Positions 1-64,000 of a stretch of 64,000 nucleotides of DNA are shown here, piece by piece (position 1 is the first letter of the stretch; the number at the start of each line of letters is the position of its first letter). The notes under the pieces were generated by a model. It did no database searches. It was not told the origin of the DNA and worked only from the letters and a program-made list of their open reading frames with translations. Source of the stretch: a virus. The stretch lies in the IMG/VR virus record IMGVR_UViG_3300045988_179664, positions 22,072-86,071 of that record, one strand, 5' to 3'. The position numbers and the translations under genes were made by a program.

Positions 1-578
1 GGGATTCATTTCGAGCATCTGGTAGGTGAAGTCGTCGAGGTCAAGAATATCAAGACCCTGACGGAACTGGTTGTAGTAGAACTTTTTCATGCGGTCATCG
101 CGTGCATCCTTGTACTCGGCGTAATTCTGAAGCAGAATCTTATACGACGGCTCCGAAATATCGACCTTCACGAGATTTCCTGTCAGCTGAGGTCTGAGCT
201 CTTCCGGGTATTTTTTCAGGTCATTGTTCGTTACCGGCACAGCGTATCGAGATGCTGCATAGTTTACATAATATCCGCCGCGTTTATCATTGTAGATGTA
301 CAGGCGAGTACCATCTGTTAACTCACCTACGATACGGTCAATGAGTGTTTCAAGGTCCCGCGTAAACGGCACCCTCTTGTCAAGCATAGCTTTGACAGTA
401 GCAGTATCCCACTGTAAAAAGTTCTCGGATAATGCCCCGCTGTCCAGCACCTGTTTCTTGTAGGTGTCCTCGAATGTTTTGAGGGCATCAGGGCTGGTTT
501 TCAGCATTGCGGCAAGTTCTTCGTAGGAAAACGATTTATCTTCCATTTTGGTCATCATTTTACCAATTTTGGCAATCA
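1..578 (-). CDS. Hypothetical protein. The start codon is in the window (ATG at 578) and the gene continues past the window start.
   Basis: Translating the reverse complement of 1-578 gives MIAKIGKMMTKMEDKSFSYEELAAMLK... with no stop. There is a GGAGGA Shine-Dalgarno 8 nt upstream. It was not in the ORF track because it runs off the edge. Confidence 0.5.
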
Positions 579-605
579 TATTTTCGATTTCCTCCTTTTT
601 GGGAA

Positions 606-1631
606 TCAGGTGTTTGCAAAATTCGGATTCTTCCAAATCGACTTATTCCCGTAATAGACTTCGGGAATGTACTTGATGGGAATTCTGCGATTGTCTTCGA
701 GTTGCGAATCGTTGTTCGCGATAAACTCCTCGATGCGATTTTCTTCACTGCGCGGGGTGATGTTGCAAGTCGAGAAACCTCCACCGTACAGGATATCACT
801 GTTCATCATACCTTTGACCGGATACTTTACTTCGGTCGTTTTACCGTTGATGTTCAGGACAAGGCGAACGGTTTCGTATTGCTTAGCAAGTTCTACAAGA
901 AGCCTGAACATGATTTCCTGAGTGTTCGGACTATTGTACTTTCTCATATACTCTTCCGTCAACTCTTCCACCACAGCCAATGTAATCCCGTATAGGCGTC
1001 CAGACCGCCCGGAATTTGCCTTTTTGATTTTCTCCATCGTCCGTTCAGCCCAGCCGGTGGGATTAGCAAGATAATCCACTACCAGTTCATCAGCGTTTGT
1101 GGATGTCAGGCCAAAGCAAGACCCATTTCCAATCTCATCGACAATGCTGTCAATAGGGCTGCGATAATTCTTATGCCCATTTATTATGCGACAGAAAGCG
1201 TTCTGTCGTGCTATCTTGTCGTAATAACCGCCCTTGAGAATTTTCTTCTTGTCTTCTTCCATCACATTCTCTCGGAACATATCGAACAGCTTCTGTGCCA
1301 TTTCCTCTATGACAGAATCCGAGGTAAAAGAAGAACGGCAGAAAATCGTTTTGAAGTCCTGTGTTTCATTGACGGTTTTGGCATTGTCGACAACGAGGCA
1401 AAGGAAGCGTATCTCTTGGTTGAATGTTACGGGTTTCTTTTCCAAGGTTCCATAAAACCGCTGCCCGTACAAGGCATCTACCTTGTGCTCGCCATTGGCG
1501 AGCGGCACACGAATGAAACGGTAGTAGCGCCCGGACGGTTTTCCGGTATCGGGAATTGTGTTGCCTTCGAACACGGATGCGCCGGATTTGATAGCTTGCT
1601 CAAAATCCTCACGAGTTAAATTGATAGTCAT
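606..1631 (-). CDS. Hypothetical protein of about 341 aa with no recognisable domain. It is the last complete gene of the radical SAM operon.
   Basis: Long ORF. The start MTINLTREDF at 1631 is preferred because AGGAAG lies 7 nt upstream. The ORF-track start at 1682 has no RBS. Confidence 0.5.
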   Translation of the reverse strand: MTINLTREDFEQAIKSGASVFEGNTIPDTGKPSGRYYRFIRVPLANGEHKVDALYGQRFYGTLEKKPVTFNQEIRFLCLVVDNAKTVNETQDFKTIFCRSSFTSDSVIEEMAQKLFDMFRENVMEEDKKKILKGGYYDKIARQNAFCRIINGHKNYRSPIDSIVDEIGNGSCFGLTSTNADELVVDYLANPTGWAERTMEKIKKANSGRSGRLYGITLAVVEELTEEYMRKYNSPNTQEIMFRLLVELAKQYETVRLVLNINGKTTEVKYPVKGMMNSDILYGGGFSTCNITPRSEENRIEEFIANNDSQLEDNRRIPIKYIPEVYYGNKSIWKNPNFANT

Positions 1632-1660
1632 AATTTCTTCCTTTCTGTTTTTATTATTTT

Positions 1661-2425
1661 TTAGCTGTTTTCTTCGATGCACAATTTGCTGCTACGAATG
1701 TTTTCCAACCATTTTTCATCCATAACATTGCCAATACGATACTTCCTCTGGGATTCATAGGACCAGTCACAACCGACGACAACATCACCGATGGCATTCA
1801 GATACAGTTCTCCATCAGTGATATTGATTCCGGCTTCATTTCCCGGTTTACAATCTCTCTCATATTCAATCACAAGTTCCGAAACCATAGGTTCTCTCTT
1901 TAGAATCTGATTTGCGTTGATAGTTTTGGCACGGCCCTCGTTAATGAGATATTGCTTGCGAAAATCCGTTACTTTATCATTACGATTATATCTCAAGCCG
2001 CTAAGAATACTCGCACTTTCGCGGGGAATTTCTTCATGAAAATCATCACTGCTGATACAAAGACCACACGAATAGTCATCCTTGTCATCGCAATAATTCC
2101 ACCATTCGAGGCTCGCCAAAGCGAGTTCTACCATCTTATCGACGGCTTTCCCGTTGGTTACCATATAAAAACTCCCAACGGAAATGTTTCGCTCTCTTAC
2201 GGCGTTCAAAGTATAGCGGATAGCAGGAATATTCAAAGAAATTTCTCCACCCGTAAAGGTCAAGGAACTGATGTATCCTGCATTAGCAAAACTGTCAAGA
2301 AACGCATCGATATATCTTTCCTGAATATCGACCGCCTCCGCATCACCACGCAAACAATGCGCACAGCACATATTACAGCGACGCGTAACCTCGATTACCA
2401 CATTACAAGCGTTTGAAATATACAT
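1661..2425 (-). CDS. Radical SAM domain protein of unknown specificity.
   Basis: CNMCCAHC is a CxxxCxxC 4Fe-4S/SAM motif close to the N-terminus. It also has the FTGGE glycine-rich SAM motif and a VTNG motif. AAAGGAG lies 8 nt before the ATG at 2425. Confidence 0.75.
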   Translation of the reverse strand: MYISNACNVVIEVTRRCNMCCAHCLRGDAEAVDIQERYIDAFLDSFANAGYISSLTFTGGEISLNIPAIRYTLNAVRERNISVGSFYMVTNGKAVDKMVELALASLEWWNYCDDKDDYSCGLCISSDDFHEEIPRESASILSGLRYNRNDKVTDFRKQYLINEGRAKTINANQILKREPMVSELVIEYERDCKPGNEAGINITDGELYLNAIGDVVVGCDWSYESQRKYRIGNVMDEKWLENIRSSKLCIEENS

Positions 2426-2439
2426 CCTATTTACTCCTT

Positions 2440-2751
2440 TCACCAATTCTCATCCGTGAGACTTTCGTTGCGGTCTACGATAATATCCACATCCAGTGGT
2501 GCAACTTTAGCCAGACCGTAATTCAAGAAGAACGAGCCGGGAATGTCATCGACATCACCCCAGTTCCAGCAACCACAGTTGATTTCCAGATGGCGCTTGC
2601 CTTCGTCCGTCTTGAGATAATCTTTGATTGCGCCGCGCAGGACGCTTTCCGGGTCATGGATTTGCTCCGGATTATAGCTAAACTGAATCAGTGTGCATTC
2701 CACTGCACGGTCAACAACCTCATTAGCAACAATTGTAAAAACCTTTGTCAT
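2440..2751 (-). CDS. Hypothetical protein of 103 aa.
   Basis: ORF with GAGGAGG RBS 6 nt upstream of the ATG at 2751 (MTKVFTIVANE...). It is tightly packed between the radical SAM gene and the 151-aa gene. Confidence 0.45.
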   Translation of the reverse strand: MTKVFTIVANEVVDRAVECTLIQFSYNPEQIHDPESVLRGAIKDYLKTDEGKRHLEINCGCWNWGDVDDIPGSFFLNYGLAKVAPLDVDIIVDRNESLTDENW

Positions 2752-2773
2752 AGTAATCCTCCTCAATAAACAG

Positions 2774-3229
2774 TCAGGCACAACGAACGCGAATGACATT
2801 ATCATCATTCGACAAGCAAACAATCACGTCCACATCCGGTCCCTCTTTCTCAAGAGCACCTTCAAGGATTGGCTTGATTTTGTGCCATTGATTTTCTGTG
2901 ATTTTACAGCCGGGGCTCATAAGCAGAATATTTGCTTCGGCCAGCTTTGCTTTCATGACCACTTGTAGGAAACAACCGTATAGGTATCCGTAATTCACCT
3001 TGTTATTTTCAAGACAAATCATATCTGCTATTACGGTCCTTTTATTACCATAGCAGTTCACAACATGTCCCAAGCGATGCTCAGATTTGTCATACCGTAC
3101 CTTGGCATCCGGAAACATGCTTTCAATAGATTCGTTTTTGAAAACACCACTGCTATCACAAAAAACGCAAACGATATTTTTGCCGGGAAACTCCTGACTT
3201 GATAAACAGCTTTTTGTCTTTTTTATCAA
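2774..3229 (-). CDS. Hypothetical protein of about 151 aa. The start is uncertain.
   Basis: ORF MIKKTKSCLSS... The ORF-track start is a TTG with a poor RBS. A short out-of-frame ATG-AAG-AAA-AAT-TGA lies just upstream. This is the first gene after class-2 promoter A. Confidence 0.45.
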   Translation of the reverse strand: MIKKTKSCLSSQEFPGKNIVCVFCDSSGVFKNESIESMFPDAKVRYDKSEHRLGHVVNCYGNKRTVIADMICLENNKVNYGYLYGCFLQVVMKAKLAEANILLMSPGCKITENQWHKIKPILEGALEKEGPDVDVIVCLSNDDNVIRVRCA

Positions 3230-3256
3230 TTTTTCTTCATCATCCTTTCGGCGATA

Positions 3257-3294
3257 ACAAAAAATACCGCCACCTCTTACGAGATAGCGGTATG
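3257..3294 (-). terminator. Terminator-like hairpin (ATACCGC-N16-GCGGTAT followed by T6) between promoter A and the first gene.
   Basis: A 7-bp stem followed by TTTTTTGTTAT on the minus strand. It may be an attenuator or a weak terminator. Confidence 0.35.
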
Positions 3295-3337
3295 TTGATT
3301 TTGAATTGTAATTGTATTTTATCTATCGAATATACTT

Positions 3338-3365
3338 AGTATATCGATTTTGCAGCAATTTGCAA
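3338..3365 (-). promoter_or_regulatory. Class-2 promoter A. It has -35 TTGCAA, a 16-nt spacer ATTGCTGCAAAATCGA and -10 TATACT.
   Basis: The minus-strand reading is gctgcgcTTGCAAattgctgcaaaatcgaTATACT. It is one of six near-identical elements. Confidence 0.55.
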
Positions 3366-3421
3366 GCGCAGCTATTTAGTGGCGTTTCAACTTTTCCGGG
3401 GGTTTTACTTTTTCGCTTTAC

Positions 3422-4219
3422 TTACAGCAAACTCATCTCTGCACGATACGCATCGGCATCGTAGCCCCAGATATTACAAGCAAAATCGATTGCTGCGTTA
3501 CCTTTGCTGGGATAACCGTCGTCAACAAAATCTCCTTTGCAAAGCGCATACCAGCCACAATTACTTCCGATATCCTCATCCGCATATTTTACACGAATAT
3601 TGGCGTGTGGGAATTTACGGCTCAGTTCGACAATGGCGCATGCAGGTGTATTCCAAGGGGTTTTAAAATTGATGGCAATTTCCGTATCATTTATTCTACG
3701 GATATTCACATCAAAAACATCCCACTTTACGCCCCAGTTTGCGACACGCCAATAATACCATGAAGCATATCCATATTTTACGGCATTTTCCAAAGCACGC
3801 TCCGCTACAGTATCGAACTCTTCGACATTATAGGGGATACGTTTCAGGTTGATGAGTTTGCTATCTTTCACGTGTTCCAGTTTGGAGCGAGCTTCCGCAG
3901 CTTCCTTGCAAACACCAACCATATCTGATGCAGTAAGTTTTTCCTTCCTGTGCAGGAGAAAAGTTTCTCTGCAAATAGCCTTTCTTACGTTTTCCGGATA
4001 CTTCTCCGGGTCAATTCCGTATTTATTTACGGCCGCCCATGCGAGCATCCTGTCACATGGCGATACGATTTGCAGTGATTCCGGCATAGGAACAACAGAC
4101 TGAAGCGAAAAATCTTTTTCGCCATCATCGTCTTTTCCCTTGACACGATTCAGAAAATCCTCCAACTCTGCCTGAGAATTGAAAGAAACAGACATGATAT
4201 TCATGATATTGTTTGCCAT
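3422..4219 (-). CDS. Conserved hypothetical protein of 265 aa with a WYYWRVANWGVKWD motif. It may belong to a family associated with plasmids or conjugative-element leading regions, but the family was not confidently recognised.
   Basis: ORF with AAAGGAG RBS 7 nt upstream. The tryptophan-rich motif and a Cys/His cluster (CGWYALC) suggest a conserved fold. Confidence 0.55.
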   Translation of the reverse strand: MANNIMNIMSVSFNSQAELEDFLNRVKGKDDDGEKDFSLQSVVPMPESLQIVSPCDRMLAWAAVNKYGIDPEKYPENVRKAICRETFLLHRKEKLTASDMVGVCKEAAEARSKLEHVKDSKLINLKRIPYNVEEFDTVAERALENAVKYGYASWYYWRVANWGVKWDVFDVNIRRINDTEIAINFKTPWNTPACAIVELSRKFPHANIRVKYADEDIGSNCGWYALCKGDFVDDGYPSKGNAAIDFACNIWGYDADAYRAEMSLL

Positions 4220-4236
4220 TTATTTTCTCCTTTGTC

Positions 4237-4416
4237 TTACGCGGGTACGCGTACGCAAGAATAGTGGCAAGCTCCACAATTCAGGAACTTTGCCCGCTTC
4301 ATCGCCTCATCCAAGCTGAACCGCGTCGCTTCGTTAATGTTGGCAGTATCACTCTTACACTCTACGTAAAAACGCACATCTCCAAAAAACGGGTCTTTAC
4401 GGCTTAGCGCATACAT
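4237..4416 (-). CDS. Small hypothetical protein of about 59 aa (MYALSRKDPFFGDVRFYVECK...).
   Basis: GGAGG lies 8 nt upstream of the ATG at 4416. A truncated paralogous copy lies at 4964-4999. Confidence 0.4.
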   Translation of the reverse strand: MYALSRKDPFFGDVRFYVECKSDTANINEATRFSLDEAMKRAKFLNCGACHYSCVRVPA

Positions 4417-4440
4417 ATTTTCCAAAATAAGTCCTCCTCA

Positions 4441-4520
4441 AATATATTTCTCTCAGAACTTCTCGAATTCCTCGCTCGGCATCTGTGCTTTCGCTTCATC
4501 CAGCAGTCTTTTGTAGGAAT
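4441..4520 (-). pseudogene. Remnant that matches only the 3-prime end of the 246-aa gene at 5012-5752. It encodes ...DSYKRLLDEAKAQMPSEEFEKF then a stop.
   Basis: About 85 percent DNA identity to 5012-5090. No start codon and no upstream coding partner. It lies inside the 4318-4513 / 4936-5109 direct repeat. Confidence 0.4.
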
Positions 4521-4552
4521 CGCTGGAAACATTTCCTTTCTATTTATTTTCG

Positions 4553-4894
4553 TCAAATGATAACGGCTTCCAATGCTACAGCACCAGACCCGATTTCATC
4601 AGCAACTTTTGATGCTGTTGCAAAATCGTTGTGAGCATACGGTCCTTGCGAATCCATATAAGTGACTCGGTAGGCATAATCTGGCTCAAATGATGGGCTT
4701 ACAATAATGTAAATACCAGTGTTTAACTGATATGTGATGGCATCAGCTTTTTCGATTTGAGCGATGATTTCCTTTCGACGCTTAGCTTCCGACTGCAAGT
4801 ATTCAGATGCTGCCTCTTTAATAGGGTCACAAAGGAAAATATCGTCTGGATTACCCGTAATCGGGGGTAGGTCACCCGGATAATAGGATATCAT
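4553..4894 (-). CDS. Hypothetical protein of 113 aa.
   Basis: ORF with AAGGAG RBS 8 nt upstream of the ATG at 4894. Confidence 0.45.
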   Translation of the reverse strand: MISYYPGDLPPITGNPDDIFLCDPIKEAASEYLQSEAKRRKEIIAQIEKADAITYQLNTGIYIIVSPSFEPDYAYRVTYMDSQGPYAHNDFATASKVADEIGSGAVALEAVII

Positions 4895-4963
4895 GCTTTC
4901 ATCTCCTTCTTTTTGTCTTCAGCGATGACTTTTTGGAACACGTTAATGTTGGTGGTATCGCTC

Positions 4964-4999
4964 TTACGCTTTACGGCTCAACACATACATATTTTCCAT
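4964..4999 (-). pseudogene. Truncated copy of the small 4237-4416 gene. It reads MENMYVLSRKA then a stop.
   Basis: GGAGGA RBS followed by a start codon as in copy 1. A deletion of about 30 nt relative to 4350-4385 creates a premature stop. Confidence 0.35.
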
Positions 5000-5011
5000 A
5001 ATAAGTCCTCC

Positions 5012-5752
5012 TCAAATGTACCTCTCCCAGAACTTTTCGAATTCCTCGCTCGGCATCTGTGCTTCTGTTTCATCCAACAGTCTTTCGTAAGAATCACTGG
5101 AAACATCGGTGCCAATAAAATCGGCAACGGCATCATGACCGCGCTGCATCAAAGCGTCTTTCAGAATCGCCCAACGGCATTCGTGAATGGCATCATCCAG
5201 CGTTTTGTTGCCATCAGGCTGCCAATACTCGCCTGTCTGCTGAATTCTATAAAACTCATCCAGCGCATCATCAACATTGTTTTCGAGAAGAATATCGTCA
5301 ATAAAATTGACAGGATAATCCTTGCCGTTGATTTTCACTTCTGCATAACTGAAACAGTCGTCGTCACACGGCATTGCTGCGCATGTGACATCGAAAATTT
5401 CGTGCGTTTCCTTGTTTACCTTGCAAGGCAACTGGAATGTTGCTCCGGACTCGAAGTAAGAAAAGACGACCGCTTCCTCAACATCGTTGTCGGGGCACTT
5501 TGCAGACTGGATAAATTCCGGCATGGACAGCACATCAATACTCTCCCTTCGGTCACCCATGGCAGGATAAACCTTCATGATTGTATAACCATCATGCTGC
5601 AGCTTTCGGATAGCACGGCACAGGTCGAGATGCATTTCATGAAGACTGATGCCACTGCCTCGTCCGTCTTTTTTGGTATAGATTTCGACAACTACATCTT
5701 CAGAGGTGGTCTGAACAACATAATAAGTCTTATCATTACAAATCTTAAACAT
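5012..5752 (-). CDS. Hypothetical protein of about 246 aa (MFKICNDKTYYVVQ...).
   Basis: ORF with GGGAG RBS before the ATG at 5752. Its last 25 codons are duplicated at 4441-4520. Confidence 0.5.
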   Translation of the reverse strand: MFKICNDKTYYVVQTTSEDVVVEIYTKKDGRGSGISLHEMHLDLCRAIRKLQHDGYTIMKVYPAMGDRRESIDVLSMPEFIQSAKCPDNDVEEAVVFSYFESGATFQLPCKVNKETHEIFDVTCAAMPCDDDCFSYAEVKINGKDYPVNFIDDILLENNVDDALDEFYRIQQTGEYWQPDGNKTLDDAIHECRWAILKDALMQRGHDAVADFIGTDVSSDSYERLLDETEAQMPSEEFEKFWERYI

Positions 5753-5773
5753 AGCACTTATCTCCCTTCTCAA

Positions 5774-5971
5774 TCAAACAAAAGCCAGAAAATCGTTGGC
5801 CGGAATCTGTCGCTGGGCATCGTAAGCGGTGCCGTAGACATCATCACCCCAACTGATTTGCACATCCTTCGTCCACAGAGCAAGCTCAGACATTTTTGCT
5901 GCCACGGCTTTTGCGGAGCTGCAGATATACTTCTTGACGGCGTTGTTTTCTTTTACGTTAATTGTAAACAT
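5774..5971 (-). CDS. Small hypothetical protein of 65 aa.
   Basis: AAGGAGG RBS 8 nt upstream of the ATG at 5971. It is the first gene after promoter D and the terminator hairpin. Confidence 0.35.
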   Translation of the reverse strand: MFTINVKENNAVKKYICSSAKAVAAKMSELALWTKDVQISWGDDVYGTAYDAQRQIPANDFLAFV

Positions 5972-5993
5972 TTCAATTTCCTCCTTAACACAA

Positions 5994-6026
5994 CAAAAAA
6001 AACAGCCATCTCGATTGAGATGGCTG
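5994..6026 (-). terminator. Strong rho-independent terminator (CAGCCATCTC-AATC-GAGATGGCTG followed by T8).
   Basis: A perfect 10-bp GC-rich stem and T8 on the minus strand. It lies between the 73-aa gene and promoter D upstream, and the RBS of the 65-aa gene downstream. Confidence 0.6.
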
Positions 6027-6090
6027 CACGAACAGATTTTGAACTAAAACAAGTCAAGGAATTGATACTTTGATTTATCTTAGTTCCTTA

Positions 6091-6118
6091 ATTATATCTA
6101 CTTTGCAGCAATTGACAA
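6091..6118 (-). promoter_or_regulatory. Class-2 promoter D. It has -35 TTGTCA, spacer ATTGCTGCAAAGTAGA and -10 TATAAT.
   Basis: Member of the six-copy motif family. Confidence 0.5.
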
Positions 6119-6148
6119 GATAGCCACAACAGGAATGCAACATCGTAT

Positions 6149-6370
6149 TCACGGTACTTTTTCAACGACATCTTCACCGTAAACCACGAACAGACCAGAG
6201 CCGTTATCCCAGCGAACCATGATACTGCCGGTATCGTCTATACCTGAAACTGTGCCGAGTGTTCCAATAGGTGGAGCCTGAATATCATCCATTTTCAGCA
6301 GTTTCACGCGTGTTCCGGCTGGATATTCGGCACGGAGCGCAGCGACGATTTCTCGATTTGGGAAAGTCAT
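6149..6370 (-). CDS. Small hypothetical protein of 73 aa.
   Basis: ORF within the operon. Resembles small conserved proteins of Firmicute mobile elements, but no confident family assignment. Confidence 0.4.
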   Translation of the reverse strand: MTFPNREIVAALRAEYPAGTRVKLLKMDDIQAPPIGTLGTVSGIDDTGSIMVRWDNGSGLFVVYGEDVVEKVP

Positions 6371-6386
6371 AAATGTACCTCGCTTC

Positions 6387-6935
6387 TTAATATGTCACGG
6401 TGTCAAAGAACTCCTGACATTCCTCATCGTTCAACACAACGCCAAAGTACGCAACACGCTCGACGGTGGTTTCCCACACCTTAACGGTACGCGTCATAGG
6501 CTGAACGACCCACGAATGCTGTCGCCAAAGGCCATCTTCACTTAAAGCGTACCCGGTTGCAATCTGACATCTGCCACGATTTGCATCCCACAGATAAGCA
6601 GCGTTCTGATGGCAACGACAATCTTCGCCCTTCTTCATATACTTGGAACCATAGAAGAACTGTCCTCGTTCCAGAACTTTTTCCGCATCCTCATCACGGG
6701 TATTGAGCAAAACCTCATCACCGCCGAAAGTTAAAATTCTATCACGCAGAGCACGCAAAGTCTTTTTCATTTCGTTTGTGAGCCAAGGCGCGGTGGCGTC
6801 CTCGTTGTACAGCTGCATTGCCTCTACTCGTTTTTTCCATTCCTTATCCATTGGATTCCAGCGGACAGGGTTCGCAACCATATCAGGAGAGGTCATGGGC
6901 GTTTTGGCATTCCAACTAAATTTCTTATTTGCCAT
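6387..6935 (-). CDS. Hypothetical protein of about 182 aa (MANKKFSWNAK...).
   Basis: AAAGGAG RBS 7 nt before the ATG at 6935. Confidence 0.5.
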   Translation of the reverse strand: MANKKFSWNAKTPMTSPDMVANPVRWNPMDKEWKKRVEAMQLYNEDATAPWLTNEMKKTLRALRDRILTFGGDEVLLNTRDEDAEKVLERGQFFYGSKYMKKGEDCRCHQNAAYLWDANRGRCQIATGYALSEDGLWRQHSWVVQPMTRTVKVWETTVERVAYFGVVLNDEECQEFFDTVTY

Positions 6936-6994
6936 TATAATACTCCTTTTCAACAAAACCGCTTACCTTTTTCAGGTAAGCGGTTATATTTTGA

Positions 6995-7646
6995 TTATGC
7001 GAGCATGGGATATATTTCTTTCTTTACCGCCCTCATAAGAGCGGCAGCATGTGCGGCGTTTTGTGCATTGCCAACACCTGCGCGAGATATTTTTGGATTC
7101 ACACGCTCAATGAAATTTTTCTTATACGGGGCAGAAATGCTCCTTGCAGCATCGATAATTTGTTTCATGTTTTCAGCGTCGATTTTTTGCTGAACGCATA
7201 ATTTTTGTAACCGTGTGCAAAAAGCGTCTTTGTTGTCCCGTACAGAAGTAGAATGATTTTTTGTTTCTTTATGTGGGATGACTGCCTCACAGGCTATCCG
7301 TTTAACGCTTAACCCTTTACTGCACATGGTCTGAATAAGCCCGTCATATCCCTTGTCTGCCGACACGATGATATAATTGCTTTTCTTTCCTGTTGTGCAA
7401 AGACTACCAAGTTTAGCAACAACGTGGAAATCCATGCTGTTTTTCCCTGCATTAGAGACGCAAAACTCTACTTGGTTGACTGGGTACTTTGCCAGAAAAA
7501 CCTGCAATTCTTTAAGTGACATGTATGTGGCTTCCGGACCGATGAAGATAATCAGCTTGTCCTTTTTGGTTTTAAAATGCACTACATTTAGCCATTTCTT
7601 TTGGACATTCTCGGTATCTATTAGCCAAACGGTTCGAGTGCAGCTC
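6995..7646 (-). CDS. NYN/LabA-like (PIN-related) domain protein. It is a putative nuclease.
   Basis: The WLIDTENV ... IIVSADKGYDGLIQ motifs resemble NYN-domain acidic motifs. The start is probably a GTG near 7646. The ORF-track start at 7705 overlaps the upstream gene by 50 nt. Confidence 0.5.
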
Positions 7647-7653
7647 ACACATT

Positions 7654-7950
7654 TCACCCCCACACTTCGGTGACTTTTCTGGGGATTCCGTGCTTGTCGA
7701 TACACTGCCGGTAAATTGTAAACTTACTGTTCGGGTGCGCCTTCATATAGTCAGCGCGTGCCGCGTCCGTGTTCGCAATCAGCAAATTTTTATCGGCAAT
7801 AAGAACGCTTTCCCATCCGGAATCGAGAAGCGTACTGGCAACATCTTTGAAAGATACGTCTGCAGGCGTATCGCACTTACAAACCCCTCGTGCGATAGGA
7901 TGCGCAGTGGCAATGATTTTTGCTGCCGTCATCACAGTCTCGTAACTCAT
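7654..7950 (-). CDS. Hypothetical protein of 98 aa.
   Basis: ORF in the operon. Confidence 0.4.
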   Translation of the reverse strand: MSYETVMTAAKIIATAHPIARGVCKCDTPADVSFKDVASTLLDSGWESVLIADKNLLIANTDAARADYMKAHPNSKFTIYRQCIDKHGIPRKVTEVWG

Positions 7951-7962
7951 AGTGTCCTCCTA

Positions 7963-8220
7963 TCATGCCACCTCGGAATACTTTTCGACATCGCTGTTGA
8001 TAGAACGCGCAGGAACACCCTTGGTCTTCTCACTGTAGTAGCCACGCTTTTTCAGCGTGTTCTTAACAATAGAAATGCTCTTGTCGCTGCGCATGGTACG
8101 CTTTCTCTTTTCGATGCGTGCAGAACGAATGCGCTTTTCGTACTTCTGCATACGCACAACATCCATGATGATAGGAGCAGTAGTCTCCGCGATATACTCA
8201 TTAAAAGTTTTCATATTCAC
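7963..8220 (-). CDS. Hypothetical protein of about 85 aa. The start is either the ATG at 8214 or the GTG at 8220.
   Basis: GGAGGA RBS upstream. It is the first gene after promoter B. Confidence 0.4.
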   Translation of the reverse strand: MNMKTFNEYIAETTAPIIMDVVRMQKYEKRIRSARIEKRKRTMRSDKSISIVKNTLKKRGYYSEKTKGVPARSINSDVEKYSEVA

Positions 8221-8249
8221 ATATCCTCCGTAATATATTATTTTTCTAA

Positions 8250-8284
8250 ATAAAAAAGGCAGCTATTTTTTCAAAAATAGCTAC
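8250..8284 (-). terminator. Terminator-like leader hairpin (GGTAGCTATTTTT / AAAAATAGCTGCC followed by T6).
   Basis: A 13-bp stem with one wobble pair and a T-run on the minus strand. It lies between promoter B and gene 7963-8220. Confidence 0.4.
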
Positions 8285-8377
8285 CTTTAGTACATTGTGA
8301 TTGGCGATAATTCAATCACGCACGCCCATAAAACTCTGGTGCGATGCATTGTGTGATTTTATTTATCGGATAACTAT

Positions 8378-8405
8378 ATATTATTAACTTTGCAGCAATT
8401 TGCAA
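8378..8405 (-). promoter_or_regulatory. Class-2 promoter B. It has -35 TTGCAA, spacer ATTGCTGCAAAGTTAA and -10 TAATAT.
   Basis: Identical -35 and spacer core to promoter A. Confidence 0.55.
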
Positions 8406-8420
8406 GCGCAGCATACAATA

Positions 8421-8452
8421 AAAAGCGCCTCCCGTATTACGGGGAAGCGCCT
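8421..8452 (-). terminator. Rho-independent terminator of the 9808-8462 operon.
   Basis: Imperfect GC-rich hairpin GGCGCTTCCCCG...CGGGAGGCGC followed by TTTTT on the minus strand, immediately after the stop at 8462. Confidence 0.5.
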
Positions 8453-8461
8453 TAGTGTTAT

Positions 8462-9061
8462 TTATTCTTTGTTATCCGAAGGAATTTTCGGAGACTTCTT
8501 CTTCTCAACGAAAGCATCAATCGTTCGGCCGAAACGATTAAGAAGCATTGCGCCAAGATAAAGAATGATGCCGCTAATCATGATACCAACATCAAGCGTC
8601 TCAAATCCTGCAAAACTCTTGCAATAAATAGAACTGACTGCGAGAGCGCCAAGCGTTGGCAGCGAAGCAATCGTTACCGTAAGTGCCGCATACACAACAC
8701 TATTCAGAACAGTACCAATACTTGCAATAATGCCGCGCTTTTTAAATGTGCGCTGCTTATCGTAGGACATCTGATAAGCCCCGATAAGACTTGGCTCACG
8801 AATAATGTCGCGCAGATGCAGCAGACACCACGCCAAAACAGCACACCCGATGCCGCAGCCGACCTTATAGGCACTCATGCGAGAACCCCACAGGTCATTT
8901 GCGTTGGCGGGAACGACGAACGCCAGAATGTTGAACAGGACGGCAAACAAGACGAACATTGCCATGTGGGGATTCTTGGCAGTGTTGCGAGCCTCGTTCT
9001 TTGCCTTACTGGCGACTTCCTCGGTCTGATTGTGAATTTTTACATTGAGAATCTTTTCCAT
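8462..9061 (-). CDS. Polytopic membrane protein of 199 aa with about four transmembrane segments and unknown function.
   Basis: Hydrophobic segments FVLFAVLFNILAFVV, VGCGIGCAVLAWCLL, ASIGTVLNSVVYAAL and ISGIILYLGAMLL. Confidence 0.5.
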   Translation of the reverse strand: MEKILNVKIHNQTEEVASKAKNEARNTAKNPHMAMFVLFAVLFNILAFVVPANANDLWGSRMSAYKVGCGIGCAVLAWCLLHLRDIIREPSLIGAYQMSYDKQRTFKKRGIIASIGTVLNSVVYAALTVTIASLPTLGALAVSSIYCKSFAGFETLDVGIMISGIILYLGAMLLNRFGRTIDAFVEKKKSPKIPSDNKE

Positions 9062-9105
9062 TTTTTACCTTTCCTTTCATGTGGGCGATTTAGTTGTAAA
9101 TCGTT

Positions 9106-9438
9106 TTAATCTCTGTGATAGCGCTGCATCATACCGAACATAGCCGCAAGCGCCAATGCAAGGTAGATGTAAGTGTATCCCTTTTCAATCATGTTCAGAA
9201 TCACGATGGTAAAGCTCGAAAAAGCACCACAATAAAAAGCGGCACCAAGTTTATCGACCAAAAACATCAACATCTGGGCAACGACTGCCGCAGGAACAAG
9301 AAGCTTGAGACGCTTGGCCTCAATGATTCCGTCCCAGTCAAGAACAGCAATGAAGCTGGCTCCCATGCAGATGACCCAAACAAAAGCGAAAATAAGGGTT
9401 GCTGTGTCAAAAAAGTTACTCATATCAGTTACCTCCAA
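9106..9438 (-). CDS. Small membrane protein of 110 aa with about three transmembrane segments and a charged C-terminus (RYHRD).
   Basis: Tandem paralogue of 9479-9808 (about 45 percent identity, same length, same C-terminal RYHR). Confidence 0.5.
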   Translation of the reverse strand: MEVTDMSNFFDTATLIFAFVWVICMGASFIAVLDWDGIIEAKRLKLLVPAAVVAQMLMFLVDKLGAAFYCGAFSSFTIVILNMIEKGYTYIYLALALAAMFGMMQRYHRD

Positions 9439-9478
9439 AATTACTGATGGTTTACGGGTTTATGGACATCGAATCGCA

Positions 9479-9808
9479 TTATCTGTGATAGCGCTTTGTC
9501 ATGCCAAACATAGCTGCAATCATAATCGCCAAATATGCGTACAAATACAAATTCTCAATCATTCCAAGAACTGAAATTGTAAGACTGGCGAACATACCGC
9601 AATACAGAACAGCACCAATTTTTTTGATGATGAACAGCGTGGCTTGCGCAATGATGGCGACAACGAGAAAAACTTTGATGTATTTAGCCTCAAATAAACC
9701 ATCCCAATCGATGGCAAGGAAGATACAAGCCCCCACAGCGAGAGCCCAAACCAAAGCAGCAACAGATGCAACAGCGTCAAAGAAGCTTAACATAGCGAAT
9801 ACCTCCAT
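9479..9808 (-). CDS. Small membrane protein of 109 aa, paralogue of 9106-9438.
   Basis: Same architecture. The flanking DNA (ATCTGTGATAGCGCT...) is also duplicated. Confidence 0.5.
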   Translation of the reverse strand: MEVFAMLSFFDAVASVAALVWALAVGACIFLAIDWDGLFEAKYIKVFLVVAIIAQATLFIIKKIGAVLYCGMFASLTISVLGMIENLYLYAYLAIMIAAMFGMTKRYHR

Positions 9809-9845
9809 GTTTTAAATTAGGTTAATGTTCGGACATCTATATAAA

Positions 9846-9883
9846 CAGCAAAAAGCCGCCAATGGGACAATCCACTGGCGGCT
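9846..9883 (-). terminator. Hairpin (AGCCGCCA...TGGCGGCT) plus T-run lying between promoter C and the 9808 start.
   Basis: 8-bp stem followed by TTTTTGCTGTTTAT on the minus strand. Confidence 0.4.
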
Positions 9884-9936
9884 CAGTTGCCGATTGCAAT
9901 AATACAGTTAAATCATTTGATTTATGTTATGTCTCA

Positions 9937-9964
9937 ATTATATTAACTTCGCAGCATAATGCAA
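9937..9964 (-). promoter_or_regulatory. Class-2 promoter C. It has -35 TTGCAT, spacer TATGCTGCGAAGTTAA and -10 TATAAT.
   Basis: Member of the motif family. It abuts the sortase stop codon. Confidence 0.5.
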
Positions 9965-9972
9965 GAGCTTTT

Positions 9973-10944
9973 TCAGAAGACTTCGTCAAGTTTTGCACAT
10001 ACAATAAAACGAGTATCGTAATTATCACTGCCTGAACAGGTGGACAAAATCAAAACCTTATCATTCAATCCAACTTCTGTGGCGTACTGATTGTAAGAGT
10101 AAGCTTTCATACTTGCAATCTCTGTCAGGAAATACGAATCATCCGGATTCGCAATGGTATAACTTGGGTCAATAGGATAATCGGCAACAGCAAAGATTTT
10201 CCATCGTGTCTGTCGTTCACCCAAAGTAAGATAAATATACCGATGTTCTTTTGCAAAGTTGACATCGCGGAAGTATTTCAAAACACTGAATTTCTTGTGC
10301 ATACTGTTTCCGTTGCTATGTCCAAAAATAACAGTTACTCTGTACATATCGTCAACATTGCTGACATTCCATTCGGAGGGAACAAAATAAGCGCCCCAGA
10401 TACTTTCCCTATCGAACTCATTGTGAGTCAGGTAATAATCATCGTCTGTGGGATGCTGCAAAATGGGCTCATCTGTAACATCAACGCCGGGAACAGTTAA
10501 GTAACCAACGGTGTTCTTGGAATACGCTGGCTTTGGTGCCGGTTCCGGTTCTGAATCACTCTCACTTGAATTAGAAGACGGGATAAGAATCGAGGGGGTA
10601 GAAACGGGTTCTTCTACATCGTCGGAGATGTCTCCTGTTTCATATGCAGGAATATGATAGTAATCATACGCCTTCCATCCAATATAGCCAATCATGGCAA
10701 TAAGAACGATGCAAATTACGACCAACAAAACTGTCCAGATGGAAAATCGCCGTTTCTCTTTGCCCTCTGACACGTCCATCGCATCCATCGATTCATTGTC
10801 ATCCTCGTCATGGCTTGCCTTTTGATGAGGGAAGTTTTCACCAGTTCCATCATCCTCATCATTTGGAATGTAATTGTACGCACCAAGTTCCTGCTCGAAA
10901 TGTTCTTCTTTGGGCAGTGGTGGAATAATAGGTGTTTTTGCCAT
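9973..10944 (-). CDS. srtB: Sortase, class B-like transpeptidase with an N-terminal membrane anchor.
   Basis: The catalytic His (IFGHSNG), Cys in a TLxTC-type motif (LILSTCSG) and Arg (TRFIV) are present. One TM segment FSIWTVLLVVICIVLIAMIGYIGW follows an acidic N-terminal tail. Confidence 0.75.
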   Translation of the reverse strand: MAKTPIIPPLPKEEHFEQELGAYNYIPNDEDDGTGENFPHQKASHDEDDNESMDAMDVSEGKEKRRFSIWTVLLVVICIVLIAMIGYIGWKAYDYYHIPAYETGDISDDVEEPVSTPSILIPSSNSSESDSEPEPAPKPAYSKNTVGYLTVPGVDVTDEPILQHPTDDDYYLTHNEFDRESIWGAYFVPSEWNVSNVDDMYRVTVIFGHSNGNSMHKKFSVLKYFRDVNFAKEHRYIYLTLGERQTRWKIFAVADYPIDPSYTIANPDDSYFLTEIASMKAYSYNQYATEVGLNDKVLILSTCSGSDNYDTRFIVCAKLDEVF

Positions 10945-10955
10945 AATACATCACC

Positions 10956-12119
10956 TTACTCAGCTGCGGCAGACCGCTCGTACACATCAATGCAGTAGTT
11001 GCCCATAATCTTGTTATACATACACTCCTGTGCCAAAGGACCTGCTCCATAGGTATCAACGGCGTTATCGTAGTTACTGCCAATATAAGCTTTCACTTCA
11101 TCGACAGACGGTTTATAGTCCTGTTCCTCTGCCAGATACTGCGCAACAAGGCTCAGTAAAACATTTTCTTCCGTCTGACTACGAAGACTTTCTGAATACT
11201 CCTCCGAGGTCTTATAATTGCTGTATGTCTGAACGAATGTCTCCAAGTCCATATTGTAGGCAGTTGCTTCGTTTTCGACATACTTCAAGTTGGTTTCAAG
11301 ACTCAGGTTGACAAGGTCTGTCGTATCCTTTTTGAGTTTTACATTGTCAATGAAATACTGTTCAATCTCATTCTGAATCTTATTCATCCGAAGATTCTCT
11401 TCAACATATTCACGAAGCAGAGCTACTGTAGTTACAGCAGTGCCGTCTTGCAGCTTGTAGCCACTCATGATACCGGCAACATCAGCATCTGTCATGCTAT
11501 ATTGAGAAATTTTATTAAGCGTTACATGGAAAACAGCTTCCTTGTTGGCGAGTTCGATAGTCTGCTCGCCTGTAGTTCTATCTGTTGTACTGCTATATCC
11601 ATCAGGGAATGTTACCGTAACATCAAACGAATCCCCCGTGTTATGCCCGACGATTTGCTCTTCAAATCCGTCAATAAAGGTATTGGAACCGAGTTCCAAA
11701 TCGTAGTCTTCTGTTGTTCCACCGGTAAAAGCAACACCATCAACCGTACCCTCATAGTCAATGTTCACAACATCGCCTTCCTGTGCGGCGCGGTCTGTTA
11801 CCTCTGTTGTCAGCTTGTAATTGGACTGAAAATAATCCAACTCACTTTGAATCTCCTCGTCCGTAACAGCGTATACATCTTTGCTGACCGTATATTCCTT
11901 ATAATTCTTGGGCATCTTTATGTATTTGGACGCGGTCACATCACGAAAATACCCGTCATCATCAAGACCGAGGTCATACTCAACAGCGGAAGCCGTTTCA
12001 GAGGTAGCTGTTTCCGCAGTTTCAGATGTACTTGCATCGGTCACGTTTTTGCCACACGCGGTCAATGCAATACATGCAGCACTGATGACCGCCAGAATCA
12101 TTTTTGCGTTTTTCTTCAT
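10956..12119 (-). CDS. Lipoprotein resembling trigger factor without its ribosome-binding N-domain. It contains an FKBP-type peptidyl-prolyl cis-trans isomerase domain.
   Basis: Lipobox LTAC after MKKNAKMILAVISAACIA. The segment GDVVNIDYEGTVDGVAFTGGTTEDYDLELGSNTFIDGFEEQIVGHNTGDSFDVTVTFPDGY aligns closely with the trigger-factor PPIase domain. AAGGAG RBS before the ATG at 12119. The ORF-track start at 12434 is an upstream artefact. Confidence 0.7.
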   Translation of the reverse strand: MKKNAKMILAVISAACIALTACGKNVTDASTSETAETATSETASAVEYDLGLDDDGYFRDVTASKYIKMPKNYKEYTVSKDVYAVTDEEIQSELDYFQSNYKLTTEVTDRAAQEGDVVNIDYEGTVDGVAFTGGTTEDYDLELGSNTFIDGFEEQIVGHNTGDSFDVTVTFPDGYSSTTDRTTGEQTIELANKEAVFHVTLNKISQYSMTDADVAGIMSGYKLQDGTAVTTVALLREYVEENLRMNKIQNEIEQYFIDNVKLKKDTTDLVNLSLETNLKYVENEATAYNMDLETFVQTYSNYKTSEEYSESLRSQTEENVLLSLVAQYLAEEQDYKPSVDEVKAYIGSNYDNAVDTYGAGPLAQECMYNKIMGNYCIDVYERSAAAE

Positions 12120-12130
12120 GAAAATCTCCT

Positions 12131-12170
12131 TTATAAAAAGACCCCGGCAGACAGGTTGCCTACCGGGGCA
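12131..12170 (-). terminator. Terminator-like hairpin (CCCCGG...CCGGGG followed by a T-run) between the SecE-like gene and the PPIase gene.
   Basis: GC stem followed by TCTTTTTAT on the minus strand. Confidence 0.4.
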
Positions 12171-12175
12171 GTATT

Positions 12176-12427
12176 TTAAACGAACAGGAACGGGACATGA
12201 AGCAGCAGGGCATAAGCTGCATCCATGATACCAATGATAACGGCAGACACAGCGCTCACAGCAAGAACTGCTCCGGTTCGACGGAACGTATTGCGCATAC
12301 TCGGCCAAGTCACATTTTTGGGTGCAACCAGATTGTGCAGTTTCTTGGGCGTGCTCTTGATGAAAGAAGGAATTGCCTTCACGAAATTCACGATAGCCAT
12401 TCCAATCTTTTTCAGTTTCTTTTTCAT
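12176..12427 (-). CDS. secE: SecE-like small membrane protein of 84 aa.
   Basis: KNVTWPSMRNTFRRTGAVLAVSAVSAVIIGIMD matches the SecE signature (K-V-x-W-P ... single C-terminal TM). AGGAGG RBS before the ATG at 12427. Confidence 0.55.
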   Translation of the reverse strand: MKKKLKKIGMAIVNFVKAIPSFIKSTPKKLHNLVAPKNVTWPSMRNTFRRTGAVLAVSAVSAVIIGIMDAAYALLLHVPFLFV

Positions 12428-12678
12428 GCCGCACCTCCTACTCCGGTTACTACGAACATGATGATTGCGATAACAAGCAGAATAGCTGTACATACAGCAA
12501 CCAGTTTATTTGCGGACGTTTTCGTGCTGTCTTTAGCACTCGAGCGCATTGTATCACTGATTCCGGTGATAACACTAAGACTGTTCTTGTCAGCCTTATC
12601 CATGGAAAGCGTAACCGCACAAACCAGAACAGAAACCAGCAGAATCAAGATGCACAGAATGATTTCATAAATTGCCAT
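12424..12678 (-). CDS. SecG-like two-TM small membrane protein of 84 aa. The similarity is weak.
   Basis: Topology is TM, then loop SMDKADKNSLSVITGISD, then TM, like SecG (LLQxxKxxGLSGAxxGG). GGGAGGG RBS. Translationally coupled to the SecE-like gene (ATGA overlap). Confidence 0.4.
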   Translation of the reverse strand: MAIYEIILCILILLVSVLVCAVTLSMDKADKNSLSVITGISDTMRSSAKDSTKTSANKLVAVCTAILLVIAIIMFVVTGVGGAA

Positions 12679-12693
12679 TGTGTTGCCCTCCCG

Positions 12694-14034
12694 TCAATTC
12701 AAGAAACCTTTGTGATGGCGAACCACCAAATGGCTGTTAAGAGAATCGATAACTTCAAGCGTAACACCTGTGACAATCAACAGACTGGTACCGCCAAAGT
12801 GCATATTCAGACCTGTAACCGCAGTTGCCAAGATAGGCACACATGCAATAACCGAAAGAACAAATGCTCCCGAACCGGCGAGAGAATGGCAAGCATTGCG
12901 CAAATAATCACTGGTAGCTTTGCCTGCTCGAATACCGGGGATACTGCCGCCGTTCTTGCGCAGGTTGTTTGCCATTTCGATGGGGTCGAATGTGATGTCG
13001 ATGTAGAATAAGTTGAATGCGAAAATCAGGGCTACATACGCAACATCATAAATCCAATTCCGTGAATTCCAAGATGCCAGCGCCATATACAGGCTGGGGT
13101 GCTTGTTGTAATCGAGGAACATCGTCACGAGAGACGGCATACTGCAAATGGTGGACGAGAAAATAATAGGCATAACACCCGACATAATCAGTTTGATGGG
13201 GATATAACTGGACTGACCAGCGGATGCTTTGTTCCCTACATTTTTACCGGCATACTGAACAGGAACGCGGCGCTCTGCATCGCTTGCGAAAACGACATAG
13301 AAGGTGGCCGCCAAAACAAAGAGGATGACGCCGGGAATCATCAGATAATACCACCATCCATTTTCTTTGCCCATTGCAATAGAGTTCTGGAACAACGAGA
13401 TGACAGCATCCCATCTGGAAATGATACCGGTAAAGATGATAAGGGAAATACCGTTGCCAATACCTTTTTCGTCAATCAGCCATCCAAGCCAGATGACGAT
13501 TTGAGAACCAGCAGTCAGAATGGCAATAACAGTAATGGCTTCCACGACCTGCGAAATGCCGGAAGTGTATTTCATCGCACCGTAGTTCTTCATAATAAAG
13601 AAGTACCCGATAGCTGTTACAGCCGCCAAACCACAACCAACATACTGCGTGATTTTATTGATTTGCTTCTGCCCGCCGATGTCCTTGCTGATTTCTTCCA
13701 GTTTCGGAATCGCAACAGTCAAAAGCTGGATGATGATGCTTGCGTTGATGTATGCAGATACGCCAATCGCAAATACCGCACACTGAGAAAGTGCGCCACC
13801 GGAAACCAGATTGTAATAATCCAGTACAGAGGTGCTTCCGAACATAGTCTGAAGCGCAGCGGTGTTTACGAACGGAATCGTAATACCGCAACCCAGACGA
13901 TAAATCAGAAGACAAAGGATGGTGAAGAGAATCTTGTTGCGAACATCATCCACCATCAGCTTCTGGAAGATGGTGCTGTTCGAATAAGACTTTTTGAGTT
14001 TCGGCTTTTTCGCCGGATTTTTAATGTTGTCCAA
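12694..14034 (-). CDS. secY: Preprotein translocase SecY of canonical type, located outside the ribosomal-protein (spc) operon.
   Basis: DDVRNKILFTILCLLIYRLG, GVSAYINASIIIQLL and the C-terminal GGTSLLIVTGVTLEVIDSLNSHLVVRHHKGFLN align along their full length with Bacillus SecY. TTG start at 14034 with GGAAGGAG 6 nt upstream. There is a 27-aa N-terminal extension. Confidence 0.85.
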   Translation of the reverse strand: MDNIKNPAKKPKLKKSYSNSTIFQKLMVDDVRNKILFTILCLLIYRLGCGITIPFVNTAALQTMFGSTSVLDYYNLVSGGALSQCAVFAIGVSAYINASIIIQLLTVAIPKLEEISKDIGGQKQINKITQYVGCGLAAVTAIGYFFIMKNYGAMKYTSGISQVVEAITVIAILTAGSQIVIWLGWLIDEKGIGNGISLIIFTGIISRWDAVISLFQNSIAMGKENGWWYYLMIPGVILFVLAATFYVVFASDAERRVPVQYAGKNVGNKASAGQSSYIPIKLIMSGVMPIIFSSTICSMPSLVTMFLDYNKHPSLYMALASWNSRNWIYDVAYVALIFAFNLFYIDITFDPIEMANNLRKNGGSIPGIRAGKATSDYLRNACHSLAGSGAFVLSVIACVPILATAVTGLNMHFGGTSLLIVTGVTLEVIDSLNSHLVVRHHKGFLN

Positions 14035-14058
14035 TGCTTACTCCTTCCGCGACTGAGA

Positions 14059-14334
14059 TTATCGAGCAAAGAAAGCAACGATGATTCGCATCAGAAAGGC
14101 TACAACGGCCAACTTCGTTGCAAGCCACATGAACCAATCGAGTTTGTCGATACCTTCGTCGAATACATTTGTTGCGGCAGCATCTTTTTTGTTACTGTCG
14201 CAATCCCCATCAACATGGTTTTTCTTGATTTTGTTGCGATTAAGCACAAACAAAGTTCGAAACAAAGCCCATGTTGCAATACAGAATCCGTATACGATTA
14301 GAAGCTCGATACAGAAACTGTGCAAAGACGACAT
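14059..14334 (-). CDS. Small membrane protein of 91 aa with two transmembrane segments.
   Basis: ORF immediately upstream of secY. Hydrophobic N- and C-terminal helices. Confidence 0.4.
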   Translation of the reverse strand: MSSLHSFCIELLIVYGFCIATWALFRTLFVLNRNKIKKNHVDGDCDSNKKDAAATNVFDEGIDKLDWFMWLATKLAVVAFLMRIIVAFFAR

Positions 14335-15011
14335 TAAGCGGATGCGCCGTTGGCGTCAGGAGTCGTATTGGAGGCGGTCTCGGCAACGGCCTCTACCGGA
14401 GTTTCCGTGACAGTCTCTGCGGGAGAAGTGATATCCCCGGTGATTGCGGGGACGTTGGCATCTTCTGCGACCGACTCATTGATGGGCGCTTCAATAACCG
14501 CATCCTTGACTCCATCAGCAGTCACTTTCTTTGCTGCGATTTTTGCGAAGTGCTCATTGCGCTTTTCACGGCAAGCCTTGCAGCGGGTGGGGAGCTTGTA
14601 GTCATGGACGACATACCAGTACAGCTCGCGATTGGTAAACTGCAGCTTCTGACCGCAATCTGCGCAGGCGTCTTCCAGACCGATGTTATCCAGCCCACGC
14701 TTCACGAAGTCGCGATGAATCTTGCGGCATTCCGGGCAGCGGTTCGGCAGAGAATAACCGTGGCTCTCGAAGAAATCGCGGTCACGATTGGTGATGTCGA
14801 ATTCATGACCGCAGTCAACGCACTTGCGGGTCTCAAACACCTCATTGCTCTTTGCATCAGCTTCCTTGCGAGCTTCATCCTCTGCGCGGCGCTTTGCGAA
14901 ATCGTCACGCATACGACACTCGCGGCACAGCACCTCGCTCTCATTGGCGGTGCTGAACGGCTTGTTGCACTTCTCACAGGTCTTGCGGAATTTCTTTGCT
15001 GCATCTTTCAT
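14334..15011 (-). CDS. Zinc-ribbon repeat protein of 225 aa with three CxxC...RCxxCR units and an acidic C-terminal tail.
   Basis: CEKCNKPF..CRECR, CVDCGHEF..LPNRCPECR and CADCGQKL..LPTRCKACR repeats. AAAGGAG RBS. Confidence 0.5.
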   Translation of the reverse strand: MKDAAKKFRKTCEKCNKPFSTANESEVLCRECRMRDDFAKRRAEDEARKEADAKSNEVFETRKCVDCGHEFDITNRDRDFFESHGYSLPNRCPECRKIHRDFVKRGLDNIGLEDACADCGQKLQFTNRELYWYVVHDYKLPTRCKACREKRNEHFAKIAAKKVTADGVKDAVIEAPINESVAEDANVPAITGDITSPAETVTETPVEAVAETASNTTPDANGASA

Positions 15012-15055
15012 GGTTTAAGTCTCCTTTATGGTAAAAAAATTAAAATAATGATTGA

Positions 15056-15571
15056 TTAGGCGTTGGGACCAGAAAAAGAATCGATAATTTCATCAACGTG
15101 GACGTTCAAGTCGGACTTGTCATCATCTTTCTTGGCGGGCTGTTTTACAGGAACAACGATATCAGGCTCATTCTTCTTTTCCTCCGCCGCCTTTTCTTCA
15201 ACAGGCTTCTCTGCGGATTCATCCTTGGCCTTAGTGACCTCGGACGCGCTATCGGAATCCACCTTGCCGGATTCATCCTTATCGGCATCAGGATTCGCCT
15301 CGGTTGCCTTATCAGTATCCTTTTTCGTCTCATCATGCTTGCGTTCTACGCGGATGACATGAACGGCAGCCACGGGCGCGTGATGAATATCATCGATGCG
15401 CTCATCACAACCGCAGCACTCATCACAGTCATCACAATCGTCGTCATCATAAAGATAACCGTCATCCTCCAACTCTTTGATGACCTCGTTCTTCACATAC
15501 TTGGTCGTGAGTTTCAGGGCAACGGCTGCAACGGTGGCGGCACCAATAACGGACAGAATGTTCTTCTTCAT
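15056..15571 (-). CDS. Secreted or membrane-anchored acidic protein of 171 aa with a Cys-Asp cluster (DDDDCDDCDECCGCDE).
   Basis: N-terminal signal/anchor MKKNILSVIGAATVAAVALKL. AAAGGAG RBS. Driven by a class-1 promoter. Confidence 0.5.
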   Translation of the reverse strand: MKKNILSVIGAATVAAVALKLTTKYVKNEVIKELEDDGYLYDDDDCDDCDECCGCDERIDDIHHAPVAAVHVIRVERKHDETKKDTDKATEANPDADKDESGKVDSDSASEVTKAKDESAEKPVEEKAAEEKKNEPDIVVPVKQPAKKDDDKSDLNVHVDEIIDSFSGPNA

Positions 15572-15618
15572 AAATTTCTCCTTTGACTAAAAAGCAATGT
15601 TTCGCTTGGAATATTTAT

Positions 15619-15647
15619 ATTATACCACATAAATATAATGTGGTCAA
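15619..15647 (-). promoter_or_regulatory. Class-1 promoter with -35 TTGACC, 17-nt spacer and extended -10 TGTGG-TATAAT.
   Basis: The minus strand reads TTGACCacattatatttatgTGGTATAAT upstream of the 15571 start. Confidence 0.6.
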
Positions 15648-15667
15648 TACAAATTGCGAATAAAAAA

Positions 15668-15689
15668 ATGCCCTGCCAAAGCAGGGCAT
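15668..15689 (-). terminator. Rho-independent terminator (ATGCCCTGC-CAAA-GCAGGGCAT followed by T7).
   Basis: A perfect 9-bp stem and TTTTTTT on the minus strand. It probably terminated the 17751-17098 gene before the IS element inserted. Confidence 0.6.
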
Positions 15690-15864
15690 GTAAAATATCA
15701 GAAGTGTCTTATCAGATTGCGCCGTAAAACCCCTTGTTTTAGCTATGGGAATATAAGGCGCAGTGAAACTTAAGTTGTAATGTTTACAAATTGCACAAGT
15801 ATTGAATGGCGAGCTGTGATATAATAAATCAAAAAATTTCTCAACGGCAAAAGGATAAAATGGG

Positions 15865-16965
15865 ATGACATTTCAAAAGGGTGTAAAATTTAGAATCTAC
15901 CCAAACCGGGAGCAGCGCAATCTGATTGACCGCACTCTCGGTTGCAGCAGACTCATTTACAATAAAGGTCTTGCCATGCGGGAGGACGCTTTCAAAGGTG
16001 GGGAAAAGTGCGGCTACAAGCAAACTTCTGCTATGCTGACAGCGCTCAAGCAGGATGTGAACTACGCGTTTCTCAAAGAGGTGGATTCCATTGCTTTGCA
16101 GCAAGCGCTGCGAAACCTTGATACCGGATACACAAACTTTTTTGAGCATAGGGCTGCACATCCAAAATTTAAGAATAAGAAAAGCTCTAAGCAGTCGTAT
16201 CATACGCTTAACATTGGTAACGGTATCCGTATTTCTAATAAGCGTATTCGCTTACCGAAAATTGGTTGGGTAAAAGTTCATCAGTCTATGGAGATTGGTG
16301 CAATTCACAACGCAACAGTAGTGCGTACAACCACCGGCAAATATTTTGTAGTTCTTAATGTGGAATATGACCCTCAGCCTATGCCAAACAACGGTTGTGT
16401 AGTAGGCATTGATGTTGGACTCAAAGAATTCTATTCCGATAGTAACGGTACTGTGGTTAATAACCCCAAATACTTGGAGAAGAAAGCCAAAAAACTTGCT
16501 CGCGAACAACGGCGTTTGGCTCGCAAACAGAAAGGCTCACATAATCGTGAAAAGCAGCGCATAAGAGTCGCTGCCACCCACGAAAAGATAGCTAATCAAC
16601 GAAACGATTTCCTTCAAAAACAGTCTACTATGCTGGTGCGTGAAAATCAAACTATCTGCATCGAAGACCTTAATGTAAAGGGAATGCTTCGCAATCATAA
16701 ACTTGCAAGAGCTATTTCCAGTGTTTCGTGGTCGTCTTTCTTTAACATGCTGGAGTACAAAGCCTATTGGTTCGGTTGTACAGTAATTCGTGTACCTACA
16801 TTCTATCCAAGCAGCCAAACATGCAGTTGCTGCGGTCATAAGAATGTGGCTGTTAAGAATCTCAGCATCCGAAAATGGGAATGCCCGTCTTGTCACACGG
16901 TTCATGACAGAGACAAGAACGCTGCCATTAACATTTTGCGTAAAGGGCTTGAAAAGTCCGCTTAA
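15865..16965 (+). CDS. tnpB: TnpB (IS605 OrfB family RNA-guided endonuclease).
   Basis: N-terminal FRIYPNREQ, RuvC-I GIDVGLK, zinc finger CSCCGH...CPSCH and RuvC-III DRDKNAAINILRKG. 366 aa. Confidence 0.85.
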   Translation: MTFQKGVKFRIYPNREQRNLIDRTLGCSRLIYNKGLAMREDAFKGGEKCGYKQTSAMLTALKQDVNYAFLKEVDSIALQQALRNLDTGYTNFFEHRAAHPKFKNKKSSKQSYHTLNIGNGIRISNKRIRLPKIGWVKVHQSMEIGAIHNATVVRTTTGKYFVVLNVEYDPQPMPNNGCVVGIDVGLKEFYSDSNGTVVNNPKYLEKKAKKLAREQRRLARKQKGSHNREKQRIRVAATHEKIANQRNDFLQKQSTMLVRENQTICIEDLNVKGMLRNHKLARAISSVSWSSFFNMLEYKAYWFGCTVIRVPTFYPSSQTCSCCGHKNVAVKNLSIRKWECPSCHTVHDRDKNAAINILRKGLEKSA

Positions 16966-17100
16966 ACTAATACATACCGTACCGTGGGACACACGGGAAG
17001 TAACGCCTGTCTGACATCGTGTAAGACGCAACAGCTTCGGTTGCTGTGCAGTGGTGGTTGATGCAGGAATCCCCCTGCTTTAGCCGTGGGGAGAATGTCA
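16850..17100 (+). ncRNA. Putative omega-RNA (right-end element RNA) of TnpB. The extent is a guess.
   Basis: By analogy with TnpB systems, the guide-scaffold RNA overlaps the 3-prime end of tnpB and the right end. Hairpins such as CCGTGGGACACACGGG lie downstream of the stop. Confidence 0.3.
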
Positions 17101-17751
17101 ACGAATACCGTATCCCATATCTTGTCGTACAAGTTTTATTTCCGAAGTGTTTTTCAGACTATCGGGGAACATCTCTTTAGCGTAATCCTGATAGCGTTTC
17201 GTAACATACTTTACACCGAGTTCTTCCGGTTTGATATCTGCTACAGTTTTTCTGATACGTTGATTCGATGCGCGAGAAGAACATTTCTTGCATAAGCAAA
17301 GCGCGACATTAGAAATGCCTTCATTCCCGCAGACGGCGCATTTTGCATGCGTCTTATCTCTGTCCCATTCCTTTATTTCTTTTCCGTTTTCCGGGTCTAT
17401 TACAAGGCGGTTGCGCTTACAGCGGCGCACATAGAACACGCTTTGGCAGCAGGCAACGCATAAGCCTAAATCTTTGCGGTAGTGAGAAGAGAGACCATCT
17501 GTGACTTCACCGCACAAAAGGCATTTATTTTGAGAAACAATATTCTTGTACTTATTAGCCTTGTTCTCTAATAGTTTTTTTATGATTTCGCCGGTCTTAT
17601 CGGGTTCAGGAGGATACGCATCCCATCCGTTTACAGGAAAAAAGCTGGAAAAGTCGTTCCATTCATCATCAGAAAACGAACAGCCGACAGGCTTGAGTAT
17701 CTTAGGAAGTTTATTGGACCATACTTTTTCTGCATTAGACTTCTTCGGCAT
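17098..17751 (-). CDS. Cys-rich zinc-finger protein of about 217 aa and unknown function.
   Basis: CLLCGE...CVACC and CAVCGNE...CLCKKC motifs. GGAGGAG RBS before the ATG at 17751. The stop codon abuts the IS right end. Confidence 0.45.
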   Translation of the reverse strand: MPKKSNAEKVWSNKLPKILKPVGCSFSDDEWNDFSSFFPVNGWDAYPPEPDKTGEIIKKLLENKANKYKNIVSQNKCLLCGEVTDGLSSHYRKDLGLCVACCQSVFYVRRCKRNRLVIDPENGKEIKEWDRDKTHAKCAVCGNEGISNVALCLCKKCSSRASNQRIRKTVADIKPEELGVKYVTKRYQDYAKEMFPDSLKNTSEIKLVRQDMGYGIR

Positions 17752-17782
17752 ACAGGCTCCTCCTTTGGAAGGAGTGACAGAA

Positions 17783-19207
17783 TCAATATTCTGCCACGAT
17801 GTTATCATCGGGTTTCTTCTTTATCAAAGAGTCCCCGAATCGATTTACATGTTCTTTCGGCGGTTCAATGACCTCGATGTCGGTATCCTCCACTTTTTCG
17901 ATTTCGTCAGAGGAATCGTCATCTTTTTCATTCTGAACCTTATCCGATGGATTGGTGATTTGTGCATCCTCTTTTGCAACATCTGAAAGCAAATCAAATG
18001 TCAACTGAGAATTTGAGGACGCTGGTTTCTTTTCTCTTTTCTTGGTTGTTTGGCGTTTTTTGGAAGTTCTTTTTGACTTTACAGGTTCATTGGAACCACC
18101 CTCGCTTGTTTTTGCACTTGCTGTGTTTGAATCAGCAACCGCATCCGCTGAAGCCTTATCCTTGTTTGTTTCTGTGGCGGGTTCCTGAACCTTTTTGTTT
18201 TTTGATAAATCATCTTTGTCGGATTGTTTTGATTCCAAAGCAGAAGACTCTTGTGCGTTTGAGCCTTGTTCTTCTTGCACTACAGATTCTTCCTTTATTG
18301 GAACCTTGGCAGTTCCCTTCTGCAAAAGGCCATCGATTGCTACAACGGCCTCAGACTTCTTTTCTTCGGACTCCGCCTTTTGTACTGCACGGCGAATCGC
18401 CTCAGTTTTTTCTTTCTTTTCTTTTTCTGCTGATGCGGTATTTTCGCTTTCCTTTATCTCAGCAGGCACATTCATGTCAGATTTCGAATTCCACCACTTC
18501 TCAATAGTAGTAATCGTTCTTTCTACTAATATTATACCACAAAATTTGTGGTTTGACAACTTGCGGCTCGGCACAAAGCATACAATACCGCACAGAGAAG
18601 CAACCAGTAAAACAATAGCAAGTCCTGCATCAAAAATAAAACAGATAAACGACACCGGAATCAGCAGCTCGCAGATACCGCGCATAATAAATACTGTTTT
18701 ATCTCCTTGGTCTTTTCGGTTTTGCATAAAACTGTCTCTCCCCTTCTGCGGGTGATAAGACAAACCACTTGACAAGCCGTTTGTTGCCCAATCACAAGGT
18801 ATCTCGTAAGTCTTTTCTCCTAAGCTGTCTGTGTACTGAATTACAGCAATATCAAAATACTCACCATTCTTCTGTGATGCCAAGAATGCACGTAAGAATT
18901 CATTTCCAACAGACCGCGCAGGAACAATAATCGTTTCGATGCCGTCAGAATCTTTTGCGGCGATATCTACTACATAGGTATCATCTTCACCGCGCCATAC
19001 GTTCTGCACAATACCGCGCACCAATATACCGCGCTTATGAACACGCCTTCCCATAAAAGTAAAGGAGTTTTCAGAATACCACGTGTTTACCATGCAATAC
19101 GCAGCAATAATAAGCAATGTAAGGTACTTAACATTTATGGTGATAATGCTTAAAGAAAAAATATACGGAACGAGCATCAGCAAGACGAATGATACAAAGC
19201 TATTCAC
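17783..19207 (-). CDS. Membrane protein of 474 aa with N-terminal TM segments, a second TM pair, and a long Lys/Glu/Ser-rich disordered C-terminal region.
   Basis: Long ORF with a GTG start at 19207 (or a downstream ATG). It is a paralogue of the next gene in the N-terminal domain (conserved KGIVV / RGIVQNV region). Confidence 0.45.
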
Positions 19208-19887
19208 TTTGAATCACCGCCTTCGCCAAATCCGTCCAAAAAGACAAGATTTTCTTTTGTGTGTTTCTTTTTTTGTTCAATAACTTCTTTTTCAGCTTCT
19301 TGTTTGACTTTATCGTACGCTTCCAACGGACTCATAGAAGGTACTGATTTCTGCGTATCAGCGGGGACAATAGTATCATCGTTTTTGACGGCTGTCGTTA
19401 CACGACTGCAGGTTACGAGATTTCTGTCATTAAACGCAGTTACGCCATCCTCATTTGATTTAAAAATAAAGTCATACATAGCACCAACGAAGAAAGAGTT
19501 TTTAACGTTTTTCTTTGATTCGTTGACGCTGAGGAAAAAATCGTATTTTCCGTTTTTGTCGATAAACTCTCCGTCCTCATTGACAGGGATGATTCGATAG
19601 GTTGAAATTTGCTGGCGAATCATATTTTTGCTGGACTCATCGGATACAACAATTCCCTTGACAGTCTTATACCGTTCATTTTTTTCATCATTATGAATCT
19701 CATAAATTTGAAAAATAAAATAAGCAGCGCACATCAAGCCGATAAGAAGAATCTTCCACTCCCGCATTACAACAACACCGAAAATAGAAGCAATCAAGAA
19801 CAGAATAGCGATAAGCCCATTCTTCACATACATAGATGTGATAAGAGATTTGCAATCCGGATGATAAATCTTAGACATTTTATTCAC
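19204..19887 (-). CDS. Membrane protein of 227 aa with two N-terminal TM segments and a soluble domain. Paralogous to the N-terminus of 17783-19207.
   Basis: ORF. TM helices [16 protein letters not shown] and [13 protein letters not shown]. Confidence 0.45.
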
Positions 19888-20866
19888 CGCCTTCTACGTT
19901 AGAATCTTTATCTGCGCTGTTTGTCGTACTGGCAGACTGTAAAATGCTTGCACCCTGCTCATTCAAAACATCCTCGATTGTCTTGTCGCGTAGTTTAATA
20001 CTGGACAAAACGACATCGTAAGACGCCCCGGACGAAGTAGTTACCCGTGCGATATATTGAATGGTCGTATCCCCCGCAAGCAATGCGCCATCTATTGTTT
20101 GCTTCTGACGATTTCCATCCTTATCTTCGGTCTCAACCACATACATATCCTGTGACGCTTTTTGTGCAGATATAGAAGACGTCATAACAATATCTCCGGC
20201 CTTCATATCAGAGGTCGCAAACTTGTTTACGATGGAACCTGTTCTATCCACAAAGAACACGGGGGTATCCTGCTGCATCTTCCCATCGCCATCTACAAAA
20301 TGCGAACCGCATAAGGATTCGTATTCGTTGACACTCAAAGTCTTATAGCTGAGTTCTGAATCCTCGATGGTATCCCCGGAAGGAATATCCACATTTACGA
20401 CAGCAACTTTATATTCTCCGGTAAGCTGTCCACTGATTTGGACCCAGTTTGTGTATACGAAGAAGCCAATAGCGATGGCGACAACGGCAACAATGAACAT
20501 TGCGATACCGATATTACGCTTGTTATTGTTTTTGATGATTTGTGCCTGTTCTAGGATTTCCTTACTGGCATGCTTAGTATCTTTAAGCGTCTGGTTTGCT
20601 TCATCCAGTGTATCGCTTGTCTTTGTAAGCACTTCGTAAGCTTTGGTCTCTCTATGGCCGACATTCACATTCAGCCCTTTTGCGCCATTGTTGTTGGCAG
20701 ACTTTGCGTTGTTGTATTCGGCGCGAAGCGTTTCCACAACGGAATCGTCAAGCGTCATCTGTTCCCCGTTAGGCAGAATTACCGTACCATCATCATAGAC
20801 ATCGAAAACACGTTCCTTGCCTTCATACATGGCGCGTACCTGACCGATAACATAATGTTCGTTCAT
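19880..20866 (-). CDS. Bitopic membrane protein of about 328 aa with a cytoplasmic N-domain, one TM segment and a roughly 200-aa extracytoplasmic domain.
   Basis: TM IGIAMFIVAVVAIAIGFFVYTNW. The start was taken at the ATG at 20866. The ORF-track GTG start at 20941 overlaps the upstream gene. Confidence 0.45.
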   Translation of the reverse strand: MNEHYVIGQVRAMYEGKERVFDVYDDGTVILPNGEQMTLDDSVVETLRAEYNNAKSANNNGAKGLNVNVGHRETKAYEVLTKTSDTLDEANQTLKDTKHASKEILEQAQIIKNNNKRNIGIAMFIVAVVAIAIGFFVYTNWVQISGQLTGEYKVAVVNVDIPSGDTIEDSELSYKTLSVNEYESLCGSHFVDGDGKMQQDTPVFFVDRTGSIVNKFATSDMKAGDIVMTSSISAQKASQDMYVVETEDKDGNRQKQTIDGALLAGDTTIQYIARVTTSSGASYDVVLSSIKLRDKTIEDVLNEQGASILQSASTTNSADKDSNVEGGE

Positions 20867-20880
20867 GTTTATCACATCCC

Positions 20881-21375
20881 TTATCTCTTGTACTTTTCGA
20901 ACACCTTGCGCGAAGGAGCTCTCGGGCCGCACATCTTGCACTTTTTACTCTGCTCAACATAATCAATGAGCATCTGACGTTCCCATTCAAGGTATTCGTC
21001 CATATTTTTTTTTTTCCATGAATCGAATTTTCCGTATGAAACACCGAGATAACTGGCGAATATGCTGACAGCATTCAGCATATAATCATTCGGGATTACA
21101 ACCCTTTTCCCGTCCAGATTGTAAGCATGTCCCGTAGTGATTTTATTTCTTGTCTGTCCTATCTTCATTCGCCTCGTTTCTGTGTTCTTCTTTACCTGAG
21201 TTTCTCTTCTTAGGGTACTGCAGGACTTGCAATATTGAGTATTTTTGGCGGTAGAATAAAAAATCCTGCCGCATTCCTTGCATTTGCGTTCGTACGTTAT
21301 GGTTTTAGGAGTTGTACTTTGTTTTTGGGTTTCTGTATGGTTGCTGTTTTCAGAAGTACAATGATTCCGAGCCAT
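20881..21375 (-). CDS. Zinc-ribbon protein of 164 aa (CKECGRIF...CKSC and CKMCG).
   Basis: ORF with AAGAGG RBS. Confidence 0.4.
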   Translation of the reverse strand: MARNHCTSENSNHTETQKQSTTPKTITYERKCKECGRIFYSTAKNTQYCKSCSTLRRETQVKKNTETRRMKIGQTRNKITTGHAYNLDGKRVVIPNDYMLNAVSIFASYLGVSYGKFDSWKKKNMDEYLEWERQMLIDYVEQSKKCKMCGPRAPSRKVFEKYKR

Positions 21376-21391
21376 AATCTGTACCTCTTAT

Positions 21392-22453
21392 TTAAACGCG
21401 AGCGTCAATCAGGCAATTCAGCAGCCCGTTCGCGTCACAGCCAAACAATAAGCATCCGAACACACCAATGGCATGTCCTTTTCTGGTAGAGAATGTTCCT
21501 GCCGTAACACCAAGATGCCCGGCAATCTGCTCATCTGTCCAGTTGTACTTTTTCCCCTCAATCATTGCAAGGATAACGTCATAATAACGTTGACCAAGCG
21601 GAAACTGTTTCATGATTTCGACAGCCCCTCGTATGAGTTTCACATACTCCACAATGAGATAGGCATCGCTTCTGTTTTTATCAGAAACTTTGATTTTACT
21701 CAAATCTTCGTACGAAGAAGACCCAAGCAGCTTCATGGCGGGGTCCTTTGACCGTGAGGCACGATACAGAATACGCGTGTATTCCGTAAGGAGCAGCGGA
21801 ACATTATGATAAAGGCTTGCTTCTTCTACCCCGTCCACATCACTGCTTGTCATCAGGATTTTATAATATTCCTTGATAACACTACCTGCTGTATTGTAAA
21901 CGGATTCAATGCACCGCTCGCAATACTTCATGATTTTGATGCGTCCATTCTTCGGAAGAACGGCAGGATTCAAAAAGCAATCAAACACCTCCCGCATGCT
22001 GGAACAATAATCGACTTCGTACAAGAGTTCTAACCGCGACTCCTCAATGGCGTCAAGAAGCATCTGACAACTTTCAAAGTATTCTTTGCGTTTCCTGAAA
22101 TGCAAAGACTCTTCCTCAATGTTCGGAGCCAGCCAGCTCTGAATACGGCGCAGACGGGAAATGGCTTCGACATCGCACATCTCATCGTCGTGAACGTTTT
22201 CACAGTTCTGCATCATGACATCAAGGTCTTGTGCCTGCATCATCCATTTGAGTGCCGGATACAATATCATCAGAACAGCCGCTTCTTTCAGTTCCGGCCG
22301 CTCTTCCACAACACGGTTTACGCACTTTGTCAGCACATAAGAATTGGGGATGTCTCCGCCAAAACTTCTACGCAGAACAATGTTGTCCTGCATAATAGCA
22401 TCGAGCAATGCGTAAAGCTGCTGTTCTTGGGCTTTATTCAATGCTTCGGACAA
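21392..22453 (-). CDS. Putative regulator of 353 aa with a C-terminal sigma-70 region-4-like helix-turn-helix.
   Basis: YNWTDEQIAGHLGVTAGTFSTRKGHAIGVF resembles a sigma region 4 / LuxR-type HTH. Confidence 0.45.
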   Translation of the reverse strand: MSEALNKAQEQQLYALLDAIMQDNIVLRRSFGGDIPNSYVLTKCVNRVVEERPELKEAAVLMILYPALKWMMQAQDLDVMMQNCENVHDDEMCDVEAISRLRRIQSWLAPNIEEESLHFRKRKEYFESCQMLLDAIEESRLELLYEVDYCSSMREVFDCFLNPAVLPKNGRIKIMKYCERCIESVYNTAGSVIKEYYKILMTSSDVDGVEEASLYHNVPLLLTEYTRILYRASRSKDPAMKLLGSSSYEDLSKIKVSDKNRSDAYLIVEYVKLIRGAVEIMKQFPLGQRYYDVILAMIEGKKYNWTDEQIAGHLGVTAGTFSTRKGHAIGVFGCLLFGCDANGLLNCLIDARV

Positions 22454-22893
22454 TTTGCCTTCCCTCCTTTCGCAAGATTCGTTTCAATATGAATATGCGT
22501 GTTATCATGTACGGTTTCGGACAAAAGGCCACTATAATGGAACATGACCTTGTACTTCTTTGCGCTACAGGCATATTTGAGTCGTGCCCAAAGGTCTTTG
22601 TTATGACTGGGCTCAGTATCGCCGTCCTCTACGCCAAAAGAAGCACCAGTACGCGCAATCGCATTATCGCTGCTGAATACGACAATCTGAGACCCTGTTG
22701 GCAAACCGATGTTCTCGATAATGCGGCAGAGCTCTGCCAATTTCAGCCTTGTATAACCAATTGGAGTAGCCATAAAATAAGTATCCTTCTGTCTATCCGA
22801 CTTGGCGGAAGGATTTACGACAAAACTGTGAACGCACACCTCCCCATTCAGTTCCGGCGTTTTGACGATATCAAGATAAATAATAGCGGCCAT
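22438..22893 (-). CDS. RNase H-like protein of 151 aa.
   Basis: Size and motif spacing resemble RNase HI: IIYLD ... LKLAEL ... VVFSSDNAI ... KDLWARLKYA ... HDN. Confidence 0.4.
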   Translation of the reverse strand: MAAIIYLDIVKTPELNGEVCVHSFVVNPSAKSDRQKDTYFMATPIGYTRLKLAELCRIIENIGLPTGSQIVVFSSDNAIARTGASFGVEDGDTEPSHNKDLWARLKYACSAKKYKVMFHYSGLLSETVHDNTHIHIETNLAKGGKANCPKH

Positions 22894-22936
22894 AAATCGC
22901 TCCCCCTAATGTACAGTAATTGACTTTTTCGCGTTT

Positions 22937-22972
22937 TTGTGGTATTATATAAGTGCAGTAAAGGTATAATTT
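22937..22972 (+). promoter_or_regulatory. Plus-strand class-1 promoter with TTGACT, 17-nt spacer and TGTGG-TATTAT.
   Basis: TTGACTttttcgcgtttttgTGGTATTAT lies about 75 nt upstream of the XRE gene. Confidence 0.5.
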
Positions 22973-23047
22973 ATATTACCGGTTACAAAGATTGTTGTTT
23001 TCGGTAATTATATAAACTTGTCTGTTAAACCAAGCAGGAGGGAAATT

Positions 23048-23710
23048 ATGAGTAACAATATCAACAACAACCACGAATCGGTAGAGAATATCTTCAATGC
23101 TTTCTTGATGGGAAGTAAAATGAACACTGCTTCCAAGCAAGAACGGGCAAAAATTGTAGATACCTTTATGGAACAGGCAAAATCTTGCTTTGTTGACACG
23201 GAGAATACCGTGAAATATCTGAATGTTCTGATGGAACGGACGAGACTCCGTTATGGGTTTACCGCTGATGAATTTGCAGCAATGTTGGGATACAGCAGCA
23301 CTGCCGCTTACAACAAGACATTCATGCAACCAAATGCAAATTTTGGAACTGTAGTATTTCCTTATGTGGTTCAGTTTTGCTATCTGTTTGGCTATAATTT
23401 GTCAATTCCTGATTCCGTGTCTGCTCCGCAAACAGTGGCAGACCTATACTCTTTGGAACTGGCTTCTTTTCTGATTTCTCTTGGCCCCGATGCAATGGAT
23501 GATATTTCAAGAACATTGGTCGGTGCCGAATACCTTGACCCGAATTTAAGAAAAACAAGTTCTCAAATACTTTCAAAGGCAAAGAAATACTTTTATGGTA
23601 ATGATGGTGAAGCGTTACCCAATGAAGTTCAGTACCGCAACAGATTAGATAACGCTGAGAATAAGATTAAGCGTCTCGATAAAATAGAGAAAGCCAATCA
23701 CGACAAATGA
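23048..23710 (+). CDS. XRE-family helix-turn-helix regulator of about 220 aa.
   Basis: HTH YGFTADEFAAMLGYSSTAAY. GGAGGGA RBS before the ATG at 23048. Transcribed away from the leftward genes. Confidence 0.55.
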   Translation: MSNNINNNHESVENIFNAFLMGSKMNTASKQERAKIVDTFMEQAKSCFVDTENTVKYLNVLMERTRLRYGFTADEFAAMLGYSSTAAYNKTFMQPNANFGTVVFPYVVQFCYLFGYNLSIPDSVSAPQTVADLYSLELASFLISLGPDAMDDISRTLVGAEYLDPNLRKTSSQILSKAKKYFYGNDGEALPNEVQYRNRLDNAENKIKRLDKIEKANHDK

Positions 23711-24175
23711 TTAGCCACCAAACATGTCGGCTAACTGTAATGCAAGCATCGCTTCTTCTGAAATAGGAGGCGGTGCTTCTTCTATTTTGGAAGTTGTGTT
23801 GATGGTTTGTGTGTCTGTAATGTTTTGGGGGGAGTAATTTGAAGCTGGCGCAGCTACCGCAATCCCGTTTTTCTGAATGCTGCTTGTCACTGCATCTACA
23901 ATCTGAGGGATACAGCTTCTGATTTCTTCTGCTATTGTGTTTTGCAGTTCCTCTTTTAAGATGGACTGCGCTTCTTGCATCTCATGTTGTTTTGTAGCCT
24001 TGTCGATTATAGCATTTACAACCGCATCGGTTTTTCCGCCCCGTTGCAAACTGTTCAGATAATCATATACAAGTACATGATTGTCTTTGCTTAAATCAAA
24101 AACAAGTGTGGTTCGTACCGTCGTGCCAACGGTCTCTTTTTCTGTTTCATTCTTTTTGGGACGTCCACGCGGCAT
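23711..24175 (-). CDS. ParR-like DNA-binding adaptor of 154 aa, possibly ribbon-helix-helix.
   Basis: Basic N-terminus MPRGRPKK. A predicted beta-strand VRTTLVFDL. Located immediately downstream of the ParM-like gene. Confidence 0.4.
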   Translation of the reverse strand: MPRGRPKKNETEKETVGTTVRTTLVFDLSKDNHVLVYDYLNSLQRGGKTDAVVNAIIDKATKQHEMQEAQSILKEELQNTIAEEIRSCIPQIVDAVTSSIQKNGIAVAAPASNYSPQNITDTQTINTTSKIEEAPPPISEEAMLALQLADMFGG

Positions 24176-24208
24176 TCAGTGCTCACCACGCTTTCGAAAA
24201 CGGTGCTC

Positions 24209-25168
24209 TTAAATTTCACCGCTCATGGTCAGCTTTGCACGAGCCATGATTTCATATCCTTTTGCATTTGCGGTTACATCCGTCAAGAAGAAAAGGTTCT
24301 TGGTGTCAATGGCTCGCTCGATGCTTTCGCGCATCATAGCAGAACCACCGCCCATAAAGATGAAATAGGATGTTTTGAAGTCGTCCTTGATTTTTTCGGA
24401 AATCGTACGAATCAATGCTGTTGCATAATTGTCTGCGGTTTCCTTGGCAATTTTCACGGCGTTTTCATCGACCAGCATGTTGTTGTTCCCTGCAAGGATT
24501 GCCTCAGCCATGTAGTCATCGACCGACAAGGAACAATGGACACGCAGCTCGCTCTCGACAGTGCTCAGGAGTTCAATGACTCCACGGTCATAGCTTTCGC
24601 AGAAAGAAAGGTCCGGAGCATAAGTGTTGCCACGACCAGAGAAACGAATCACATCCGTGGTATACCCGCCGATGTCTACGACATAAGAACGGGGATAGCG
24701 CTTGATTTCCTTCTGAATCTCGCTTGCTGCCGTAATAGAAAAGCCCTGAGGATAGACAAAGACATGCTTGACAGTAATCTCAAACGGGATATCTTTGTAC
24801 ATGAAATTGATGAGTTTCCCGCTTTTGCCGAAATACTCATCATACTTCGCTTTCAGGGACATATGCTGCGGGGGCAAGCCCATCGCGAGGCATACATCGT
24901 ATTTGTAGAATTTCTGATTGGGATACTTCTTTATAAGGTTCTTTGCTACGGCAATCAGCGTCAGCAAAAAGTAAGTATCATCCTTCGTCTTATCCTGCTG
25001 ATAAGGCGTGCGGCTGTCATTGAGAGAATAATACTTCCCCATATAGCACATCGTCTCTCCCTTGATAGCCGGTTCAGTCGTACCGTGACGAACAAGACCA
25101 GTGGGAAACGGCTCACAGCCAGGCGTCTTCATTGCCTTGTTTCCGGTATCTACTCCAATAATCTCCAT
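24209..25168 (-). CDS. ParM/StbA-family actin-like ATPase, a type II partition protein.
   Basis: Phosphate-1 IGVDTGN, phosphate-2 VVDIGGYTTDV and adenosine motif FIFMGGGSAMM. GGAGGA RBS before the ATG at 25168 (MEIIGVDTGNK). The ORF-track N-terminal extension is an artefact. Confidence 0.75.
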   Translation of the reverse strand: MEIIGVDTGNKAMKTPGCEPFPTGLVRHGTTEPAIKGETMCYMGKYYSLNDSRTPYQQDKTKDDTYFLLTLIAVAKNLIKKYPNQKFYKYDVCLAMGLPPQHMSLKAKYDEYFGKSGKLINFMYKDIPFEITVKHVFVYPQGFSITAASEIQKEIKRYPRSYVVDIGGYTTDVIRFSGRGNTYAPDLSFCESYDRGVIELLSTVESELRVHCSLSVDDYMAEAILAGNNNMLVDENAVKIAKETADNYATALIRTISEKIKDDFKTSYFIFMGGGSAMMRESIERAIDTKNLFFLTDVTANAKGYEIMARAKLTMSGEI

Positions 25169-25406
25169 AAAAAATCCTCCGAACGAGTCGCAATATAGTT
25201 GAAAGTACGAATTTTGGGATACTCTGCGTGATAAAATATAAGTGTCTACCAGATAACAATGGGACTCACTGACTGATGTATAGCGGTTGTTAAAACGGAA
25301 AGAACAACTAATATACAACTGCCTGTTGTTATCATGATACCACACATGCAGTTGTCCAGCAACGAACTTTTGTTCGCATAGACAACAAAAAAGAAAGGAG
25401 TTATTT

Positions 25407-25637
25407 ATGCCATCCACCTTTGATACCATGGTAGGAAAGCGAATCAAAAAGCAACGAATGGAAATCAATTACAGCCAAGAACAGTTGGCGGCAAGCACGA
25501 ATTGTTCCTATCGCTGCATCCAAAAATGGGAGTCAGGAAAGACGATGCCGCGAGCGCAGATGCTATGTAATTTAGCAAAAGCCTTACATGTTTCGTCTGA
25601 CTGGCTGCTGGGTATTTCCAATGACAGGAACGGTTAA
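25407..25637 (+). CDS. XRE/Cro-like HTH regulator of 76 aa.
   Basis: RIKKQRMEINYSQEQLAASTNCSYRCIQKWESGKTMP is a classic HTH_3. AAAGGAG RBS. Confidence 0.7.
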   Translation: MPSTFDTMVGKRIKKQRMEINYSQEQLAASTNCSYRCIQKWESGKTMPRAQMLCNLAKALHVSSDWLLGISNDRNG

Positions 25638-26983
25638 TCGTTTACCGGGAAAACCAGCGTCTTAGCGATTGTCTCGGCAAGGTCCTGAAACTCGCTCTCA
25701 ACGTGCTCCGGGATAAAACCGATAGCAGCTTCCCTCTTCAAAACGTCGATAGCCTTCGTAAACTGAGAACGGGTGTACGAATACCCCCAACGAAGACCAT
25801 CGGCGTTTTGCTGTAGAATTTCGCAAAGCGGGTCCAGCACAACAAACATGATTTCCTTCACGTTGTTTTCCGTGCAGATACGCATAGCCTCGATAGCTCC
25901 GGCAAAGCCGTACTCCCATTCATCGCTCGTGTGTCCACACATACCGTGGATGATTCGCTTGTCTCCCATATCTACCACGATACCGTAAGCGCCTTCACGC
26001 GTCTCGTCGTTGTAAACGCAAGTGAGGAATACATTCGTACGGAATGCATTCGAAGCCTTCATGGCGGAATCATATTTTGAACCACGGTCGCTCTTCATCG
26101 GAACAATGCCGGTAATAGAAAGCTTGTCTGTCTTAGGCTTCTCCATCTGCATACCGGACTGTCCACGAGCCATGATTGCACTATTCCCTTTCTGAGGAGA
26201 TTCTGTGCGCTGTGCAGGCTGTGAAACAGGCTTCTGAACGGGTTTCGCCTCTGGCTTCATTTCCGGTGCAGAAACCGTCTTATCCGTCACGGGCTTTTTA
26301 TCCTTAACCGGAATGACAGGAGGCTTGGGCTGTTCCGAAATCTGTTCGGAAACAGAAGGCTTTGCAATCACCGGAGCAACCTTCTTCTGTTCCAGTTCGG
26401 CATCTTTCGGCCCTTGTTCGTTTTCTTCCGTTTTGTTCAGAACCGTTTCAAAAACATGGAGCGCTTCCTTCGTTTTAGACTCGGTAGCCTCATTCTTGGA
26501 TTCGTCCTTTACAGGAAGAGATTCTTCTTTTACGGGTTCATCCTTTGTTGCAGGCTTGACGACGGGATTTGATTGCGGTTTCGGCTCTTTCTTAGCGGTG
26601 ACACCGAAAAGATTTGCGAGACGTTCTTCCTCTTTCTTCTTCCTTTCAGCTTCCTGCTTCTTGCGTTCTTCCGCAAGCTTACGTTCCTGCTCTGCCTTTT
26701 CGGCTTCTTCCTTTTCAATTTGCTTGCGCATCTTTGCGCGGCGAGCCTCCTCAATGCGCTTTGCTTCTTCTTCTTCTTTCTTTTTCTTTTCGAGATACTC
26801 AGAGTGAATCGGACGAGATGTCGTGGGAGCTGCTTGCAGAGGCTTCTTTGCTTCCACCTGTTCCCCCTTATTCTCCTCCTTCTTGAGTTTTTCCTTTTCT
26901 GCGGCATCAACTTTGCGCTGTGTCATATTGTTGAACAGCTTATTCAACGCCTCAGACTCGGCGATATAAGACTCCTTACTCAT
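25634..26983 (-). CDS. Protein of 449 aa with a Lys/Glu-rich coiled-coil and proline-rich N-terminal two-thirds and a C-terminal RNase H-like (RVT_3-like) domain.
   Basis: The C-terminus GAYGIVVDMGDKRIIHGMCGHTSDEWEYGFAGAIEAMRICTENNVKEIMFVVLDP resembles an RNase H-like fold. AAAGGAGG RBS. Confidence 0.45.
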   Translation of the reverse strand: MSKESYIAESEALNKLFNNMTQRKVDAAEKEKLKKEENKGEQVEAKKPLQAAPTTSRPIHSEYLEKKKKEEEEAKRIEEARRAKMRKQIEKEEAEKAEQERKLAEERKKQEAERKKKEEERLANLFGVTAKKEPKPQSNPVVKPATKDEPVKEESLPVKDESKNEATESKTKEALHVFETVLNKTEENEQGPKDAELEQKKVAPVIAKPSVSEQISEQPKPPVIPVKDKKPVTDKTVSAPEMKPEAKPVQKPVSQPAQRTESPQKGNSAIMARGQSGMQMEKPKTDKLSITGIVPMKSDRGSKYDSAMKASNAFRTNVFLTCVYNDETREGAYGIVVDMGDKRIIHGMCGHTSDEWEYGFAGAIEAMRICTENNVKEIMFVVLDPLCEILQQNADGLRWGYSYTRSQFTKAIDVLKREAAIGFIPEHVESEFQDLAETIAKTLVFPVND

Positions 26984-28646
26984 TACCGGTTGCCTCCTTT
27001 TTCGTGATGAGTGTATAGATTAACTCCTCTGTAAGAGGAATAGATGTAACATTGGGCAGATGCTCGAATCGAATACCACGAGCCTTACAAATCTGCTTCG
27101 CCTTTCCGTACAAAGAATGACTCATCTGTGTAACACGGAAAATAACAATGTCACTGTTTGCGATAAGCGCATCGCAGGTAGCCAGATTACACTGGTCAAC
27201 ATACGAGATGTCCGGCTGTGCATTACGAAGCATGTTGACAAAGTTCTGCTGTCCACCGCAGAAAACAATTTTCTTGTTCTTTGCCATCTGATTCAGCTCT
27301 TTATGATAGTCTATGACTTCTGTTTCCTGTTCACAGATACCTGCATCGGAATCATCAAAGTCATCAAACTCGGAAGTTTCTGGCCGAAGCTGAATGAGCT
27401 TTCGCTCTGCGTTCGCCAACAGCTTTTCCAGTTCATGGATTCTACTCTCGGCATCATCGTTCTTTTTGCGCAAAGCCGTTTCTCGTTTCATGGATGTGGC
27501 CTTGAAATCGTAAAGTTCTTTTTTGACCTTTTCCAGTTTGGCGTTTGTGCTTGCCTCAGCCACTTCCTTTTTGACTTCGGAAGCCTTTTGCTTTAGCTGC
27601 TCCTCGTATTTTTTGTTTTCGAGTTCGCGTTTTCTCAGCTTTCTCTGGTTATAGATTGTAGTGCTCTTTTCGAGAATTGCATTCTTTTGCTGCTTTTCTC
27701 CAAAAGAAGAAACAACATATTGCCAGACAAGAGCAATATAAGCATCACGAATTCCTCTGTCGATAGACGCTCTATGTACCATCTTTCTCGGGTCTACTGT
27801 GCAGCTCATTGCCATAATTGCGCAAATTCGCTCTTTCATTTTCTCCGTGATGGGGAACTTATAAAGCGAATGATGATTGACACCGATACTGGTGGAAATC
27901 CGGAAAGAACTCATACACATATCGATACGCGGACGACTGGACATATTTAACGGAGGCGCTGGAGCAACGCCATTCTTGACGGCTTGCGTAAAGAAATCCG
28001 CCATTTCCGGCATATCCCAGCTGTTACAGTCACTGTCGTATCGCAGCGCATAAATCATATCGCCGAGTGTGGCGACATCCCAGATATCGGACACTGCTTC
28101 TTTCACAAAGGCCATCATCGCTTCCGTGCCGCTGTCAGAGAAGGAGTTATCAAAATCTTTGACGATTTTCCTGATACTGTCTCCGTCCTTCACGGATGCT
28201 GCCTGAAAAATGTCCAATGCAGCCTTAAATCCACGCGTAATGGTTCTCTTACTCAAATCATTCTCGTGGAACATCTTTTCGAATAGCTTATCCGATTCGC
28301 CGTCGATTTTCTTTACAATCTGGTACAGCGTGGGATTCGTCTTATCGGCTTTGATGACCAGATACGAAAGGATGTCAAGTGCCGTATCTGTCAATCCATC
28401 ATTCCCTGCAAGAATGATGGTAAGGTCATTTTCGCCTTTAAGGATTTTCCTTTTCATCTTCTGGCAATCGTTGTCTGACTGAGCCAGTTCAATGATTTCC
28501 TTCCTCAAAGGGAAGCACTCGATTAGAAAAGCAATCCGCTGATACACAAAATCAACGGTGCTGATTTTAAATTCTTGCGGGAAATCCCTGATTTCAGCAA
28601 TATCATCAGGAATCACAAAGCCGTTAATCACATTCTGTGTAACCAA
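26976..28646 (-). CDS. Protein of 556 aa with an N-terminal unknown domain, a central coiled coil and a C-terminal DUF2325-like Rossmann-type domain.
   Basis: The C-terminus KKIVFCGGQQNFVNMLR...SDIVIFRVTQMSHSLYGKAKQICKARGIRFEHL resembles DUF2325. TTG start with GAAGGAG RBS. Confidence 0.45.
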   Translation of the reverse strand: MVTQNVINGFVIPDDIAEIRDFPQEFKISTVDFVYQRIAFLIECFPLRKEIIELAQSDNDCQKMKRKILKGENDLTIILAGNDGLTDTALDILSYLVIKADKTNPTLYQIVKKIDGESDKLFEKMFHENDLSKRTITRGFKAALDIFQAASVKDGDSIRKIVKDFDNSFSDSGTEAMMAFVKEAVSDIWDVATLGDMIYALRYDSDCNSWDMPEMADFFTQAVKNGVAPAPPLNMSSRPRIDMCMSSFRISTSIGVNHHSLYKFPITEKMKERICAIMAMSCTVDPRKMVHRASIDRGIRDAYIALVWQYVVSSFGEKQQKNAILEKSTTIYNQRKLRKRELENKKYEEQLKQKASEVKKEVAEASTNAKLEKVKKELYDFKATSMKRETALRKKNDDAESRIHELEKLLANAERKLIQLRPETSEFDDFDDSDAGICEQETEVIDYHKELNQMAKNKKIVFCGGQQNFVNMLRNAQPDISYVDQCNLATCDALIANSDIVIFRVTQMSHSLYGKAKQICKARGIRFEHLPNVTSIPLTEELIYTLITKKEATGNE

Positions 28647-28670
28647 GTTATCAACTCCTTCACCGGCAGT

Positions 28671-28952
28671 TTAAGTTCGATGAACTTTGTTTTTCATACA
28701 ACAAGGAAGGCAACAGACACCGTATGTGTTATTGCCCCACTCGCAATGCGCTCGACTACAAATAACACCGCGTTGGGCTTTGACGGTTTTCTTCTCTTCT
28801 TTCTTCTTTTCGATTTCGCCTTCCCGAAGAATGGTCTTTACTTCCTTTGTTGTGATACCATACTTTCTGGCAATCTGAACGACCGTTTTTCCTCCGTTGA
28901 ATTCCTCTACAGCCTGTTCATGTGTTACGCCACAGCCAAATTTTCCGTACAT
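28671..28952 (-). CDS. Small HTH protein of 93 aa with a Cys-rich C-terminus.
   Basis: TVVQIARKYGITTKEVKTIL is HTH-like. The C-terminus is CSRAHCEWGNNTYGVCCLPCC. Confidence 0.4.
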   Translation of the reverse strand: MYGKFGCGVTHEQAVEEFNGGKTVVQIARKYGITTKEVKTILREGEIEKKKEEKKTVKAQRGVICSRAHCEWGNNTYGVCCLPCCMKNKVHRT

Positions 28953-29036
28953 GATTTAACCCTCACTCTAAATACGGCAAAAAGGCCATGCGCTCTATTT
29001 CCTATAAGAAATGGCGGTATGGCCTGTTTGCCTCGC

Positions 29037-29555
29037 TTAAATAATCGAGAACTTACGCTTTTTGTTTGTGAACTCAACAATCATAGAAGGACGACGACTG
29101 CCGATAGTCTCTTTCCGATTCTCAGAGTCAATGAACAGATAAGGGTTCGTCATCTTGATTCTGGCAGGCAGAAACTTTACCCTTACTCCCTGCTGTCCAT
29201 AAATGTATCTCTGGAACCAGTCAGAGTCCGTAGAAACGGGTAAAAGCATGACGACCGTGGTATTCTTTTTCCTTGACTCCTCGTACGCCTTGCGCACCCA
29301 CAACTTAAAGGACTTATGCCCTGTCGGGGGATTGCAAAATACTGTTTCACCTTTCCAGTCCTGCAAGAGACCATCGACACGCTCCGTGTAATATTTCTTG
29401 CATTTATGATTTTTGTCCGATGCAGCCGCATCCAGAGTGAAACCGTATTCCTTGTTCAGGTCATCGAAAAGCCCCTGAGGCGTCTCCCATTCCTGTTTGT
29501 GAGTATTCTTGACTGCATAAGTCTTATCCGTTGTTTTCGTTTCTACGCTGTTCAT
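29037..29555 (-). CDS. Phage-type DNA N6-adenine methyltransferase (Dam family, about 170-aa class).
   Basis: QEWETPQGLFDDLNKEYGFTLDAAAS plus the motif IV-like FCNPPTG. The size is typical. The motif reads NPPT rather than NPP followed by Y, F or W. Confidence 0.6.
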   Translation of the reverse strand: MNSVETKTTDKTYAVKNTHKQEWETPQGLFDDLNKEYGFTLDAAASDKNHKCKKYYTERVDGLLQDWKGETVFCNPPTGHKSFKLWVRKAYEESRKKNTTVVMLLPVSTDSDWFQRYIYGQQGVRVKFLPARIKMTNPYLFIDSENRKETIGSRRPSMIVEFTNKKRKFSII

Positions 29556-29584
29556 GGCAATCTTCCCCTTACGATTGATGATGT

Positions 29585-30223
29585 TTATTTCGTGGCTTTT
29601 GGGCCTTTTAAAAGCCCCTTGGTTCTGAGAATGTTCCGCACATATGCAAGGCGTCTTCTGCCAAAGCCATGTGCATTCTGCTTACTTTTGTTTTCGGCAT
29701 AAGCCATATCAGAATACTTGATGCCGTCTTTGTAATGCTTCAAGAGATAATCTGTAACAGTCGTATCTCTGATTGCAAGAATAGCATCGACAATTCTCGC
29801 TTCTTCTTTTTTCGAATAAGGATAATCGTCGATGTTATACCTGACCCCGTCCAGCCCGCAAATGATATTCACGGGCCAACCCTTGCGGAAGGCAATGTTT
29901 GCTTCGCGGATATTCCGTTCTGTCATGACATCGCCGGTCTTATCTCTTCTGTGCCTGTACAATGTTCGCTGCGCACAGGCTTTGCATACACCCCGCGCAT
30001 ATATGATAGAAAGCCTATTACAAATAGGGCATTCTTCGATTCGGACATGTTTTCCGGACTTAACGGTTTGATAATCCAATCCGTTGATGTAAGTCTTGTT
30101 GTTAAAGGTGATTGTTTCTGCACCCTTATATTCAGGGAACTCATCTCCTGTATAAATTCCCTTCATCTCTGCGGGGAGAGTATCTGCGTCGCTTTGAAGT
30201 ACGTAGAATTTCTTTTTGCTCAT
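29585..30223 (-). CDS. Hypothetical protein of 212 aa with a CPICN...CKAC zinc ribbon.
   Basis: ORF only. Confidence 0.45.
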   Translation of the reverse strand: MSKKKFYVLQSDADTLPAEMKGIYTGDEFPEYKGAETITFNNKTYINGLDYQTVKSGKHVRIEECPICNRLSIIYARGVCKACAQRTLYRHRRDKTGDVMTERNIREANIAFRKGWPVNIICGLDGVRYNIDDYPYSKKEEARIVDAILAIRDTTVTDYLLKHYKDGIKYSDMAYAENKSKQNAHGFGRRRLAYVRNILRTKGLLKGPKATK

Positions 30224-30242
30224 GGTCTACCACCGTTTCTGT

Positions 30243-30962
30243 TTATCCTGCGATGCTGCTTTCAGCAACCTCGAATGGCTTTACATCAACAAGCCTTACA
30301 GAAACAATGGTAGCAAGCAGGTCTTTGGTGCTATTGAAGATGATGTTCTTCTTCTCGCCAAAGGTATCATAGAACTGAGCAGAGCAGCGATTCGGATTGT
30401 CATCGGTATCCAGCATTTTGAATCCGCTCTCTCCTCTGCACAGCATCGTGGTAATATAACTACCCATGTTGCAGAAGAAATCGGTTGTAGTGAACCGGAA
30501 TACCGGAGGCGTTTTCTTACGGATGGTGATGTACCGCTCGTAAAGCTCTCCGTTGATTTCCGTAACCATCAGAAGTTCAAAGGTACAGATGAACTGCCCT
30601 GCTGTCGGTGACGGAATTCCGTGCGTAGGAGTTCCCTTGTGCTGCGCCGCACTCTCCGCCTCGTACATGATTCCGTACTGTGTAACGTTGACGGTGCCGA
30701 GATTGTCAATCTTCTTGACAGTCTGATGTTTGACGAGATAGCCGTCGTACATAAGACGGTCAATAATTCTCTCGCCCTTGGCTTTCAGATTGTCGCCCTC
30801 AATCGTTGAAACGACTTCGTCAGAACCCTCGTACTGATAGCCAACGACACGACCAAAACATGCAGGCGCATCGTTTTCACTTTCTACTTTCAGGGACATA
30901 ACTGACCCGAAAGGGCAATACTCCGGAATTCTTTTCTTTGCTACATAACGTTTTTCTACCAT
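30243..30962 (-). CDS. Hypothetical protein of 239 aa.
   Basis: ORF driven by the class-1 promoter at 31127-31155. Confidence 0.45.
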   Translation of the reverse strand: MVEKRYVAKKRIPEYCPFGSVMSLKVESENDAPACFGRVVGYQYEGSDEVVSTIEGDNLKAKGERIIDRLMYDGYLVKHQTVKKIDNLGTVNVTQYGIMYEAESAAQHKGTPTHGIPSPTAGQFICTFELLMVTEINGELYERYITIRKKTPPVFRFTTTDFFCNMGSYITTMLCRGESGFKMLDTDDNPNRCSAQFYDTFGEKKNIIFNSTKDLLATIVSVRLVDVKPFEVAESSIAG

Positions 30963-31126
30963 TGAATCTGTCCCCCGTGTTTGCTTGTTGATTCGTATGA
31001 TATTGCCTATTTATTCTAATATAGTCAACATCAAAAAACTGCGTAAAAAATCGCACAGATGTTCTTCTGCGCTGTTCCACCATAGAAATATCACCGATAT
31101 TCCCTGTTCATCTTGAACATATCTAT

Positions 31127-31155
31127 ATTATACCACATTAAAACAAGGTAGTCAA
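31127..31155 (-). promoter_or_regulatory. Class-1 promoter with TTGACT, 17-nt spacer and TGTGG-TATAAT.
   Basis: The minus strand reads TTGACTaccttgttttaatgTGGTATAAT. Confidence 0.55.
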
Positions 31156-31223
31156 CGACAAAAACCGTCGCAAATGTTAGTTTTCGCATTTACGACGGCT
31201 GAAGTTATATTTTTTTGAGCAAA

Positions 31224-32759
31224 TTATTTTATGTCGCTTGTGTTTTCGTCAGGTTCGATATGTGTATTGTCATCAGCCTTCTCGATTACAGGCAAACCGT
31301 GAATTTTGATATTGCGGTCAGTCTTAGCATTGATACTGTTCGCACGAACGATATCGGCCATATCGATACCGGTAGCTTCCTTGACGGTCTGCATGGTCTG
31401 TGCCATCAGCACGGGAACATTCCCAGACACGCCGGAAACGCCAGATGCATCGCCGCCGATGATAGATACCTTATCGATTGCGGACAAGGGCTGAGCCACA
31501 TTCTTAGCAATATCAGGCAGGACCTTGATAAGCATTTCAGCGACAGCGGCATCGTTGTACTGCTTGTAAGCCTCCGCCTTTTGCTTCATAGCTTCGGCTT
31601 CAGCAATACCCTTCTGACGGATAGCCTCAGCTTCTGCCTTACCTACAAGGGCAATACCTTCGGCTTCCTGCTGCTTTGCAAATTTCTGAGCCTCAGCAGC
31701 GCGTTCGGCTTCGTATTTTTTTGCTTCTGCTTCTTTTTGGCGTTTATACAATTCGGCATCCGCAGCTTTGCGAACCTCTGCATCCAGTTTTCTCTGCTGA
31801 ACCTCGGCTTCCTGTGCAGCAAGGTCGACCATCTTCTTCTGCTTTGCGATTTCCGCATCAGCTTCGGCTTCTTTGATTTCCTTGGCGCGAAGATTTGTCT
31901 GAATCTGTCCTGCAGCGTTGGCATCAGCAGCAGCCTTGTCAGCCTCGGCCTTCAATTTGGCCTTTGCCAGCTGCAATTCATTGTTGCGCTGTGCAATAGC
32001 AGTCTGGGCTTCAACTTCCTTTTCATTGGCTGCCATTTCAGCGTCAGCCTTTGCGCGAGCAATATCACGAGCGGCTTCGGCACGAGCAATCTCTGCGCGT
32101 TTCTTGACGGCTTCTTCCTGCTCAATACCAATAGCCTCAATGACGCCGTGATTGTGACCTTGCGCATCGACGGCGTCTTTTACATCCTGCACATTGAAGG
32201 TCACAACTTCGAGGCCCATCTTTGCAAGGTCAGGACGGGCATTTTCGATTACTGACAGCGCCATTTGTTTACGATTTGTGAGAATCTGGTCAACCGTCAT
32301 ATCCGAAACGATTTCGCGCAGGTTGCCTTGCAAGACATCATTTACTTTGTCATTGATGCCTTTTTCGTCCATGCCAAGGAAGTTCGAAATAGCCGACTGC
32401 TGACGACCCGTAATATATTCCTTGACATCCTTTGCACCAGATGCCTGAACCTCAGAGTCGAGAACAGTAGAATTATCGCTGTATACCTGAATCGTTACAA
32501 CAGAATCAATCCAGAGCGATACGCCTTCTTTTGTCTTGACACCTGTCTCAGGGGTTTTGACATCAATTTTCAGAAGACGCATATTCAACTTATCTGCACG
32601 CTGCAGCACAGGGATGACGAATGTACCCTTTCCGCAAACGACCTTGGGCTTTTTCAAGCCGAATCCAGTCACAACGATGGCTGCTGTGGGAGGCGCTTTT
32701 TTGTAGCATGTGAATGCGAACAAAACAAACAATACGACAATGATGATTCCTAAAAACAT
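31224..32759 (-). CDS. Flotillin-like SPFH/band-7 protein (FloT/YuaG-like).
   Basis: N-terminal TM, an SPFH domain, then a long Ala/Glu-rich coiled-coil region (EAEA repeats). 511 aa, as in B. subtilis FloT. Confidence 0.8.
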   Translation of the reverse strand: MFLGIIIVVLFVLFAFTCYKKAPPTAAIVVTGFGLKKPKVVCGKGTFVIPVLQRADKLNMRLLKIDVKTPETGVKTKEGVSLWIDSVVTIQVYSDNSTVLDSEVQASGAKDVKEYITGRQQSAISNFLGMDEKGINDKVNDVLQGNLREIVSDMTVDQILTNRKQMALSVIENARPDLAKMGLEVVTFNVQDVKDAVDAQGHNHGVIEAIGIEQEEAVKKRAEIARAEAARDIARAKADAEMAANEKEVEAQTAIAQRNNELQLAKAKLKAEADKAAADANAAGQIQTNLRAKEIKEAEADAEIAKQKKMVDLAAQEAEVQQRKLDAEVRKAADAELYKRQKEAEAKKYEAERAAEAQKFAKQQEAEGIALVGKAEAEAIRQKGIAEAEAMKQKAEAYKQYNDAAVAEMLIKVLPDIAKNVAQPLSAIDKVSIIGGDASGVSGVSGNVPVLMAQTMQTVKEATGIDMADIVRANSINAKTDRNIKIHGLPVIEKADDNTHIEPDENTSDIK

Positions 32760-32774
32760 GGTATACTCCTTTTC

Positions 32775-33005
32775 TTATCTGCAATGGGATTTGCAATACT
32801 TTGACACTTTGCTGGCGACCTCTTTCTTGAATGCATATTCATCACATTGTGCCAAACGCATTTTATATATCTCCTGTTGTTTGGCAACACGAGCCGAATA
32901 GCCTTCGCATACGGAATGACATCCAGCTTTGCGATGTAGGCATTGATAACAGGTTCTAAAAATGTCGTGTTCGCTCGCACTTCCAGTATTGCTGTTCGAT
33001 GTCAT
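32775..33005 (-). CDS. Small Cys-rich protein of 76 aa.
   Basis: ORF upstream of and co-oriented with the flotillin gene. Driven by the class-1 promoter at 33044-33072. Confidence 0.35.
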   Translation of the reverse strand: MTSNSNTGSASEHDIFRTCYQCLHRKAGCHSVCEGYSARVAKQQEIYKMRLAQCDEYAFKKEVASKVSKYCKSHCR

Positions 33006-33043
33006 AAATGGAATTCCCCCTGTCTTTCCAATTGATATATTAT

Positions 33044-33072
33044 ATTATACCACAAATAAGCAAAAGAATCAA
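33044..33072 (-). promoter_or_regulatory. Class-1 promoter with TTGATT, 17-nt spacer and TGTGG-TATAAT.
   Basis: The minus strand reads TTGATTcttttgcttatttgTGGTATAAT. Confidence 0.5.
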
Positions 33073-33079
33073 TTAAAAA

Positions 33080-33105
33080 GGCGAGCAAGATACTTCTCGC
33101 TCGCC
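33080..33105. terminator. Bidirectional rho-independent terminator (GGCGAGC-N12-GCTCGCC with T-runs on both sides).
   Basis: Perfect 7-bp GC stem. TTTTTAATT on the minus side terminates the 34212-33124 gene. Confidence 0.55.
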
Positions 33106-33123
33106 TTCTGCTTTTCTGTGTTG

Positions 33124-34212
33124 TTAGATTTCTTCGCTGCCTTCGCTATCTTCTTCTTTGCGACTATCCTTAGAGAACCCAACAAAACCGCATGCGCCTG
33201 CGGAAATTCCGAAGATTACTGCCATGATGGGCATGATGAGTCTGTTTCGATATACAGCGCCTACAATGAAATTGGCGTTAGCTACCTGCTCCAACACATA
33301 GTGCGCAATCGCGCAAATCGTAAGTTCAGAAGCGTTACCGAACGATTCATCAAGACCGATGCTGAGCAACGACATGGAATAGGTTGCGCTGGCTACATAC
33401 TTAATTTCGATAGGTGCAGCGGTTTCATATACAGCTACATAACTCTTGCCGGTATTCTTTTGACCGTAGATAGACAGTGTGCGGTAGAATCCGCCTTCTG
33501 CCCTTGCTACTGGGTCGCTTGTCCACTTACCGCCTGTGATTTTATAGGAATCACTGTTCAGACCGATGGCAGACATCAAATCGCTCTTATAACCATCCCA
33601 AAGCGGTGTGGCGGGATTGTATGTGTGGACTTTTCCGAGATAGACATATGCGGTGGCACCTTCCGGAATTACGACTTGTCCATCAATCGTGAAATCGACC
33701 CATGTATCGGTGTCCTCGACTTCATTGACCTCTTTCAGAACGCCTTCAACTTCCGTACCATCATCAAGAGTGAAGGTCTTGTTTTGCGGGGCGTTCGGTT
33801 TCTTGTCTTCGCCCTTATACTCTACTGTCATTTCTGTGGGAATATCGGCTTGCTCTTCCGTGTACTGAACATCTTCGAGCGGCAATTCATACTGTTCTCC
33901 GCCCAGCGTTACAGTATAGGTCTGAGGAACTTCTTTTACAGTCAAATCCGTATATTCTACGGTTTCTTGATACTTGGTATTGAGTTCCCTTTGCTGATAA
34001 TCTACGCTGTCTTCGTCGAGGACATAGGTATTACCGTTCTCCTCAATTTCCTTCGGAAGAGGATTGGCATCGACTTCTTCTTGGTCCTTGTAATTGAACT
34101 CACGAGTGATATCAATATCAATATCACCAAGAGAAGTCAACGCTTGTGTAGAAATACATCCTACACAAAGCAGCGCACTTACAAAAGCAAGCACTCTCAT
34201 TACATTTTTCAT
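33124..34212 (-). CDS. Secreted protein of about 362 aa with a signal peptide and a C-terminal hydrophobic anchor plus acidic tail. No N-x-K-T-G motif.
   Basis: Signal MKNVMRVLAFVSALLCVGCISTQA. C-terminus IMPIMAVIFGISAGACGFVGF + SKDSRKEEDSEGSEEI. The start was chosen downstream of class-2 promoter E. Confidence 0.5.
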   Translation of the reverse strand: MKNVMRVLAFVSALLCVGCISTQALTSLGDIDIDITREFNYKDQEEVDANPLPKEIEENGNTYVLDEDSVDYQQRELNTKYQETVEYTDLTVKEVPQTYTVTLGGEQYELPLEDVQYTEEQADIPTEMTVEYKGEDKKPNAPQNKTFTLDDGTEVEGVLKEVNEVEDTDTWVDFTIDGQVVIPEGATAYVYLGKVHTYNPATPLWDGYKSDLMSAIGLNSDSYKITGGKWTSDPVARAEGGFYRTLSIYGQKNTGKSYVAVYETAAPIEIKYVASATYSMSLLSIGLDESFGNASELTICAIAHYVLEQVANANFIVGAVYRNRLIMPIMAVIFGISAGACGFVGFSKDSRKEEDSEGSEEI

Positions 34213-34276
34213 AGCTTTTTTGGGCGTCTTAGCAGCTTGTCTGCCTGTACGCCGCCTCCTTTCGAATTCTCCTTTT

Positions 34277-34304
34277 ATTGTATCTACTTTGCAGCAAATA
34301 GCAA
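34277..34304 (-). promoter_or_regulatory. Class-2 promoter E. It has -35 TTGCTA, spacer TTTGCTGCAAAGTAGA and -10 TACAAT.
   Basis: Member of the motif family. Confidence 0.5.
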
Positions 34305-34351
34305 AGAAAAAAGCCGAGCGGCTTATCACCGCTCGGCATCCCCATCACATA

Positions 34352-34906
34352 TCAATCTTCATCGACGTCTTCGTTGACAGTCGTGTTTACTCGTTCCTCT
34401 TTCGGAATGTACTTAGGTGTGGGCTCACAACGACATTTGAGTACATATTCACTATCGCCAAACGCAAGTTCCTTTAATGCTAACGGATAGGCAAAAAACA
34501 GCTTCTTGGCAAATGCTTCATCCTTATCAAACGCTTTTGCCAGTTTCTTGTAGAAGAACCAGCAATAAGCAGACAATGCAAGAGTGTAAGCAATAGAATC
34601 AAACTGAAACATCGTGAATCCAGTTCCCAACTCAACATGGTTCATAAAATACCATACCCAAAGCCAAGACGGAACACACTGAATGATAGAGCCTACACCG
34701 TATACCAGTGGATACACGCCATAGGTACCATAGGCGAAAATGAGCGGAGAAGCTCCCTTCTTATATGCCTTATAGGACATTTTCATAACACAAACAAAAA
34801 TAAAAAGAAGTGTTACGGTAGTCAGCAGATTAGCAATGAAGTGTAAGAAGCCAAGCCCCTTCGTACAAAGATGTAAAGTCAATCCTAAATAAAGAATAAT
34901 CGGCAT
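34352..34906 (-). CDS. Polytopic membrane protein of about 184 aa.
   Basis: The ATG at 34906 with GAGGAGG 7 nt upstream is preferred over 34912. Class-1 promoter at 34929-34957. Confidence 0.45.
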   Translation of the reverse strand: MPIILYLGLTLHLCTKGLGFLHFIANLLTTVTLLFIFVCVMKMSYKAYKKGASPLIFAYGTYGVYPLVYGVGSIIQCVPSWLWVWYFMNHVELGTGFTMFQFDSIAYTLALSAYCWFFYKKLAKAFDKDEAFAKKLFFAYPLALKELAFGDSEYVLKCRCEPTPKYIPKEERVNTTVNEDVDED

Positions 34907-34928
34907 TTTCATTCCTCCTCTTTTCTAT

Positions 34929-34957
34929 ATTATACCACATTTTGCCTTAATGGTCAA
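34929..34957 (-). promoter_or_regulatory. Class-1 promoter with TTGACC, 17-nt spacer and TGTGG-TATAAT.
   Basis: The minus strand reads TTGACCattaaggcaaaaTGTGGTATAAT. Confidence 0.55.
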
Positions 34958-35155
34958 CTTGTATAATACAAAAAAAGATAGCCACCCATTTCTGAGCGGC
35001 TATCTGAAGGTTTGAGGTCCGCATTCAGTGCCTAAACACTGTTTTGCTTCCCTGATGACTGGTTTTATCGTTGCTCGCCAACCGCAGGTCTATACATCCT
35101 GCATCGCACTTTGAGAAAATAATCGAGTTTATGTGCCAGCCTCACAAGGCGTCTT

Positions 35156-35812
35156 TTAGCCTACTGCGGTTTCGTCAGCAGGGGCCTCGGACTCAGCAGC
35201 AGAATCAGCCTCGGCAGTATCCTCAGAGGAAGCCTCCTCGGTGGACTCGGCGGCATCGCCATCAGTCTCAGCGCTTTCAGCCTCGCTGTCGGCAGCTTCA
35301 CCATCAACGGCTTCGGATTCGGCAGCGTTCTCAGCCTCGGATGCAGCCGCTTCCTCCGCAGACACAGAGGTAGACACCAGCAGATTGCCCTCGGCATCAG
35401 CCTGACCACAGTTGTACAGATATGCGAACGCGGCGCTCAGATTGTCGAACTTGGACAGGTCGGGAACTTCAACGGTAGAACCATCCTCGGCAGTCTTGGT
35501 ACCGTCGAAATGAACGCTGCCGTCCTCGTCATAGCGAACGGTGACAGTGTAGCCATCGCTTGCCAGAGCCTCGGTCATATAAGCGGCATAAGCATTCATG
35601 GTGGTCTTCATCTGGTCCTCACTCAGAGAAACACCATCGGGCATCTCAGTCAGCTTGCTGTTATCCAGAACCTCAACTGCGGACTCACTGGTCGCACTGC
35701 TTGCACTGGTAGCATCATCCTTCTTGCCACAACCAACAAATGCAGTGCAGGCCATTGCCATAGCAAGACACAGCGCAGCACCCTTCTTTACAGAACTCTT
35801 GTTAACCTTCTG
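35156..35812 (-). CDS. Lipoprotein of about 219 aa with a highly acidic Ala/Glu/Ser-rich C-terminus.
   Basis: Lipobox FVGC after MQKVNKSSVKKGAALCLAMAMACTA. AAAGGAGAAG RBS before the ATG at 35812. Confidence 0.55.
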   Translation of the reverse strand, partial: QKVNKSSVKKGAALCLAMAMACTAFVGCGKKDDATSASSATSESAVEVLDNSKLTEMPDGVSLSEDQMKTTMNAYAAYMTEALASDGYTVTVRYDEDGSVHFDGTKTAEDGSTVEVPDLSKFDNLSAAFAYLYNCGQADAEGNLLVSTSVSAEEAAASEAENAAESEAVDGEAADSEAESAETDGDAAESTEEASSEDTAEADSAAESEAPADETAVG

Positions 35813-35883
35813 CATGAGTAACTTCTCCTTTTTCATGTGTGTTTGTTTGATGTGCATAAACAAGCTTCATGCACTATGCTTAT

Positions 35884-35912
35884 ATTATACCACCAAAAAC
35901 ATAAATAGTCAA
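35884..35912 (-). promoter_or_regulatory. Class-1 promoter with TTGACT, 17-nt spacer and GGTGG-TATAAT.
   Basis: The minus strand reads TTGACTatttatgtttttgGTGGTATAAT. Confidence 0.55.
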
Positions 35913-35991
35913 CAAAGAATAGCGCCCCACAGATTTACCTGCGGAGCGCTATATGTTATCTCTTACGCGGAGTAGAGATTATTTCAGTTGG

Positions 35992-38900
35992 TTACTGCTT
36001 CTTTTCCTCGGTTTTATCCTCAGTCTTTTCAGCAGCTTTTTCTTCGCTATCGCCCTTCTTCTTCTTAACGATGACAAATGCGCCAACGCCAATCAGAGCA
36101 ACAACAACGATAACAGGAACGATGATGTCTGCGCCAAAACCAACGCCAGTCTTGTAGTTAACTACAACAGGTGCCGGAGTGGGAGCGGGTTCATTCTTGA
36201 CTACAGGAGTCGGAGTCGGTCTGCTTTCTTCCGGAGGATTCTCCAGCTTAACACTTGCTACCCGAACATCACCGTAGTTGCCTGCCTTATCGACTGTACG
36301 GGTCACAATGTAACCAGTCCAATCGGGGCTCAGCTTGAAGGTAACGTAACCGTTGTCCTTATCAATGCTTGTGACATCGACAGTCTCGAACTTGGTTTCG
36401 TCGAAGGTGTAATCGCCCTTAGCACTCTTGGCAATAGCAGAACCATTGACCTTGTAATACTGAATCTTAGCGACACCGGAGTTGTACTCGCCATCCAGAG
36501 CGGAAATAGCAGGAACGGAATCCTTGACCTTTACAACAGGCACGAAGTCGGGGTCTTCGGTATCGTCCTTATCACCGTTTTCGTCGGGAGTAGCAACGAC
36601 ATCGTTACCGTTTTCATCACCGGTCTCGTCGCCGGTTGTGAAGAGAGCGGGCTTACCATGAGCAATACGAAGCGTAGTGGCTTCGGTCTTGTCATCGGTT
36701 GTTTCGGCCTTCTCGGACTCGCTGGGAACTTTCTCCTCGGTACCGGATTCGGTTTCATCCTTCTTGTCGGAATCTTCCTTCTTATCGGTATCGTCGGTAT
36801 CGTCCTTCTTGTCGTCTTCCTTCTCAGGTGCCTTGCCGGTCTCTTCACCAGTAATGAACACATTGATGGTGCTCTCGAACTTGACGAACTTCTCGTTCAG
36901 CAAGTCGGTCTTATTGGTGGAATCAACCTTATCGGCAGCGAAAGCAGAAGCAACGACAGGAGCTTCGGTATCAACAGATGTGGTGATAGTTCCCATCTCG
37001 GTAATGGCACCAGTCTTCAGGTCAATCAGGTAATAGGTAGAAGCAACCTTCTCACTATTAGCGGAAATGACCATCTTCTCGGCCCACTCAGCATCGGTCA
37101 GGGAATCGCTGGTTCCGATTGCGTAGCCCTTAGGAGCGATAACTTCAACCTTAGAGTTGAAGTACAGGCCACTCAGGTCATCAGTCGTCTTCTTGGTAAC
37201 CTCAACAGGCTTACCGGTCTTTTCGTCAGCCACAGTACCAACGATAGTTGCGGGCTCTACATCGGCAAGATGCAGACGCTGAACTTCGAGGTCTCCGGTG
37301 GTAGGCAGGTAATTGTAGTTGTCGTAAGCGCCGCCAACATACTTGAAAGCGTCCTTCGTCAAGCCAACATTACCGAAGATACCATCGATGCTGGAAGCAA
37401 CAATGAGTTCGAAGGAAGGCAGCTTAACGGTTTCAGCAGTCTCGTCGAAAGCGTAACCACTGGTCTTGATTTCGGGAATCTCCGTCTTAGTGCCATACAG
37501 CTTGACGACGGGGTTCGGGTCGAGAGTAACCGTCAGGTCTTTGCGAGCGATAACGAACTGACCATCGGCTTCGTTCTTATCGGCATCGACGACATTGATT
37601 GTTACTGCGTAATTCTGCTCAACAGCAGCATCGTAATCAGAGGTAACGGTGTAGGTGTAAGTACCAGCGTTCTTGACATTCTCAGTCTTGAACTGGCTGT
37701 CGCTCTCCACGCCGTCATCGCCGCTGGCGATGTCAGGAGTCAGAGTCGCCTTTGCATCAGCAGTCAAGGGAGCAGTCTGTGCATTGTCGGTGGTCTTGTC
37801 GTTCTCGAAAGGAGTATAAACAAGTGCCATCTTCAGGCCCAGAGAATCAGGTTTGACAGCTGCACCGTGTGTACCGTCGCCATTGGTGGCAACAGCATTT
37901 ACGGTGAAGTCGGGGTTAGTGGTATCGCCATAGACGATATCCTTGGGCTCGGTGACAGTGACTTCGACCAGACGTTCGCCAATGGTATAAACGCCATTAA
38001 CAATCGTAATCAGGTAATCGTCATTGTCGTAAGAACCGACCATGTCGTATGCACCGTAATTCTTGACAGATTCGGGCACGCTCTCCGCAACCAGAGACGC
38101 AGCACCATCAGCAGACTTCATGGAAATCTTTTCAGCAACCGCGTTCTCAACATCCTTCTGAGTGATGCTGATAATAGCTTTCAGGTCATCGCCATTTACG
38201 ATGGTCTTCTTATCGGCATCGCCAGTATAGGTAAGAGTATTGCTCAGTTCAGCCATTTCATTGCCGTAGACAGAACCAACAGTGCCGATGGTCCAAGTCA
38301 GAGGACGCTGAGTGACCGTGTAAGTGCCGTTCATAGCAGTTACCAGATAATCCTGATAAGAAGCCTGACCGACACGGTGAGCCAGACCGGAGAAGGAAGG
38401 AACGATGTCGTAGCCTCCGACATGGCTTGCAGAAGTGACGAGGCACAGGTTCGTGCCTTCCAGAATATCACCATTGACCAGAGCTGCCTTGGCAGTGTCA
38501 CCAGTGTATTCCAGAACGTTCACGGTGCCGTAATCAGACCAATCTTCAACAGCAACATCGTCGCCATAGATAGAAGTCTGGGGTTTAGCGGTGACAGTGA
38601 TGGGACGCTTGTCGATAACAAAATCAACGGGAGCGTAAACAAAGGTGTAGTTGTTTGCTGCGGCATTCTCAACATTTGCAGGAACGACCTTGCCGGTACC
38701 AGCGTGAGAAGCTACCGTTGCGGGAGCTCCCTCAGCATCGGTGAAGTTGAAGGTCAGGTTTGCAATGCTCAGGACACCAGCATCATCAGGAGTAGTGTTG
38801 CCCTTGACGGGTTTCACAACGAATCCATCGAAAATCAGGTCATCGCCGGAGAGAACAGGGTTCTCATCGCCGTAAATCTTGCTCTGGGGAGCCAGAGTAA

Positions 38901-41900
38901 CATTCAGCGTAGCAGGAGTGATTTCAAAGGTGTTGTTTACGCGGGTGATGTTGAAGTTGGCATCATCGCCCTCGATAATCATCGGGTGCTTGCCGACATC
39001 TTCACCAGCATCGGTGCCAGCGTCAGGACGAACAACCTTCAGGTTTGCAAGGTCGCCTGCATCCTCGCTCACATAGTAAGCGCCGTCACCAGTTGCAGTC
39101 CAAGTCAGTTCGGGGTCAGCCTCGCCGTAGACCTTCTTCTGGCCTTCGTCAACAACCACGATTACATCGCGCTTATCGACATGCAGAGAACCATCAACAA
39201 AGACGATGGGGTCATAGTTCTTTGCGCCCTTGTTTTCCAGACCGCTCATGGTGATGACATAATCGCCAGCAGCAGGACGAGCAGGAATCTCGGACAGAGA
39301 ACCGTCAGCATTCTTGATGTTGTAGACAACCGAGCCAGTGAATGCGGAAGCAACGGTGTCATTGTTCTTCAAGCCAGTAACGGTGTAGCTGAACGTGGGA
39401 ACGGTGCCGCCATAAATCATGGAGTAACCGCCAGCCACAGTAAAGGTGACCTTAACGGGCTTGATGGTCAGAGTAGCAACTTCCATAGCTTCGGGCTCGG
39501 TGGTGGAAGAACCAACATCGACGGAAGTGCCGGAGCCAGTCACGATGGTGATGGCGTAGTTGCCGTACTTGTTGTACAGAGTGGAGCTGATGGGATATTC
39601 ACCGACATCCTCACCGGCTTTGCGAGTAACAGAGCCGCTCAGAGCACCAGTAGTCAGTTCCAGCGTATTCTTCTTCAGACCATCGTTGGAAATGTTGCCG
39701 GAAATCTCGCTGTAAGAGAATGCGGGGTCTGCATCGCCGTAATCCTTCTCGTAGTTGGAGAAAGTCAGGGTGATGGGACGAGGAGTGATGGTGATGGTAG
39801 AATCAATCACCGTCAGGTCGTAGTTGGCAGGCTGTGCGTAGATAGCTTTCAGAGCATAAGTGCCAACGCTTGCGGAAGCAGAAGTTGCACCGGAAGTCAG
39901 GGTAATGCCCTTAAGAATCTTTTCGGCTTCTGCTGCCTGAACATCAGTAGTAGTCAGCAGACCAGTGCCGCCCTTGATGTAATCCTTCACGTTCATAGAA
40001 GTGAGGGTCTCACCATAGGTCTTTTCGGTTTCAAGCAGGTTGATAACGGCAGTACGCTTATTGATGGTGAAACGAACATCATTGGTGAAGCTGATACGAT
40101 AGTTCTTTGCCATCGTCTGCTCATAGATGTTACCGCTGTAAATCGGATAAGTGCCAGCGTTCTCGCCTGCTTCACGGCTCAGACGAGCCTGTGCGAAGTC
40201 AGCCTTGGGTTCTGCGAAGCTGGTGGTATTGTAGTCGAAGATGACATAGGTATCGTTGACTGCAAAGCTGGGGTCAGTCTCGCCGTAAGTCTTGGACAGG
40301 CCATAGCGAGGAGTGATGGTCAGGGGCATCTGATGAACAATCAGCATGTTCTTACCATCGGGCTCAGACAGCTTAACGCTGTTTGCGGGCTGGTTATCCA
40401 GACGGAAGGTCAGGTTGTAAGAACCTGCATCGTACAGACCAGAAGCGTTCGCAGTAGCCTCAACGGCGATACGAACAACACCCAGAGAAACATCCTTGCC
40501 GTCCATCTTGATATTGACGGTTTCGCCATCGTGGTAAATCTGAGTGCCATCAGAGGTATTCACGTTGACGGAAACTTCCTTGGCGATGGTGTCGGGCTTC
40601 TTCTCACCGTAAGTAGTCTGCAGGGCGTTGAAGGTGACAGAGACATCAGCCTCGGTGACTTGGAACGTAGCCTGCGGAGCAATCGTTACGATGTAATTGG
40701 GGTTCTCATCATAGGAGATGGTAGCCTCATAGTTGCCAACAACCGTGGTGGGGTCTTCCCACTTGGTCAGGTCGATGTGGATGTTCAGCGGGCTGCCCTG
40801 CGGGTCAACCACATTGATAGCCTGAGAACCGGTCTCGTCATACAGCGCATAGCTGGGGGTGTTCTTACCGGCAACGCCGTACTTGCGGACGCTGTTGGTA
40901 GTACCCTTGATGGTGACAGGCAGTGCATTGATAGTCAGCGTACCGCTTGTACCATCGCTGTAAGTGCCGGTGTAAACGATGTTGTAGTTGGGGTTGGTGT
41001 AACCGGAAACAACAATAGGATAGGTACCGACACCAGTCAGCTTGCCAACGGTATTGTCAACGCCATACTTGATGGTGACAGTGCCACCCAGAGAAGCGAC
41101 GGTATCGTGGATGCCGATTTCATCGTTGCTTGCGAAGTTCTTGTATTCCAGTGCGCCGGTAATGTCGGCATCGCTGGGATTCTCGGAACCATACAGACGT
41201 TCACGGTTCGGAACGGTGATAGTCAGAGTACGCTTGGTGATAGTGTACTTATCGGGAGCATTGAAGGTGATATCGTAGTTCTTGGCGATTTCAGCAGTCT
41301 GGAACTGTGCATCGCTGTAAGCGTAAGAACCAACAGTCTCGCCGACCTCACGGGTCACAACGCAGCCAGCAAAGTCGGAGCCAACACGGCCACCCTTGCC
41401 ATTGACGGGGTCAAGAGTAAAGGCAACGCCGCCCTTGGCATCACTGTCGCCGTAAACCTTCGTCTGACCACCCATCACATTGATGGCGATAGGACGCTTG
41501 GTGACGGTCAGCTTGCTGTTGACAAAACGAACCAGATAGTTGTCGTAACGGTCGTAGTTCTTGCCATCGGCATTGGGGTCCCAGTCAGAAGACCAACGCT
41601 CCTGAGAAGCACCCTGCACAGATGCGCTGACGGTGTATTCGCCAACATTGGCAGTTGTAGGAGTGCCGCTGTTGCCAGCCGCATCTACCATAGTAAAGCC
41701 AAGCTTGTCCTCGGTCAAACCGATGCTTGCCTGTGTATCGTTCAGTTTGAAACCTTCGATGGATTTAATCTTGCCAGAACGAGCAGCACCATACATTGCG
41801 GACAGGTCATCGAGAGTGACAGTCAGCATTGCAGGATGGATGATGTACTTGCTGTTGATGACTTTGACGTCATAGTAAGCAGTGCATGCAGGGGGAACTT

Positions 41901-43944
41901 CGACAGTCATCGGATATTCGCCAACATTCTTATTGTCGATATCCTGACGCTGTGTTGTCAGAACCATGCTGACCAGCTTGTTCACACCGTCATCAGCGGT
42001 GATGTCAGAACCAGCGACAATACGCTTATCGGAGGCCACTGCCTGAGCAGCACCGTTATAAGCAACAGCGTCGAAGGTAATGGTGGAAGACTTGCCCTTT
42101 TCAGCCTCACCATAGATGGCATCAATCTGGTCGTTGGTGATGGTTACGTTACGCTTGGTAATTTCAAACGTTGCGGTAGCAAGGTTAATGTTATAACCAT
42201 TGATAGGCGCATTCGTCTGGATATTGCCGATTGTAACAGTGTAGCCACCTGGAGCAGAGGTGATGCTGGGCAGAACAACGGTGGGTTCACCGCTCAGACC
42301 AAGCATCTCTTTCAGAGCAACTGCGTTGGACTTGTGCTCGTTGTTGGTCTTATACTCGAAATTCGTCTTATCGGTATCAGACCAGCCGGTAATCACGAAG
42401 TCAACCTGAGGATTCTGCTGACCATACTGACGAGTGGCTTTGCTGCCGGTCGTCTGTACGCCATCATTGCCCTTGAAGACAAATACAGGAGTCAGGGTCA
42501 GAGTCTTTTCAGAAACGACAACATACACATCGCCGGTATTGGGCTGAATGTCGATGTTGTAGTTCGTGTTGCTCTTCGCGGAGGAACCTAAGATGATTTT
42601 GTAAGAACCGGTAGTGTCCTTATCAAAGTTCTCTGTGGTCAGAACATCCGCAGGAAGCAGGTCGCCGTCAACCAGACCACCATTGGTATCCATAACGGTG
42701 TAGTTAATCTGGCTGATGGTATTGCCCTTCGTAACATAAGTGGTATGAGGGACAATGTAAATCTGACGCTTGTTGATAGTCACACCCGTGTCATTGCGGA
42801 TATTCTTAGAAGAATCCAAGTTGGAACCGTCAATGATGGTGTAATTCAGACCATTCACAGTAACGCTTGTGGCACCTGTATCAACATAAGTCGGATAAGT
42901 ACCGGCATTGCAATGAATGTCTGTGGGATTCTGGCCGTCGCCGTCAGCCGGAGCATACATGATGAAGCTCAGACCGTCGATGGCTGCCTGAATATCCTTT
43001 TCGACTTCCTGAGAAGTACGGGAATCAGCAGTGCTGTATTCGATGGTCAGACCCTTAGACTTGAAGGAGTCACCGTAGGTGTAGGTAACAGTCTGAGGCA
43101 GAATGCGAATGACATTCTCCTGACCGTTAATCTTGGTATACTGAATACCAGTGCCTGCGGCAATCTGCTTACCAGTCTCAGCAGCGGTGATTGCCTGATA
43201 GTCCCCGATGACAGTCGTAGAACCGCCGCCATCAAACGCGCTGGCACCGCTGTTGTCTACGGGGTTTTCCTGACGGTCGCAAACCTGCAGATACAGGTCA
43301 GACATATCAAGGTATGCACTCATGACGGGCTCGGCGACCTGCTCATCCTCGCTCAGAGAATAATACATGTCTTCAATGGGTTCCCAGTCATAAACTGCAT
43401 CCAGTTCCTCAGTGCGACGCGTGACCATCGCATCAAGAACCGCGTTTTCCTTGTCAGCCTGCCATGCCTTGCTTGCAAGACCGAAGTTGTTTGCAGCAGT
43501 CAGAATTTCATCTTTACGGCTTACAAGGGCGTTAGCCGCATCGATAAATGCCTGTGCTGCTTCACTGATGCTGCCAGTGGTAGAAGCTTCGCTGGAAGTG
43601 CTGGTGCTTGCACCAGTATCAGAGGCAGCACTGTTTGCGTAGGCAGTGGTCGTTTCAGACCCCGCCTGACTTGTAGCCTCAGAAGAAACATCGCTCGTCA
43701 CAGAAGTGTCGCTGGACGCGGAACTTGCTGTGTCGGTAACATCGCTTTTCGGCGCGGGAGTAGTAGCGGAAGAGTCGGAGTTTGTTGTCGTAGTGCTGAG
43801 TGCATCAGTTTCCTTCGGAGCTTCTTCACTCTGCGTGATTCCACTCGCGCTCTCCACTGCATAAGCAGTGACAGGAGCAAACTGAGACAGGCACATTGCT
43901 ACGGCGACAATCGCACTCAAAAACCGCTTACGAGGTTTCTGCAT
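35992..43944 (-). CDS. Giant cell-surface adhesin of about 2650 aa. It has a signal peptide, a Ser/Thr-rich region, many MBG (YGx-type) repeats, and a C-terminal NYKTG sorting signal followed by a hydrophobic segment and a KKKK tail.
   Basis: Signal MQKPRKRFLSAIVAVAMCLSQFAPVTAYA with AGGAGGG RBS at 43944. Repeated K-x-YG-x-x-DP motifs. C-terminus NYKTGVGFGADIIVPVIVVVALIGVGAFVIVKKKKGD. Confidence 0.85.
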   Translation of the reverse strand: MQKPRKRFLSAIVAVAMCLSQFAPVTAYAVESASGITQSEEAPKETDALSTTTTNSDSSATTPAPKSDVTDTASSASSDTSVTSDVSSEATSQAGSETTTAYANSAASDTGASTSTSSEASTTGSISEAAQAFIDAANALVSRKDEILTAANNFGLASKAWQADKENAVLDAMVTRRTEELDAVYDWEPIEDMYYSLSEDEQVAEPVMSAYLDMSDLYLQVCDRQENPVDNSGASAFDGGGSTTVIGDYQAITAAETGKQIAAGTGIQYTKINGQENVIRILPQTVTYTYGDSFKSKGLTIEYSTADSRTSQEVEKDIQAAIDGLSFIMYAPADGDGQNPTDIHCNAGTYPTYVDTGATSVTVNGLNYTIIDGSNLDSSKNIRNDTGVTINKRQIYIVPHTTYVTKGNTISQINYTVMDTNGGLVDGDLLPADVLTTENFDKDTTGSYKIILGSSAKSNTNYNIDIQPNTGDVYVVVSEKTLTLTPVFVFKGNDGVQTTGSKATRQYGQQNPQVDFVITGWSDTDKTNFEYKTNNEHKSNAVALKEMLGLSGEPTVVLPSITSAPGGYTVTIGNIQTNAPINGYNINLATATFEITKRNVTITNDQIDAIYGEAEKGKSSTITFDAVAYNGAAQAVASDKRIVAGSDITADDGVNKLVSMVLTTQRQDIDNKNVGEYPMTVEVPPACTAYYDVKVINSKYIIHPAMLTVTLDDLSAMYGAARSGKIKSIEGFKLNDTQASIGLTEDKLGFTMVDAAGNSGTPTTANVGEYTVSASVQGASQERWSSDWDPNADGKNYDRYDNYLVRFVNSKLTVTKRPIAINVMGGQTKVYGDSDAKGGVAFTLDPVNGKGGRVGSDFAGCVVTREVGETVGSYAYSDAQFQTAEIAKNYDITFNAPDKYTITKRTLTITVPNRERLYGSENPSDADITGALEYKNFASNDEIGIHDTVASLGGTVTIKYGVDNTVGKLTGVGTYPIVVSGYTNPNYNIVYTGTYSDGTSGTLTINALPVTIKGTTNSVRKYGVAGKNTPSYALYDETGSQAINVVDPQGSPLNIHIDLTKWEDPTTVVGNYEATISYDENPNYIVTIAPQATFQVTEADVSVTFNALQTTYGEKKPDTIAKEVSVNVNTSDGTQIYHDGETVNIKMDGKDVSLGVVRIAVEATANASGLYDAGSYNLTFRLDNQPANSVKLSEPDGKNMLIVHQMPLTITPRYGLSKTYGETDPSFAVNDTYVIFDYNTTSFAEPKADFAQARLSREAGENAGTYPIYSGNIYEQTMAKNYRISFTNDVRFTINKRTAVINLLETEKTYGETLTSMNVKDYIKGGTGLLTTTDVQAAEAEKILKGITLTSGATSASASVGTYALKAIYAQPANYDLTVIDSTITITPRPITLTFSNYEKDYGDADPAFSYSEISGNISNDGLKKNTLELTTGALSGSVTRKAGEDVGEYPISSTLYNKYGNYAITIVTGSGTSVDVGSSTTEPEAMEVATLTIKPVKVTFTVAGGYSMIYGGTVPTFSYTVTGLKNNDTVASAFTGSVVYNIKNADGSLSEIPARPAAGDYVITMSGLENKGAKNYDPIVFVDGSLHVDKRDVIVVVDEGQKKVYGEADPELTWTATGDGAYYVSEDAGDLANLKVVRPDAGTDAGEDVGKHPMIIEGDDANFNITRVNNTFEITPATLNVTLAPQSKIYGDENPVLSGDDLIFDGFVVKPVKGNTTPDDAGVLSIANLTFNFTDAEGAPATVASHAGTGKVVPANVENAAANNYTFVYAPVDFVIDKRPITVTAKPQTSIYGDDVAVEDWSDYGTVNVLEYTGDTAKAALVNGDILEGTNLCLVTSASHVGGYDIVPSFSGLAHRVGQASYQDYLVTAMNGTYTVTQRPLTWTIGTVGSVYGNEMAELSNTLTYTGDADKKTIVNGDDLKAIISITQKDVENAVAEKISMKSADGAASLVAESVPESVKNYGAYDMVGSYDNDDYLITIVNGVYTIGERLVEVTVTEPKDIVYGDTTNPDFTVNAVATNGDGTHGAAVKPDSLGLKMALVYTPFENDKTTDNAQTAPLTADAKATLTPDIASGDDGVESDSQFKTENVKNAGTYTYTVTSDYDAAVEQNYAVTINVVDADKNEADGQFVIARKDLTVTLDPNPVVKLYGTKTEIPEIKTSGYAFDETAETVKLPSFELIVASSIDGIFGNVGLTKDAFKYVGGAYDNYNYLPTTGDLEVQRLHLADVEPATIVGTVADEKTGKPVEVTKKTTDDLSGLYFNSKVEVIAPKGYAIGTSDSLTDAEWAEKMVISANSEKVASTYYLIDLKTGAITEMGTITTSVDTEAPVVASAFAADKVDSTNKTDLLNEKFVKFESTINVFITGEETGKAPEKEDDKKDDTDDTDKKEDSDKKDETESGTEEKVPSESEKAETTDDKTEATTLRIAHGKPALFTTGDETGDENGNDVVATPDENGDKDDTEDPDFVPVVKVKDSVPAISALDGEYNSGVAKIQYYKVNGSAIAKSAKGDYTFDETKFETVDVTSIDKDNGYVTFKLSPDWTGYIVTRTVDKAGNYGDVRVASVKLENPPEESRPTPTPVVKNEPAPTPAPVVVNYKTGVGFGADIIVPVIVVVALIGVGAFVIVKKKKGDSEEKAAEKTEDKTEEKKQ

Positions 43945-44261
43945 GTTAGTTGCCCTCCTAATAATGTGAGTGTTCTGTGGTTTTACCACAGCCGGATTTA
44001 TATACACCCTTACCTACTCCCTAGTGTGCAGCCTCGATTGTAGATAAGAAAGTATATCAAAACACAAGCAATCAAATTGCATATTTACAATATGCCACAA
44101 AAAGACAGAAAAGTCAATCAAAAAATTTGGCACAAAAATGCCACCCATGAACGCATTCTCATATTTCGTATGGACATGGATGGTTGAAACATTAACGCAA
44201 AACCTGCTTGACTATAGCTATTATTTGTTCTGAGAAATTTGATGCTGTATTTATATCTATT

Positions 44262-44289
44262 ATATTACTTACTTTGCAGCAACGGTCAA
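44262..44289 (-). promoter_or_regulatory. Class-2 promoter F. It has -35 TTGACC, spacer GTTGCTGCAAAGTAAG and -10 TAATAT. It drives the 2650-aa adhesin gene with a leader of about 300 nt.
   Basis: Member of the motif family. Confidence 0.5.
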
Positions 44290-44320
44290 TAATTATTCTG
44301 AAAATTAGAAGCTTTTTACG

Positions 44321-44344
44321 CAAAAAAAAAGAGCAGCAGCTCTT
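44321..44344 (-). terminator. Rho-independent terminator of the giant DUF11 adhesin gene (AAGAGC-TGCT-GCTCTT followed by T8).
   Basis: 6-bp stem followed by TTTTTTTT on the minus strand, 30 nt after the stop at 44373. Confidence 0.55.
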
Positions 44345-44372
44345 TCGAACCACCGCTCTATTGTTTTACCGC

Positions 44373-47300
44373 TTATTCAGCGGAATCATCCTTATGGTTA
44401 TCTTTGTTGTCGTTTTCGTCCTTCTTGCGCTTGTGGTTTACTACCACCAGAGCAGCGACGCCAATGCCAACCATTGCTACCAGACCAACAATGCTCTGTG
44501 CAAATCCGATACCCGTCTTCTTGTTGCTCGTGAAGATAGAGAAGAGGGAGAAGGGTTTGCCGTCTACCTTGAAGATATCGAGCCAGCCAATCGGCGGGGG
44601 CTTGGGCTTCTCAGTAGGAACAGGGGTCGGAGTAGGCTTCGGGTTGTCAGGAGTCGGAGTCGGTTTAGGCTCGTCAGGCGTTGTGGGAGTAGAGGGTTTC
44701 ACAACAGGGACTTTCACCTCGTTGGAAGGTTTCTCTACATCTTCATCAATCGGCTTGGACGGGTCCTTACCATGACCCGGATTCTCGGGGTCTTCGGGAT
44801 TCTGACCCGGAGCCTTAGCGACAGCCACGTTAATGACATCGTGTCCGGCATCCGCGTCAACGGCAACATAAGAATAGGTCAGAGTGAAGGATTCGCCAAC
44901 AGGGATACGAACAATAGTGAACGTTGTCGTTGCGCTATTGTAAGTATATCCATCACCGTTCTGGGCTTCAATATGGCTTGCGCCGTCATTGTTGTCCTTT
45001 ACGGTTACATTGACAAGGTCTACTTCACCGGTATTGGTTACTACCACACGATAATTGATGGTTTCACCGACATTGACTTTCGTCTTGTCAGCACTCTTCA
45101 CAATCGTGAGGCTCTTTTCGAGCGGAACATCCGTTTCCGTACCGGAACCCGGAACTTCCACATCGACCTTGTTGGACGGAATATCCGTATCAGGGTCAAT
45201 CGGTTTCGTCGGGTCTTTACCCTGTCCGGGATTCTCCGGGTCTTCGGGGTTCGTACCGGGAACATGAATCGTCGCTACGTTTTCAAGAATGTGCGTAGTC
45301 ACATCGGCGATACCGACAGTATAAGCGTAGTGGACAACCACATCGCCGCCAGCAGGAATCGTGTCGATGGTGAATACACCATTCTCATAGTGATAACCAG
45401 CGCCATCCACTGCGAAAATGCTTCCGGAGAAGTTATTCTCATCAGTCAGAGCAGCATTCTGAATATCGTGGTCTTTGCCATTGTGTACCGTTACGGTATA
45501 GGTGACAGTCTCACCCGGCTTTGCGACAGTCTTGTTTGCAGACTTCCAGATGGTGACAACGCCATCATCAGGCTTCTTCACATCGACTGTATTGGACGGG
45601 ATATTATACTGCTCGCCATCGTGCGTGTACTTAATGGTTGCGGTATTTTCCATAACGCTCTCATCGGTCGTCTCTACCGTATAGGTATAAACGATATCAA
45701 GAGCCTCACCGACATCCAGATAACCGATAGTCCAAGTGCCATCTCCGTTATAGGTATAGCGGTTAGAACTCTCAGCCGTAACATCACCCGCAAAGTTGTT
45801 ATGGTCTGCGACAGTGATATCGTTTACGGTTTCGTCTGTCGTATTCTTCACCGTAATGGTGTAGGTCACAACATCCGTTACCTTGGCAATATACTTATCG
45901 GCATCCTTTTCAACATCGATAGGCGGTGTCGGGTCTTTCACAACAGCAGCGTTCAGGACCTTAGGAGCATCAGCGGTAACTACCACATAGGTAAAGTTAA
46001 GCGTTACGCTCTCGCCAGCCTTTACAGTGCTGATGGTATAGGAGTTGTCGCCGTTATCCGCAACGCCATCCATGGGCACAAAGTTGAGCGTTCCGTTGCC
46101 ATCGAAGAAGTCTTCGACCACAACATTTTCCGCATCAGCCTTGCCCTTATTGGCGACAGTAACCGTATAGTTGAGCGTATCGCCAACCTTGGCCTCTGCC
46201 TTATCAACGGACTTGGTGATTTCGATTACAGGAATCTCTGTTTCGGTTTCAGAGCCAGGAACTTCCACATCAACCTTGTTGGACGGAATCTCCGTATCGG
46301 GGTCAATGGGTTTCTCGGGGTCTTTGCCGTGACCCGGATTATTCGGGTCTTCGGGATTCGTGCCGGGAACATGGATTGTTGCAATGTTTTCGAGAATCTG
46401 CGTGGGCACATCAGCAATTTCAACCGTATAGGTGTAGTGGATAACCACATCACCGCCTGCGGGAATCTTATTGATTGTGAATTCGCCGTTCTCGAAGGTG
46501 TAATCTGCACCGTCAACGCTTACGATTTCACCAGCAAAGTTGTTGGTATCTGTCAGACGAGCGTTTTCGATGTCGTGATTCTTTCCGTTATGAACCGTGA
46601 CGGTATAGGTTACAACCTCACCCGGCTCAGCCTTTGTCTTATCTGCAGCCTTGCGGATGGTAACAACACCATCATCGGGCTTCTCGACATCGACGGGGTT
46701 AGAGGGGATATTGTAATCTGTGCCATCCTTGCTGTAAGTCACATTTGCAATGTTTTCGATGACGGTGGCATCCTCAGCCTGCATCGTATAGGTGTAGGTG
46801 ATATAGATGGTCTCGCCAGCGGCAATAGTCGGGATGGTCCACGTCTTATTGCCATTGTAAGTGTACTTGTCAGCGTTTTCGGCCTTGATTTCGCCCTTGA
46901 AGTTGTTAGTATCGGTGACAGTTACATTGTCAACAGGCTCAGAAGTGGTGTTCTTCACGGAAATCGTGTAGGTTACAACCTCATCTACCTTTGCAATGTG
47001 CTTGTCGGCTTCCTTCTCAACGTCAACAGGCGGTGTCGGGTCTTTGATTACTGCGGCGTTCAGTACGAGAGGTTCGTCTCCTTCAACTACAACATAGCTG
47101 AAACGAAGCTTTACGCTCTCCCCTGCTTTGACCGTAGAAATAGTGTAGGTGTTGTCTCCGTTATCTGTCACGCCATCCATGGCCTTGAAGTTCAGCGTTC
47201 CGTTTCCGTCAAAGAAATCCTTAATCAGGATATTCTCAGCATCCGCGTTACCGCCGTTCTTGACAGTGACGGTGTAGTTTAGCGTATCACCAATCTTGGC

Positions 47301-50300
47301 AGTAGGCTTATCTACAGACTTGGTAATAGAGATTTCCGGAATCTCTGTCTCAACTTCGGAACCGGGGACTTCCACTTCGACCTTATTGGACGGAATGTCC
47401 GTATCGGGGTCAATAGGTTTATCCGGGTCCTTGCCGTGTCCGGGATTCTCAGGGTCTTCCGGATTCGTGCCGGGCACATGTGCCGTGGCAACATTTTCCA
47501 GAATGTGAGTGGGTACATCTGCAATCTGCACCGTGTAGGTGTAGGTCAGAACAGCGTCTGCACCAGCAGCAATCTTATCGATTACAAAGTGTCCGTCAAC
47601 GAACTTGTAGCCGACACCATTTGTGCCGGTAATCGTTCCAGCAAAGTTGTTGGAATCGCTTACGACCACATTGGTGATGTCATGCGCCTTGCCGTTGTGA
47701 ATCGTAACCGTGTAGGTCACGACCTCACCGGGCTCTGCAATCTTCTTGTCACCGCTCTTGACAATCGTAACTTCGCCATCCTTCGGGACAACGACTTCAA
47801 CGGGGTCTGCCTTGATGACATACTCGCCATCATCGGTCGTGTAGCGAACATCAGCTTCGTTGACCAGCGTAGAGGGGTCGGTAGTCTTCACAGTATATGT
47901 GTAGAGAATATCGATGCTCTCACCAGCCTTGATGCTGGGGATAGTCCAAGTATGGTTGCCATTGTAGGTGTACTTGGCGTTGTCTTTAGAGGTGATTGCA
48001 CCTGTAAAGTTGTTGGTGTCGCTAACCAGCAGGTCGGTAACGGTCTTGTCAGTCGTGTTCTTCACCGTGATGGTGTAGTTGACGACTTCATCGACCATCG
48101 CCACATGCTTGTCTGCGGTTTTCTCGATATCAATGGGAGGAGTCGGGTCTTTCACAACAGCAGCGTTCAGGACCATCGGCGCATCTCCGGTAACGACCGT
48201 GTAAGTGAAGCGGAGCGTAATGCTCTGACCCTTCTCCACATTCGCAACCGTATAGGTGTAATCACCGTTATCCGTCACACCGTCCATCGGAACGAAGTTC
48301 AGGACACCGTTACCGTCAAAGAAATCCTTGACGACAGCGTTCTTGACTGCCTGTCCGCCAACATTCGTCAGCGTAATCGTGTAGTTCAGCGTATCGCCAA
48401 CCTTGGCTTCCGTTTTGTCTACACTCTTAACGATTTCAAGTTCGCCTTCCGGCACATCAACATGCGTGCCGTCACCGGGAACCTCAACATCGACCTTGTT
48501 GGAAGGAATCTCCTCGTCAGGGTCGCCGGGGTTCTTGCCGGGAACATGAGCCGTTGCAACGTTCTCAAGAATCTTGGTCGGAACATCGGCAATCTGGACT
48601 GTGTAGGTGTAGTGAACCACTGCGTCACCGCCAGCAGGAATCTTGTCAATGACAAATTCGCCGTTGATGAACTTGTAGCCAGCACCGTCAACGCCCTCAA
48701 TCTTGCCCGCGAAGTTGTTCGCGTCAGTCAGACGGACATTCTTGATGTTGTAATCCTTACCGTTGTGAATCGTAACTGTATAGGTAACGACCTCGTTCGG
48801 TTCAGCCTTGGTCTTGTCGGCAGTCTTAAAGATGGTGACAACACCATCGTCAGGCTTTTCGACTTCGACGGGGTTGGACGGAATATCGTAGTCGGTACCG
48901 TTGTGGCTATAACGCACATCGGCAGTGTTTTCAATGACAGTTTCATCGCTTGCCTGCATCGTATAGGTGTAGGTAATGTCGATGGACTTGCCGGATTCGA
49001 GCGTTGCGATGGTCCAAGTCTTATCACCGTTGTAGGTGTAGCCCTTGCCATCCTTGGCTTCAATTTCGCCCTTGAAGTTGTTCGTATCGCTTACCAGCAG
49101 ATTCGTCAGCGTGTCCTTGGAATTGTTCTTCACCGTGATGGTGTATGTAACAATCTCATTGACCTTGGCGATATGCTTGTCAGCGCTCTTTACAATATCC
49201 GTGGGCGGTTCGGGAGTTGTGATGACTGCCGCGTTCAGAACCTCAGGTGCGTCACCGTCAACCACCACATAGGTGAAGTTAAGCGTTACGCTCTCGCCAG
49301 CCTTGACACTTGCAATCGTGTAGGTGTCATCACCGTTATCGGTGACGCCATCCATAGCCACGAAGTTCAGTGTGCCCTTGCCGTCGAAGAAGTCCTTGAC
49401 TGTGACATTCTCAGCATCGCCCTTGCCGTTGTTCTTGGCAGTAATCGTGTAGTTCAGAGTATCACCGACAGCGGCTTCACTCTTGTCTACACTCTTCGTC
49501 AGAACAAGGTCAGGAATCTTGGTTTCAGTTTCGGAACCCGGAACCTCAACATTGACAGGATTCGAAGGAATCTTCTCATCGTTATCGATAGGCTTGTTCG
49601 GGTCTTTACCGTGACCGGGGTTGTTCGGGTCTTCGGGGTTCGTGCCGGGAACATCAGCCGTAGCGATGTTTTCCAGAATCTGAGTAGGCACATCACCAAT
49701 TTCAACCGTGTAGGTGTAGGTCAGAGTGACCGAAGCGCCTGCGGCAATCTCAGCGATATGGAACTCGCCGTTCTCGAAGGTGTAATCTGCGCCGTCAACG
49801 CCAGTGATTTCGCCAGCGAAGTTATTAGCATCAGTTACTACAACATCGTGAACATCGAAGCCCTTGTTGTTAGTAACGGTGACATTGTAGGTGACGACCT
49901 CACCCGGCTTAGCCATCTTCTTGTCCGCTTCCTTGTGGATGGAGACAGTGCCCTTATCGGGTACGACCACATCGACAGTCGGCGTATCAAGTTTCACGGT
50001 ATCGCCGTTCTCGGAATACGTCACATCAGCCTTGTTCTCGAGGAGCTTCTCATCATTGCTCTGTACCGTGTAGGTATAGGTAATGCCGATGGTCTCCCCT
50101 GCTCCGATTTCCGGAATCGTCCAAGTATTATCGCCGTTATAGGTGTACTTGTCTGTATTGGCGGCATTGATGCTGCCAACAAAGTTATTGGTATCCTTGA
50201 CAGTGACATTCGTCTTTGCCTTGGTATCGGGGTTATACACGCTGATGGTGTAAGTCACGATTTCATCGACAAATGCGAACTTCTTGTCAGCCGTCTTGGT

Positions 50301-53300
50301 GGGTTCGAGCGGCGGGTCAACGGGCGGTGTCGTGACGACAGCGGCGTTCAGGACCTCAGGCTCATCGCCTTCCACGATAACATAGGTGAAGCGGAGCTCC
50401 ATGAATGTACCGGCAGGCAGTTTGTTGATGGTGTAAGTGCCATCACCGTTCACTACAACACCGACAGCCGGGATGTAGTTGAGTTTACCGTGTCCATCGA
50501 AGAAGTCTTCGACCAGAATATTTTTCAGTTCGCCATCGCCAACATTAGACACCTTAACGTTGTAATGCAGCATATCGCCAACAGAAGCACTCTTCTTGTC
50601 TACGAATTTCTCGACTTTCAACTTGCCCTCGGGCGGGTTGACAGGAACAGGTACATCACTGCCGGGAACCTTGACGGTGACCTCGTTAGAAGGCTTCGTC
50701 TTTTCATTCTCAGGAGTCTGGTCTTCGTCAGCGAACCAGTAATGCAGCGTAGCCACATTCTTCAGCTCGTTGTAAGTATCCTGACCCTTACCGGCATCGG
50801 TGTTCAACACAATGTAATCATATTCTACCGTGACAGTCTTGCCAGCCGGAATAGTGCCGACCTTGATGACTGCGGAACCGGCAGATGCAGATTCCAGAGT
50901 ACCGTTCTTGACATTCGCGATAACGCCGTTGAAGTTGTTCTTGTCGTGCAGCGCTGCATTCACATAGTCAACAGTATCATTGTTGTGCATGACGACGGTG
51001 TAATGCACCGTATCGCCGATGTTTGCAATGGCCTTGTCTGCCTGTTTTACAACGGTGGGTCCGACATGTTCCGGTGTGGGAGTTTCGGGGATGACAGGGA
51101 TATCAACCTCATTGGAAGGAATCTTTACCTTGCCGGAATCCGTCACATATGTCATTTCAGCGTTATTGACAAGCATGGTATTGGGAGCATCTTCATTCAT
51201 TACCGTGTAGGTGTAGACAATGTCTACGCTCTCACCAGCGCCGATAGAAGAAATATTCCAGACCTTGTCGCCAATATAGCTTACAACATCAGTGTTTTCG
51301 GCAGGCGTGATAACGCCCGTGAAGTTGTTCGTATCCTTGACCTCAACATTCGTCTTGGTCTCGTTAGTCGTATTGGTAACGGTAATGGTGTAAGTCACCA
51401 CCTCGCCAACCACTACGGTCTGTTTATCTGCCTTTTTCTCGATTTTGGGAACTTCCGGAATCTCGACAGCAGCATTGTTTACGGTGCCCTTGTCGCCTTC
51501 CTGTACGGTATAGGTGACAGGAATCTCAACGACCTCACCAGCCGCAATCTCTGCGATGGTGAAGGAATGAGTCGCTGCGTCATAGGTATACTTGTCGGAA
51601 CTTGCAGCATTGATTTCGCCAATGCCGTCATTGAAGTCGCGTACAACTACATTCTGAGCAGTCATTGTGCCGTTGTTCGTAACGGTAATGGTGTAGTGAA
51701 TGGTATCGCCAATCATCACACTGGATTCAAGAGAAGTCTTCACAACGCGAATGTCGCGGTCAGGCACTTCGCCTACATGGACAGTCTCAGTATCGGGGTC
51801 GCTCGTAACAGTCTTGTTGTCGGGGTTCTTGCCCTCAGCAACAGCCGTATTCACGATGTTACCGTTATCGAGGTTCATGTCCTCTGCCACAGCAGTATAG
51901 ACATAAGTGATTTCAACGGAATCGCCTGCGTTCAGCTCAGGAATCATCCACTTGCCGTTTCCGTCATACATCAAATCGCCAGTGTACTCGACAGTGCCGT
52001 TGCCGTTGGATGTATCGGTAACGATAACATTCGTCAGCTTTGTGTTGCCGCTGTTCTTAACGGTCAGAGTATAGGTTACGGTCGTGTCATTGCCGTTCAT
52101 ATCAACGAAGCTCTTGTCAGCGTTCTTTACGATGGTCAGTTCATCACGGAGCACATCAACCTCAACAGGCTTAGAAGGCTCTTCGATGTCCTTGTCACCC
52201 GGAATCTCAGTATCGGGATTCTTGGGAGCGTGAGCAGTAGCTACGTTGATAATCGTTTCGGGGTCACCGTTCTGCACAATATACAGGTAATTCAGCGTAA
52301 CGGAATCGCCGACATTCAGAGCAGGAATGGTGAACAGTCTGGTTTCGGGGTTATAGGTATATCCGTCGCCGGTAGAGACGATAAACATACCCAGAGCATT
52401 GGTGTCATCGGAGACGGTAACATTCGTCATATCGACAGTGCCGTCGTTCGTGACAGTGACCTGATACTTGACGACTTCGCCGGGATAAGCGTGGTCGCGG
52501 TCAGCAGACTTGACAATCGTCAGGTGCTTGTAGTACAGCGGCACGATTACTTCGTTGGAATCGACAGGTTTCTCAGGAATAGTCGGGTCTTCGCGAGCAG
52601 GAATCGTTGCGGTAGCAATGTTATCCAGCTTGCCGTTTGCGAGGTCATCTGCAACAACCGTGTACTTATAGGTGATGGTTACGGACTTACCAACGCCAAG
52701 GCTGGTGATTGTCCATGTTCCATCATCGTTGACACGATAGCCGAAGTGGAGCTTCGTGTTCTCGACAGGCTCGCCCATGAAGTTGTTCGTATCCTTTACG
52801 ACAACATTTTCAAGCTTCGTGTTGCCTGTATTGGTGACTTTCAGCGTGTAAGTGACGACATCACCTACGCCAGCCTCAGTTTTATCAGCACTCTTTTCGA
52901 TGGTCAGATTCTGACGGATGATTTCCACATCAACGTCAGGAGTCTTGACCAACCAATCCTTGTTAGGCTCGGTATAGTTCGGAGTGGTGCTGCCATCAGG
53001 GTTCTCAGTATAGCTTTCGACTACCTTCATATCGGTAATCTTGGCGTTGTTTTCGAGGATATCGTTGTTGTTGGTGCCGTGGTCGGTCGGGTCTACCGTG
53101 TAGGTATAGGTGAACGTTACGGCATTGGTATGGGCTTCATCGCGCAGATGGGAAATCTCTGCGATAACGAACTCGCCCTTCTCTGCATCATAGGTCACAC
53201 TGTTTGCCTGAGACAGGACAGGAACACCAACGAAGTTGTTGGTATCTTTGACGATGACGTTGTGCAGGTCATGACTGGTCGCGTTCGTAACGGTAATCGT

Positions 53301-56300
53301 GTAGCGAATCACATCGTAATCCGTAGCGCGTTCACGGTCAGCAGATTTCTCGATAGAGACAATTTCCTTATCGCGAACGGTCAGAGTACCATCCACATAC
53401 TTGATGATGTAGTTGGCATTGCTGCCGCTGCCATCTTCGGTGTTGATGATAACTGCATCGCTGGGAACGTTCTTGCTGGAACCCACTTCGGTCTGAGAAC
53501 CGGTTACGGTCACAGAATCCATCTTATCGTGAATGCCAAGCAGGTCGTTATCTACGAGTTCCGGAGCGTAGGTATAACCGGGTTCCGTCAACGGAGTGCC
53601 GTCATATACCTTTTCTGCGGAGTTTGCAGTAATGGTTACCTCACGCGGGTCAATGAAGAAATGTCCGGGAGTTACTGTGCCAATCTCAATATTATCTACC
53701 TCTGTATAGGTAGGAACAATGGAATAGCCGGGGTTCTCGGTACGAACATTCTCACCCGGAACACGAGCTGCATCCAGATTCAGGGCACGGTCGATATAAT
53801 CGCGCAGGTCCTTATCCGGAGTGTAAGGCTCATCTTTCTCGTTCGTGAGCGTATAGGAAACGTTGAACTTATCGGGGTCGTTATCACCGTAGGTCTTGCG
53901 GTCGTCTTCTGTCTTGATGTTAATAATCAAGGGTTTGACGGTCAACTTACCATCGATGTAAACGAAATCGTAGTTCGGGTTATGGAAAGTAGAATCCTTG
54001 GCAGATACAGGATATTCACCAACAGGGCTCCACTTCTCTGCATCAGTCTTGGTCTTGAGCGCATCTTTACCACCGATATCATCGATGGTGTCACCGCGCT
54101 TATAGCCGGTAATGGTTACGTTGGGTGTCGGGTTATCTTCGCCGAAATACTTTTCGTCGTCAATAACTGTAACAACGATGGTTGCAGGAACAATGGTCAG
54201 AGTTCCGGGAGTGGTAATGATTTCGTAGTTGCCGGACGGGTCAGTGCCATCAATGGTGATGGGATACTTGCCTACCTGCTCACCGTCATCAGTATCAGCG
54301 CCGGGACGCTTTGTGGTGATATCGAAGAAGTCTTCGTCACCGGGATTGACCAGTTCTTCGGGGTCAGTAATCGTCCAAGTCAGCGGGTCGGGGTCTTTCT
54401 CTCCGTAAACCTTCTGCTGGTCATCTGCCTTCACATGGATAGGTTTCTTACCAATCGTCAGGTCACCGCCAACATAGATAAACTTGTAATTGCTGTTGTC
54501 AGCAACCAACTGCTGTCTATCGTAGTTGATGGGATAATTACCAACTTTCGTCTTATTCGTTACGGGATTGCCAGCGTTATCGTTGCAGTACATTGTAGCA
54601 GTGCCGGAAACCTTGGATTCATCGTCCTTGATACCGGTACCTGTTTCATCCTTAACGTCACGACCGACAAAACCTGTGATGGAATAAGTGAATTCGGGAA
54701 TCTCATCGCCGTAGGTGGTCTTGTATCCGCCATCGACCGTAACAGTGAGCGTTGCGGGGATGATTTTCAGAGAACCATCGTATACGGTAACGGCATAGTT
54801 CTTGTTGTTTGTATCGTACTTTGCGGAAATGAGGTAATCACCATCATAGAGGGTAGTTCCCCACTTATTGAGAGAATCTGCTGCAGTGACATCGCCGCGC
54901 ACAACATTCTCACCCTTGGTGCGGTACAACTCAACATTCAGCGGGCTGTTTTCGGGGTCAATCAGGCCAATCACATTGCCAGCATTGTCTTCGTAATGGA
55001 AGGTAAATGCCGGGTCAGCAGTGCCGTAGGTCTTGACCTTATGGTCAATACGAACAATCAGTTCCTTCGGGTTGACAGTGATATCGCCATTGACATAGCG
55101 GATAACATAGTTCTTCTCGAAGTTTGTGTTGCTCTTGACTTCGAAAGTGGAGCCGATATGCTCTTCACCGTCTTCCAGAACAACGCAATCCGGGTTCACC
55201 GCATCCTCGTTGTTGTTGCCAGCAGTTACGATGTACTTGCCAGCGTCAGACAGGTCGAAGCACAGAGTAGCGAAGCCAAGTTCACCGTTCAGAACGGTTT
55301 CCTTCGTGTCATCACGCTTGAAGCCGGTAATATCGGCATCAAATGCGGGATTCTCTTCGCCATAGGTCTTGGAATAGCCACCCTTTACGGTAACAACCAG
55401 CTCAGCCGGAGTAATCGTAAAGTTGCCATTCTCCATGGTAATAACGTAGTTGGTGATACCATCCTTGCTGACAGGGCTGATATCGTTGGCATTGATGGCG
55501 TAAGCCTTGCCGAACGAATGCTCGCCAGTCCAGACATCTTCACCGGGTTCACGAGTCACGCCAGTACCTTCGAGGTCGCCGGGCTGGACAGGCACATCCG
55601 CGCCTTCCTTCTCGGTGAGAACAGGGCCATTCGCGTACTCAATGTAGTAGTTGCCATCTTCGCCACGGACACCGTCATGGAGCGTGTACTTCAATTCGGG
55701 GTCAGCATCGCCGTAAACCTTGGTGTTATCCGCAGCAATAACGGAAACGGGGCGAGGAATGATAGTCAGGTTGCCAGCGGTAATCGTGATGTCGTCATCA
55801 TCATAGATGGTGCTGTGGACACCGGACAGGCTGATGCAATCCTTGTAAGTGCCGCTGGAACTGGTCTGCGTATCCAGATGGGTAAAGGTAAAGGAATTGG
55901 TGTTGATACCGGCTTCCTCTGCCGTGATTTCAACAGCCTCGCCGTTTTCTACCTTAAACACATGATAGGTGTAATCGGTAGAACCATCGTAGAAGCGGTT
56001 GACACGGTCGCCGTAATAGCGAACCTTATCATCCACGGTAATCATCAGACCCTGACGCTTGACAATGAGGTCGTTTGCGTAACGATATTCAAAGTCGTAG
56101 TTCGGGTTATCCAGTTCAAGCTGTTTCTGGTCATTTGCCGCGAGGTTTCCAATCTGACGGTCCTGCGGCGTGGAGTAGACGGGATAAGAACCGACTTCTT
56201 CACCCTCTGCACGAACCAGATTGAAGACGATGGGAACCTTATCGGGGTTCACAACAACGCTTGCATCCGTGATACGGCTGCCTGCGCCGAGCTTCTGCTG

Positions 56301-59300
56301 ACCATTTACGGAATTATGGGTAATCATATCGGTCAGGGTGAAATCCTGAACCTTATCAGCATCGCCCAGTTCCTTCTGCCAGCCAGTGACTTCCAGCAGC
56401 ATCGGACGAGGTTTGATAGTCAGAACACCGGGTGTGTAGTTCGCAATCGTATAGTTATAACCGCCATCTGCGTTTTCACGAGGTACGAGAATCGTATGCT
56501 CTTCGCAGTAACTCTTATCGCCATACAAGTAATTGGAACCGACATCGGTGTACTTATTGTAAGTCAGGTTGATGTAATCGCTCAGAGTATTCTTTGCGGT
56601 TTCAAGAACCTTTGCGGTTGCGCCATCGTTATTCTTCAAAGCAACATCAGCAGTATCGCCGTGCTTCAAGCCAACAACGGTCAGCGTGTAGTCGTTTTTG
56701 TTATCTTCGCCGTAGTAACGCTCCTGATTACCAAATACGATTGTCAGCGGGACAGGCGTAATGGTCATCTTAGCGTCGTTCGTTTCGACGATATAGTTGC
56801 TTGCTGTGCTCTTTTCGTAAGAGATACGGATGGTATAGCCTTCGTCACGGACATTCTCGCCGCTGTCACGAACTGCCTTGATGCCGAGCATTTCACTGGT
56901 AGGCTTAATGATTTCGCCATCGACAGTCCACTTCAATGCGGGTTCCGTGCCGCCGTATGCTTTCGTTGCATCCAGAGCCGCAATGCGAATCAGACGAGGA
57001 TGTACTTTCAGAACATTGGACTCGTAAACGAGTTCGTAGTTGGAAACTACCTGTCCTTCACTGTTCGTGACGGTCTTGATGCCAAGAGTGTTGCCGTAAC
57101 CGGTGTTTTCGTTCACGGATACAGGATATCCGTTTACGGGAACATGGGTATGCGGATGGTCATCGTCATGATAATGCTCATGACCCTTGTGCATTTCGTT
57201 GTATTTCTCCAAGCAGTAAGCGCATTCTTCTTCGGGAACATCCGTCTGATAGATTACATCACTGCTCTGTGTAGCGGTTGTCAGATAAGGCAGATTAGAA
57301 GTGCCGTTCTTGAATGCCAGAGCGGTGCGGGAAGCGCCGTTTACGACTTCAACCACATTACCGATGGTATCATTACCAATCAGATGCATGTTGTTGTAAT
57401 CAACGGTAGCGTCATCGCCCAGAACGGTCCAATTGTTCTCGTCCGAAACATCCAGTTCATTGCCTTGGTCATCTGTGCCAAGAACCTTGAATGTGGAGTT
57501 GAAGAACGGGTTCGTTGTACCGTAAATCTTCTGGCTTTCGTCTACGGAAATCATAATCTTGCGGGGCTTGACCTCGATAGAACCGGGGTCTTCCGTGACA
57601 ACATAGTTCTTCAATACATCATAGTTGAACTCGTTCAGACCAATGTAAGATACAGGGTAAGAACCAGCATCCGTCGTCTCACTCGGTACTACATTGTATA
57701 CGAATTTACTCTGATAATTGTTTGTCTTTTTCGCTTTCAGGTCGAGTTTTTCGTCGTCCGAAGAAGCGGTCTTATGGTCTTCGACCAGACCTTCCATGGT
57801 CAGCCAGCTATCAGAACCCTTATTCCAGTAGTAGACATCGTCTGCATACGGAAGTTTGATATTCTTGAAGCCATGTCCATAAGTGGTGCTTACGCTCTTG
57901 ACCTGCGCACGCAGCGTCGTACGGTAAATACCACCGCTGAAAGTCTTGTCTGCGATATAGTAGTCGTTGTAGTTATTGTTCACAAGGTACATTTCATTGT
58001 TCTGTTCAATGTCACGCACCAGCGCGTTCGTATCATCGATATCCTGTACAGTGTACTCGAATACGATGTTTACGGTGCCGCCAACCGGAATTGTGTCAAT
58101 GTAGAACTCTGTACCCTGCTGGTTCATACGAATGCCATTTGTGGATTTCAGGGTGATGGGACCATTACCTGCAAATCTGCTCTTCAAACGCAGGTTCTGG
58201 ATAGCAACAGGAGCAACATAATTGTTCTGCGCTGCCAGACCATATCCGGTATCCTTATTCGTTACTGCAATCGTAACAGTCATCTTCTGACCAACCTGCG
58301 GGGTGGTCGTGCTGTAGCTGTACTTTACAGAATACGGCAGATGGCGAATCGTATTCGTCGAAAGACCATTGTAACGGTCTTCCTTGATGACACCATTGTC
58401 GCCGTTTGCATCATACCCGGTCAGCTGTTCGCCAGCATTGCTGTCAGCATAAGAACCAACATAGGTCTGAGCATTCAGTTCAACGGAATCGTAGTTGGTG
58501 ATATTATCAATATAGATATTTCCCTGTCCTTCTTCACCGATATTGGCGTTGTAGTAGGAATCATATACCTTGATGTTGTTCGGATTCACTACCGTGTTCT
58601 GGTAGTTATCCTGCTCGGTCTTGGTATAGCGGGTAATATCGATGTTTTCCTGTTTACCAGCAAGAATCATTTCATATGCCTGCTCGATAGTCACATTCTG
58701 ATTATCGTAGACAGTCGTGTCGGTCAGATACTTGCCGTTTCCGATATCATTGGAGTTACCATCGTAGTTCCACTTGTATTTGTTCACATCATGATACTGA
58801 CTGTGAACATACAGAGGACGAGGATTGATGGTACCAGTGAAATCTTCACTTGCAATATAATAGTTGTCGAACGGATTGTTAATCAGTTCAAGAATCGTAA
58901 CGGTCTTAATACTGTGCAGACCCGTGTGGATGGACTCTCTGAAACTCGTCTTTGCGAAGTCCTCAGGAGCATAGTTTTCGCAATAATAGCCGTAAGCCAG
59001 TGTGCTGTTCAGCGCGACAGTATCGCCGTGAACAATACCGGAATCAGCAGTTGCTGCTTTGATTTTAATATCAGATACCTTTGCGGTGCTGATATTGTCG
59101 TAAATCTTATTGTTGTCATAGCTGTAAAGATGCAGCGGGCGCGGATAAATATCGAAGTATACGACATTACCGTTGCCGGATACATATTCATCAGGTGTAG
59201 TGCTTTCGCCACGGACTACATAAGTCTTGCCGGGTTTCGTGTTTTCCCAGCAGAAAGTAACTTCGTACTTGCCCGTGTAGGTTGCCGTAGCAGTGTAGGA

Positions 59301-62300
59301 GCCGGTACGAACGAGAGGCTTCTTCTTGCTATCGGTAGTAGCGTTGGTAGGATATGTGATGTTGGGAGATTCGTTGTTTGAATAGGTGATGTTTACACCG
59401 CGCAGGACTTCCTGTTCGTTGATGCCTGCATCGGTATCGCCGTCCCATACAACGTGTGCGGTAACAGTCAACTGGTTGCCGTCGTACATCTTGTTAGCAA
59501 CAGTCAGCATGACCTTGGCACGAGTAGGAGTGCATTCGTTTGCATCCTCGAAGCCAATATCCATTGCGTTCTTGCCAACGCGACGATACAGACGCTTGTT
59601 CAGGTCAACGACCTTGATTTTTGCACGACCAGCCTGACCAATACCGGAACCGGCACCGTCATTCAGCTGGTTTGCACCAGTGACGTTTGCTTTAATGATG
59701 ATGTTGCCGTTGTCAAGGTTTTCACCAACAGAAGCGGCATAAGAAGAACCACGCAATGCACCATCGGTAGAAGCAGACTGCCAACCAGAACCGCCGCCGT
59801 TTTCGTGCAGAGTGTTGTTGTAGCCTTCCTCGTCTTCTCGCTGCATTTTGATATCACTGCTGTGGGTGCCACTGTAAGTCCAGCCACAGATATCACCATG
59901 ATGGTATTCGTAGCCATCGCTGAAGACCTTGTCTTCCTTTAATGCACAGTGATAACGCTGACCACTGTAGTCTGAACCAGAACCGCCGACACCACGCTCG
60001 GTGTATCCATTGCCGGAGATAATTGCAGCACCGGAACCGCCGCCAGCAACGCCGAACATCGACGAGCCGTCACCGTAGTTCTTCAGCTGTCCGTCACCAA
60101 TAAGGCCGAATGCAACCGTGGTAGCGCCACCACCACCGCCAAAGCCTATGGGAGAATTGCTGTGGTAGCTGTGGTCAGGGTCGCCTCCCCCTTTATAGCA
60201 GTCATAGAACACTGCGCCGACACCACCGGAACCACCGCCGTTATAGCCACCGGAACCACCGGAACCACTGCCGGTAGAACCGCCACCGGAACCACCACCG
60301 GAACCGCCACCGCCTGCACCGCCAGCGACAAAGTAGAGGGTCGTGCCTTCCTTAATGTCTGCTGTGATAATGGTGTGGCTGCCGGAGTTGCCGCTGATAC
60401 CATCTGTCATACTTGCATTGCCGCCGCCAGCACCCCACAGGTCAATCTGATAGGTTGCATCGAACGGAGCGGTCCAAGAAGAAGTGGGATTGTTTCCGTC
60501 ATTGGCTTTGAAGGACTTGTCGGCCGCACGAACATTCTTTTCATCGATGTAGAAGAAAACCTGTTCGTTGGTGCCGTCAAACTCTTCCATGTCGTAGCAA
60601 TGATACTGGATAGCATTGCGCCAGAACCATTGCCAGATTTCCTTCGGGTAAGAATAATCGGACCATAATGCATAGCCGTGGTCCAGATAAGGCGCATAGT
60701 CCTCGTTGTTCTTGTCCAGATATCCGCGTTCATCGAGGGAAATGCCAAGTTCAGCCATCGTCTTGCCCTGAACATCAATCTGAGAAGGATTACCGTTCAT
60801 GTCATAACGAGTAACGGTTGTCATTTGTCCACGATACTGAGTACCGAGATTGACGCTCAGATGGTCACTCTGGTTAAACACAGTACGAGAAGTGTCTCTG
60901 TGCTTGCCATACGGGAACTCATTCACAATCTGATAGCGGGACATAATGTACCGAAGTCCATTAGGCGCTTCAATTGTCAGTTCGGGATACATGAAAATAG
61001 AGTGCTTATCAACGCCGCAACTAACAAGATTGCGCTCGTTTGCATGGATACTGATATTGTAATCCAGCCACAACTCTGCACCTGTGTCGGTGTTATTTTT
61101 ATCAATACCGCCGTTCACATAGTCAAAGTTATGAGCAAGAGTATTTGTGATGGTCTGGCTCTTCAGTTTCGTGCTGTTGTAGCCGCGAATGTATTCCAGA
61201 TACGGCTTGCACTGGAAATAGAAGTGCTCAGTACCGAAGTCCATCGGGTTCGTTGCGGATTCAATGTGCAGGCTTGTGGTAATGCTCCACTTAGCATATG
61301 CACTGTTGATGTCAAACGGCTGACCATTCAACATCGTATCCTCAACAGGTTTGATGTCGTCAATTGTGATGTAGGCAGTGAACTTGCCGAACGGAGAACC
61401 GGAGTGCTCAGTTTCGATTGCGTCCACGACCTGCTTCATCACAGAACTGTCATCTGTATTGATGTCGTATCTGGTTTTGACGATATTTGCCCAGTCTTTG
61501 TAGTTTTCGGTAGTCAAACCGTTACCGTTGTTAGCGTACCCGTTGATATTGATGGGGTTGATGACGGGTTTGTACTCCGTGGATGCAGAATTCAAGTCGT
61601 CTTGGAAGCCCCACTGCAATACAGGGATAAGGATACGGTTTCCGGATTCTGTCAATTTGCTGGGAGAGAATGTGATAGTCGTTGTATAAACGGCCACGTT
61701 CTTATCAGAAATCAACGGGTTATTAGAATCGCCTCTGCTGGCATTCCAGTTATCCACTTGGTCTTGCGTTGTCTCAACAGACCAGTAATTCTGACCAAAA
61801 TTGCCAGTCGCATCGCCCTCGCTGTTATGCTCCTGCATCATCAATGCACGAGCTTCCAGCATAGTTGCGGAAACGAAAGGCGCATCGACCTGCAACAGGC
61901 CATAACGGGAAGTGTCGAATCCTGCGTTGTCAGCATCGCCGATTGCGCTGTAGGAGTTCTCGACCTTGGTTCTCTTTTCGTTAAAGCGATAGCTTGCAAC
62001 GATACGGAAATAATATCCGGACCAGTTGTAATCTGCCGCGTGCAGGGTAAGGGTGATGGTAGTGTGTTTCTGAGCACACTGCTGGTCAGTGAAACCATCA
62101 GGACGCCAGAAATCAGCAGGCAGCCATTTGTTGTCATGAATCATACTTGCGGTCTCTTTCCCCTTTGCGAGGGTATCGACCGTATGTGCTTCGATGTCAA
62201 CCTTGCTTACCTGACTATTATCTACGGTATTCAGTGTATAAGTACCGCCGAATGTGACGGATGTGGCAAGAGTCTGCCAATCGTCATCATAGGGGTCTTT

Positions 62301-64000
62301 GTACTGAACATCGTAGCTGTAGCCCTTATCATCAAGGCCCTTCCAGTAATCTGTTTCAAATACGAAGGTGGCTTCGTCCTGAGTCATAACACGCTGATTC
62401 GGTGCCTGCGTCATGGACATGGGGCGCTCTTCGATTTGAATGATACCGGAGGCTTCCGGAGTGATTACGCCGGGGTCGATGGTGGAATAAGTCTTACCCT
62501 CAACCTCGTAGTCTGTACGAAGCTGAATAGCGTTTCCTGTATATGCCAGCATTTGCAGCTGTACATCCACGGAACTGTGCGGGTAATTGTATACACCATC
62601 ATTGCCGTCGTGGAATACCGGCGTTTTGATGATACCTGTTACGGCACCGTCTTCGGTAGTGAACTGACCGTAATGACCAATCTTGACCCAGTCGCTCAGA
62701 GCATTATTGGTATTGCGCAGGTCAACCACGCGGTAATACCATGTTACGGATTCATTGCTGATGGGCTGATTGTAGATGATACCGGAACCTTCGAGAACCT
62801 TAGTGGTCTCGCCTTCCCAGTAACGGTAGTTCTCAATAGGTGTTGCTTCGATTGTCAGCAGTTCCAGAGGAACCGTTTCGCAGTCGTTCCAGAAATGAGG
62901 AGGAACCTTTGCAACGATAGGACCGTATTTGGTGACCTCATTGCCAGCCTTGTCATATACGCGGGCACGAAGAATCGTTTTACCGCCTACATAGATACAG
63001 GGCAGGTTAGAAATACAATACTGGTCTACGTTGTTGACTACACAGCTGAAATCGTCGCCCGGCTGTAATAGTGCCGTGTTATCCTCGTACCGGATATGAA
63101 CGGTATATCCCTCGTGAACCTGACAATCGTTGAACAACTTTGCGTCGCTCAGCTTGCCGTAGATACGAGCGATACCGGTGGTACGAACGGACGGAGAACT
63201 GTTACCGCTGTCCTTAAAGACAGTGTCCCAGCCTTTCAGTCTATCAGTACCAAGGTTCCAGTCGTTGCCGTCTCCTGTACGATATGCACCCAAATCACCG
63301 GTGGTGTTATCAAACAATGCACCGTCTTTAGGGACTTTTACATCGAAGTATTTGCTGTTCCAGTGGCCTGTGAAGTTCTTGATGGGCTTCCAAGTCGTGG
63401 AATCAAAGCCCAGCTTCGTCAGGTCGAGGTTTTCCATCAGTTCGTAGCAATCGCTCAGAGGATACCAGTAGCTGCCGCCGTTGGCGAGAGCTGTCAGAAT
63501 CTTCTTGGCGTTTGCTGCGTTGACGCGATGGACAAAGTGCGTCATCTGCTGGTCGGCTTGGTCAGCGGCACAGACTTCACACTGCTTGCGCTGAGAAATC
63601 CACATCAGGGTGTTGACGCAAAGTTGCATCTCCTCAGGAGAAGCTCTATTCATGCCGCCAACGCCGATAATGGGCAAGTGACCAATCTGGTTCATAACAA
63701 AGTTGCCGGAACCAGCCAGATAGAAGTTGTTGGTGCCGCTGCGTCCATCGACAGTGGGTTCATACAACTTGCCGAGTCCTGCATCTGTGAAATCAGATGC
63801 GCAACCATCATACTGAACCCAGATATCGTCGAATGCGACCTGACCATTACTGTGCGTCAGAGCGGCAGGGACTGTCTGCCCTACACTGAACTTATAAGGC
63901 CAGTTTGTCGGTGTACGATGTTTGATATCAGGGTTAACCATAGCCTCTTCATAGGTATATCCGCCGTTTGCACGGATACGAAGACTACGGCTACCGTAGA
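44373..64000 (-). CDS. Giant cell-surface adhesin of more than 6540 aa, partial at the 5-prime end (the N-terminus lies beyond the window end). It has MBG repeats, a Gly-rich region, more than 15 DUF11 repeats, a Pro/Thr linker and a C-terminal NKKTG sorting signal.
   Basis: The reading frame remains open from 63941 to the window end. DUF11 units such as KSADKTKAEPGEVVTYTVTVHNGKDHDIENARLTDTNNFAGEI. C-terminus SNKKTGIGFAQSIVGLVAMVGIGVAALVVVNHKRKKDE. Confidence 0.85.
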   Translation of the reverse strand, partial: YGSRSLRIRANGGYTYEEAMVNPDIKHRTPTNWPYKFSVGQTVPAALTHSNGQVAFDDIWVQYDGCASDFTDAGLGKLYEPTVDGRSGTNNFYLAGSGNFVMNQIGHLPIIGVGGMNRASPEEMQLCVNTLMWISQRKQCEVCAADQADQQMTHFVHRVNAANAKKILTALANGGSYWYPLSDCYELMENLDLTKLGFDSTTWKPIKNFTGHWNSKYFDVKVPKDGALFDNTTGDLGAYRTGDGNDWNLGTDRLKGWDTVFKDSGNSSPSVRTTGIARIYGKLSDAKLFNDCQVHEGYTVHIRYEDNTALLQPGDDFSCVVNNVDQYCISNLPCIYVGGKTILRARVYDKAGNEVTKYGPIVAKVPPHFWNDCETVPLELLTIEATPIENYRYWEGETTKVLEGSGIIYNQPISNESVTWYYRVVDLRNTNNALSDWVKIGHYGQFTTEDGAVTGIIKTPVFHDGNDGVYNYPHSSVDVQLQMLAYTGNAIQLRTDYEVEGKTYSTIDPGVITPEASGIIQIEERPMSMTQAPNQRVMTQDEATFVFETDYWKGLDDKGYSYDVQYKDPYDDDWQTLATSVTFGGTYTLNTVDNSQVSKVDIEAHTVDTLAKGKETASMIHDNKWLPADFWRPDGFTDQQCAQKHTTITLTLHAADYNWSGYYFRIVASYRFNEKRTKVENSYSAIGDADNAGFDTSRYGLLQVDAPFVSATMLEARALMMQEHNSEGDATGNFGQNYWSVETTQDQVDNWNASRGDSNNPLISDKNVAVYTTTITFSPSKLTESGNRILIPVLQWGFQDDLNSASTEYKPVINPININGYANNGNGLTTENYKDWANIVKTRYDINTDDSSVMKQVVDAIETEHSGSPFGKFTAYITIDDIKPVEDTMLNGQPFDINSAYAKWSITTSLHIESATNPMDFGTEHFYFQCKPYLEYIRGYNSTKLKSQTITNTLAHNFDYVNGGIDKNNTDTGAELWLDYNISIHANERNLVSCGVDKHSIFMYPELTIEAPNGLRYIMSRYQIVNEFPYGKHRDTSRTVFNQSDHLSVNLGTQYRGQMTTVTRYDMNGNPSQIDVQGKTMAELGISLDERGYLDKNNEDYAPYLDHGYALWSDYSYPKEIWQWFWRNAIQYHCYDMEEFDGTNEQVFFYIDEKNVRAADKSFKANDGNNPTSSWTAPFDATYQIDLWGAGGGNASMTDGISGNSGSHTIITADIKEGTTLYFVAGGAGGGGSGGGSGGGSTGSGSGGSGGYNGGGSGGVGAVFYDCYKGGGDPDHSYHSNSPIGFGGGGGATTVAFGLIGDGQLKNYGDGSSMFGVAGGGSGAAIISGNGYTERGVGGSGSDYSGQRYHCALKEDKVFSDGYEYHHGDICGWTYSGTHSSDIKMQREDEEGYNNTLHENGGGSGWQSASTDGALRGSSYAASVGENLDNGNIIIKANVTGANQLNDGAGSGIGQAGRAKIKVVDLNKRLYRRVGKNAMDIGFEDANECTPTRAKVMLTVANKMYDGNQLTVTAHVVWDGDTDAGINEQEVLRGVNITYSNNESPNITYPTNATTDSKKKPLVRTGSYTATATYTGKYEVTFCWENTKPGKTYVVRGESTTPDEYVSGNGNVVYFDIYPRPLHLYSYDNNKIYDNISTAKVSDIKIKAATADSGIVHGDTVALNSTLAYGYYCENYAPEDFAKTSFRESIHTGLHSIKTVTILELINNPFDNYYIASEDFTGTINPRPLYVHSQYHDVNKYKWNYDGNSNDIGNGKYLTDTTVYDNQNVTIEQAYEMILAGKQENIDITRYTKTEQDNYQNTVVNPNNIKVYDSYYNANIGEEGQGNIYIDNITNYDSVELNAQTYVGSYADSNAGEQLTGYDANGDNGVIKEDRYNGLSTNTIRHLPYSVKYSYSTTTPQVGQKMTVTIAVTNKDTGYGLAAQNNYVAPVAIQNLRLKSRFAGNGPITLKSTNGIRMNQQGTEFYIDTIPVGGTVNIVFEYTVQDIDDTNALVRDIEQNNEMYLVNNNYNDYYIADKTFSGGIYRTTLRAQVKSVSTTYGHGFKNIKLPYADDVYYWNKGSDSWLTMEGLVEDHKTASSDDEKLDLKAKKTNNYQSKFVYNVVPSETTDAGSYPVSYIGLNEFNYDVLKNYVVTEDPGSIEVKPRKIMISVDESQKIYGTTNPFFNSTFKVLGTDDQGNELDVSDENNWTVLGDDATVDYNNMHLIGNDTIGNVVEVVNGASRTALAFKNGTSNLPYLTTATQSSDVIYQTDVPEEECAYCLEKYNEMHKGHEHYHDDDHPHTHVPVNGYPVSVNENTGYGNTLGIKTVTNSEGQVVSNYELVYESNVLKVHPRLIRIAALDATKAYGGTEPALKWTVDGEIIKPTSEMLGIKAVRDSGENVRDEGYTIRISYEKSTASNYIVETNDAKMTITPVPLTIVFGNQERYYGEDNKNDYTLTVVGLKHGDTADVALKNNDGATAKVLETAKNTLSDYINLTYNKYTDVGSNYLYGDKSYCEEHTILVPRENADGGYNYTIANYTPGVLTIKPRPMLLEVTGWQKELGDADKVQDFTLTDMITHNSVNGQQKLGAGSRITDASVVVNPDKVPIVFNLVRAEGEEVGSYPVYSTPQDRQIGNLAANDQKQLELDNPNYDFEYRYANDLIVKRQGLMITVDDKVRYYGDRVNRFYDGSTDYTYHVFKVENGEAVEITAEEAGINTNSFTFTHLDTQTSSSGTYKDCISLSGVHSTIYDDDDITITAGNLTIIPRPVSVIAADNTKVYGDADPELKYTLHDGVRGEDGNYYIEYANGPVLTEKEGADVPVQPGDLEGTGVTREPGEDVWTGEHSFGKAYAINANDISPVSKDGITNYVITMENGNFTITPAELVVTVKGGYSKTYGEENPAFDADITGFKRDDTKETVLNGELGFATLCFDLSDAGKYIVTAGNNNEDAVNPDCVVLEDGEEHIGSTFEVKSNTNFEKNYVIRYVNGDITVNPKELIVRIDHKVKTYGTADPAFTFHYEDNAGNVIGLIDPENSPLNVELYRTKGENVVRGDVTAADSLNKWGTTLYDGDYLISAKYDTNNKNYAVTVYDGSLKIIPATLTVTVDGGYKTTYGDEIPEFTYSITGFVGRDVKDETGTGIKDDESKVSGTATMYCNDNAGNPVTNKTKVGNYPINYDRQQLVADNSNYKFIYVGGDLTIGKKPIHVKADDQQKVYGEKDPDPLTWTITDPEELVNPGDEDFFDITTKRPGADTDDGEQVGKYPITIDGTDPSGNYEIITTPGTLTIVPATIVVTVIDDEKYFGEDNPTPNVTITGYKRGDTIDDIGGKDALKTKTDAEKWSPVGEYPVSAKDSTFHNPNYDFVYIDGKLTVKPLIINIKTEDDRKTYGDNDPDKFNVSYTLTNEKDEPYTPDKDLRDYIDRALNLDAARVPGENVRTENPGYSIVPTYTEVDNIEIGTVTPGHFFIDPREVTITANSAEKVYDGTPLTEPGYTYAPELVDNDLLGIHDKMDSVTVTGSQTEVGSSKNVPSDAVIINTEDGSGSNANYIIKYVDGTLTVRDKEIVSIEKSADRERATDYDVIRYTITVTNATSHDLHNVIVKDTNNFVGVPVLSQANSVTYDAEKGEFVIAEISHLRDEAHTNAVTFTYTYTVDPTDHGTNNNDILENNAKITDMKVVESYTENPDGSTTPNYTEPNKDWLVKTPDVDVEIIRQNLTIEKSADKTEAGVGDVVTYTLKVTNTGNTKLENVVVKDTNNFMGEPVENTKLHFGYRVNDDGTWTITSLGVGKSVTITYKYTVVADDLANGKLDNIATATIPAREDPTIPEKPVDSNEVIVPLYYKHLTIVKSADRDHAYPGEVVKYQVTVTNDGTVDMTNVTVSDDTNALGMFIVSTGDGYTYNPETRLFTIPALNVGDSVTLNYLYIVQNGDPETIINVATAHAPKNPDTEIPGDKDIEEPSKPVEVDVLRDELTIVKNADKSFVDMNGNDTTVTYTLTVKNSGNTKLTNVIVTDTSNGNGTVEYTGDLMYDGNGKWMIPELNAGDSVEITYVYTAVAEDMNLDNGNIVNTAVAEGKNPDNKTVTSDPDTETVHVGEVPDRDIRVVKTSLESSVMIGDTIHYTITVTNNGTMTAQNVVVRDFNDGIGEINAASSDKYTYDAATHSFTIAEIAAGEVVEIPVTYTVQEGDKGTVNNAAVEIPEVPKIEKKADKQTVVVGEVVTYTITVTNTTNETKTNVEVKDTNNFTGVITPAENTDVVSYIGDKVWNISSIGAGESVDIVYTYTVMNEDAPNTMLVNNAEMTYVTDSGKVKIPSNEVDIPVIPETPTPEHVGPTVVKQADKAIANIGDTVHYTVVMHNNDTVDYVNAALHDKNNFNGVIANVKNGTLESASAGSAVIKVGTIPAGKTVTVEYDYIVLNTDAGKGQDTYNELKNVATLHYWFADEDQTPENEKTKPSNEVTVKVPGSDVPVPVNPPEGKLKVEKFVDKKSASVGDMLHYNVKVSNVGDGELKNILVEDFFDGHGKLNYIPAVGVVVNGDGTYTINKLPAGTFMELRFTYVIVEGDEPEVLNAAVVTTPPVDPPLEPTKTADKKFAFVDEIVTYTISVYNPDTKAKTNVTVKDTNNFVGSINAANTDKYTYNGDNTWTIPEIGAGETIGITYTYTVQSNDEKLLENKADVTYSENGDTVKLDTPTVDVVVPDKGTVSIHKEADKKMAKPGEVVTYNVTVTNNKGFDVHDVVVTDANNFAGEITGVDGADYTFENGEFHIAEIAAGASVTLTYTYTVEIGDVPTQILENIATADVPGTNPEDPNNPGHGKDPNKPIDNDEKIPSNPVNVEVPGSETETKIPDLVLTKSVDKSEAAVGDTLNYTITAKNNGKGDAENVTVKDFFDGKGTLNFVAMDGVTDNGDDTYTIASVKAGESVTLNFTYVVVDGDAPEVLNAAVITTPEPPTDIVKSADKHIAKVNEIVTYTITVKNNSKDTLTNLLVSDTNNFKGEIEAKDGKGYTYNGDKTWTIATLESGKSIDITYTYTMQASDETVIENTADVRYSHNGTDYDIPSNPVEVEKPDDGVVTIFKTADKTKAEPNEVVTYTVTIHNGKDYNIKNVRLTDANNFAGKIEGVDGAGYKFINGEFVIDKIPAGGDAVVHYTYTVQIADVPTKILENVATAHVPGKNPGDPDEEIPSNKVDVEVPGDGTHVDVPEGELEIVKSVDKTEAKVGDTLNYTITLTNVGGQAVKNAVVKDFFDGNGVLNFVPMDGVTDNGDYTYTVANVEKGQSITLRFTYTVVTGDAPMVLNAAVVKDPTPPIDIEKTADKHVAMVDEVVNYTITVKNTTDKTVTDLLVSDTNNFTGAITSKDNAKYTYNGNHTWTIPSIKAGESIDILYTYTVKTTDPSTLVNEADVRYTTDDGEYVIKADPVEVVVPKDGEVTIVKSGDKKIAEPGEVVTYTVTIHNGKAHDITNVVVSDSNNFAGTITGTNGVGYKFVDGHFVIDKIAAGADAVLTYTYTVQIADVPTHILENVATAHVPGTNPEDPENPGHGKDPDKPIDPDTDIPSNKVEVEVPGSEVETEIPEISITKSVDKPTAKIGDTLNYTVTVKNGGNADAENILIKDFFDGNGTLNFKAMDGVTDNGDNTYTISTVKAGESVKLRFSYVVVEGDEPLVLNAAVIKDPTPPVDVEKEADKHIAKVDEVVTYTISVKNTTSEPVDNVTVTDTNNFKGEIKAENADKYTYNGNKTWTIPTIAAGETIYITYTYTMQAEDATVIENIANVTYSKDGTDYNIPSNPVDVEKPDDGVVTIRKAADKTKAEPGEVVTYTVTVHNGKNHDIENARLTDTNNFAGEIVSVDGADYTFENGEFTINKIPAGGDVVIHYTYTVEIADVPTQILENIATIHVPGTNPEDPNNPGHGKDPEKPIDPDTEIPSNKVDVEVPGSETETEIPVIEITKSVDKAEAKVGDTLNYTVTVANKGKADAENVVVEDFFDGNGTLNFVPMDGVADNGDNSYTISTVKAGESVTLNFTYVVVTADAPKVLNAAVVKDPTPPIDVEKDADKYIAKVTDVVTYTITVKNTTDETVNDITVADHNNFAGDVTAESSNRYTYNGDGTWTIGYLDVGEALDIVYTYTVETTDESVMENTATIKYTHDGEQYNIPSNTVDVKKPDDGVVTIWKSANKTVAKPGETVTYTVTVHNGKDHDIQNAALTDENNFSGSIFAVDGAGYHYENGVFTIDTIPAGGDVVVHYAYTVGIADVTTHILENVATIHVPGTNPEDPENPGQGKDPTKPIDPDTDIPSNKVDVEVPGSGTETDVPLEKSLTIVKSADKTKVNVGETINYRVVVTNTGEVDLVNVTVKDNNDGASHIEAQNGDGYTYNSATTTFTIVRIPVGESFTLTYSYVAVDADAGHDVINVAVAKAPGQNPEDPENPGHGKDPSKPIDEDVEKPSNEVKVPVVKPSTPTTPDEPKPTPTPDNPKPTPTPVPTEKPKPPPIGWLDIFKVDGKPFSLFSIFTSNKKTGIGFAQSIVGLVAMVGIGVAALVVVNHKRKKDENDNKDNHKDDSAE
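44800..50800. repeat. At least five tandem DNA repeats of about 1.1-1.2 kb inside the giant gene. Each unit encodes three DUF11 domains and a HVPGTNPEDPxNPGHGKDPxKPIDPD linker.
   Basis: Near-identical blocks recur at about 45180, 46290, 47400, 48480 and 49560. The protein shows supra-repeats of about 390 aa. Confidence 0.7.

Follow-up and report, generated by a model that had tools for sequence, protein, structure and literature searches.

A recurrent promoter–leader–terminator cassette in a huge gut phage-like element, with antitermination as a candidate mode of control

The 64-kb stretch of DNA analysed here (the window) carries six promoter sites of one kind, termed class 2, on its minus strand. 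A search for TTGCAANTTGCTGCAAAG with at most 3 mismatches returned 6 matches, all on the minus strand (3348–3365, 6101–6118, 8388–8405, 9947–9964, 34287–34304, and 44272–44289), against a chance expectation in shuffles of 0.22 on average and 2 at maximum, which bears out the six sites of the original prediction. Two of them were also called as sigma-70-like promoters independently of this search (6118..6091, TTGTCA-16-TATAAT; 3365..3338, TTGCAA-16-TATACT). A weight matrix built from 55 non-redundant class-2 copies (positions −36 to +2) gave the six sites 26–45 bits, the rest of the window at most 8 bits, and shuffles at most 3.7, indicating that the class is discrete and the list of six complete.

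The genes downstream of the six sites agreed with the earlier description, and the description of the motif itself held in part. The −35 sequence TTGCAA, attributed to all sites, was present at two only, with TTGTCA, TTGCAT, TTGCTA, or TTGACC at the others, and the spacer palindrome TTGC-T-GCAA was intact at five of the six but not at 9947 (ATGCTGCGAA). Site 44272 reads TTGACC-N16-TAATAT, with normal spacing and TAATAT as its −10 element. The features at each site are listed in Table 1. Promoter 5 has no leader terminator and leads directly to the RBS and ATG of a gene for a 362-aa secreted or lipoprotein-like product. About 110 nt downstream of promoter 6 there is merely a weak hairpin with a T-run, and a class-1-like promoter (TTGACT...TGTGGCATATTGT) lies between site 44272 and the 2671-aa MBG-domain gene. 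Terminators were also seen upstream of two of the promoters: one at 8453–8422, belonging to the upstream operon, lies 5' of promoter 3, and another adjoins the −35 element of promoter 5.

Table 1. Class-2 promoters, leaders, terminators, and first genes in the window.
Feature	Position	Strand	Description
Class-2 promoter 1	3338..3367	-	gCTTGCAA-A-TTGCTGCAAAAT-CGA-TATACT; 43.3 bits
Leader 1	3257..3331	-	A-rich 5' part and UUCAAAAUC box; model R1 78.3 bits, E 2.8e-9
Terminator of leader 1	3293-3264	-	predicted intrinsic; 13 bp stem, U6, -21 kcal/mol
151-aa gene behind leader 1	start 3229	-	RBS and start after terminator
Class-2 promoter 2	6091..6120	-	TCTTGTCA-A-TTGCTGCAAAGT-AGA-TATAAT; 45.5 bits
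Leader 2, subfamily B	5993..6083	-	UUCAAAAUC box; 60.1 bits, E 2.3e-6; -29.1 kcal/mol, z -5.9
5' hairpin of leader 2	within 5993..6083	-	AAGAUAAAUCA paired with its complement
Terminator of leader 2	6027-6002	-	
65-aa gene behind leader 2	start 5971	-	RBS and start ~30 nt after stem
Class-2 promoter 3	8378..8407	-	gCTTGCAA-A-TTGCTGCAAAGT-TAA-TAATAT; 42.5 bits
Leader 3	8250..8371	-	structured insertion; 37 bits, E 0.012; -39.7 kcal/mol
Terminator of leader 3	8288-8255	-	15 bp stem
Class-2 promoter 4, variant core	9937..9966	-	TCTTGCAT-T-ATGCTGCGAAGT-TAA-TATAAT; 41.9 bits
Leader 4, divergent (5' AUAACAUAAAUCAAAU)	9845..9930	-	no match to model R1; -36.9 kcal/mol
Terminator of leader 4	9884-9853	-	13 bp stem, 8 GC pairs
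Class-2 promoter 5	34277..34306	-	CTTTGCTA-T-TTGCTGCAAAGT-AGA-TACAAT; 41.0 bits
Class-2 promoter 6	44262..44291	-	ATTGACC-G-TTGCTGCAAAGT-AAG-TAATAT; 26.1 bits

A second promoter class (TTGACn...TGTGGTATAAT), also proposed earlier, was confirmed by minus-strand copies at 15619, 18531, 31127, 33044, and 34929, and a further copy at 35884 on the same strand differed by one base. The class-1 consensus of the phage-like element is TTGACn-N13-TTTGTGGTATAATATA, with an extended −10. Class 2 is supported as a distinct promoter class rather than the general consensus; its spacer core is strongly constrained, and the conserved class 1 exists alongside it.

The window was ~98% identical to parts of two IMG/VR contigs of 241–346 kb, and by its sequence it belongs to a phage-like element from the human gut that is huge, at 346 kb or more. 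Contigs of this element include IMGVR_UViG_3300023499_000220, and gut metagenomes that contain it were listed. Its assignment to a phage draws on the way IMG/VR classifies it and on its tRNA arrays, CCA-adding enzyme, Bro/ANT, and replication genes; neither a capsid nor a terminase gene turned up in the portion sampled, and a megablast search of window positions 1–12000 against PLSDB plasmids and INPHARED phages returned no match. The exact class-2 motif was found at 55 IMG/VR loci, concentrated in few contigs of 92–346 kb, and the 346-kb contig contained at least 37 class-2 sites, with ~64 estimated. Among 185,579 bacterial species genomes there were 6 motif matches, a chance-level number; one of them (L004) looks genuine, and the leader was present in none of the six. 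The motif is clade-specific and essentially absent from bacterial genomes. What had been read as a six-member regulon of a bacterial species is instead a promoter class that each genome of this huge phage-like element carries dozens of times, before unrelated genes.

The promoter, previously taken as the whole element, makes up just the opening third of a conserved cassette that runs through a conserved leader into a strong intrinsic terminator, which shifts the probable point of control away from initiation alone and towards termination and read-through. The anatomy and logo were derived from 55 non-redundant copies; the logo filters required TTG and TAnnnT, and 106 of 136 core instances passed. 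The cassette spans ~110–140 bases and comprises a promoter with a fixed 12-base core, a short conserved leader, and a strong terminator. Its promoter consensus is tCTTGC-N3-TTGCTGCAAAGT-N3-TAtAcT with an A at +1, which occupied the predicted start in 49 of the 55 copies, and the −10 element was mostly TATACT, TACAAT, or TATAAT. The geometry is of the sigma-A type, with TTG at −34 to −32, a 16-nt spacer, and TAnnnT at −12 to −7, and from these features class-2 sites are predicted to be host sigma-A-type promoters.

Within the spacer, the core TTTGCTGCAAAGT (also written TTGCTGCAA) is 12–13 bp long and nearly invariant from −28 to −16. The positions around it (−30/−29, −15 to −13, and −6 to −1) are near-random, and because these neighbours vary freely, the core must be under strong constraint. 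Conservation resumes at the transcript start, where A-U...AWAAAUMAAA spans +1 to +16 relative to the predicted start, and again at a UUCAAAAUC box in the leader, while the leader interior has diverged to near-randomness and is the least conserved part of the RNA.

The predicted leader transcripts are 60–130 nt long and consist of conserved sequence boxes followed by the terminator. An intrinsic terminator was predicted 40–130 nt downstream of the predicted start, its hairpin beginning 30–110 nt after +1, and folding gave a hairpin followed by a U-tract with energies of −21 to −40 kcal/mol and z-scores below −5.7. In the hairpin alignment, 94% of cells were paired and 10 of 11 pairs showed compensatory changes, compared to 26–63% pairing in slid controls; this covariation marks the terminator hairpin as a genuine structure of the RNA. 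At the top of the stem (YAUCUC/GAGRUG), the sequence was conserved as well.

Promoter core, leader, and terminator are coupled. A leader terminator ending at +60 to +130 followed 87 of the 106 unique class-2 promoters, and in the non-redundant sets it was present at 40 of 47 class-2 promoters (85%) but at only 4 of 25 class-1 promoters (16%; Fisher p = 1e-8). Searching from the opposite side, a covariance model of the leader only identified 67 unique leaders, and in 65 of these the core (at most 1 mismatch) lay exactly 27–28 nt upstream; a leader-only pattern yielded nine further leaders, all nine with the core. The core was found without a terminator at ~15% of class-2 promoters, including two of the six in the window, indicating that it also serves promoters lacking a gate of their own.

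Leader folding revealed no alternative antiterminator fold, and the 5' arm of the terminator was sequestered by no other structure. Leaders of subfamily A were unstructured except for the terminator (−1.7 kcal/mol and z −0.17 once the 3' arm was removed), and the 5' hairpin of subfamily B was independent of the terminator. A riboswitch or classical attenuator was rejected, as mutually exclusive terminator and antiterminator folds were not found. With terminators this strong and no antiterminator fold to compete with them, polymerase would require a trans-acting factor to read through. The motif at +6 to +16 was kept whether it was single-stranded (subfamily A) or paired in the 5' hairpin (subfamily B), suggesting that it acts in DNA or during early transcription, at a set distance from the core. 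We also considered this A-rich box as part of the terminator device and set the idea aside, its association with the terminator being non-significant (38/9 vs 5/3, p = 0.35). In Rfam 15, no family matched anywhere in the window at the gathering score, only tRNAs matched in 12 related loci, and a search of 3200–10100 at a permissive E-value gave sub-threshold matches at chance level. A literature search on the core sequence and on leaders or antitermination in jumbo phages found nothing relevant to the motif. The cassette thus matches no Rfam family and no described element found in that search.

A composite element in so many copies could also be a mobile or recombinogenic cassette whose ~110-nt conservation stems from duplication, gene conversion, and cassette-mediated gene shuffling, the core being conserved merely as part of an efficient 'super-promoter'. 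T4-type phages carry promoter-early stem-loop (PeSL) cassettes of ~100 bp, in which a strong host-type (sigma-70) promoter is joined to a terminator stem-loop and which flank small ORFans (PMC2839356, PMC4122927). Like PeSLs, the cassette is composite and repeated many times in a large phage genome before small genes, many of the first genes here being small. Near-identical cassettes recurred together with their downstream sequence at several loci, which indicates paralogous duplications, and one locus (L026) contained tandem duplicated cassettes with no gene between them and one terminator decayed. However, the stem-loop of PeSLs lies between −35 and −10 or over −10 and stops transcription arriving from upstream (PMC2839356, PMC4122927), whereas the terminator of the cassette lies 40–130 nt past the start and would stop the cassette's own transcript. 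PeSLs also lack both an invariant core in the spacer and conserved boxes in a leader. Between related contigs, homology breakpoints were not enriched at cassettes (6 within cassettes vs 7.6 ± 2.7 expected; 23 within 100 nt vs 17.4 ± 3.9 expected) and cassette-bounded rearrangements were not detected in this crude test on partial loci. Moreover, the core stayed fixed while its flanks and the leader interior diverged, which argues for selection and against recent copying. We therefore regard a mobile origin of the conservation as quite improbable.

We further asked whether the cassette might encode a stand-alone small RNA acting as decoy, sponge, or antisense regulator, with the downstream genes expressed by other means. 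The short predicted transcripts with their conserved boxes and terminator have an Hfq-like shape (A-rich 5' part, hairpin, and U tail), and the tandem pair in L026 has no gene between its copies. Against this, the genes that cassettes directly precede were unrelated and in every case oriented the same way as the cassette, an RBS often followed within a few tens of nt after the terminator, and the start codon lay 23–40 nt after the stem in half of the cases (median 43), too close for a further promoter to fit in between. Conservation of the RNA, moreover, is lowest in its interior. The L026 pair itself was rejected as a pair of sRNA genes, since with its decayed terminator it looks like a duplication remnant. 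A stand-alone sRNA family is accordingly very improbable.

Candidate regulators were sought in about a third of the genome. The XRE- or sigma-like proteins originally suggested at 21–26 kb were not detected by Pfam or PHROGs, and no Q or antiterminator family was among the Pfam and PHROGs matches of the window ORFs. The sole helix-turn-helix (HTH) protein seen in the window has 93 aa (28671–28952), is encoded in a class-1 operon, and showed weak Mor/sigma-r4-like matches; its structural model was a confident three-helix HTH with generic, non-significant structural matches of the LuxR, sigma-4, or resolvase type. A divergent 220-aa protein (23048–23710) had no family match, its homologues were confined to the clade and carried no domains, and AlphaFold, run on the single sequence, gave an unusable model (pLDDT 48). 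In the 346-kb contig, no antiterminator, sigma factor, or RNA polymerase was among the best 25 of 66 Pfam families (82 ORFs), and a crude tblastn search of 0.67 Mb of sampled sequence with approximate peptides of sigma-70 regions 2/4 and the NusG KOW domain gave no match. In the part of the genome sampled, where most ORFs had no family match, no gene for an antiterminator, a sigma factor, or a NusG-like protein came to light.

The spacer core may instead be an operator, the putative binding site of a phage-encoded repressor or activator that would control initiation at all class-2 promoters. Such a protein might be the repressor that confers immunity in a prophage carried extrachromosomally, might shut genes off at a given time, or might activate middle genes, and the leader terminators would act constitutively as attenuators or insulators, doing no more than damping and isolating each unit. 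The core occurs in dozens of copies in a single orientation and at a fixed promoter position, it contains the palindrome, for which a stable hairpin is not possible, and TTGC is repeated at −34 and −27. The exact 9-bp palindrome, with half-sites 5 bp apart, appears short for a classical HTH dimer. The presence of the core at promoters without a leader terminator fits an operator, as does the small HTH protein. Among the proteins of the element is a segregation protein resembling ParM/Alp7A, as would fit carriage in a plasmid-like state. Precedents are the C1 operators of P1 and the gp71 stoperators of mycobacteriophage L5, where dozens of conserved 13–17-bp repressor sites are spread genome-wide, orientation-dependent and in many cases overlapping promoters; such phages can be extrachromosomal prophages with partition genes. 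Both these sites and the class-2 core are conserved sites of at least 12 bp in many oriented copies. However, known operator sets, including the asymmetric sites of P1 and L5, vary from site to site far more than the class-2 core does, most L5 sites lie outside promoters, and in neither system is a conserved leader with a terminator coupled to the sites. An operator would leave unexplained this coupling (85% vs 16% in class 1) as well as the conservation of +1 to +16 and of the UUCAAAAUC box. No cognate repressor was identified, the 93-aa and 220-aa proteins being candidates only. Control by an operator of this kind seems to us somewhat unlikely but is still a serious contender.

A third way to read the promoter is that the block from −28 to −7 is the specificity element of a phage sigma factor, a sigma-appropriation complex, or a phage RNA polymerase, as in T7-type promoters or the middle promoters of T4. 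About 22 bp are contiguously conserved in this block, and the class is discrete without intermediates. T4 middle promoters form a temporal class marked by a MotA box, TTTGCTT(T/C)A, that precedes an ordinary −10 and is read through sigma appropriation by AsiA, and as a lead only, TTTGCTGCA in class-2 promoters matches this box at 8 of 9 positions. Whereas the MotA box stands in for the −35 element, with its centre at −30, the class-2 core is centred near −22, lies 5–6 bp nearer to the −10, and leaves the TTG of the −35 in place. The TTG at −34 to −32, the TAnnnT at −12 to −7, and the purine 7 nt downstream are housekeeping-sigma geometry. No sigma factor appeared in the crude tblastn search (0.67 Mb), no sigma or RNA polymerase family was among the best 25 of 66 Pfam families, and no MotA or AsiA homologue was seen in the element; to our knowledge, both are confined to T4-like phages of Gram-negative hosts. 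We thus consider a dedicated phage sigma factor or polymerase improbable.

Our tentative preference, with slightly less than an even chance of being correct, is that the six sites are copies of a clade-specific cassette constituting a phage-specific promoter class gated by factor-dependent antitermination. RNA polymerase starting at a class-2 promoter would stop at its own leader terminator and produce a short RNA only, and a phage-encoded factor would render the polymerase terminator-resistant. This factor may recognise the cassette through the promoter core DNA (like lambda Q), through the leader RNA (like N or LoaP), or through both. The ~60 short operons behind the gates would switch on together as one temporal class, and the ungated class-1 promoters with their consensus extended −10 would be expressed without the factor. 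Because a cassette with a terminator is used dozens of times, many genes of the element probably depend on read-through of a built-in terminator. The leader terminators could instead be constitutive attenuators.

The closest known counterpart to such a gate is the PR'-QBE-tR' region of lambda, in which the factor binds DNA between the −35 and −10 of a housekeeping-sigma promoter and the start of the transcript is conserved. A strong intrinsic terminator lies shortly downstream, transcription yields just a short RNA until the factor has been loaded, and the gated genes form one temporal class. The cassette resembles this arrangement in its conserved transcript start at a fixed distance and its promoter-proximal terminator (40/47 non-redundant copies); the near-invariant core at −28 to −16 would be a candidate counterpart of the QBE. 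The two differ in number, with one gate per lambda genome and ~60 in the huge phage-like element, and, unlike the lambda gate, some class-2 promoters come without their own terminator. The sigma-dependent pause element of the lambda Q system was also looked for and rejected: a −10-like TAnnnT within +1 to +25 was present in 20 of 55 copies, compared to 18.7 ± 3.1 in shuffles, and the AWAAAUMAAA box has no T at the position equivalent to −7. The sampled sequence of the element yielded no homologue of Q. Q antitermination families include Q-lambda, Q21, and Q82, and we know of no Q-type system described in Firmicutes, to which the host here belongs. The most specific version of the preferred reading, in which a huge Firmicute phage has ~60 gates per genome, each with a 12-bp loading site in the spacer, an early-transcribed box, and a terminator with a conserved stem top, all run by a Q-like factor without a sigma-dependent pause, is in our judgment rather unlikely.

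Recognition through the leader RNA would resemble leader-based processive antitermination, known from LoaP and the conAn1/conAn2 elements of pLS20 in Firmicutes and from lambda N/nut and HK022 put. These systems serve one or few long operons and use structured recognition hairpins upstream of terminators. In contrast, subfamily-A leaders are unstructured except for the terminator and the element recurs ~60 times; no NusG paralogue was found in the sampled sequence. Conserved leader RNA elements near the promoter are described as letting polymerase bypass intrinsic terminators (PMC12691694, PMC13401043).

Huge gut phages are uncultivated and the timing of their gene expression is almost uncharted, and the cassette offers a concrete, testable handle. 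One short DNA/RNA module in ~60 copies appears to separate two transcription classes, with a strong predicted stop signal placed before most class-2 genes. If the terminators are merely constitutive, the finding would be an unusually stereotyped phage promoter class, comparable to the PeSLs of T4. If read-through is factor-dependent, the factor would represent a new antitermination or promoter-recognition system in Firmicute phages, and if the reading as a genome-wide set of gates is true, the antiterminator would belong to a new family, and so would the cis-element/leader RNA. A compact promoter–terminator gate with an invariant site may also serve as a part in synthetic biology. For the element itself, the cassette could sort many uncharacterised genes into temporal classes from sequence alone.

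The original prediction held that six minus-strand promoters with a palindromic spacer element form a regulon. All six sites were recovered by a search with TTGCAANTTGCTGCAAAG allowing up to three mismatches, which gave six matches in the window compared with 0.22 expected from shuffled sequences, and a sigma-70-like promoter with a 16-nt spacer was called independently at two of them. With a weight matrix built from 55 non-redundant copies of this promoter family (class 2), the six sites scored 26–45 bits, the rest of the window at most 8 bits, and the shuffle maximum was 3.7 bits; because of this gap, we consider the list of six complete and the class discrete. The downstream genes also matched their earlier description. 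The −35 element, given as TTGCAA, was more variable than claimed, with TTGTCA, TTGCAT, TTGCTA, and TTGACC occurring as well, and the palindrome TTGC-T-GCAA was intact at five of the six sites. The observation stands and the regulon interpretation stands in part. The actual object is bigger and of greater interest than a regulon of six sites, but its mechanism is deduced from anatomy.

The second, 'ordinary' promoter class proved to be real and present in the window (class 1). Its consensus, aTTGACtA-N13-TTTGTGGTATAATATAAaTA, is a stereotyped 'super-consensus' found on both strands, with ~25 non-redundant copies in related loci, and these promoters lead straight into ribosome-binding sites or tRNA arrays. 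About 75 nt beyond the class-1 promoter at 31127, a terminator-like hairpin with T-runs is followed by a second promoter, and this segment may be a small RNA gene.

Across the window and the IMG/VR loci, 136 unique copies of the class-2 core were collected; 106 of these carried both promoter elements, TTG at −34 to −32 and a TAnnnT hexamer at −12 to −7 (55 of them non-redundant). The resulting logo was tCTTGC nn TTTGCTGCAAAGT naA TAtAcT naaanY A(+1)U..AWAAAUMAAA, in which positions −28 to −16 were nearly invariant, and −30/−29, −15 to −13, and −6 to −1 were almost random. After a variable leader stretch comes a box, UUCAAAAUC(G/U)A, followed by the hairpin (AUA)CCGC(C/U)AUCUC-loop-GAG(A/G)UGGCGG(UAU) and then UUUUUGUU. 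Window site 6101 belongs to subfamily B, whose leaders have an additional 5' hairpin made by pairing of the 5' box with an inserted complementary stretch. Strong intrinsic terminators were predicted 45–110 nt downstream of four of the six window sites, and under strict criteria the terminator ended at +60 to +130 in 87 of the 106 unique promoters. The distance from the stem to a start codon with a Shine-Dalgarno sequence had a median of 43 nt and was 23–40 nt in half of the cases, too short for a separate promoter, so that the downstream genes must depend on read-through. The gate was missing at ~15% of class-2 promoters, including window site 34287 and, effectively, 44272. Two tandem cassettes on the related locus L026 lie 227 nt apart with no intervening gene; the terminator of the first copy is decayed, so the pair is probably a duplication remnant.

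The terminator hairpin is supported as an RNA structure by covariation: among 54 distinct sequences, 94% of cells were paired (slid controls, 26–63%), with compensatory changes at 10 of 11 pairs. The top of the stem was conserved in sequence, with one invariant A-U pair. Whole leaders folded at −21 to −40 kcal/mol (z below −5.7), and a subfamily-A leader stripped of its 3' arm had no structure (−1.7 kcal/mol, z −0.17), so there is no competing antiterminator fold. No Rfam family matched the cassette in searches of the window and related loci, and a search of the paper library found no relevant mention of the core sequence.

Because the first collection had been selected on the core, a covariance model was built from the leader alone (+1 to the U-tail). 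It gave 120 matches (E ≤ 0.1), and the strongest 100 (E ≤ ~0.003) yielded 67 unique leaders with enough upstream flank. When the best match was sought within 60 nt upstream, TTGCTGCAAAGT was found with at most one mismatch in 65 of the 67 (51 exact), and in those 65 the core-to-leader offset was fixed at 27–28 nt. When IMG/VR was searched with a leader-only pattern, matches fell on the same contigs and in no further clade, and the core was present at all nine matches in newly fetched loci. Leader terminators accompanied 40 of 47 non-redundant class-2 promoters compared with 4 of 25 class-1 promoters (Fisher p = 1e-8). The main rival explanation retains the idea of the original prediction: the core would be an operator at which a repressor or activator controls initiation, and the terminators would be constitutive attenuators. 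It has precedents in the likewise numerous and well-conserved L5 stoperators and P1 C1 operators, but leaves this core-terminator coupling and the leader boxes unexplained.

A stop placed between a promoter and otherwise promoterless genes, in ~60 copies and with no alternative fold, argues for a trans-acting factor. Such a factor would let polymerase past the leader terminator, giving lambda-like temporal gating of class-2 genes by antitermination. Loading could occur at the promoter core DNA, by analogy with lambda Q, whose QBE is located between the −35 and −10 elements of PR', or on the leader RNA, by analogy with N/nut, LoaP, or conAn. The early-transcribed box is kept at a fixed distance from the core whether RNA-paired or unpaired. 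Among single-factor models, only a Q-like version accounts jointly for the invariant core, this early-transcribed box at a fixed distance, and the class-specific terminator. It misses one defining Q feature, the −10-like pause element: TAnnnT between +1 and +25 was not enriched (20 of 55, compared with 18.7 ± 3.1 expected). Stand-alone sRNAs, or a sigma factor or sigma-appropriation system of the phage, are less likely explanations.

XRE or sigma-like proteins, proposed as regulators at 21–26 kb, were not detected there by Pfam or PHROGs. Two other proteins are candidates for the factor, neither of them established. The 220-aa protein is clade-restricted with an HTH-like stretch by eye, had no domain annotation or family match, and gave an unusable structure model. 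A short divergent promoter region parts its gene from a minus-strand gene (22438–22893) in a layout reminiscent of a genetic switch. The 93-aa protein has a confidently modeled three-helix HTH and a Cys-rich tail; it had weak Mor/sigma-r4-like profile matches and only generic structural neighbors.

Architecturally, the cassette most resembles, among described systems, the PeSL cassettes found in T4-type phages (PMC2839356, PMC4122927). Unlike in PeSL, the hairpin here is downstream of the start site, and so acts on the cassette's own transcript, and the present cassette has an invariant spacer core and leader boxes. A PeSL-like recombinogenic role is also less likely, as homology breakpoints between related contigs were not enriched at cassettes. 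In logic, the lambda PR'-QBE-tR' gate is the closest parallel; Q gates, however, have a different copy number and host phylum, and they possess the sigma-pause element that is missing here. We rate the cassette as a class of phage promoter that incorporates a predicted terminator gate; a new system of promoter-coupled antitermination is a tentative and rather unlikely reading.

Locations of promoters, genes, and other elements in the window and related database loci (L-numbers)
Feature	Locus	Position	Strand	Detail
Class-2 promoters	window	3348, 6101, 8388, 9947, 34287, 44272	minus	pattern match
Class-1 promoters	window	15619-15629, 18531-18541, 31127-31137, 33044-33054, 34929-34939, 35884-35894	minus	
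Class-1 promoter	window	22938-22948	plus	
Possible small RNA gene	window	~30990-31140	minus	
Duplicated segment with near-identical small-ORF starts	window	~4205-5026	minus	
Class-1-driven operon	window	9973-15571	minus	
FKBP/trigger-factor-like protein	window	10956-12434	minus	operon member
SecY homologue	window	12694-14034	minus	operon member
SecE-like protein	window		minus	operon member
Two zinc-ribbon proteins	window		minus	operon members
TnpB gene	window	15865-16965	plus	OrfB_IS605 / Cas12f-like TNB
Divergent promoter region	window	22894-23017		
Candidate 220-aa protein	window	23048-23710	plus	divergent, behind class-1-like promoter
ParM/Alp7A-like actin	window	24209-25468	minus	
Candidate 93-aa protein	window	28671-28952		class-1 operon; predicted HTH
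Giant ORF	window	35992-44007	minus	2671 aa
Giant ORF	window	44373-63941	minus	6522 aa
tRNA array	L012	8487-10832		8 tRNAs
tRNA array	L026	9867-10340		5 tRNAs
Tandem class-2 cassettes	L026	6560-6910	minus	
5'-UTR element	L032	downstream of ~4650 cassette	minus	
5'-UTR element	L026	~9520	plus	
5'-UTR element	L056	~9770	plus	

No close match to the window was found among PLSDB plasmids or INPHARED phages. The exact pattern TTGCNNNTTGCTGCAAAGTNNATA had six matches in 185,579 species genomes of bacteria and archaea, about the chance number. Of the five inspected, four were not promoter-like and one, located where a 'Clostridium sp.' MAG contig ends, appears genuine; none had the leader, and L004 was viewed without its flanks. 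In IMG/VR the same pattern gave 55 loci, mostly on a few very large contigs (346, 241, 172, 143, and 92 kb), a single one of which could hold as many as 23 exact matches. At least 37 class-2 cassettes were seen directly within the 128 kb sampled of the 346-kb contig, and capture-recapture (23 exact-promoter sites, 14 leader-pattern sites, 5 common to both) estimated ~64 on that contig.

The window is ~98% identical to portions of the 241-kb and 346-kb contigs, and differs from the 241-kb contig in a duplicated segment where near-identical small-ORF starts, GAGGAGGACTTATT(T/A)TGGAAAATATGTATG..., mark a local tandem duplication. Related contigs also vary at the position of the TnpB gene, which is inserted between operons on the opposite strand. 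A conserved 5'-UTR element, GTGCGAATG...CGCTTCGCACC-RA-TAATAT..GAAAGG with closing helix GGTGCGAA/TTCGCACC, lies directly 5' of the ribosome-binding site in a paralogous gene family, behind class-1 and class-2 promoters, and has no Rfam entry.

In the portions of the 346-kb contig that were sampled, genes were identified for NAD-ligase, topoisomerase, UvrD/RecD2/Dda-like helicases, a CCA-adding enzyme, dCMP deaminase, and Bro-N and ANT proteins. These genes and the tRNA arrays on related loci fit a 'huge phage'; the window itself has no tRNA genes. Since sampling of a third of the genome revealed no capsid or terminase genes, and the window carries a ParM-like actin and a SecY/SecE/trigger-factor-like operon along with giant surface proteins of the MBG/DUF11 type, we use the label 'huge phage-like element'. 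The exact SecY-like protein, and the same operon, occur on many human-gut metagenome contigs, and the operon resembles an accessory set of Sec translocon and chaperone genes. The actin suggests plasmid-like segregation or a phage cytoskeleton. The giant ORFs, with MBG, DUF11, DUF7507, and CARDB-type repeats, resemble adhesin-like surface proteins, which are unusual as phage cargo and raise the question of whether the element is a phage or a megaplasmid/phage-plasmid.

Follow-up and report, generated by a model that had tools for sequence, protein, structure and literature searches.

The window analysed here, a stretch of 64,000 nucleotides, is probably part of a conjugative megaplasmid (>300 kb) of the 'Hodor' type from human-gut Bacillota, equipped with its own translocon, foldase and sortase for giant proteins. 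The module is real and this reading of it is supported, but it is already known from PMC12934698 (Yuan et al., bioRxiv preprint, February 2026), including the same proposed function. The genes and signals of the module, listed from its upstream end, and the genes of the two large surface proteins are:

15619-15647, minus strand: promoter-like site, TTGACC, 17 nt, TG-TATAAT, with 11 of 12 consensus matches (consensus scan only), upstream of the gene for the 171-aa protein
15056-15571, minus strand: acidic protein of 171 aa whose N terminus carries a TM segment; its gene comes first downstream of the promoter-like site
14334-15011, minus strand: 'hyp', a 225-aa zinc-ribbon/treble-clef protein with three CxxC...CxxC units and a disordered tail
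14059-14334, minus strand: 91-aa ORF with two TM segments, lineage-specific
12694-14034, minus strand: SecY of the canonical type, 446 aa, with a TTG start preceded by GGAAGGAG
12424-12678, minus strand: divergent SecG by family-level homology, 84 aa, two TM segments
12176-12427, minus strand: SecE of 83 aa, in which a C-terminal TM segment follows the KNVTWP motif
12141-12169, minus strand: intrinsic-terminator-like hairpin directly after SecE, with a 13-bp stem (8 GC) and a T-run
10956-12119, minus strand: trigger-factor-like PPIase lipoprotein, 387 aa, with a signal peptide, the lipobox LTAC, an FKBP domain and a trigger factor (TF) C-terminal domain
9973-10944, minus strand: class-B-type sortase of 323 aa, extended N-terminally by an acidic stretch and anchored by a TM segment at about residues 68-92
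9853-9884, minus strand: terminator-like hairpin after the sortase gene
35992-43944, minus strand: surface protein of about 2650 aa with a Sec signal peptide, MBG (YGX) repeats, the sorting signal NYKTG, a TM segment and KKKK
44373-64000, minus strand: giant surface protein, >6540 aa in the window, its frame open to the window end, with a C-terminal NKKTG, a TM segment and a basic tail

The initial annotation had described a complete translocon set with a full-length SecY of the canonical type, and SecY, SecE and SecG are indeed all present. SecY scored 291.6 bits against Pfam PF00344 (cut-off 32.2) and 329.6 bits against the TIGR00967 equivalog model (cut-off 253.6), the latter over profile positions 1-410 of 414, and its best PDB matches were SecY chains (E 1e-78). 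Mapped onto E. coli SecY, for which the reference was 100% identical to 5abb_A, the pore ring reads V-I-I-I-I-I (E. coli positions 82/86/187/191/278/408), and both the equivalent of R357 in the C5 loop (IPGIRAGK) and the GGTSLLI motif of TM10 (HFGGTSL) are kept. The plasmid SecY clade has a Lys-rich N-terminal extension, and its C4-loop arginines (E. coli R255/R256) are replaced.

Profile searches upheld SecE outright, with both cut-offs passed (PF00584, 33.5 vs 22.7; TIGR00964, 32.8 vs 27.55), whereas SecG as a single sequence stayed below them (PF03840, 18.4 vs 29.2, E 2e-3; TIGR00810, 20.3 vs 30.85, E 4e-4) and was upheld at the level of its family. Pfam SecG, matched by 11 of the 12 family members (best E 7e-7), was the only family to recur. 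A profile of the family found 94 proteins among 1.84 billion, 43 of 45 sampled distant matches being Pfam SecG at E<=1e-5, and hhalign aligned the family with SecG over 82 columns, covering both TM helices (98.9% probability, E 2.6e-17). By homology, the 84-aa protein at 12424-12678 is a divergent SecG, clear at the family level. A length of 84 aa had been given for both small proteins; it is correct for SecG, and the identity of SecE, with its motif and TM segment, also stands, but SecE is one residue shorter. The SecG gene, which has its own ribosome-binding site, begins 15 nt downstream of the stop codon of SecY, and the ATG of SecE overlaps the TGA of SecG as ATGA. All three genes are under purifying selection (dN/dS 0.05-0.13), with 0.05 for SecY against the 90% lineage, and 0.11 for SecG and 0.13 for SecE between the two 90%-identical lineages.

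The promoter-like site at 15619-15647 is a candidate start of a transcript running into SecY-SecG-SecE. The 171-aa protein that follows it is conserved in the 99% lineage (L003) and had no family match in Pfam or NCBIfam. As initially annotated, a triple zinc-ribbon protein and a 91-aa membrane protein precede SecY. The former, 'hyp', matched Pfam zf_Tbcl (39.6 bits), has twelve invariant Cys and is kept directly upstream of SecY in L001, L003 and L010/L011; its AF2 model had a pLDDT of about 88 over residues 1-166, and no significant PDB fold match was found for the predicted structure. The 91-aa ORF was called in L003, no gene was called at that position in the 90% lineage (L001), and its importance is doubtful. 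The terminator placed after SecE was likewise recovered, and co-transcription of SecY/G/E and of TF/SrtB is reported in PMC12934698.

Beyond the terminator, the lipoprotein and the sortase are as first described. The lipoprotein matched Pfam FKBP_C (61.2 bits) and Trigger_C (24.6 bits), and its lipobox is invariant among relatives. A cytosolic three-domain trigger factor was rejected: the protein scored 170.3 against a cut-off of 180.2 for TIGR00115, covering profile positions 108-371 only, and it begins with a lipoprotein signal peptide, the ribosome-binding N domain of TF being absent. As a lipoprotein that lacks the ribosome-binding domain, the foldase is extracytoplasmic. PMC12934698, the text of which mentions neither SecA nor a lipoprotein, terms it a 'trigger factor' chaperone; the lipoprotein assignment made here places it outside the cytoplasm instead. 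Clostridia have chromosomal genes for homologous lipoproteins (Faecalibacterium, Gemmiger and Lachnospiraceae). The sortase aligned with TIGR03064 over profile positions 9-235 of 235 (E 4.8e-22), its 78.4 bits lying below the equivalog cut-off of 153.75, and had no Pfam Sortase match. Nevertheless, its catalytic residues His209 (GH), Cys303 (LSTC) and Arg312 are invariant across relatives, including the PF04203-positive sortase of the 55% lineage (L016).

The two giant MBG/DUF11 genes said to lie within 25 kb are found 22 kb from the Sec module, outside its operon, and their products end in the NYKTG and NKKTG sorting signals. The larger protein contains six MBG_2, 23 DUF11 and 20 DUF7507 domains. 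In the route that we propose, the two plasmid-encoded giant proteins would be targeted by their signal peptides, with SecA of the host as the motor because the window encodes none: it has no ORF of SecA size that matches a Pfam family, and no SecA2, Asp or glycosyltransferase genes were seen among the families of the scanned window ORFs, in agreement with the lack of SecA2 and Asp proteins noted at the outset. The giant proteins would then be threaded through the channel of the plasmid SecY, SecE and SecG, folded by the lipoprotein foldase on the external side of the membrane, and finally attached to the cell wall by the sortase after cleavage at N[YK]KTG. The whole would constitute a portable surface-display kit travelling with the plasmid. 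The authors of PMC12934698 infer the same role, that is, dedicated export, folding and anchoring of the giant proteins.

We infer that the plasmid channel, rather than that of the host, handles the giant proteins. It is possible, though unlikely, that the plasmid SecYEG is not dedicated to them and has a general role in the element, supplying for instance additional secretion or membrane-insertion capacity for its many membrane proteins, those of the T4SS included, or a compatible translocon for diverse hosts. The channel is fully canonical in its pore ring, R357 loop and profile match, with no SecY2-type specialisation, and the distance and separate operon of the giant genes in the window fit such a general purpose. 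The same is true of L012 (71% SecY identity), where the SecY-SecG-SecE trio has neither foldase nor sortase next to it, so that the linkage is not obligatory. The trio itself, however, is kept down to 55% SecY identity; in the 99%, 90% and 59% lineages it adjoins the foldase and sortase, and in L016 its neighbours are a giant SpaA-domain protein and, again, a sortase. Moreover, the two Hodor groups have few genes in common, and the genes for Sec, the sortase and the giant proteins belong to these (PMC12934698). These observations argue for the dedicated route.

The wider context is that of a large mobile element. The window has a GC content of 46.7% (43.7% in flanking loci of the same lineage), and most of its ORFs are without a family, those assigned including ParM/Alp, Dam, PIN and TnpB. 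An identical module is present on IMG/VR contigs of 240-389 kb, where they are filed as viral, and on ENA contigs of up to 382 kb; relatives occur on contigs of 346-389 kb. According to PMC12934698, elements of this kind are "Hodor" conjugative megaplasmids of 211-389 kb and 44.6-47.1% GC, with a ParM gene and frequent TnpB insertions, the contigs of which have been filed as huge phages. Their module comprises hyp, SecY, SecG, SecE, trigger factor and sortase B, and their giant proteins, one of 7309-7704 aa and the other of about 2642 aa, have MBG YGX domains, signal peptides and sorting signals (PMC12934698). The window reproduces this hyp-SecY-SecG-SecE-TF-sortase B cluster together with both giant MBG proteins and their sorting signals (>7300 and about 2642 aa in Hodor), the larger one being cut by the window end. 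Gene list, gene order, the two giant proteins, the ParM gene, TnpB insertions and GC range are all shared; nothing essential differs, the window copy adding a TnpB insertion at 15865-16965, which is missing from the 99% relative, and the lineage-specific 91-aa ORF. The local GC suggests that the element belongs to Hodor group G2. Its assignment to a plasmid rests on PMC12934698, and a ParM/Alp-like gene is seen in the window itself.

That the element is a jumbo phage, with Sec genes serving as auxiliary genes during infection, is very improbable. All large module-bearing contigs were found in IMG/VR as viral genomes, and one of 346 kb encodes phage-like proteins with strong PHROG matches (Bro-N/ANT anti-repressors, YopX, dCMP deaminase, 5'-3' deoxyribonucleotidase and a DnaE-type polymerase). 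Yet the window contains no PHROG structural match and no tRNA, and wall-anchored adhesins with sortases are more in keeping with a resident replicon than with a lytic virus. In the Hodor genomes, a terminase is present only where a prophage has inserted, whereas all carry Rep_3, ParA/B/M, VirB4/VirD4/VirB6 and a MOBH-like relaxase (PMC12934698).

The secY gene was correctly placed outside a ribosomal context: its neighbours are not those of the spc operon (rplO-secY-adk-map), no ribosomal protein, adk, map or infA genes were found near it, and no core genes occur across the 64 kb. The nearest cellular SecY proteins are those of Gemmiger (48-49% identity) and Subdoligranulum (45.5%, tblastn). 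Cellular SecY at 44-49% identity is encoded in a normal rplO-secY-adk-map-infA operon, and neither secE nor secG ever adjoined secY in the cellular loci examined. Given that the closest cellular SecY (49%) sits in a normal spc operon, the plasmid secY is an 'extra' copy almost by definition. A housekeeping secY in a bacterium with a rearranged spc operon would pass TIGR00967 as this protein does, but is contradicted by the gene context, by the distance of the cellular relatives and by the absence of a close relative of the module from 185,579 GTDB representative genomes, and can be dismissed. Membership in the accessory Sec (SecA2/SecY2) family follows a similar logic, a second SecY near giant sortase-anchored adhesins, and is dismissed with equal confidence: the SecY2 models TIGR02920 (145.0 vs 249.6) and NF009082 (144.2 vs 353) were not passed while the housekeeping model was, and in the window true SecE and SecG take the place of Asp4/Asp5, with no family-matched gene of SecA size and no Asp or glycosyltransferase genes. 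The initial description of "canonical-type SecYEG paralogues" therefore holds for the canonical type, TIGR00967 being passed and the SecY2 models failed, but the genes are megaplasmid cargo rather than chromosomal paralogues.

Other element lineages also carry the SecY-SecG-SecE trio. Tentatively, the trio may mark a broader, hitherto unrecognised mobile-element clade of self-contained canonical translocons that extends far past the two Hodor groups (tiers of 82-54% SecY identity, some beside SpaA-type giants). With host SecA and an extracytoplasmic trigger-factor-like lipoprotein, these would form an export and folding line, independent of the host, for adhesins of several thousand residues; the replaced C4-loop arginines might then reflect altered ribosome or motor coupling. 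Recognition of the module is to be credited to the 2026 Hodor preprint (PMC12934698). What is added here is its confirmation from raw sequence, a firmer assignment of SecG and the correction of 'trigger factor' to a lipoprotein foldase, with the lack of SecA in the window and the trio in other element lineages as further small additions. If the plasmid channel does handle adhesins of 2,650 and >7,300 aa, a conjugative element can bring along its own line for export, folding and anchoring and can remodel the surface of any Bacillota host that it enters, and the module would offer a natural system for studying the limits on Sec export of giant proteins.

SecYEG genes are core, normally single-copy and chromosome-bound, and for this reason it is unusual for a mobile element to carry the complete translocon. 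The housekeeping SecYEG of Oscillospiraceae (Gemmiger, Subdoligranulum) includes the closest cellular SecY and is alike in pore ring and C5 loop, but the cellular secY belongs to rplO-secY-adk-map-infA, has neither secE nor secG as a neighbour and lacks the replaced C4-loop arginines and the Lys-rich N-terminal extension of the plasmid clade. The PrsA-type foldases of Bacillota are lipid-anchored PPIases acting on proteins that emerge from SecYEG. By analogy, the window foldase is likewise a lipid-anchored PPIase, although of the FKBP type fused to a trigger-factor C-terminal chaperone domain rather than a parvulin. The accessory Sec system of streptococci and staphylococci (SecA2-SecY2-Asp1-5, GtfA/B) ties a second SecY-type channel to very large wall-anchored adhesins. 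The window module differs in its housekeeping-type SecY, its genuine SecE and SecG, its plasmid location and the absence from the window of SecA2, Asp and glycosyltransferase genes; nevertheless, it also pairs a second SecY-type channel with very large wall-anchored adhesins, and the two systems are functionally analogous in this respect.

The gene set proposed in the initial annotation, a SecY gene with SecG-like and SecE-like partners followed by a foldase lipoprotein and a sortase, was recovered whole on the minus strand and in the same positions. The genes and their signals are:

12694-14034, minus strand: SecY, 446 codons, with a TTG start and GGAAGGAG just before it
12424-12678, minus strand: SecG-like gene, 84 codons, beginning 15 nt downstream of SecY with its own ribosome-binding site
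12176-12427, minus strand: SecE, 83 codons, its ATG overlapping the preceding SecG stop codon as ATGA
12169-12141, minus strand: GC-rich terminator-like hairpin directly after SecE
10956-12119, minus strand: trigger-factor-like foldase with FKBP_C and Trigger_C domains
9973-10944, minus strand: class-B-type sortase
9884-9853, minus strand: terminator-like hairpin after the sortase gene
upstream of SecY, minus strand: 91-aa ORF with two TM segments, called in the closest lineage (L003, 99% SecY identity), not in the 90% lineage (L001)
15647-15619, minus strand: best promoter-like site (11/12 consensus matches, extended -10), upstream of a 171-aa gene

SecY scored 291.6 bits against the Pfam SecY model and passed the NCBIfam equivalog for housekeeping SecY (329.6 bits, cut-off 253.6), and its nearest solved structures are bacterial SecY chains, with E-values down to 1e-78. 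Membership in the accessory Sec system was rejected, as the two SecY2 models gave 145 and 144 bits against cut-offs of 249.6 and 353. An identity as the housekeeping secY was likewise rejected. The gene lies outside ribosomal context, as first proposed, with empty tRNA and Rfam scans and no ribosomal genes in the 64 kb, and is probably an extra SecY. In both contexts checked, cellular SecY relatives with 48.5% (P0103) and 44.5% (P0101) identity reside in an ordinary rplO-secY-adk-map-infA operon; the sequence group of P0103 includes a protein named Gemmiger sp. SecY by NCBI. Alignment with E. coli SecY (sequence checked, identical to PDB 5abb_A) gave a V-I-I-I-I-I pore ring and retention of the C5-loop arginine (IPGIRAGK) and GGTSLLI. 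In the C4 loop, most element-borne SecY examined have N/K (or S, A, N) where E. coli has R255/R256, the exceptions being P0079, with Arg at the first position, and P0084, with R-K. The pair is R-K and R-V in two SecY of the L016 group (55% lineage) and R-K in all four cellular relatives. The N-terminal extension of the plasmid SecY is Lys-rich. Between the 99% and 90% lineages, dN/dS was 0.05 for SecY, 0.11 for SecG and 0.13 for SecE, and purifying selection thus acts on all three.

The two small partners had both been described as 84-aa proteins, which holds for the SecG-like gene, SecE being one codon shorter. SecE lies above the cut-offs of both Pfam SecE (33.5 vs 22.7) and TIGR00964 (32.8 vs 27.55), in support of the original assignment. 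The SecG-like protein alone does not reach the curated thresholds (Pfam 18.4 vs 29.2; TIGR00810 20.3 vs 30.85), and its assignment holds at family level only. Among 12 family members, gathered from related loci and by protein search, 11 matched Pfam SecG at E<=0.01 (best E 7e-7), and no second Pfam family recurred. An exhaustive hmmsearch of 1.84 billion representatives with the family profile returned 94 matches, with Pfam SecG at E<=1e-5 in 43 of 45 sampled distant ones, and hhalign of the family against the SecG alignment gave 98.9% probability (E 2.6e-17, 82 columns). PDB sequence searches with the profile or the L016 SecG retrieved no SecG chain, such searches being uninformative at so short a protein length; it is the exhaustive HMM search and hhalign that settle the SecG identity. 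By these profile comparisons, the 84-codon middle gene is a divergent SecG that has lost most of its Gly-rich loop, a feature still present in the far relative on L016.

The foldase aligns to trigger-factor model positions 108-371 only, and thus is without the ribosome-binding domain. Its N terminus is a signal peptide ending in a lipobox, LTAC, that is invariant in relatives, so that the protein is predicted to be an extracytoplasmic lipoprotein, as the initial annotation had it. When GTDB was scanned with the foldase alignment, the only homologues recovered were chromosomal ones with 30-40% identity. Such lipoproteins are present in Faecalibacterium, Gemmiger and Lachnospiraceae, and lipoboxes were seen in the homologues of Faecalibacterium, Gemmiger, Anaerobutyricum and Lacrimispora (L087, L097, L104, L108 and L151, all GTDB genomes), which points to extracytoplasmic trigger-factor-like foldases as a widespread family in Clostridia. 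The sortase matches the class B model over its full length (E 4.8e-22) and retains the catalytic-type His, LSTC Cys and Arg; the class B label is favoured by these features and qualified by a score below the equivalog cut-off. The terminator earlier placed after SecE was confirmed as a 13-bp hairpin with a T-run. The foldase start codon (12119) lies just 22 nt past its stem, and a promoter-consensus scan found no promoter-like site in this gap or inside secE; given the short gap and the lack of such a site, transcription of the foldase and sortase genes may depend on read-through of the SecE terminator. The sortase terminator is closely followed by a tandem pair of small, paralogous membrane proteins (9106-9438 and 9479-9808, minus strand; 110 and 109 aa); both end in ...RYHR, and neither has a Pfam match.

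Two giant surface proteins are encoded elsewhere on the same strand:

35992-43944, minus strand: smaller giant protein, about 2650 aa, with a Sec signal peptide, seven MBG_2 matches and a C-terminal NYKTG, TM and KKKK
from 44373, minus strand: larger giant protein, frame open to the window end, >6540 aa within the window

The larger protein carries MBG_2 (six), DUF11 (23) and DUF7507 (20) matches and ends in NKKTG, a TM and a basic tail. The sorting motif of the ~2,600-aa protein is NYKTG in the window versus QAPTG in the 90% lineage (L001 1-4230), with the TM and basic tail common to both. GC content rises to about 50% over the giant adhesin genes (about 36000-64000), from about 43-46% elsewhere in the window. 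Long antisense ORFs run inside these genes on the plus strand (47436-59381, 3981 codons; 35953-42591, 2212; 44208-47282, 1024; 60678-63068, 796); the two that were scanned had no Pfam match, and the ORFs are probably a by-product of repetitive, biased codon composition.

Upstream of SecY lies a zinc-ribbon protein with three invariant CxxC...CxxC units. Its AlphaFold2 model is confident for residues 1-166 and had no significant fold match in the PDB (best E 0.02, TM about 0.1). An IS605-family TnpB (15865-16965, plus strand; HTH_OrfB_IS605, OrfB_IS605 and Cas12f1-like TNB domains) separates the 171-aa gene from its nearest upstream neighbour; the insertion is recent, since TnpB is absent at the same site in the 99%-identical relative L003. 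For most window ORFs neither Pfam nor PHROG gave a match, and the recognisable families, besides the IS605-type TnpB, include:

24209-25468, minus strand: ParM/Alp7A-like actin
29037-29555, minus strand: Dam methylase
31224-32759, minus strand: flotillin/SPFH protein
6995-7705, minus strand: PIN7-domain protein
1661-2446, minus strand: radical SAM protein
3422-4219, minus strand: Api92-like DUF1281_C protein

The leftmost gene of the window (606-1682, minus strand; 358 aa) shares 70% identity with a paralogue located some 70-80 kb away on the same 346-kb contig, in a region (L057; IMGVR_UViG_3300023499_000220, 186886-207902) encoding a DnaE-type polymerase, Bro-N/ANT anti-repressors, YopX, a dCMP deaminase, TraX and a zeta toxin. 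Among the ORFs of the 64-kb window, none of SecA size matched any family, in keeping with the earlier remark that SecA2 is lacking, and the plasmid channel would therefore presumably use the host SecA as its motor.

SecY relatives at 99% and 90% identity were found on contigs of up to 382 kb, and the IMG/VR 'viral' contigs with these relatives measure 240,696, 345,980 and 389,222 bp. The order zinc-ribbon protein, SecY, SecG, SecE, foldase, sortase is common to the 99%, 90% and 59% lineages. Two further SecY-SecG-SecE trios also have a non-ribosomal context: L012 (ENA ERZ27318122, 120.7-kb contig; 71% SecY identity) has no adjacent foldase or sortase and lies near dCMP deaminase and NT5C genes, and L016 (Logan SRR32503445, 24.7-kb contig; 55%) has a SpaA-domain protein of >2400 aa, a PF04203 sortase and a bactofilin as neighbours. 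A scan of GTDB representative genomes with SecY peptides revealed no close relative, and the 5.2-kb region had no megablast match among GenBank phages or PLSDB plasmids. SecY tblastn against the same two sets gave only matches below 46% identity, which appear to be chromosomal-type secY; they were rejected as homologous elements, several being in multi-megabase records, annotated as ordinary secY or accompanied by rplO/adk. Literature searches on phage-encoded SecY or SecE turned up nothing relevant.

The module is already known from 'Hodor', conjugative megaplasmids of the human gut (Yuan et al., bioRxiv, 22 February 2026; PMC12934698), which average 357 kb and were initially classed as huge phages (211-389 kb). 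Their assignment as plasmids rests on Rep_3, ParA/B/M, VirB4/VirD4/VirB6 and a MOBH-like relaxase, and on the absence of terminase outside inserted prophages (PMC12934698), evidence on which a jumbo phage was rejected. Against this, some genes on the 346-kb contig are phage-like (Bro-N/ANT, YopX, dCMP deaminase, DnaE-type polymerase), and we therefore retain a small probability that the element is phage-like in nature. The GC content of the flanking loci (43.7% in the window lineage, 48.4-49% in the 90% lineage) suggests that the window belongs to Hodor group G2 (44.6% GC) and the 90% lineage to G1 (47.1%; PMC12934698). The initial interpretation is supported, with the plasmid context overlooked; dedicated export of the giant proteins by the plasmid channel is something we infer, as does the preprint.

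In the genes of the module, their order and the two giant proteins, the window agrees with the published description of Hodor throughout. That description includes giant proteins of 7309-7704 and about 2642 aa with MBG (YGX) and S-layer domains, signal peptides and cell-wall sorting signals, one co-transcribed set of SecY/SecG/SecE and another of trigger factor and sortase B; its text mentions neither SecA nor a lipoprotein (PMC12934698). Beyond the preprint, our analysis indicates that its 'trigger factor' is a predicted lipoprotein foldase devoid of the ribosome-binding domain, that the window is without SecA, that sorting signals read N[YK]KTG here versus QAPTG in the other lineage, that the C4-loop arginines are replaced in most plasmid-clade SecY examined, and that SecY-SecG-SecE trios are carried by further, more distant elements (L012, L016).

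Follow-up and report, generated by a model that had tools for sequence, protein, structure and literature searches.

The protein encoded at 10956..12119 on the minus strand of the window (the whole stretch of DNA analysed, 64,000 nucleotides of the IMG/VR record IMGVR_UViG_3300045988_179664) is confirmed, by profile searches, alignments and a predicted structure, as a trigger-factor chaperone whose ribosome-binding head has been swapped for a lipoprotein export signal. Trigger factor (TF) is the textbook ribosome-bound cytosolic chaperone. In a literature search of titles and abstracts, no paper was found describing an exported form. The DNA very probably belongs to a conjugative megaplasmid of the human gut of the ‘Hodor’ type, introduced in a bioRxiv preprint of February 2026 that covers ~1660 Hodor genomes (10.64898/2026.02.21.707213, PMC12934698), and the gene content of the window matches the Hodor surface module as described there. 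A ‘trigger factor’ is already part of that module and is proposed there to chaperone, in all likelihood, the giant proteins (PMC12934698); the main text of the preprint does not contain the words lipoprotein, lipobox, ribosome, PPIase or FKBP, the membrane side of the chaperone is unstated, and the TF family outside Hodors is undiscussed. New with respect to that work, which never mentions them, are the lipobox, the loss of the N-domain and the predicted extracellular location of the Hodor TF. We put at roughly 0.6 the probability that this TF-lipoprotein acts outside the cytoplasmic membrane in a plasmid-borne export-fold-anchor module, with the giant surface proteins as its most likely clients.

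As to the assignment to trigger factor rather than to some other FKBP family, the closest NCBIfam model is TIGR00115 (tig), with residues 71-349 matching profile positions 108-371 of 410 (E 5.6e-50; 170.4 bits, against a curated equivalog cutoff of 180.2), and the runner-up families stand at about 1e-3 (BamJ, 1.4e-3; the peptidylprolyl isomerase model NF008008, 1.7e-3). A profile of the family retrieves trigger factors alone from PDB sequences down to 1e-15, with SlyD at 1e-3, and the best eight Foldseek matches in the PDB to an AlphaFold model (pLDDT 86, residues 1-44 disordered) are all trigger factors, over 300-342 aligned columns. The retention of the linker, the PPIase domain and the C-terminal helical domain, proposed in an earlier sequence-only reading of this DNA, holds up in the comparison with the E. 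coli protein (PDB 1W26/2MLX), in which a homologous linker, an FKBP domain with the same aromatic pocket and a helical C-domain are found. Residues 46-108 (11796..11984, minus strand) align to E. coli TF ~95-160 and comprise a vestige of the N-domain (residues 46-70, with the GLDxxGY...Y..P motif) and the linker helix, which packs on the body of the C-domain; the segment is modelled at pLDDT >90, and G56, A63, Y66 and P70 are invariant in the family alignment. The TF-type FKBP domain (residues 109-201; 11517..11795, minus strand; Pfam FKBP_C, E 1.3e-16) carries an extra insertion of ~10 residues (the SSTTDRTTGEQTIE region). Residues F168/F177/F185/I195/F198/Y221/F233, which we take to be those of the E. 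coli TF PPIase pocket, correspond in the alignment to Y122/F131/Y139/I149/F152/Y175/F197, and the pocket residues F131, F152, F171, Y175 and F197 are invariant across the family; from the sequence, we infer PPIase activity. Residues 202-387 (10959..11516, minus strand) form the helical C-domain, the arms-and-body chaperone module, in which Pfam Trigger_C is matched over residues 242-345 at 21.8 bits, just below the cutoff of 22.7, and fold searches agree. The sub-cutoff scores with Trigger_C and TIGR00115 count against the explanation preferred here.

The N-domain had been read as lacking altogether, and this holds with one refinement. What the window protein is missing, compared with the bacterial trigger factor, is approximately the first 90 residues, including the ribosome-binding motif GFRxGxxP, which is likewise found in 0 of 108 full-length family members. 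However, the final strands of the E. coli N-domain (TF ~95-118) have a counterpart, by alignment, in residues 46-70, and so only those first ~90 residues have been replaced. In their stead are a lipoprotein signal peptide, MKKNAKMILAVISAACIALTA followed by the predicted lipidated Cys22 of an L-T-A-C lipobox (residues 1-22; 12054..12119, minus strand), and a disordered tether rich in Ser, Thr, Glu and Ala, GKNVTDASTSETAETATSETASA (residues 23-45; 11985..12053, minus strand), as judged from composition and from pLDDT <50 for residues 1-44. Applied as regular expressions patterned on the published rules, a PS51257-like rule (PROSITE) and the G+LPP pattern for lipoproteins of Gram-positives each fit the sequence of residues 1-22 (MKKNAKMILAVISAACIALTAC), which has the features of a Gram-positive lipoprotein: a basic n-region, a hydrophobic h-region (mean Kyte-Doolittle hydropathy of 2.48 over residues 7-21), and a lipobox of the type [LVI][ASTVI][GAS]C whose Cys lies no further than ~35 residues from the N-terminus. 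A twin-arginine motif is absent from this signal peptide. The lipobox Cys is kept in at least 90% of 37 diverse homologues, and the PS51257-like rule is passed by 117 of the 120 homologues retrieved and failed by 3; this conservation argues that the lipobox match is not a chance one. The lipobox noted in the sequence-only reading is thus borne out, and the signal is both present and conserved, from which we infer that the protein is lipidated and located at the surface. The loss of the ribosome-docking part and the gain of a lipoprotein signal thus predict a protein that is independent of the ribosome and resides outside the cytoplasm.

The gene order had also been read correctly, by coordinates and profile matches: the TF gene is directly upstream of a sortase gene and downstream of a SecYEG set, the order of transcription, all on the minus strand, being SecY-SecG-SecE-TF-class B sortase. 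SecY (446 aa, 12694..14034) is of the canonical type rather than SecY2, at 329.6 bits on TIGR00967 (cutoff 253.6) versus 145 bits on SecY2. It is followed by an 84-aa SecG-like membrane protein (12424..12678), whose SecG matches are weak and below cutoff and which is named SecG in the preprint (PMC12934698), and by SecE (83 aa, 12176..12427; Pfam SecE, 4.1e-8; TIGR00964, 32.9 bits, above the cutoff of 27.55). The 387-aa TF gene begins at ATG 12119, the point at which close homologues all begin (MKKN.../MRK...), with a ribosome-binding site, AAGGAG, read off the sequence 6 nt before it (12126..12131, minus strand), and its stop codon is at 10956-10958. A longer, 492-aa frame from GTG 12434 was rejected, as it overlaps secE and has no ribosome-binding site, and as homologues begin at the ATG. 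The gene for the class B sortase (9973..10944, minus strand; 323 aa, anchored in the membrane at the N-terminus) begins 11 nt past the TF stop codon. Terminator-like hairpins lie on the same strand in the secE/TF interval (12141..12169, a 13-bp stem with 8 GC, then a T-run) and 3' of srtB (9853..9884), the latter marking the end of a TF-srtB unit, and secYGE and TF-srtB are described as separate co-transcribed sets (PMC12934698). The hairpin between secE and the TF gene counts against the preferred explanation. Downstream of srtB come a pair of small paralogous membrane proteins and further membrane proteins of no known function.

The sortase is a divergent member of class B (TIGR03064, 4.8e-22, 78.4 bits versus a cutoff of 153.75) with an N-terminal extension of ~130 residues; nine of nine PDB sequence matches are SrtB, and the His (VIFGHS), Cys (LILSTCSG) and Arg (TRFIVCAK) residues align. 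Within the window, only two proteins carry a sortase-type C-terminal signal, and these are the two giants, both encoded on the minus strand. One, of ~2650 aa from ATG 43944 (35992..43944), has a signal peptide, MBG_2 repeats and a C-terminal sorting signal composed of NYKTGVGF, a transmembrane segment and KKKK. The other (44373..64000), of which more than 6540 aa are encoded here, with the frame still open at the window edge, has DUF11/DUF7507/MBG_2 repeats and ends in NKKTGIGF, a transmembrane segment and a basic tail. Both giant genes lie upstream of the SecYEG-TF-srtB block, 24-52 kb from the TF gene. This distance, too, counts against the preferred explanation.

The arrangement is maintained in other Hodors. 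Copies of TF 97% identical to that of the window are present on IMG/VR contigs of 240,696 and 345,980 bp, a relative of 58% identity is on a contig of 295,666 bp, and the order SecY-SecG-SecE-TF-SrtB is kept in relatives with TF identities of 98, 73 and 58%. In one of the relatives (L093), an MBG_2 protein of 2627 aa is encoded upstream, its end lying ~7 kb from the TF gene. A separate mobile element couples a 48%-identical TF-lipoprotein with a different sortase. A megablast search with the 4.2-kb module found no match in PLSDB plasmids or INPHARED phages, two curated sets that thus do not contain the element. Hodors are characterised by sizes above 200 kb, by partition or replication genes (Rep_3, ParA/B, ParM) and by a T4SS (PMC12934698). 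The window encodes a ParM/Alp7A-like protein (24209-25468), whereas Rep_3, ParA/B and T4SS genes would lie outside it. A PHROGs scan of ten window proteins found one radical-SAM family and families of unknown function, with no phage hallmarks; the window thus gives no support to the ‘viral’ label of IMG/VR, a result that accords with the megaplasmid conclusion of the preprint.

The TF-lipoprotein family is older and broader than its Hodor copy. It is spread through gut Clostridia, including Faecalibacterium, Gemmiger and Lachnospiraceae, and in a scan of GTDB species representatives no relative exceeded 39% identity. In a set of 78 TF homologues drawn from genomes in GTDB, GFRxGxxP is present in 42 and a lipobox in 23, and no protein has both. 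A search of a representative library with residues 40-110 returned 52 clusters at E <=1e-3, a lower bound on the size of the family, most of them proteins of 360-400 aa in which the segment is likewise placed. One match of that search (P0124), to tail-fibre-like repeats, was judged by eye to be chance repeat similarity. In a neighbour-joining tree (60 sequences, 322 columns, 100 bootstraps), support is 97 for the Hodor clade, 98 for Hodor with a mobile-element copy of the L090 type, 83 for the grouping of these with the Faecalibacterium/Gemmiger clade, and only 68 for all tethered forms versus canonical TFs, suggesting a single origin of the tethered forms. In the chromosomal relatives, neither sortases nor SecYEG nor giant proteins adjoin the gene: in a Pfam census (124 neighbour genes at 34 loci), no sortase is among the 25 commonest families, the neighbours being PrmA, RF-1, NlpC/P60, RpoB and similar, and a search with the window sortase sequence revealed one sortase-B-like ORF near a chromosomal member, ~9 kb off (L017). 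From these neighbourhoods, the linkage with giant adhesins is special to the plasmid and is not a property of the family, and the chromosomal copies, set among housekeeping genes with no adjoining sortase, resemble housekeeping foldases of general use; the family therefore resembles a foldase in the style of PrsA, co-opted by the plasmid.

A comparison with known systems places the protein close to, and yet apart from, several of them. PrsA of Bacillus, Staphylococcus and Enterococcus is likewise a lipoprotein with a TF/SurA-like chaperone module flanking a PPIase domain, but its PPIase is a parvulin, whereas that of the window protein is an FKBP: FKBP_C is its sole PPIase match, with no match to rotamase/parvulin and no detectable sequence homology with PrsA. 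PrsA dimerises. Unlike PrsA, the window protein derives directly from trigger factor. The accessory Sec system (SecA2/SecY2/Asp) is a second set of translocon genes, linked to very large wall-anchored serine-rich repeat adhesins. Its channel is SecY2, whereas the SecY of the window is canonical and accompanied by SecE and SecG; on the scores given above, an accessory SecA2/SecY2 reading was rejected, and the part of the window's ORFs that was scanned yielded no match to SecA or Asp families. To our knowledge, accessory Sec systems possess no extracytoplasmic TF-like foldase. Another relevant example is Sli-FKBP of Streptomyces lividans (the SCO1639 orthologue), also a lipoprotein with an FKBP PPIase that helps secreted proteins fold in a Gram-positive, but Tat-dependent and FkpA-like (PMC6833217), whereas the window protein has no twin-arginine motif; a title cited in that paper gives its orthologue in S. 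chrysomallus, FKBP-33, two FK506-binding domains, trigger factor is unmentioned in the paper, and no TF-type C-domain, such as the window protein has, is reported there. A precedent for folding coupled to Sec translocation is presented by the PrsA-like lipoproteins Mpn444/436/489 of Mycoplasma pneumoniae, which form a dome on SecYEG-SecDF (bioRxiv 10.1101/2025.04.25.650208, 10.1101/2024.09.05.611430). These are likewise foldase lipoproteins combining a TF/SurA-like chaperone domain with a PPIase, but they are far larger, internally duplicated and of the parvulin type, and cryo-ET showed them associated with the translocon; the link between foldase and SecYEG here is one of gene adjacency alone.

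The function that we propose starts from the replacement of the first ~90 residues of TF, its ribosome-docking module, by a Sec-type lipoprotein signal and a flexible tether. Once exported, the protein would be modified with diacylglycerol at Cys22 and cut by signal peptidase II, and the mature form would hang from the outer leaflet where membrane and wall meet, like PrsA in Bacillus, and there it may bind unfolded chains leaving the translocon, cradle them and speed prolyl isomerisation. The plasmid SecY-SecG-SecE would provide the channel, the TF-lipoprotein would be the post-translocational foldase, and the class B sortase would fix the folded products to the wall, in an ‘export, fold, anchor’ module with the two giant repeat proteins of the plasmid (~2650 and >6500 aa), with their N[YK]KTG sorting signals, as the likeliest clients and with the plasmid TF as a co-opted member of a broader chromosomal family. 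The suggestion of a post-translocational foldase for very large repeat proteins, already made in the sequence-only reading, is thus favoured by the conserved module, by the sorting signals of the giants and by the chaperone proposal of the preprint. Its second half, client specificity for the giants, is not established, because the chromosomal members reside in housekeeping contexts without sortases. In a bolder version, tentative and on balance doubtful, SecYEG, the tethered TF and the class B sortase would form one physical, portable complex, with TF docking on the extracellular face of the plasmid SecYEG in the manner of the M. pneumoniae dome, that displays adhesins of 2,600-7,700 aa in any Bacillota host independently of host secretion and folding factors, TF having been re-deployed once, early in Clostridia, as a substitute for PrsA.

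These proposals have to be weighed against others. TF and PrsA are promiscuous chaperones, and the plasmid TF may be a general PrsA-like foldase with no dedicated clients, there with SecYEG only to boost the capacity for secretion, or to make it uniform, in whichever Bacillota host the plasmid enters, the giants being two substrates of many. The wide chromosomal distribution of the family in unrelated housekeeping neighbourhoods agrees with this, as do homologues on other mobile elements (L004-L006) with no sortase among the called genes within 10 kb, and the terminator-like hairpin that uncouples the TF gene from secYGE. However, the gene has a fixed place just before srtB, at the 11-nt gap, across the Hodor relatives examined, down to 58% identity, a second, independent pairing of a TF-lipoprotein with a sortase exists on another element, and the module, with the giants, is among the few gene sets common to both Hodor groups (PMC12934698), so that a role without dedicated clients seems rather unlikely, if a serious contender.

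The tightest genetic coupling of the TF gene is to srtB and not to the giant genes, which raises the question of whether the TF-lipoprotein matures the sortase itself, or the conjugation or other surface machinery (a T4SS, non-giant mating adhesins). Hodors are conjugative (PMC12934698), and the membrane proteins encoded after srtB, including the paralogous pair, would fit such a role. Sortase is, however, a small single-domain enzyme, and the two giants alone bear sortase-type signals in the window. We know of no precedent for a sortase requiring a dedicated PPIase, and we consider this option improbable. Least plausible, to a point at which we give it hardly any weight, is a cytoplasmic TF paralogue with no working signal at its N-terminus, keeping giant pre-proteins export-competent ahead of the plasmid SecYEG. 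Relatives are indeed named ‘trigger factor’ by NCBI, but the full n-h-c lipoprotein signal with its invariant Cys extends over more than 100 homologues, the Cys is followed by a disordered Ser/Thr-rich tether, and the ribosome-binding motif is deleted, with lipobox and GFRxGxxP mutually exclusive among the relatives.

Overall, the export-fold-anchor reading, if true, would add a third type of extracellular foldase lipoprotein in Gram-positives, a TF-derived FKBP, beside the parvulin type of PrsA and the cyclophilin/FkpA-like types, and, if TF was indeed re-deployed early in Clostridia, foldase lipoproteins of Gram-positives would have arisen a second time, independently. Abundant gut genera, Faecalibacterium among them, possess this branch, and the database name ‘trigger factor’, carried for example by the F. 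prausnitzii member, would imply the wrong compartment for such proteins of the family. For the Hodors, the mechanism would change, with the chaperone acting after translocation and not before it, and the plasmid would possess a self-sufficient pathway for the export, folding and anchoring of surface proteins that are among the largest known from bacteria; this would be relevant to the spread of Hodors across host families.

As to the identity of the protein, it is a trigger-factor (TF) derivative rather than a member of another FKBP family, as the sequence-only reading had proposed. The gene, on the minus strand, extends from an ATG at 12119 to 10956 and encodes 387 amino acids, with AAGGAG (12131-12126) six bases upstream of the start and the equivalent methionine as the first residue in all close homologues; the mechanical ORF start, GTG 12434, was rejected in its favor. 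TIGR00115, the trigger-factor equivalog of NCBIfam, aligns its positions 108-371 (of 410) with residues 71-349 (E 5.6e-50; 170.4 bits, cutoff 180.2), while the runners-up in NCBIfam (BamJ and a model of a peptidylprolyl isomerase) reach about 1e-3, and the PDB sequences matched by a profile of 37 homologues are trigger factors only (1e-34 to 1e-15), before SlyD at about 1e-3. The FKBP PPIase and C-terminal chaperone domains are both recognized, as had been claimed: Pfam assigns residues 109-201 to FKBP_C (E 1.3e-16) and residues 242-345 to Trigger_C (21.8 bits, cutoff 22.7), and the top eight PDB matches in Foldseek are trigger factors (300-342 aligned columns). The AlphaFold model, built from the 37-homologue alignment (mean pLDDT 86, pTM 0.74), has pLDDT below 50 for residues 1-44 and mostly above 90 for the remainder; its global TM-scores against trigger factors are low, as expected from the flexible, extended shape of this chaperone. 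The PPIase pocket is conserved: the pocket residues of Escherichia coli TF, F168, F177, F185, I195, F198, Y221, and F233, align pairwise with Y122, F131, Y139, I149, F152, Y175, and F197, and F131, F152, F171, Y175, and F197 are invariant across the family.

The proposed loss of the N-domain holds for ribosome docking but not for the whole domain. The ribosome-binding signature GFRxGxxP is not found in the 387 residues; however, residues 46-70 (EYDLGLDDDGYF...KMP), among which G56, A63, Y66, and P70 are invariant, align with the last strands of the E. coli TF N-domain (TF ~95-118), and thus the replaced part of TF is limited to roughly its first 90 residues. Residues 1-22, MKKNAKMILAVISAACIALTAC, match a PROSITE PS51257-like rule as well as the G+LPP pattern of Gram-positive lipoproteins, the lipoprotein signal being a pattern-based prediction. 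This signal, also part of the original proposal, is conserved, with the cysteine retained in at least 90% of homologues and the PS51257-like rule matched by 117 of the 120 retrieved. Directly after Cys22 follows a 23-residue Ser/Thr/Glu/Ala-rich segment, disordered in the AlphaFold model, the kind of tether that Gram-positive lipoproteins usually have. Among 78 TF homologues from GTDB genomes, GFRxGxxP is present in 42 and a lipobox in 23, and no protein has both. In a Faecalibacterium-type sub-clade, IFAC or IFAF followed by TRKK takes the place of the lipobox, which, judged by sequence, looks like an uncleaved signal anchor, suggesting that the family uses two modes of membrane tethering. 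Proteins of this clade such as P0086, P0088, and P0096 read ...VIFAC/FFTLTRKK... at this position.

By its gene module, the carrier belongs with the "Hodor" conjugative megaplasmids of human gut metagenomes, 211-389 kb in size (bioRxiv, 22 February 2026; PMC12934698). Two IMG/VR contigs, of 240,696 and 345,980 bp, carry the TF gene at 97% identity and a Logan contig carries it at 98%, and the element is catalogued as viral at loci L088 and L089 (UViG_3300029615_000411 and UViG_3300023499_000220; 241 and 346 kb). The ParM/Alp7A-like actin, flotillin/SPFH protein, and Dam methylase encoded in the window point to a plasmid, and a PHROGs scan of ten window proteins gave no phage hallmarks, making the viral label doubtful, probably a misclassification or an embedded prophage. 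The preprint already proposed the module and a chaperone role for its TF (PMC12934698); it does not describe the protein as extracytoplasmic or as lacking the N-domain.

The position between a SecYEG set and a sortase was correctly recognized from sequence: in order of transcription, the minus strand encodes a 225-residue treble-clef zinc protein, a 91-residue hypothetical protein, SecY (TIGR00967, 329.6 bits versus 145 for SecY2), a SecG-like protein, and SecE, followed by a terminator-like hairpin, the TF-lipoprotein, and, after 11 nt, a class B sortase with a second terminator-like hairpin behind it. The sortase is divergent (TIGR03064, 78 bits, under cutoff); all nine of its PDB sequence matches are SrtB enzymes, with His, Cys, and Arg aligned. 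The first hairpin, strong and with a T-run (12169-12141, minus strand), closes secE and is immediately followed by the ribosome-binding site of TF; among the sites listed by the promoter scan, none of sigma-70 type falls on the minus strand at ~12120-13040. TF is reportedly co-transcribed with srtB, and secY-secG-secE separately (PMC12934698); a leaky terminator at 12141-12169 or an internal promoter could be the source of the TF-srtB transcript. At each Hodor-type locus covered (L001, L002, L093), the zinc-ribbon repeat protein (14334-15011, minus strand; zf_Tbcl 5.1e-10) is conserved a short way upstream of SecY. Just downstream of srtB, two tandem paralogous, largely hydrophobic, membrane-like proteins of ~110 residues (9106-9438 and 9479-9808, minus strand) share the C-terminus ...AAMFGM(M/T)(Q/K)RYHR. 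An IS605-type TnpB ORF (15865-16965, plus strand, within 15572-17097; OrfB_IS605 1.4e-29, Cas12f1-like TNB, HTH_OrfB) occupies a ~1.5-kb gap that measures 137 bp in L001 (98% TF identity), which suggests that it entered the secretion module recently.

Hodor giant proteins of 7309-7704 and ~2642 residues carry cell-wall sorting signals (PMC12934698). In the window, two giant ORFs lie upstream of the TF module on the minus strand, one of ~2650 residues (C-terminus at 35992-36150) that has MBG_2 repeats behind a signal peptide, the other of more than 6540 residues (C-terminus at 44373-44530), open to the window edge, with DUF11, DUF7507, and MBG_2 repeats. The C-terminus of each consists of N[YK]KTG[VI]GF followed by a hydrophobic helix and a tail rich in Lys, and they alone among the window ORFs possess a sortase-type C-terminal signal. 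The motif is unusual, being neither LPXTG, NPQTN, nor (S/P)PXTG, and may be the sequence that the divergent SrtB recognizes. Immediately after the ~2650-residue giant gene, a 235-residue ORF (35156-35863, minus strand) has no match in Pfam and starts like a lipoprotein (...CLAMAMAC|T or FVGC|G); it probably belongs to the "three downstream neighbour genes" reported as co-transcribed with the giant gene (PMC12934698).

The check proposed originally, whether homologues neighbor sortases and giants, comes out positive on the megaplasmids but not on chromosomes. The conserved SecY-SecG-SecE-TF-SrtB order recurs in L093 (73% TF identity), with a 2627-residue MBG_2 protein ending ~7 kb upstream of TF, and in L002 (58%; a 295,666-bp contig), and in searches with the window proteins adjacent SrtB, SecY, and SecE copies were found at Hodor loci only. 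On a different mobile element with a serine recombinase nearby (L090), a 48%-identical TF-lipoprotein has a small Pfam-type sortase ~460 bp downstream and no SecYEG among the called genes, and on a Tn7-like element (TnsB/TniB/TniQ; L004-L006) a 39%-identical one lies beside an N6/N4 methylase, with no sortase among genes called within 10 kb. The family is large, unnamed, and not limited to this protein: a search returned 5050 matches, the best 120 all tethered forms of ~330-520 residues, and GTDB genomes of Faecalibacterium, Gemmiger, Acutalibacteraceae, Lachnospiraceae, Johnsonella, Tyzzerella, and others encode such proteins. One of the 120, encoded on a Faecalibacterium prausnitzii chromosome and named "trigger factor" at NCBI, has malic enzyme/fumarase genes on one side and a restriction-modification system on the other. 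At 34 chromosomal loci (Pfam census, 124 flanking genes) the neighbors include PrmA, RF-1/PCRF, NlpC/P60-PcsB, RpoB, and regulators, with no sortase family among the 25 commonest; one sortase-B-like ORF lies ~9 kb from the chromosomal gene at L017. In a neighbor-joining tree (100 bootstrap replicates), Hodor proteins group together (97), then with the L090-type copy (98), and this group with the Faecalibacterium/Gemmiger clade (83), the split of tethered forms from canonical Bacillota TFs being weaker (68). Most simply, this would be an ancient family of chromosomal foldases in Clostridia from which mobile elements captured one branch; in Hodors, that branch was connected to a sortase and to a translocon of the plasmid's own. 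Two homologues arose either by recombination or through chimeric assembly of metagenomes: P0048, whose N-terminal half is of Hodor type and whose C-terminal half is of Faecalibacterium type, and P0050 (521 residues), in which the C-domain is largely, and the PPIase partly, duplicated.

The best explanation, with a probability of about 0.6, is the extracytoplasmic foldase for the giants offered originally, here placed in an export-fold-anchor mechanism. Cys22 would be lipidated and the protein displayed on the membrane's outer side, where it may bind chains leaving the (plasmid) SecYEG, act by prolyl isomerization and as a holdase on the thousands of Ig-like repeat residues of both giants, and pass these to the co-expressed SrtB. 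Precedents in its favor come from PrsA, from Sli-FKBP, an FKBP lipoprotein of Streptomyces, and from the PrsA-like dome on SecYEG of Mycoplasma pneumoniae; here, the link to SecYEG is one of gene adjacency. The main rival, favored by the sortase-poor chromosomal loci and opposed by the Hodor gene order, is a general foldase not dedicated to the giants, which we consider less likely; a cytoplasmic role, favored by the NCBI name "trigger factor" of relatives and opposed by the conserved lipoprotein signal, is very unlikely.

Overall, the earlier observation and its interpretation stand, to which are added an element and module described in a preprint seven months older than the dates of the databases used, and a large unnamed family. 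No paper on an exported trigger factor was found by title or abstract in the literature collection searched, itself incomplete. What is new is the recognition of a trigger factor that is predicted to be re-deployed as an extracellular lipoprotein.
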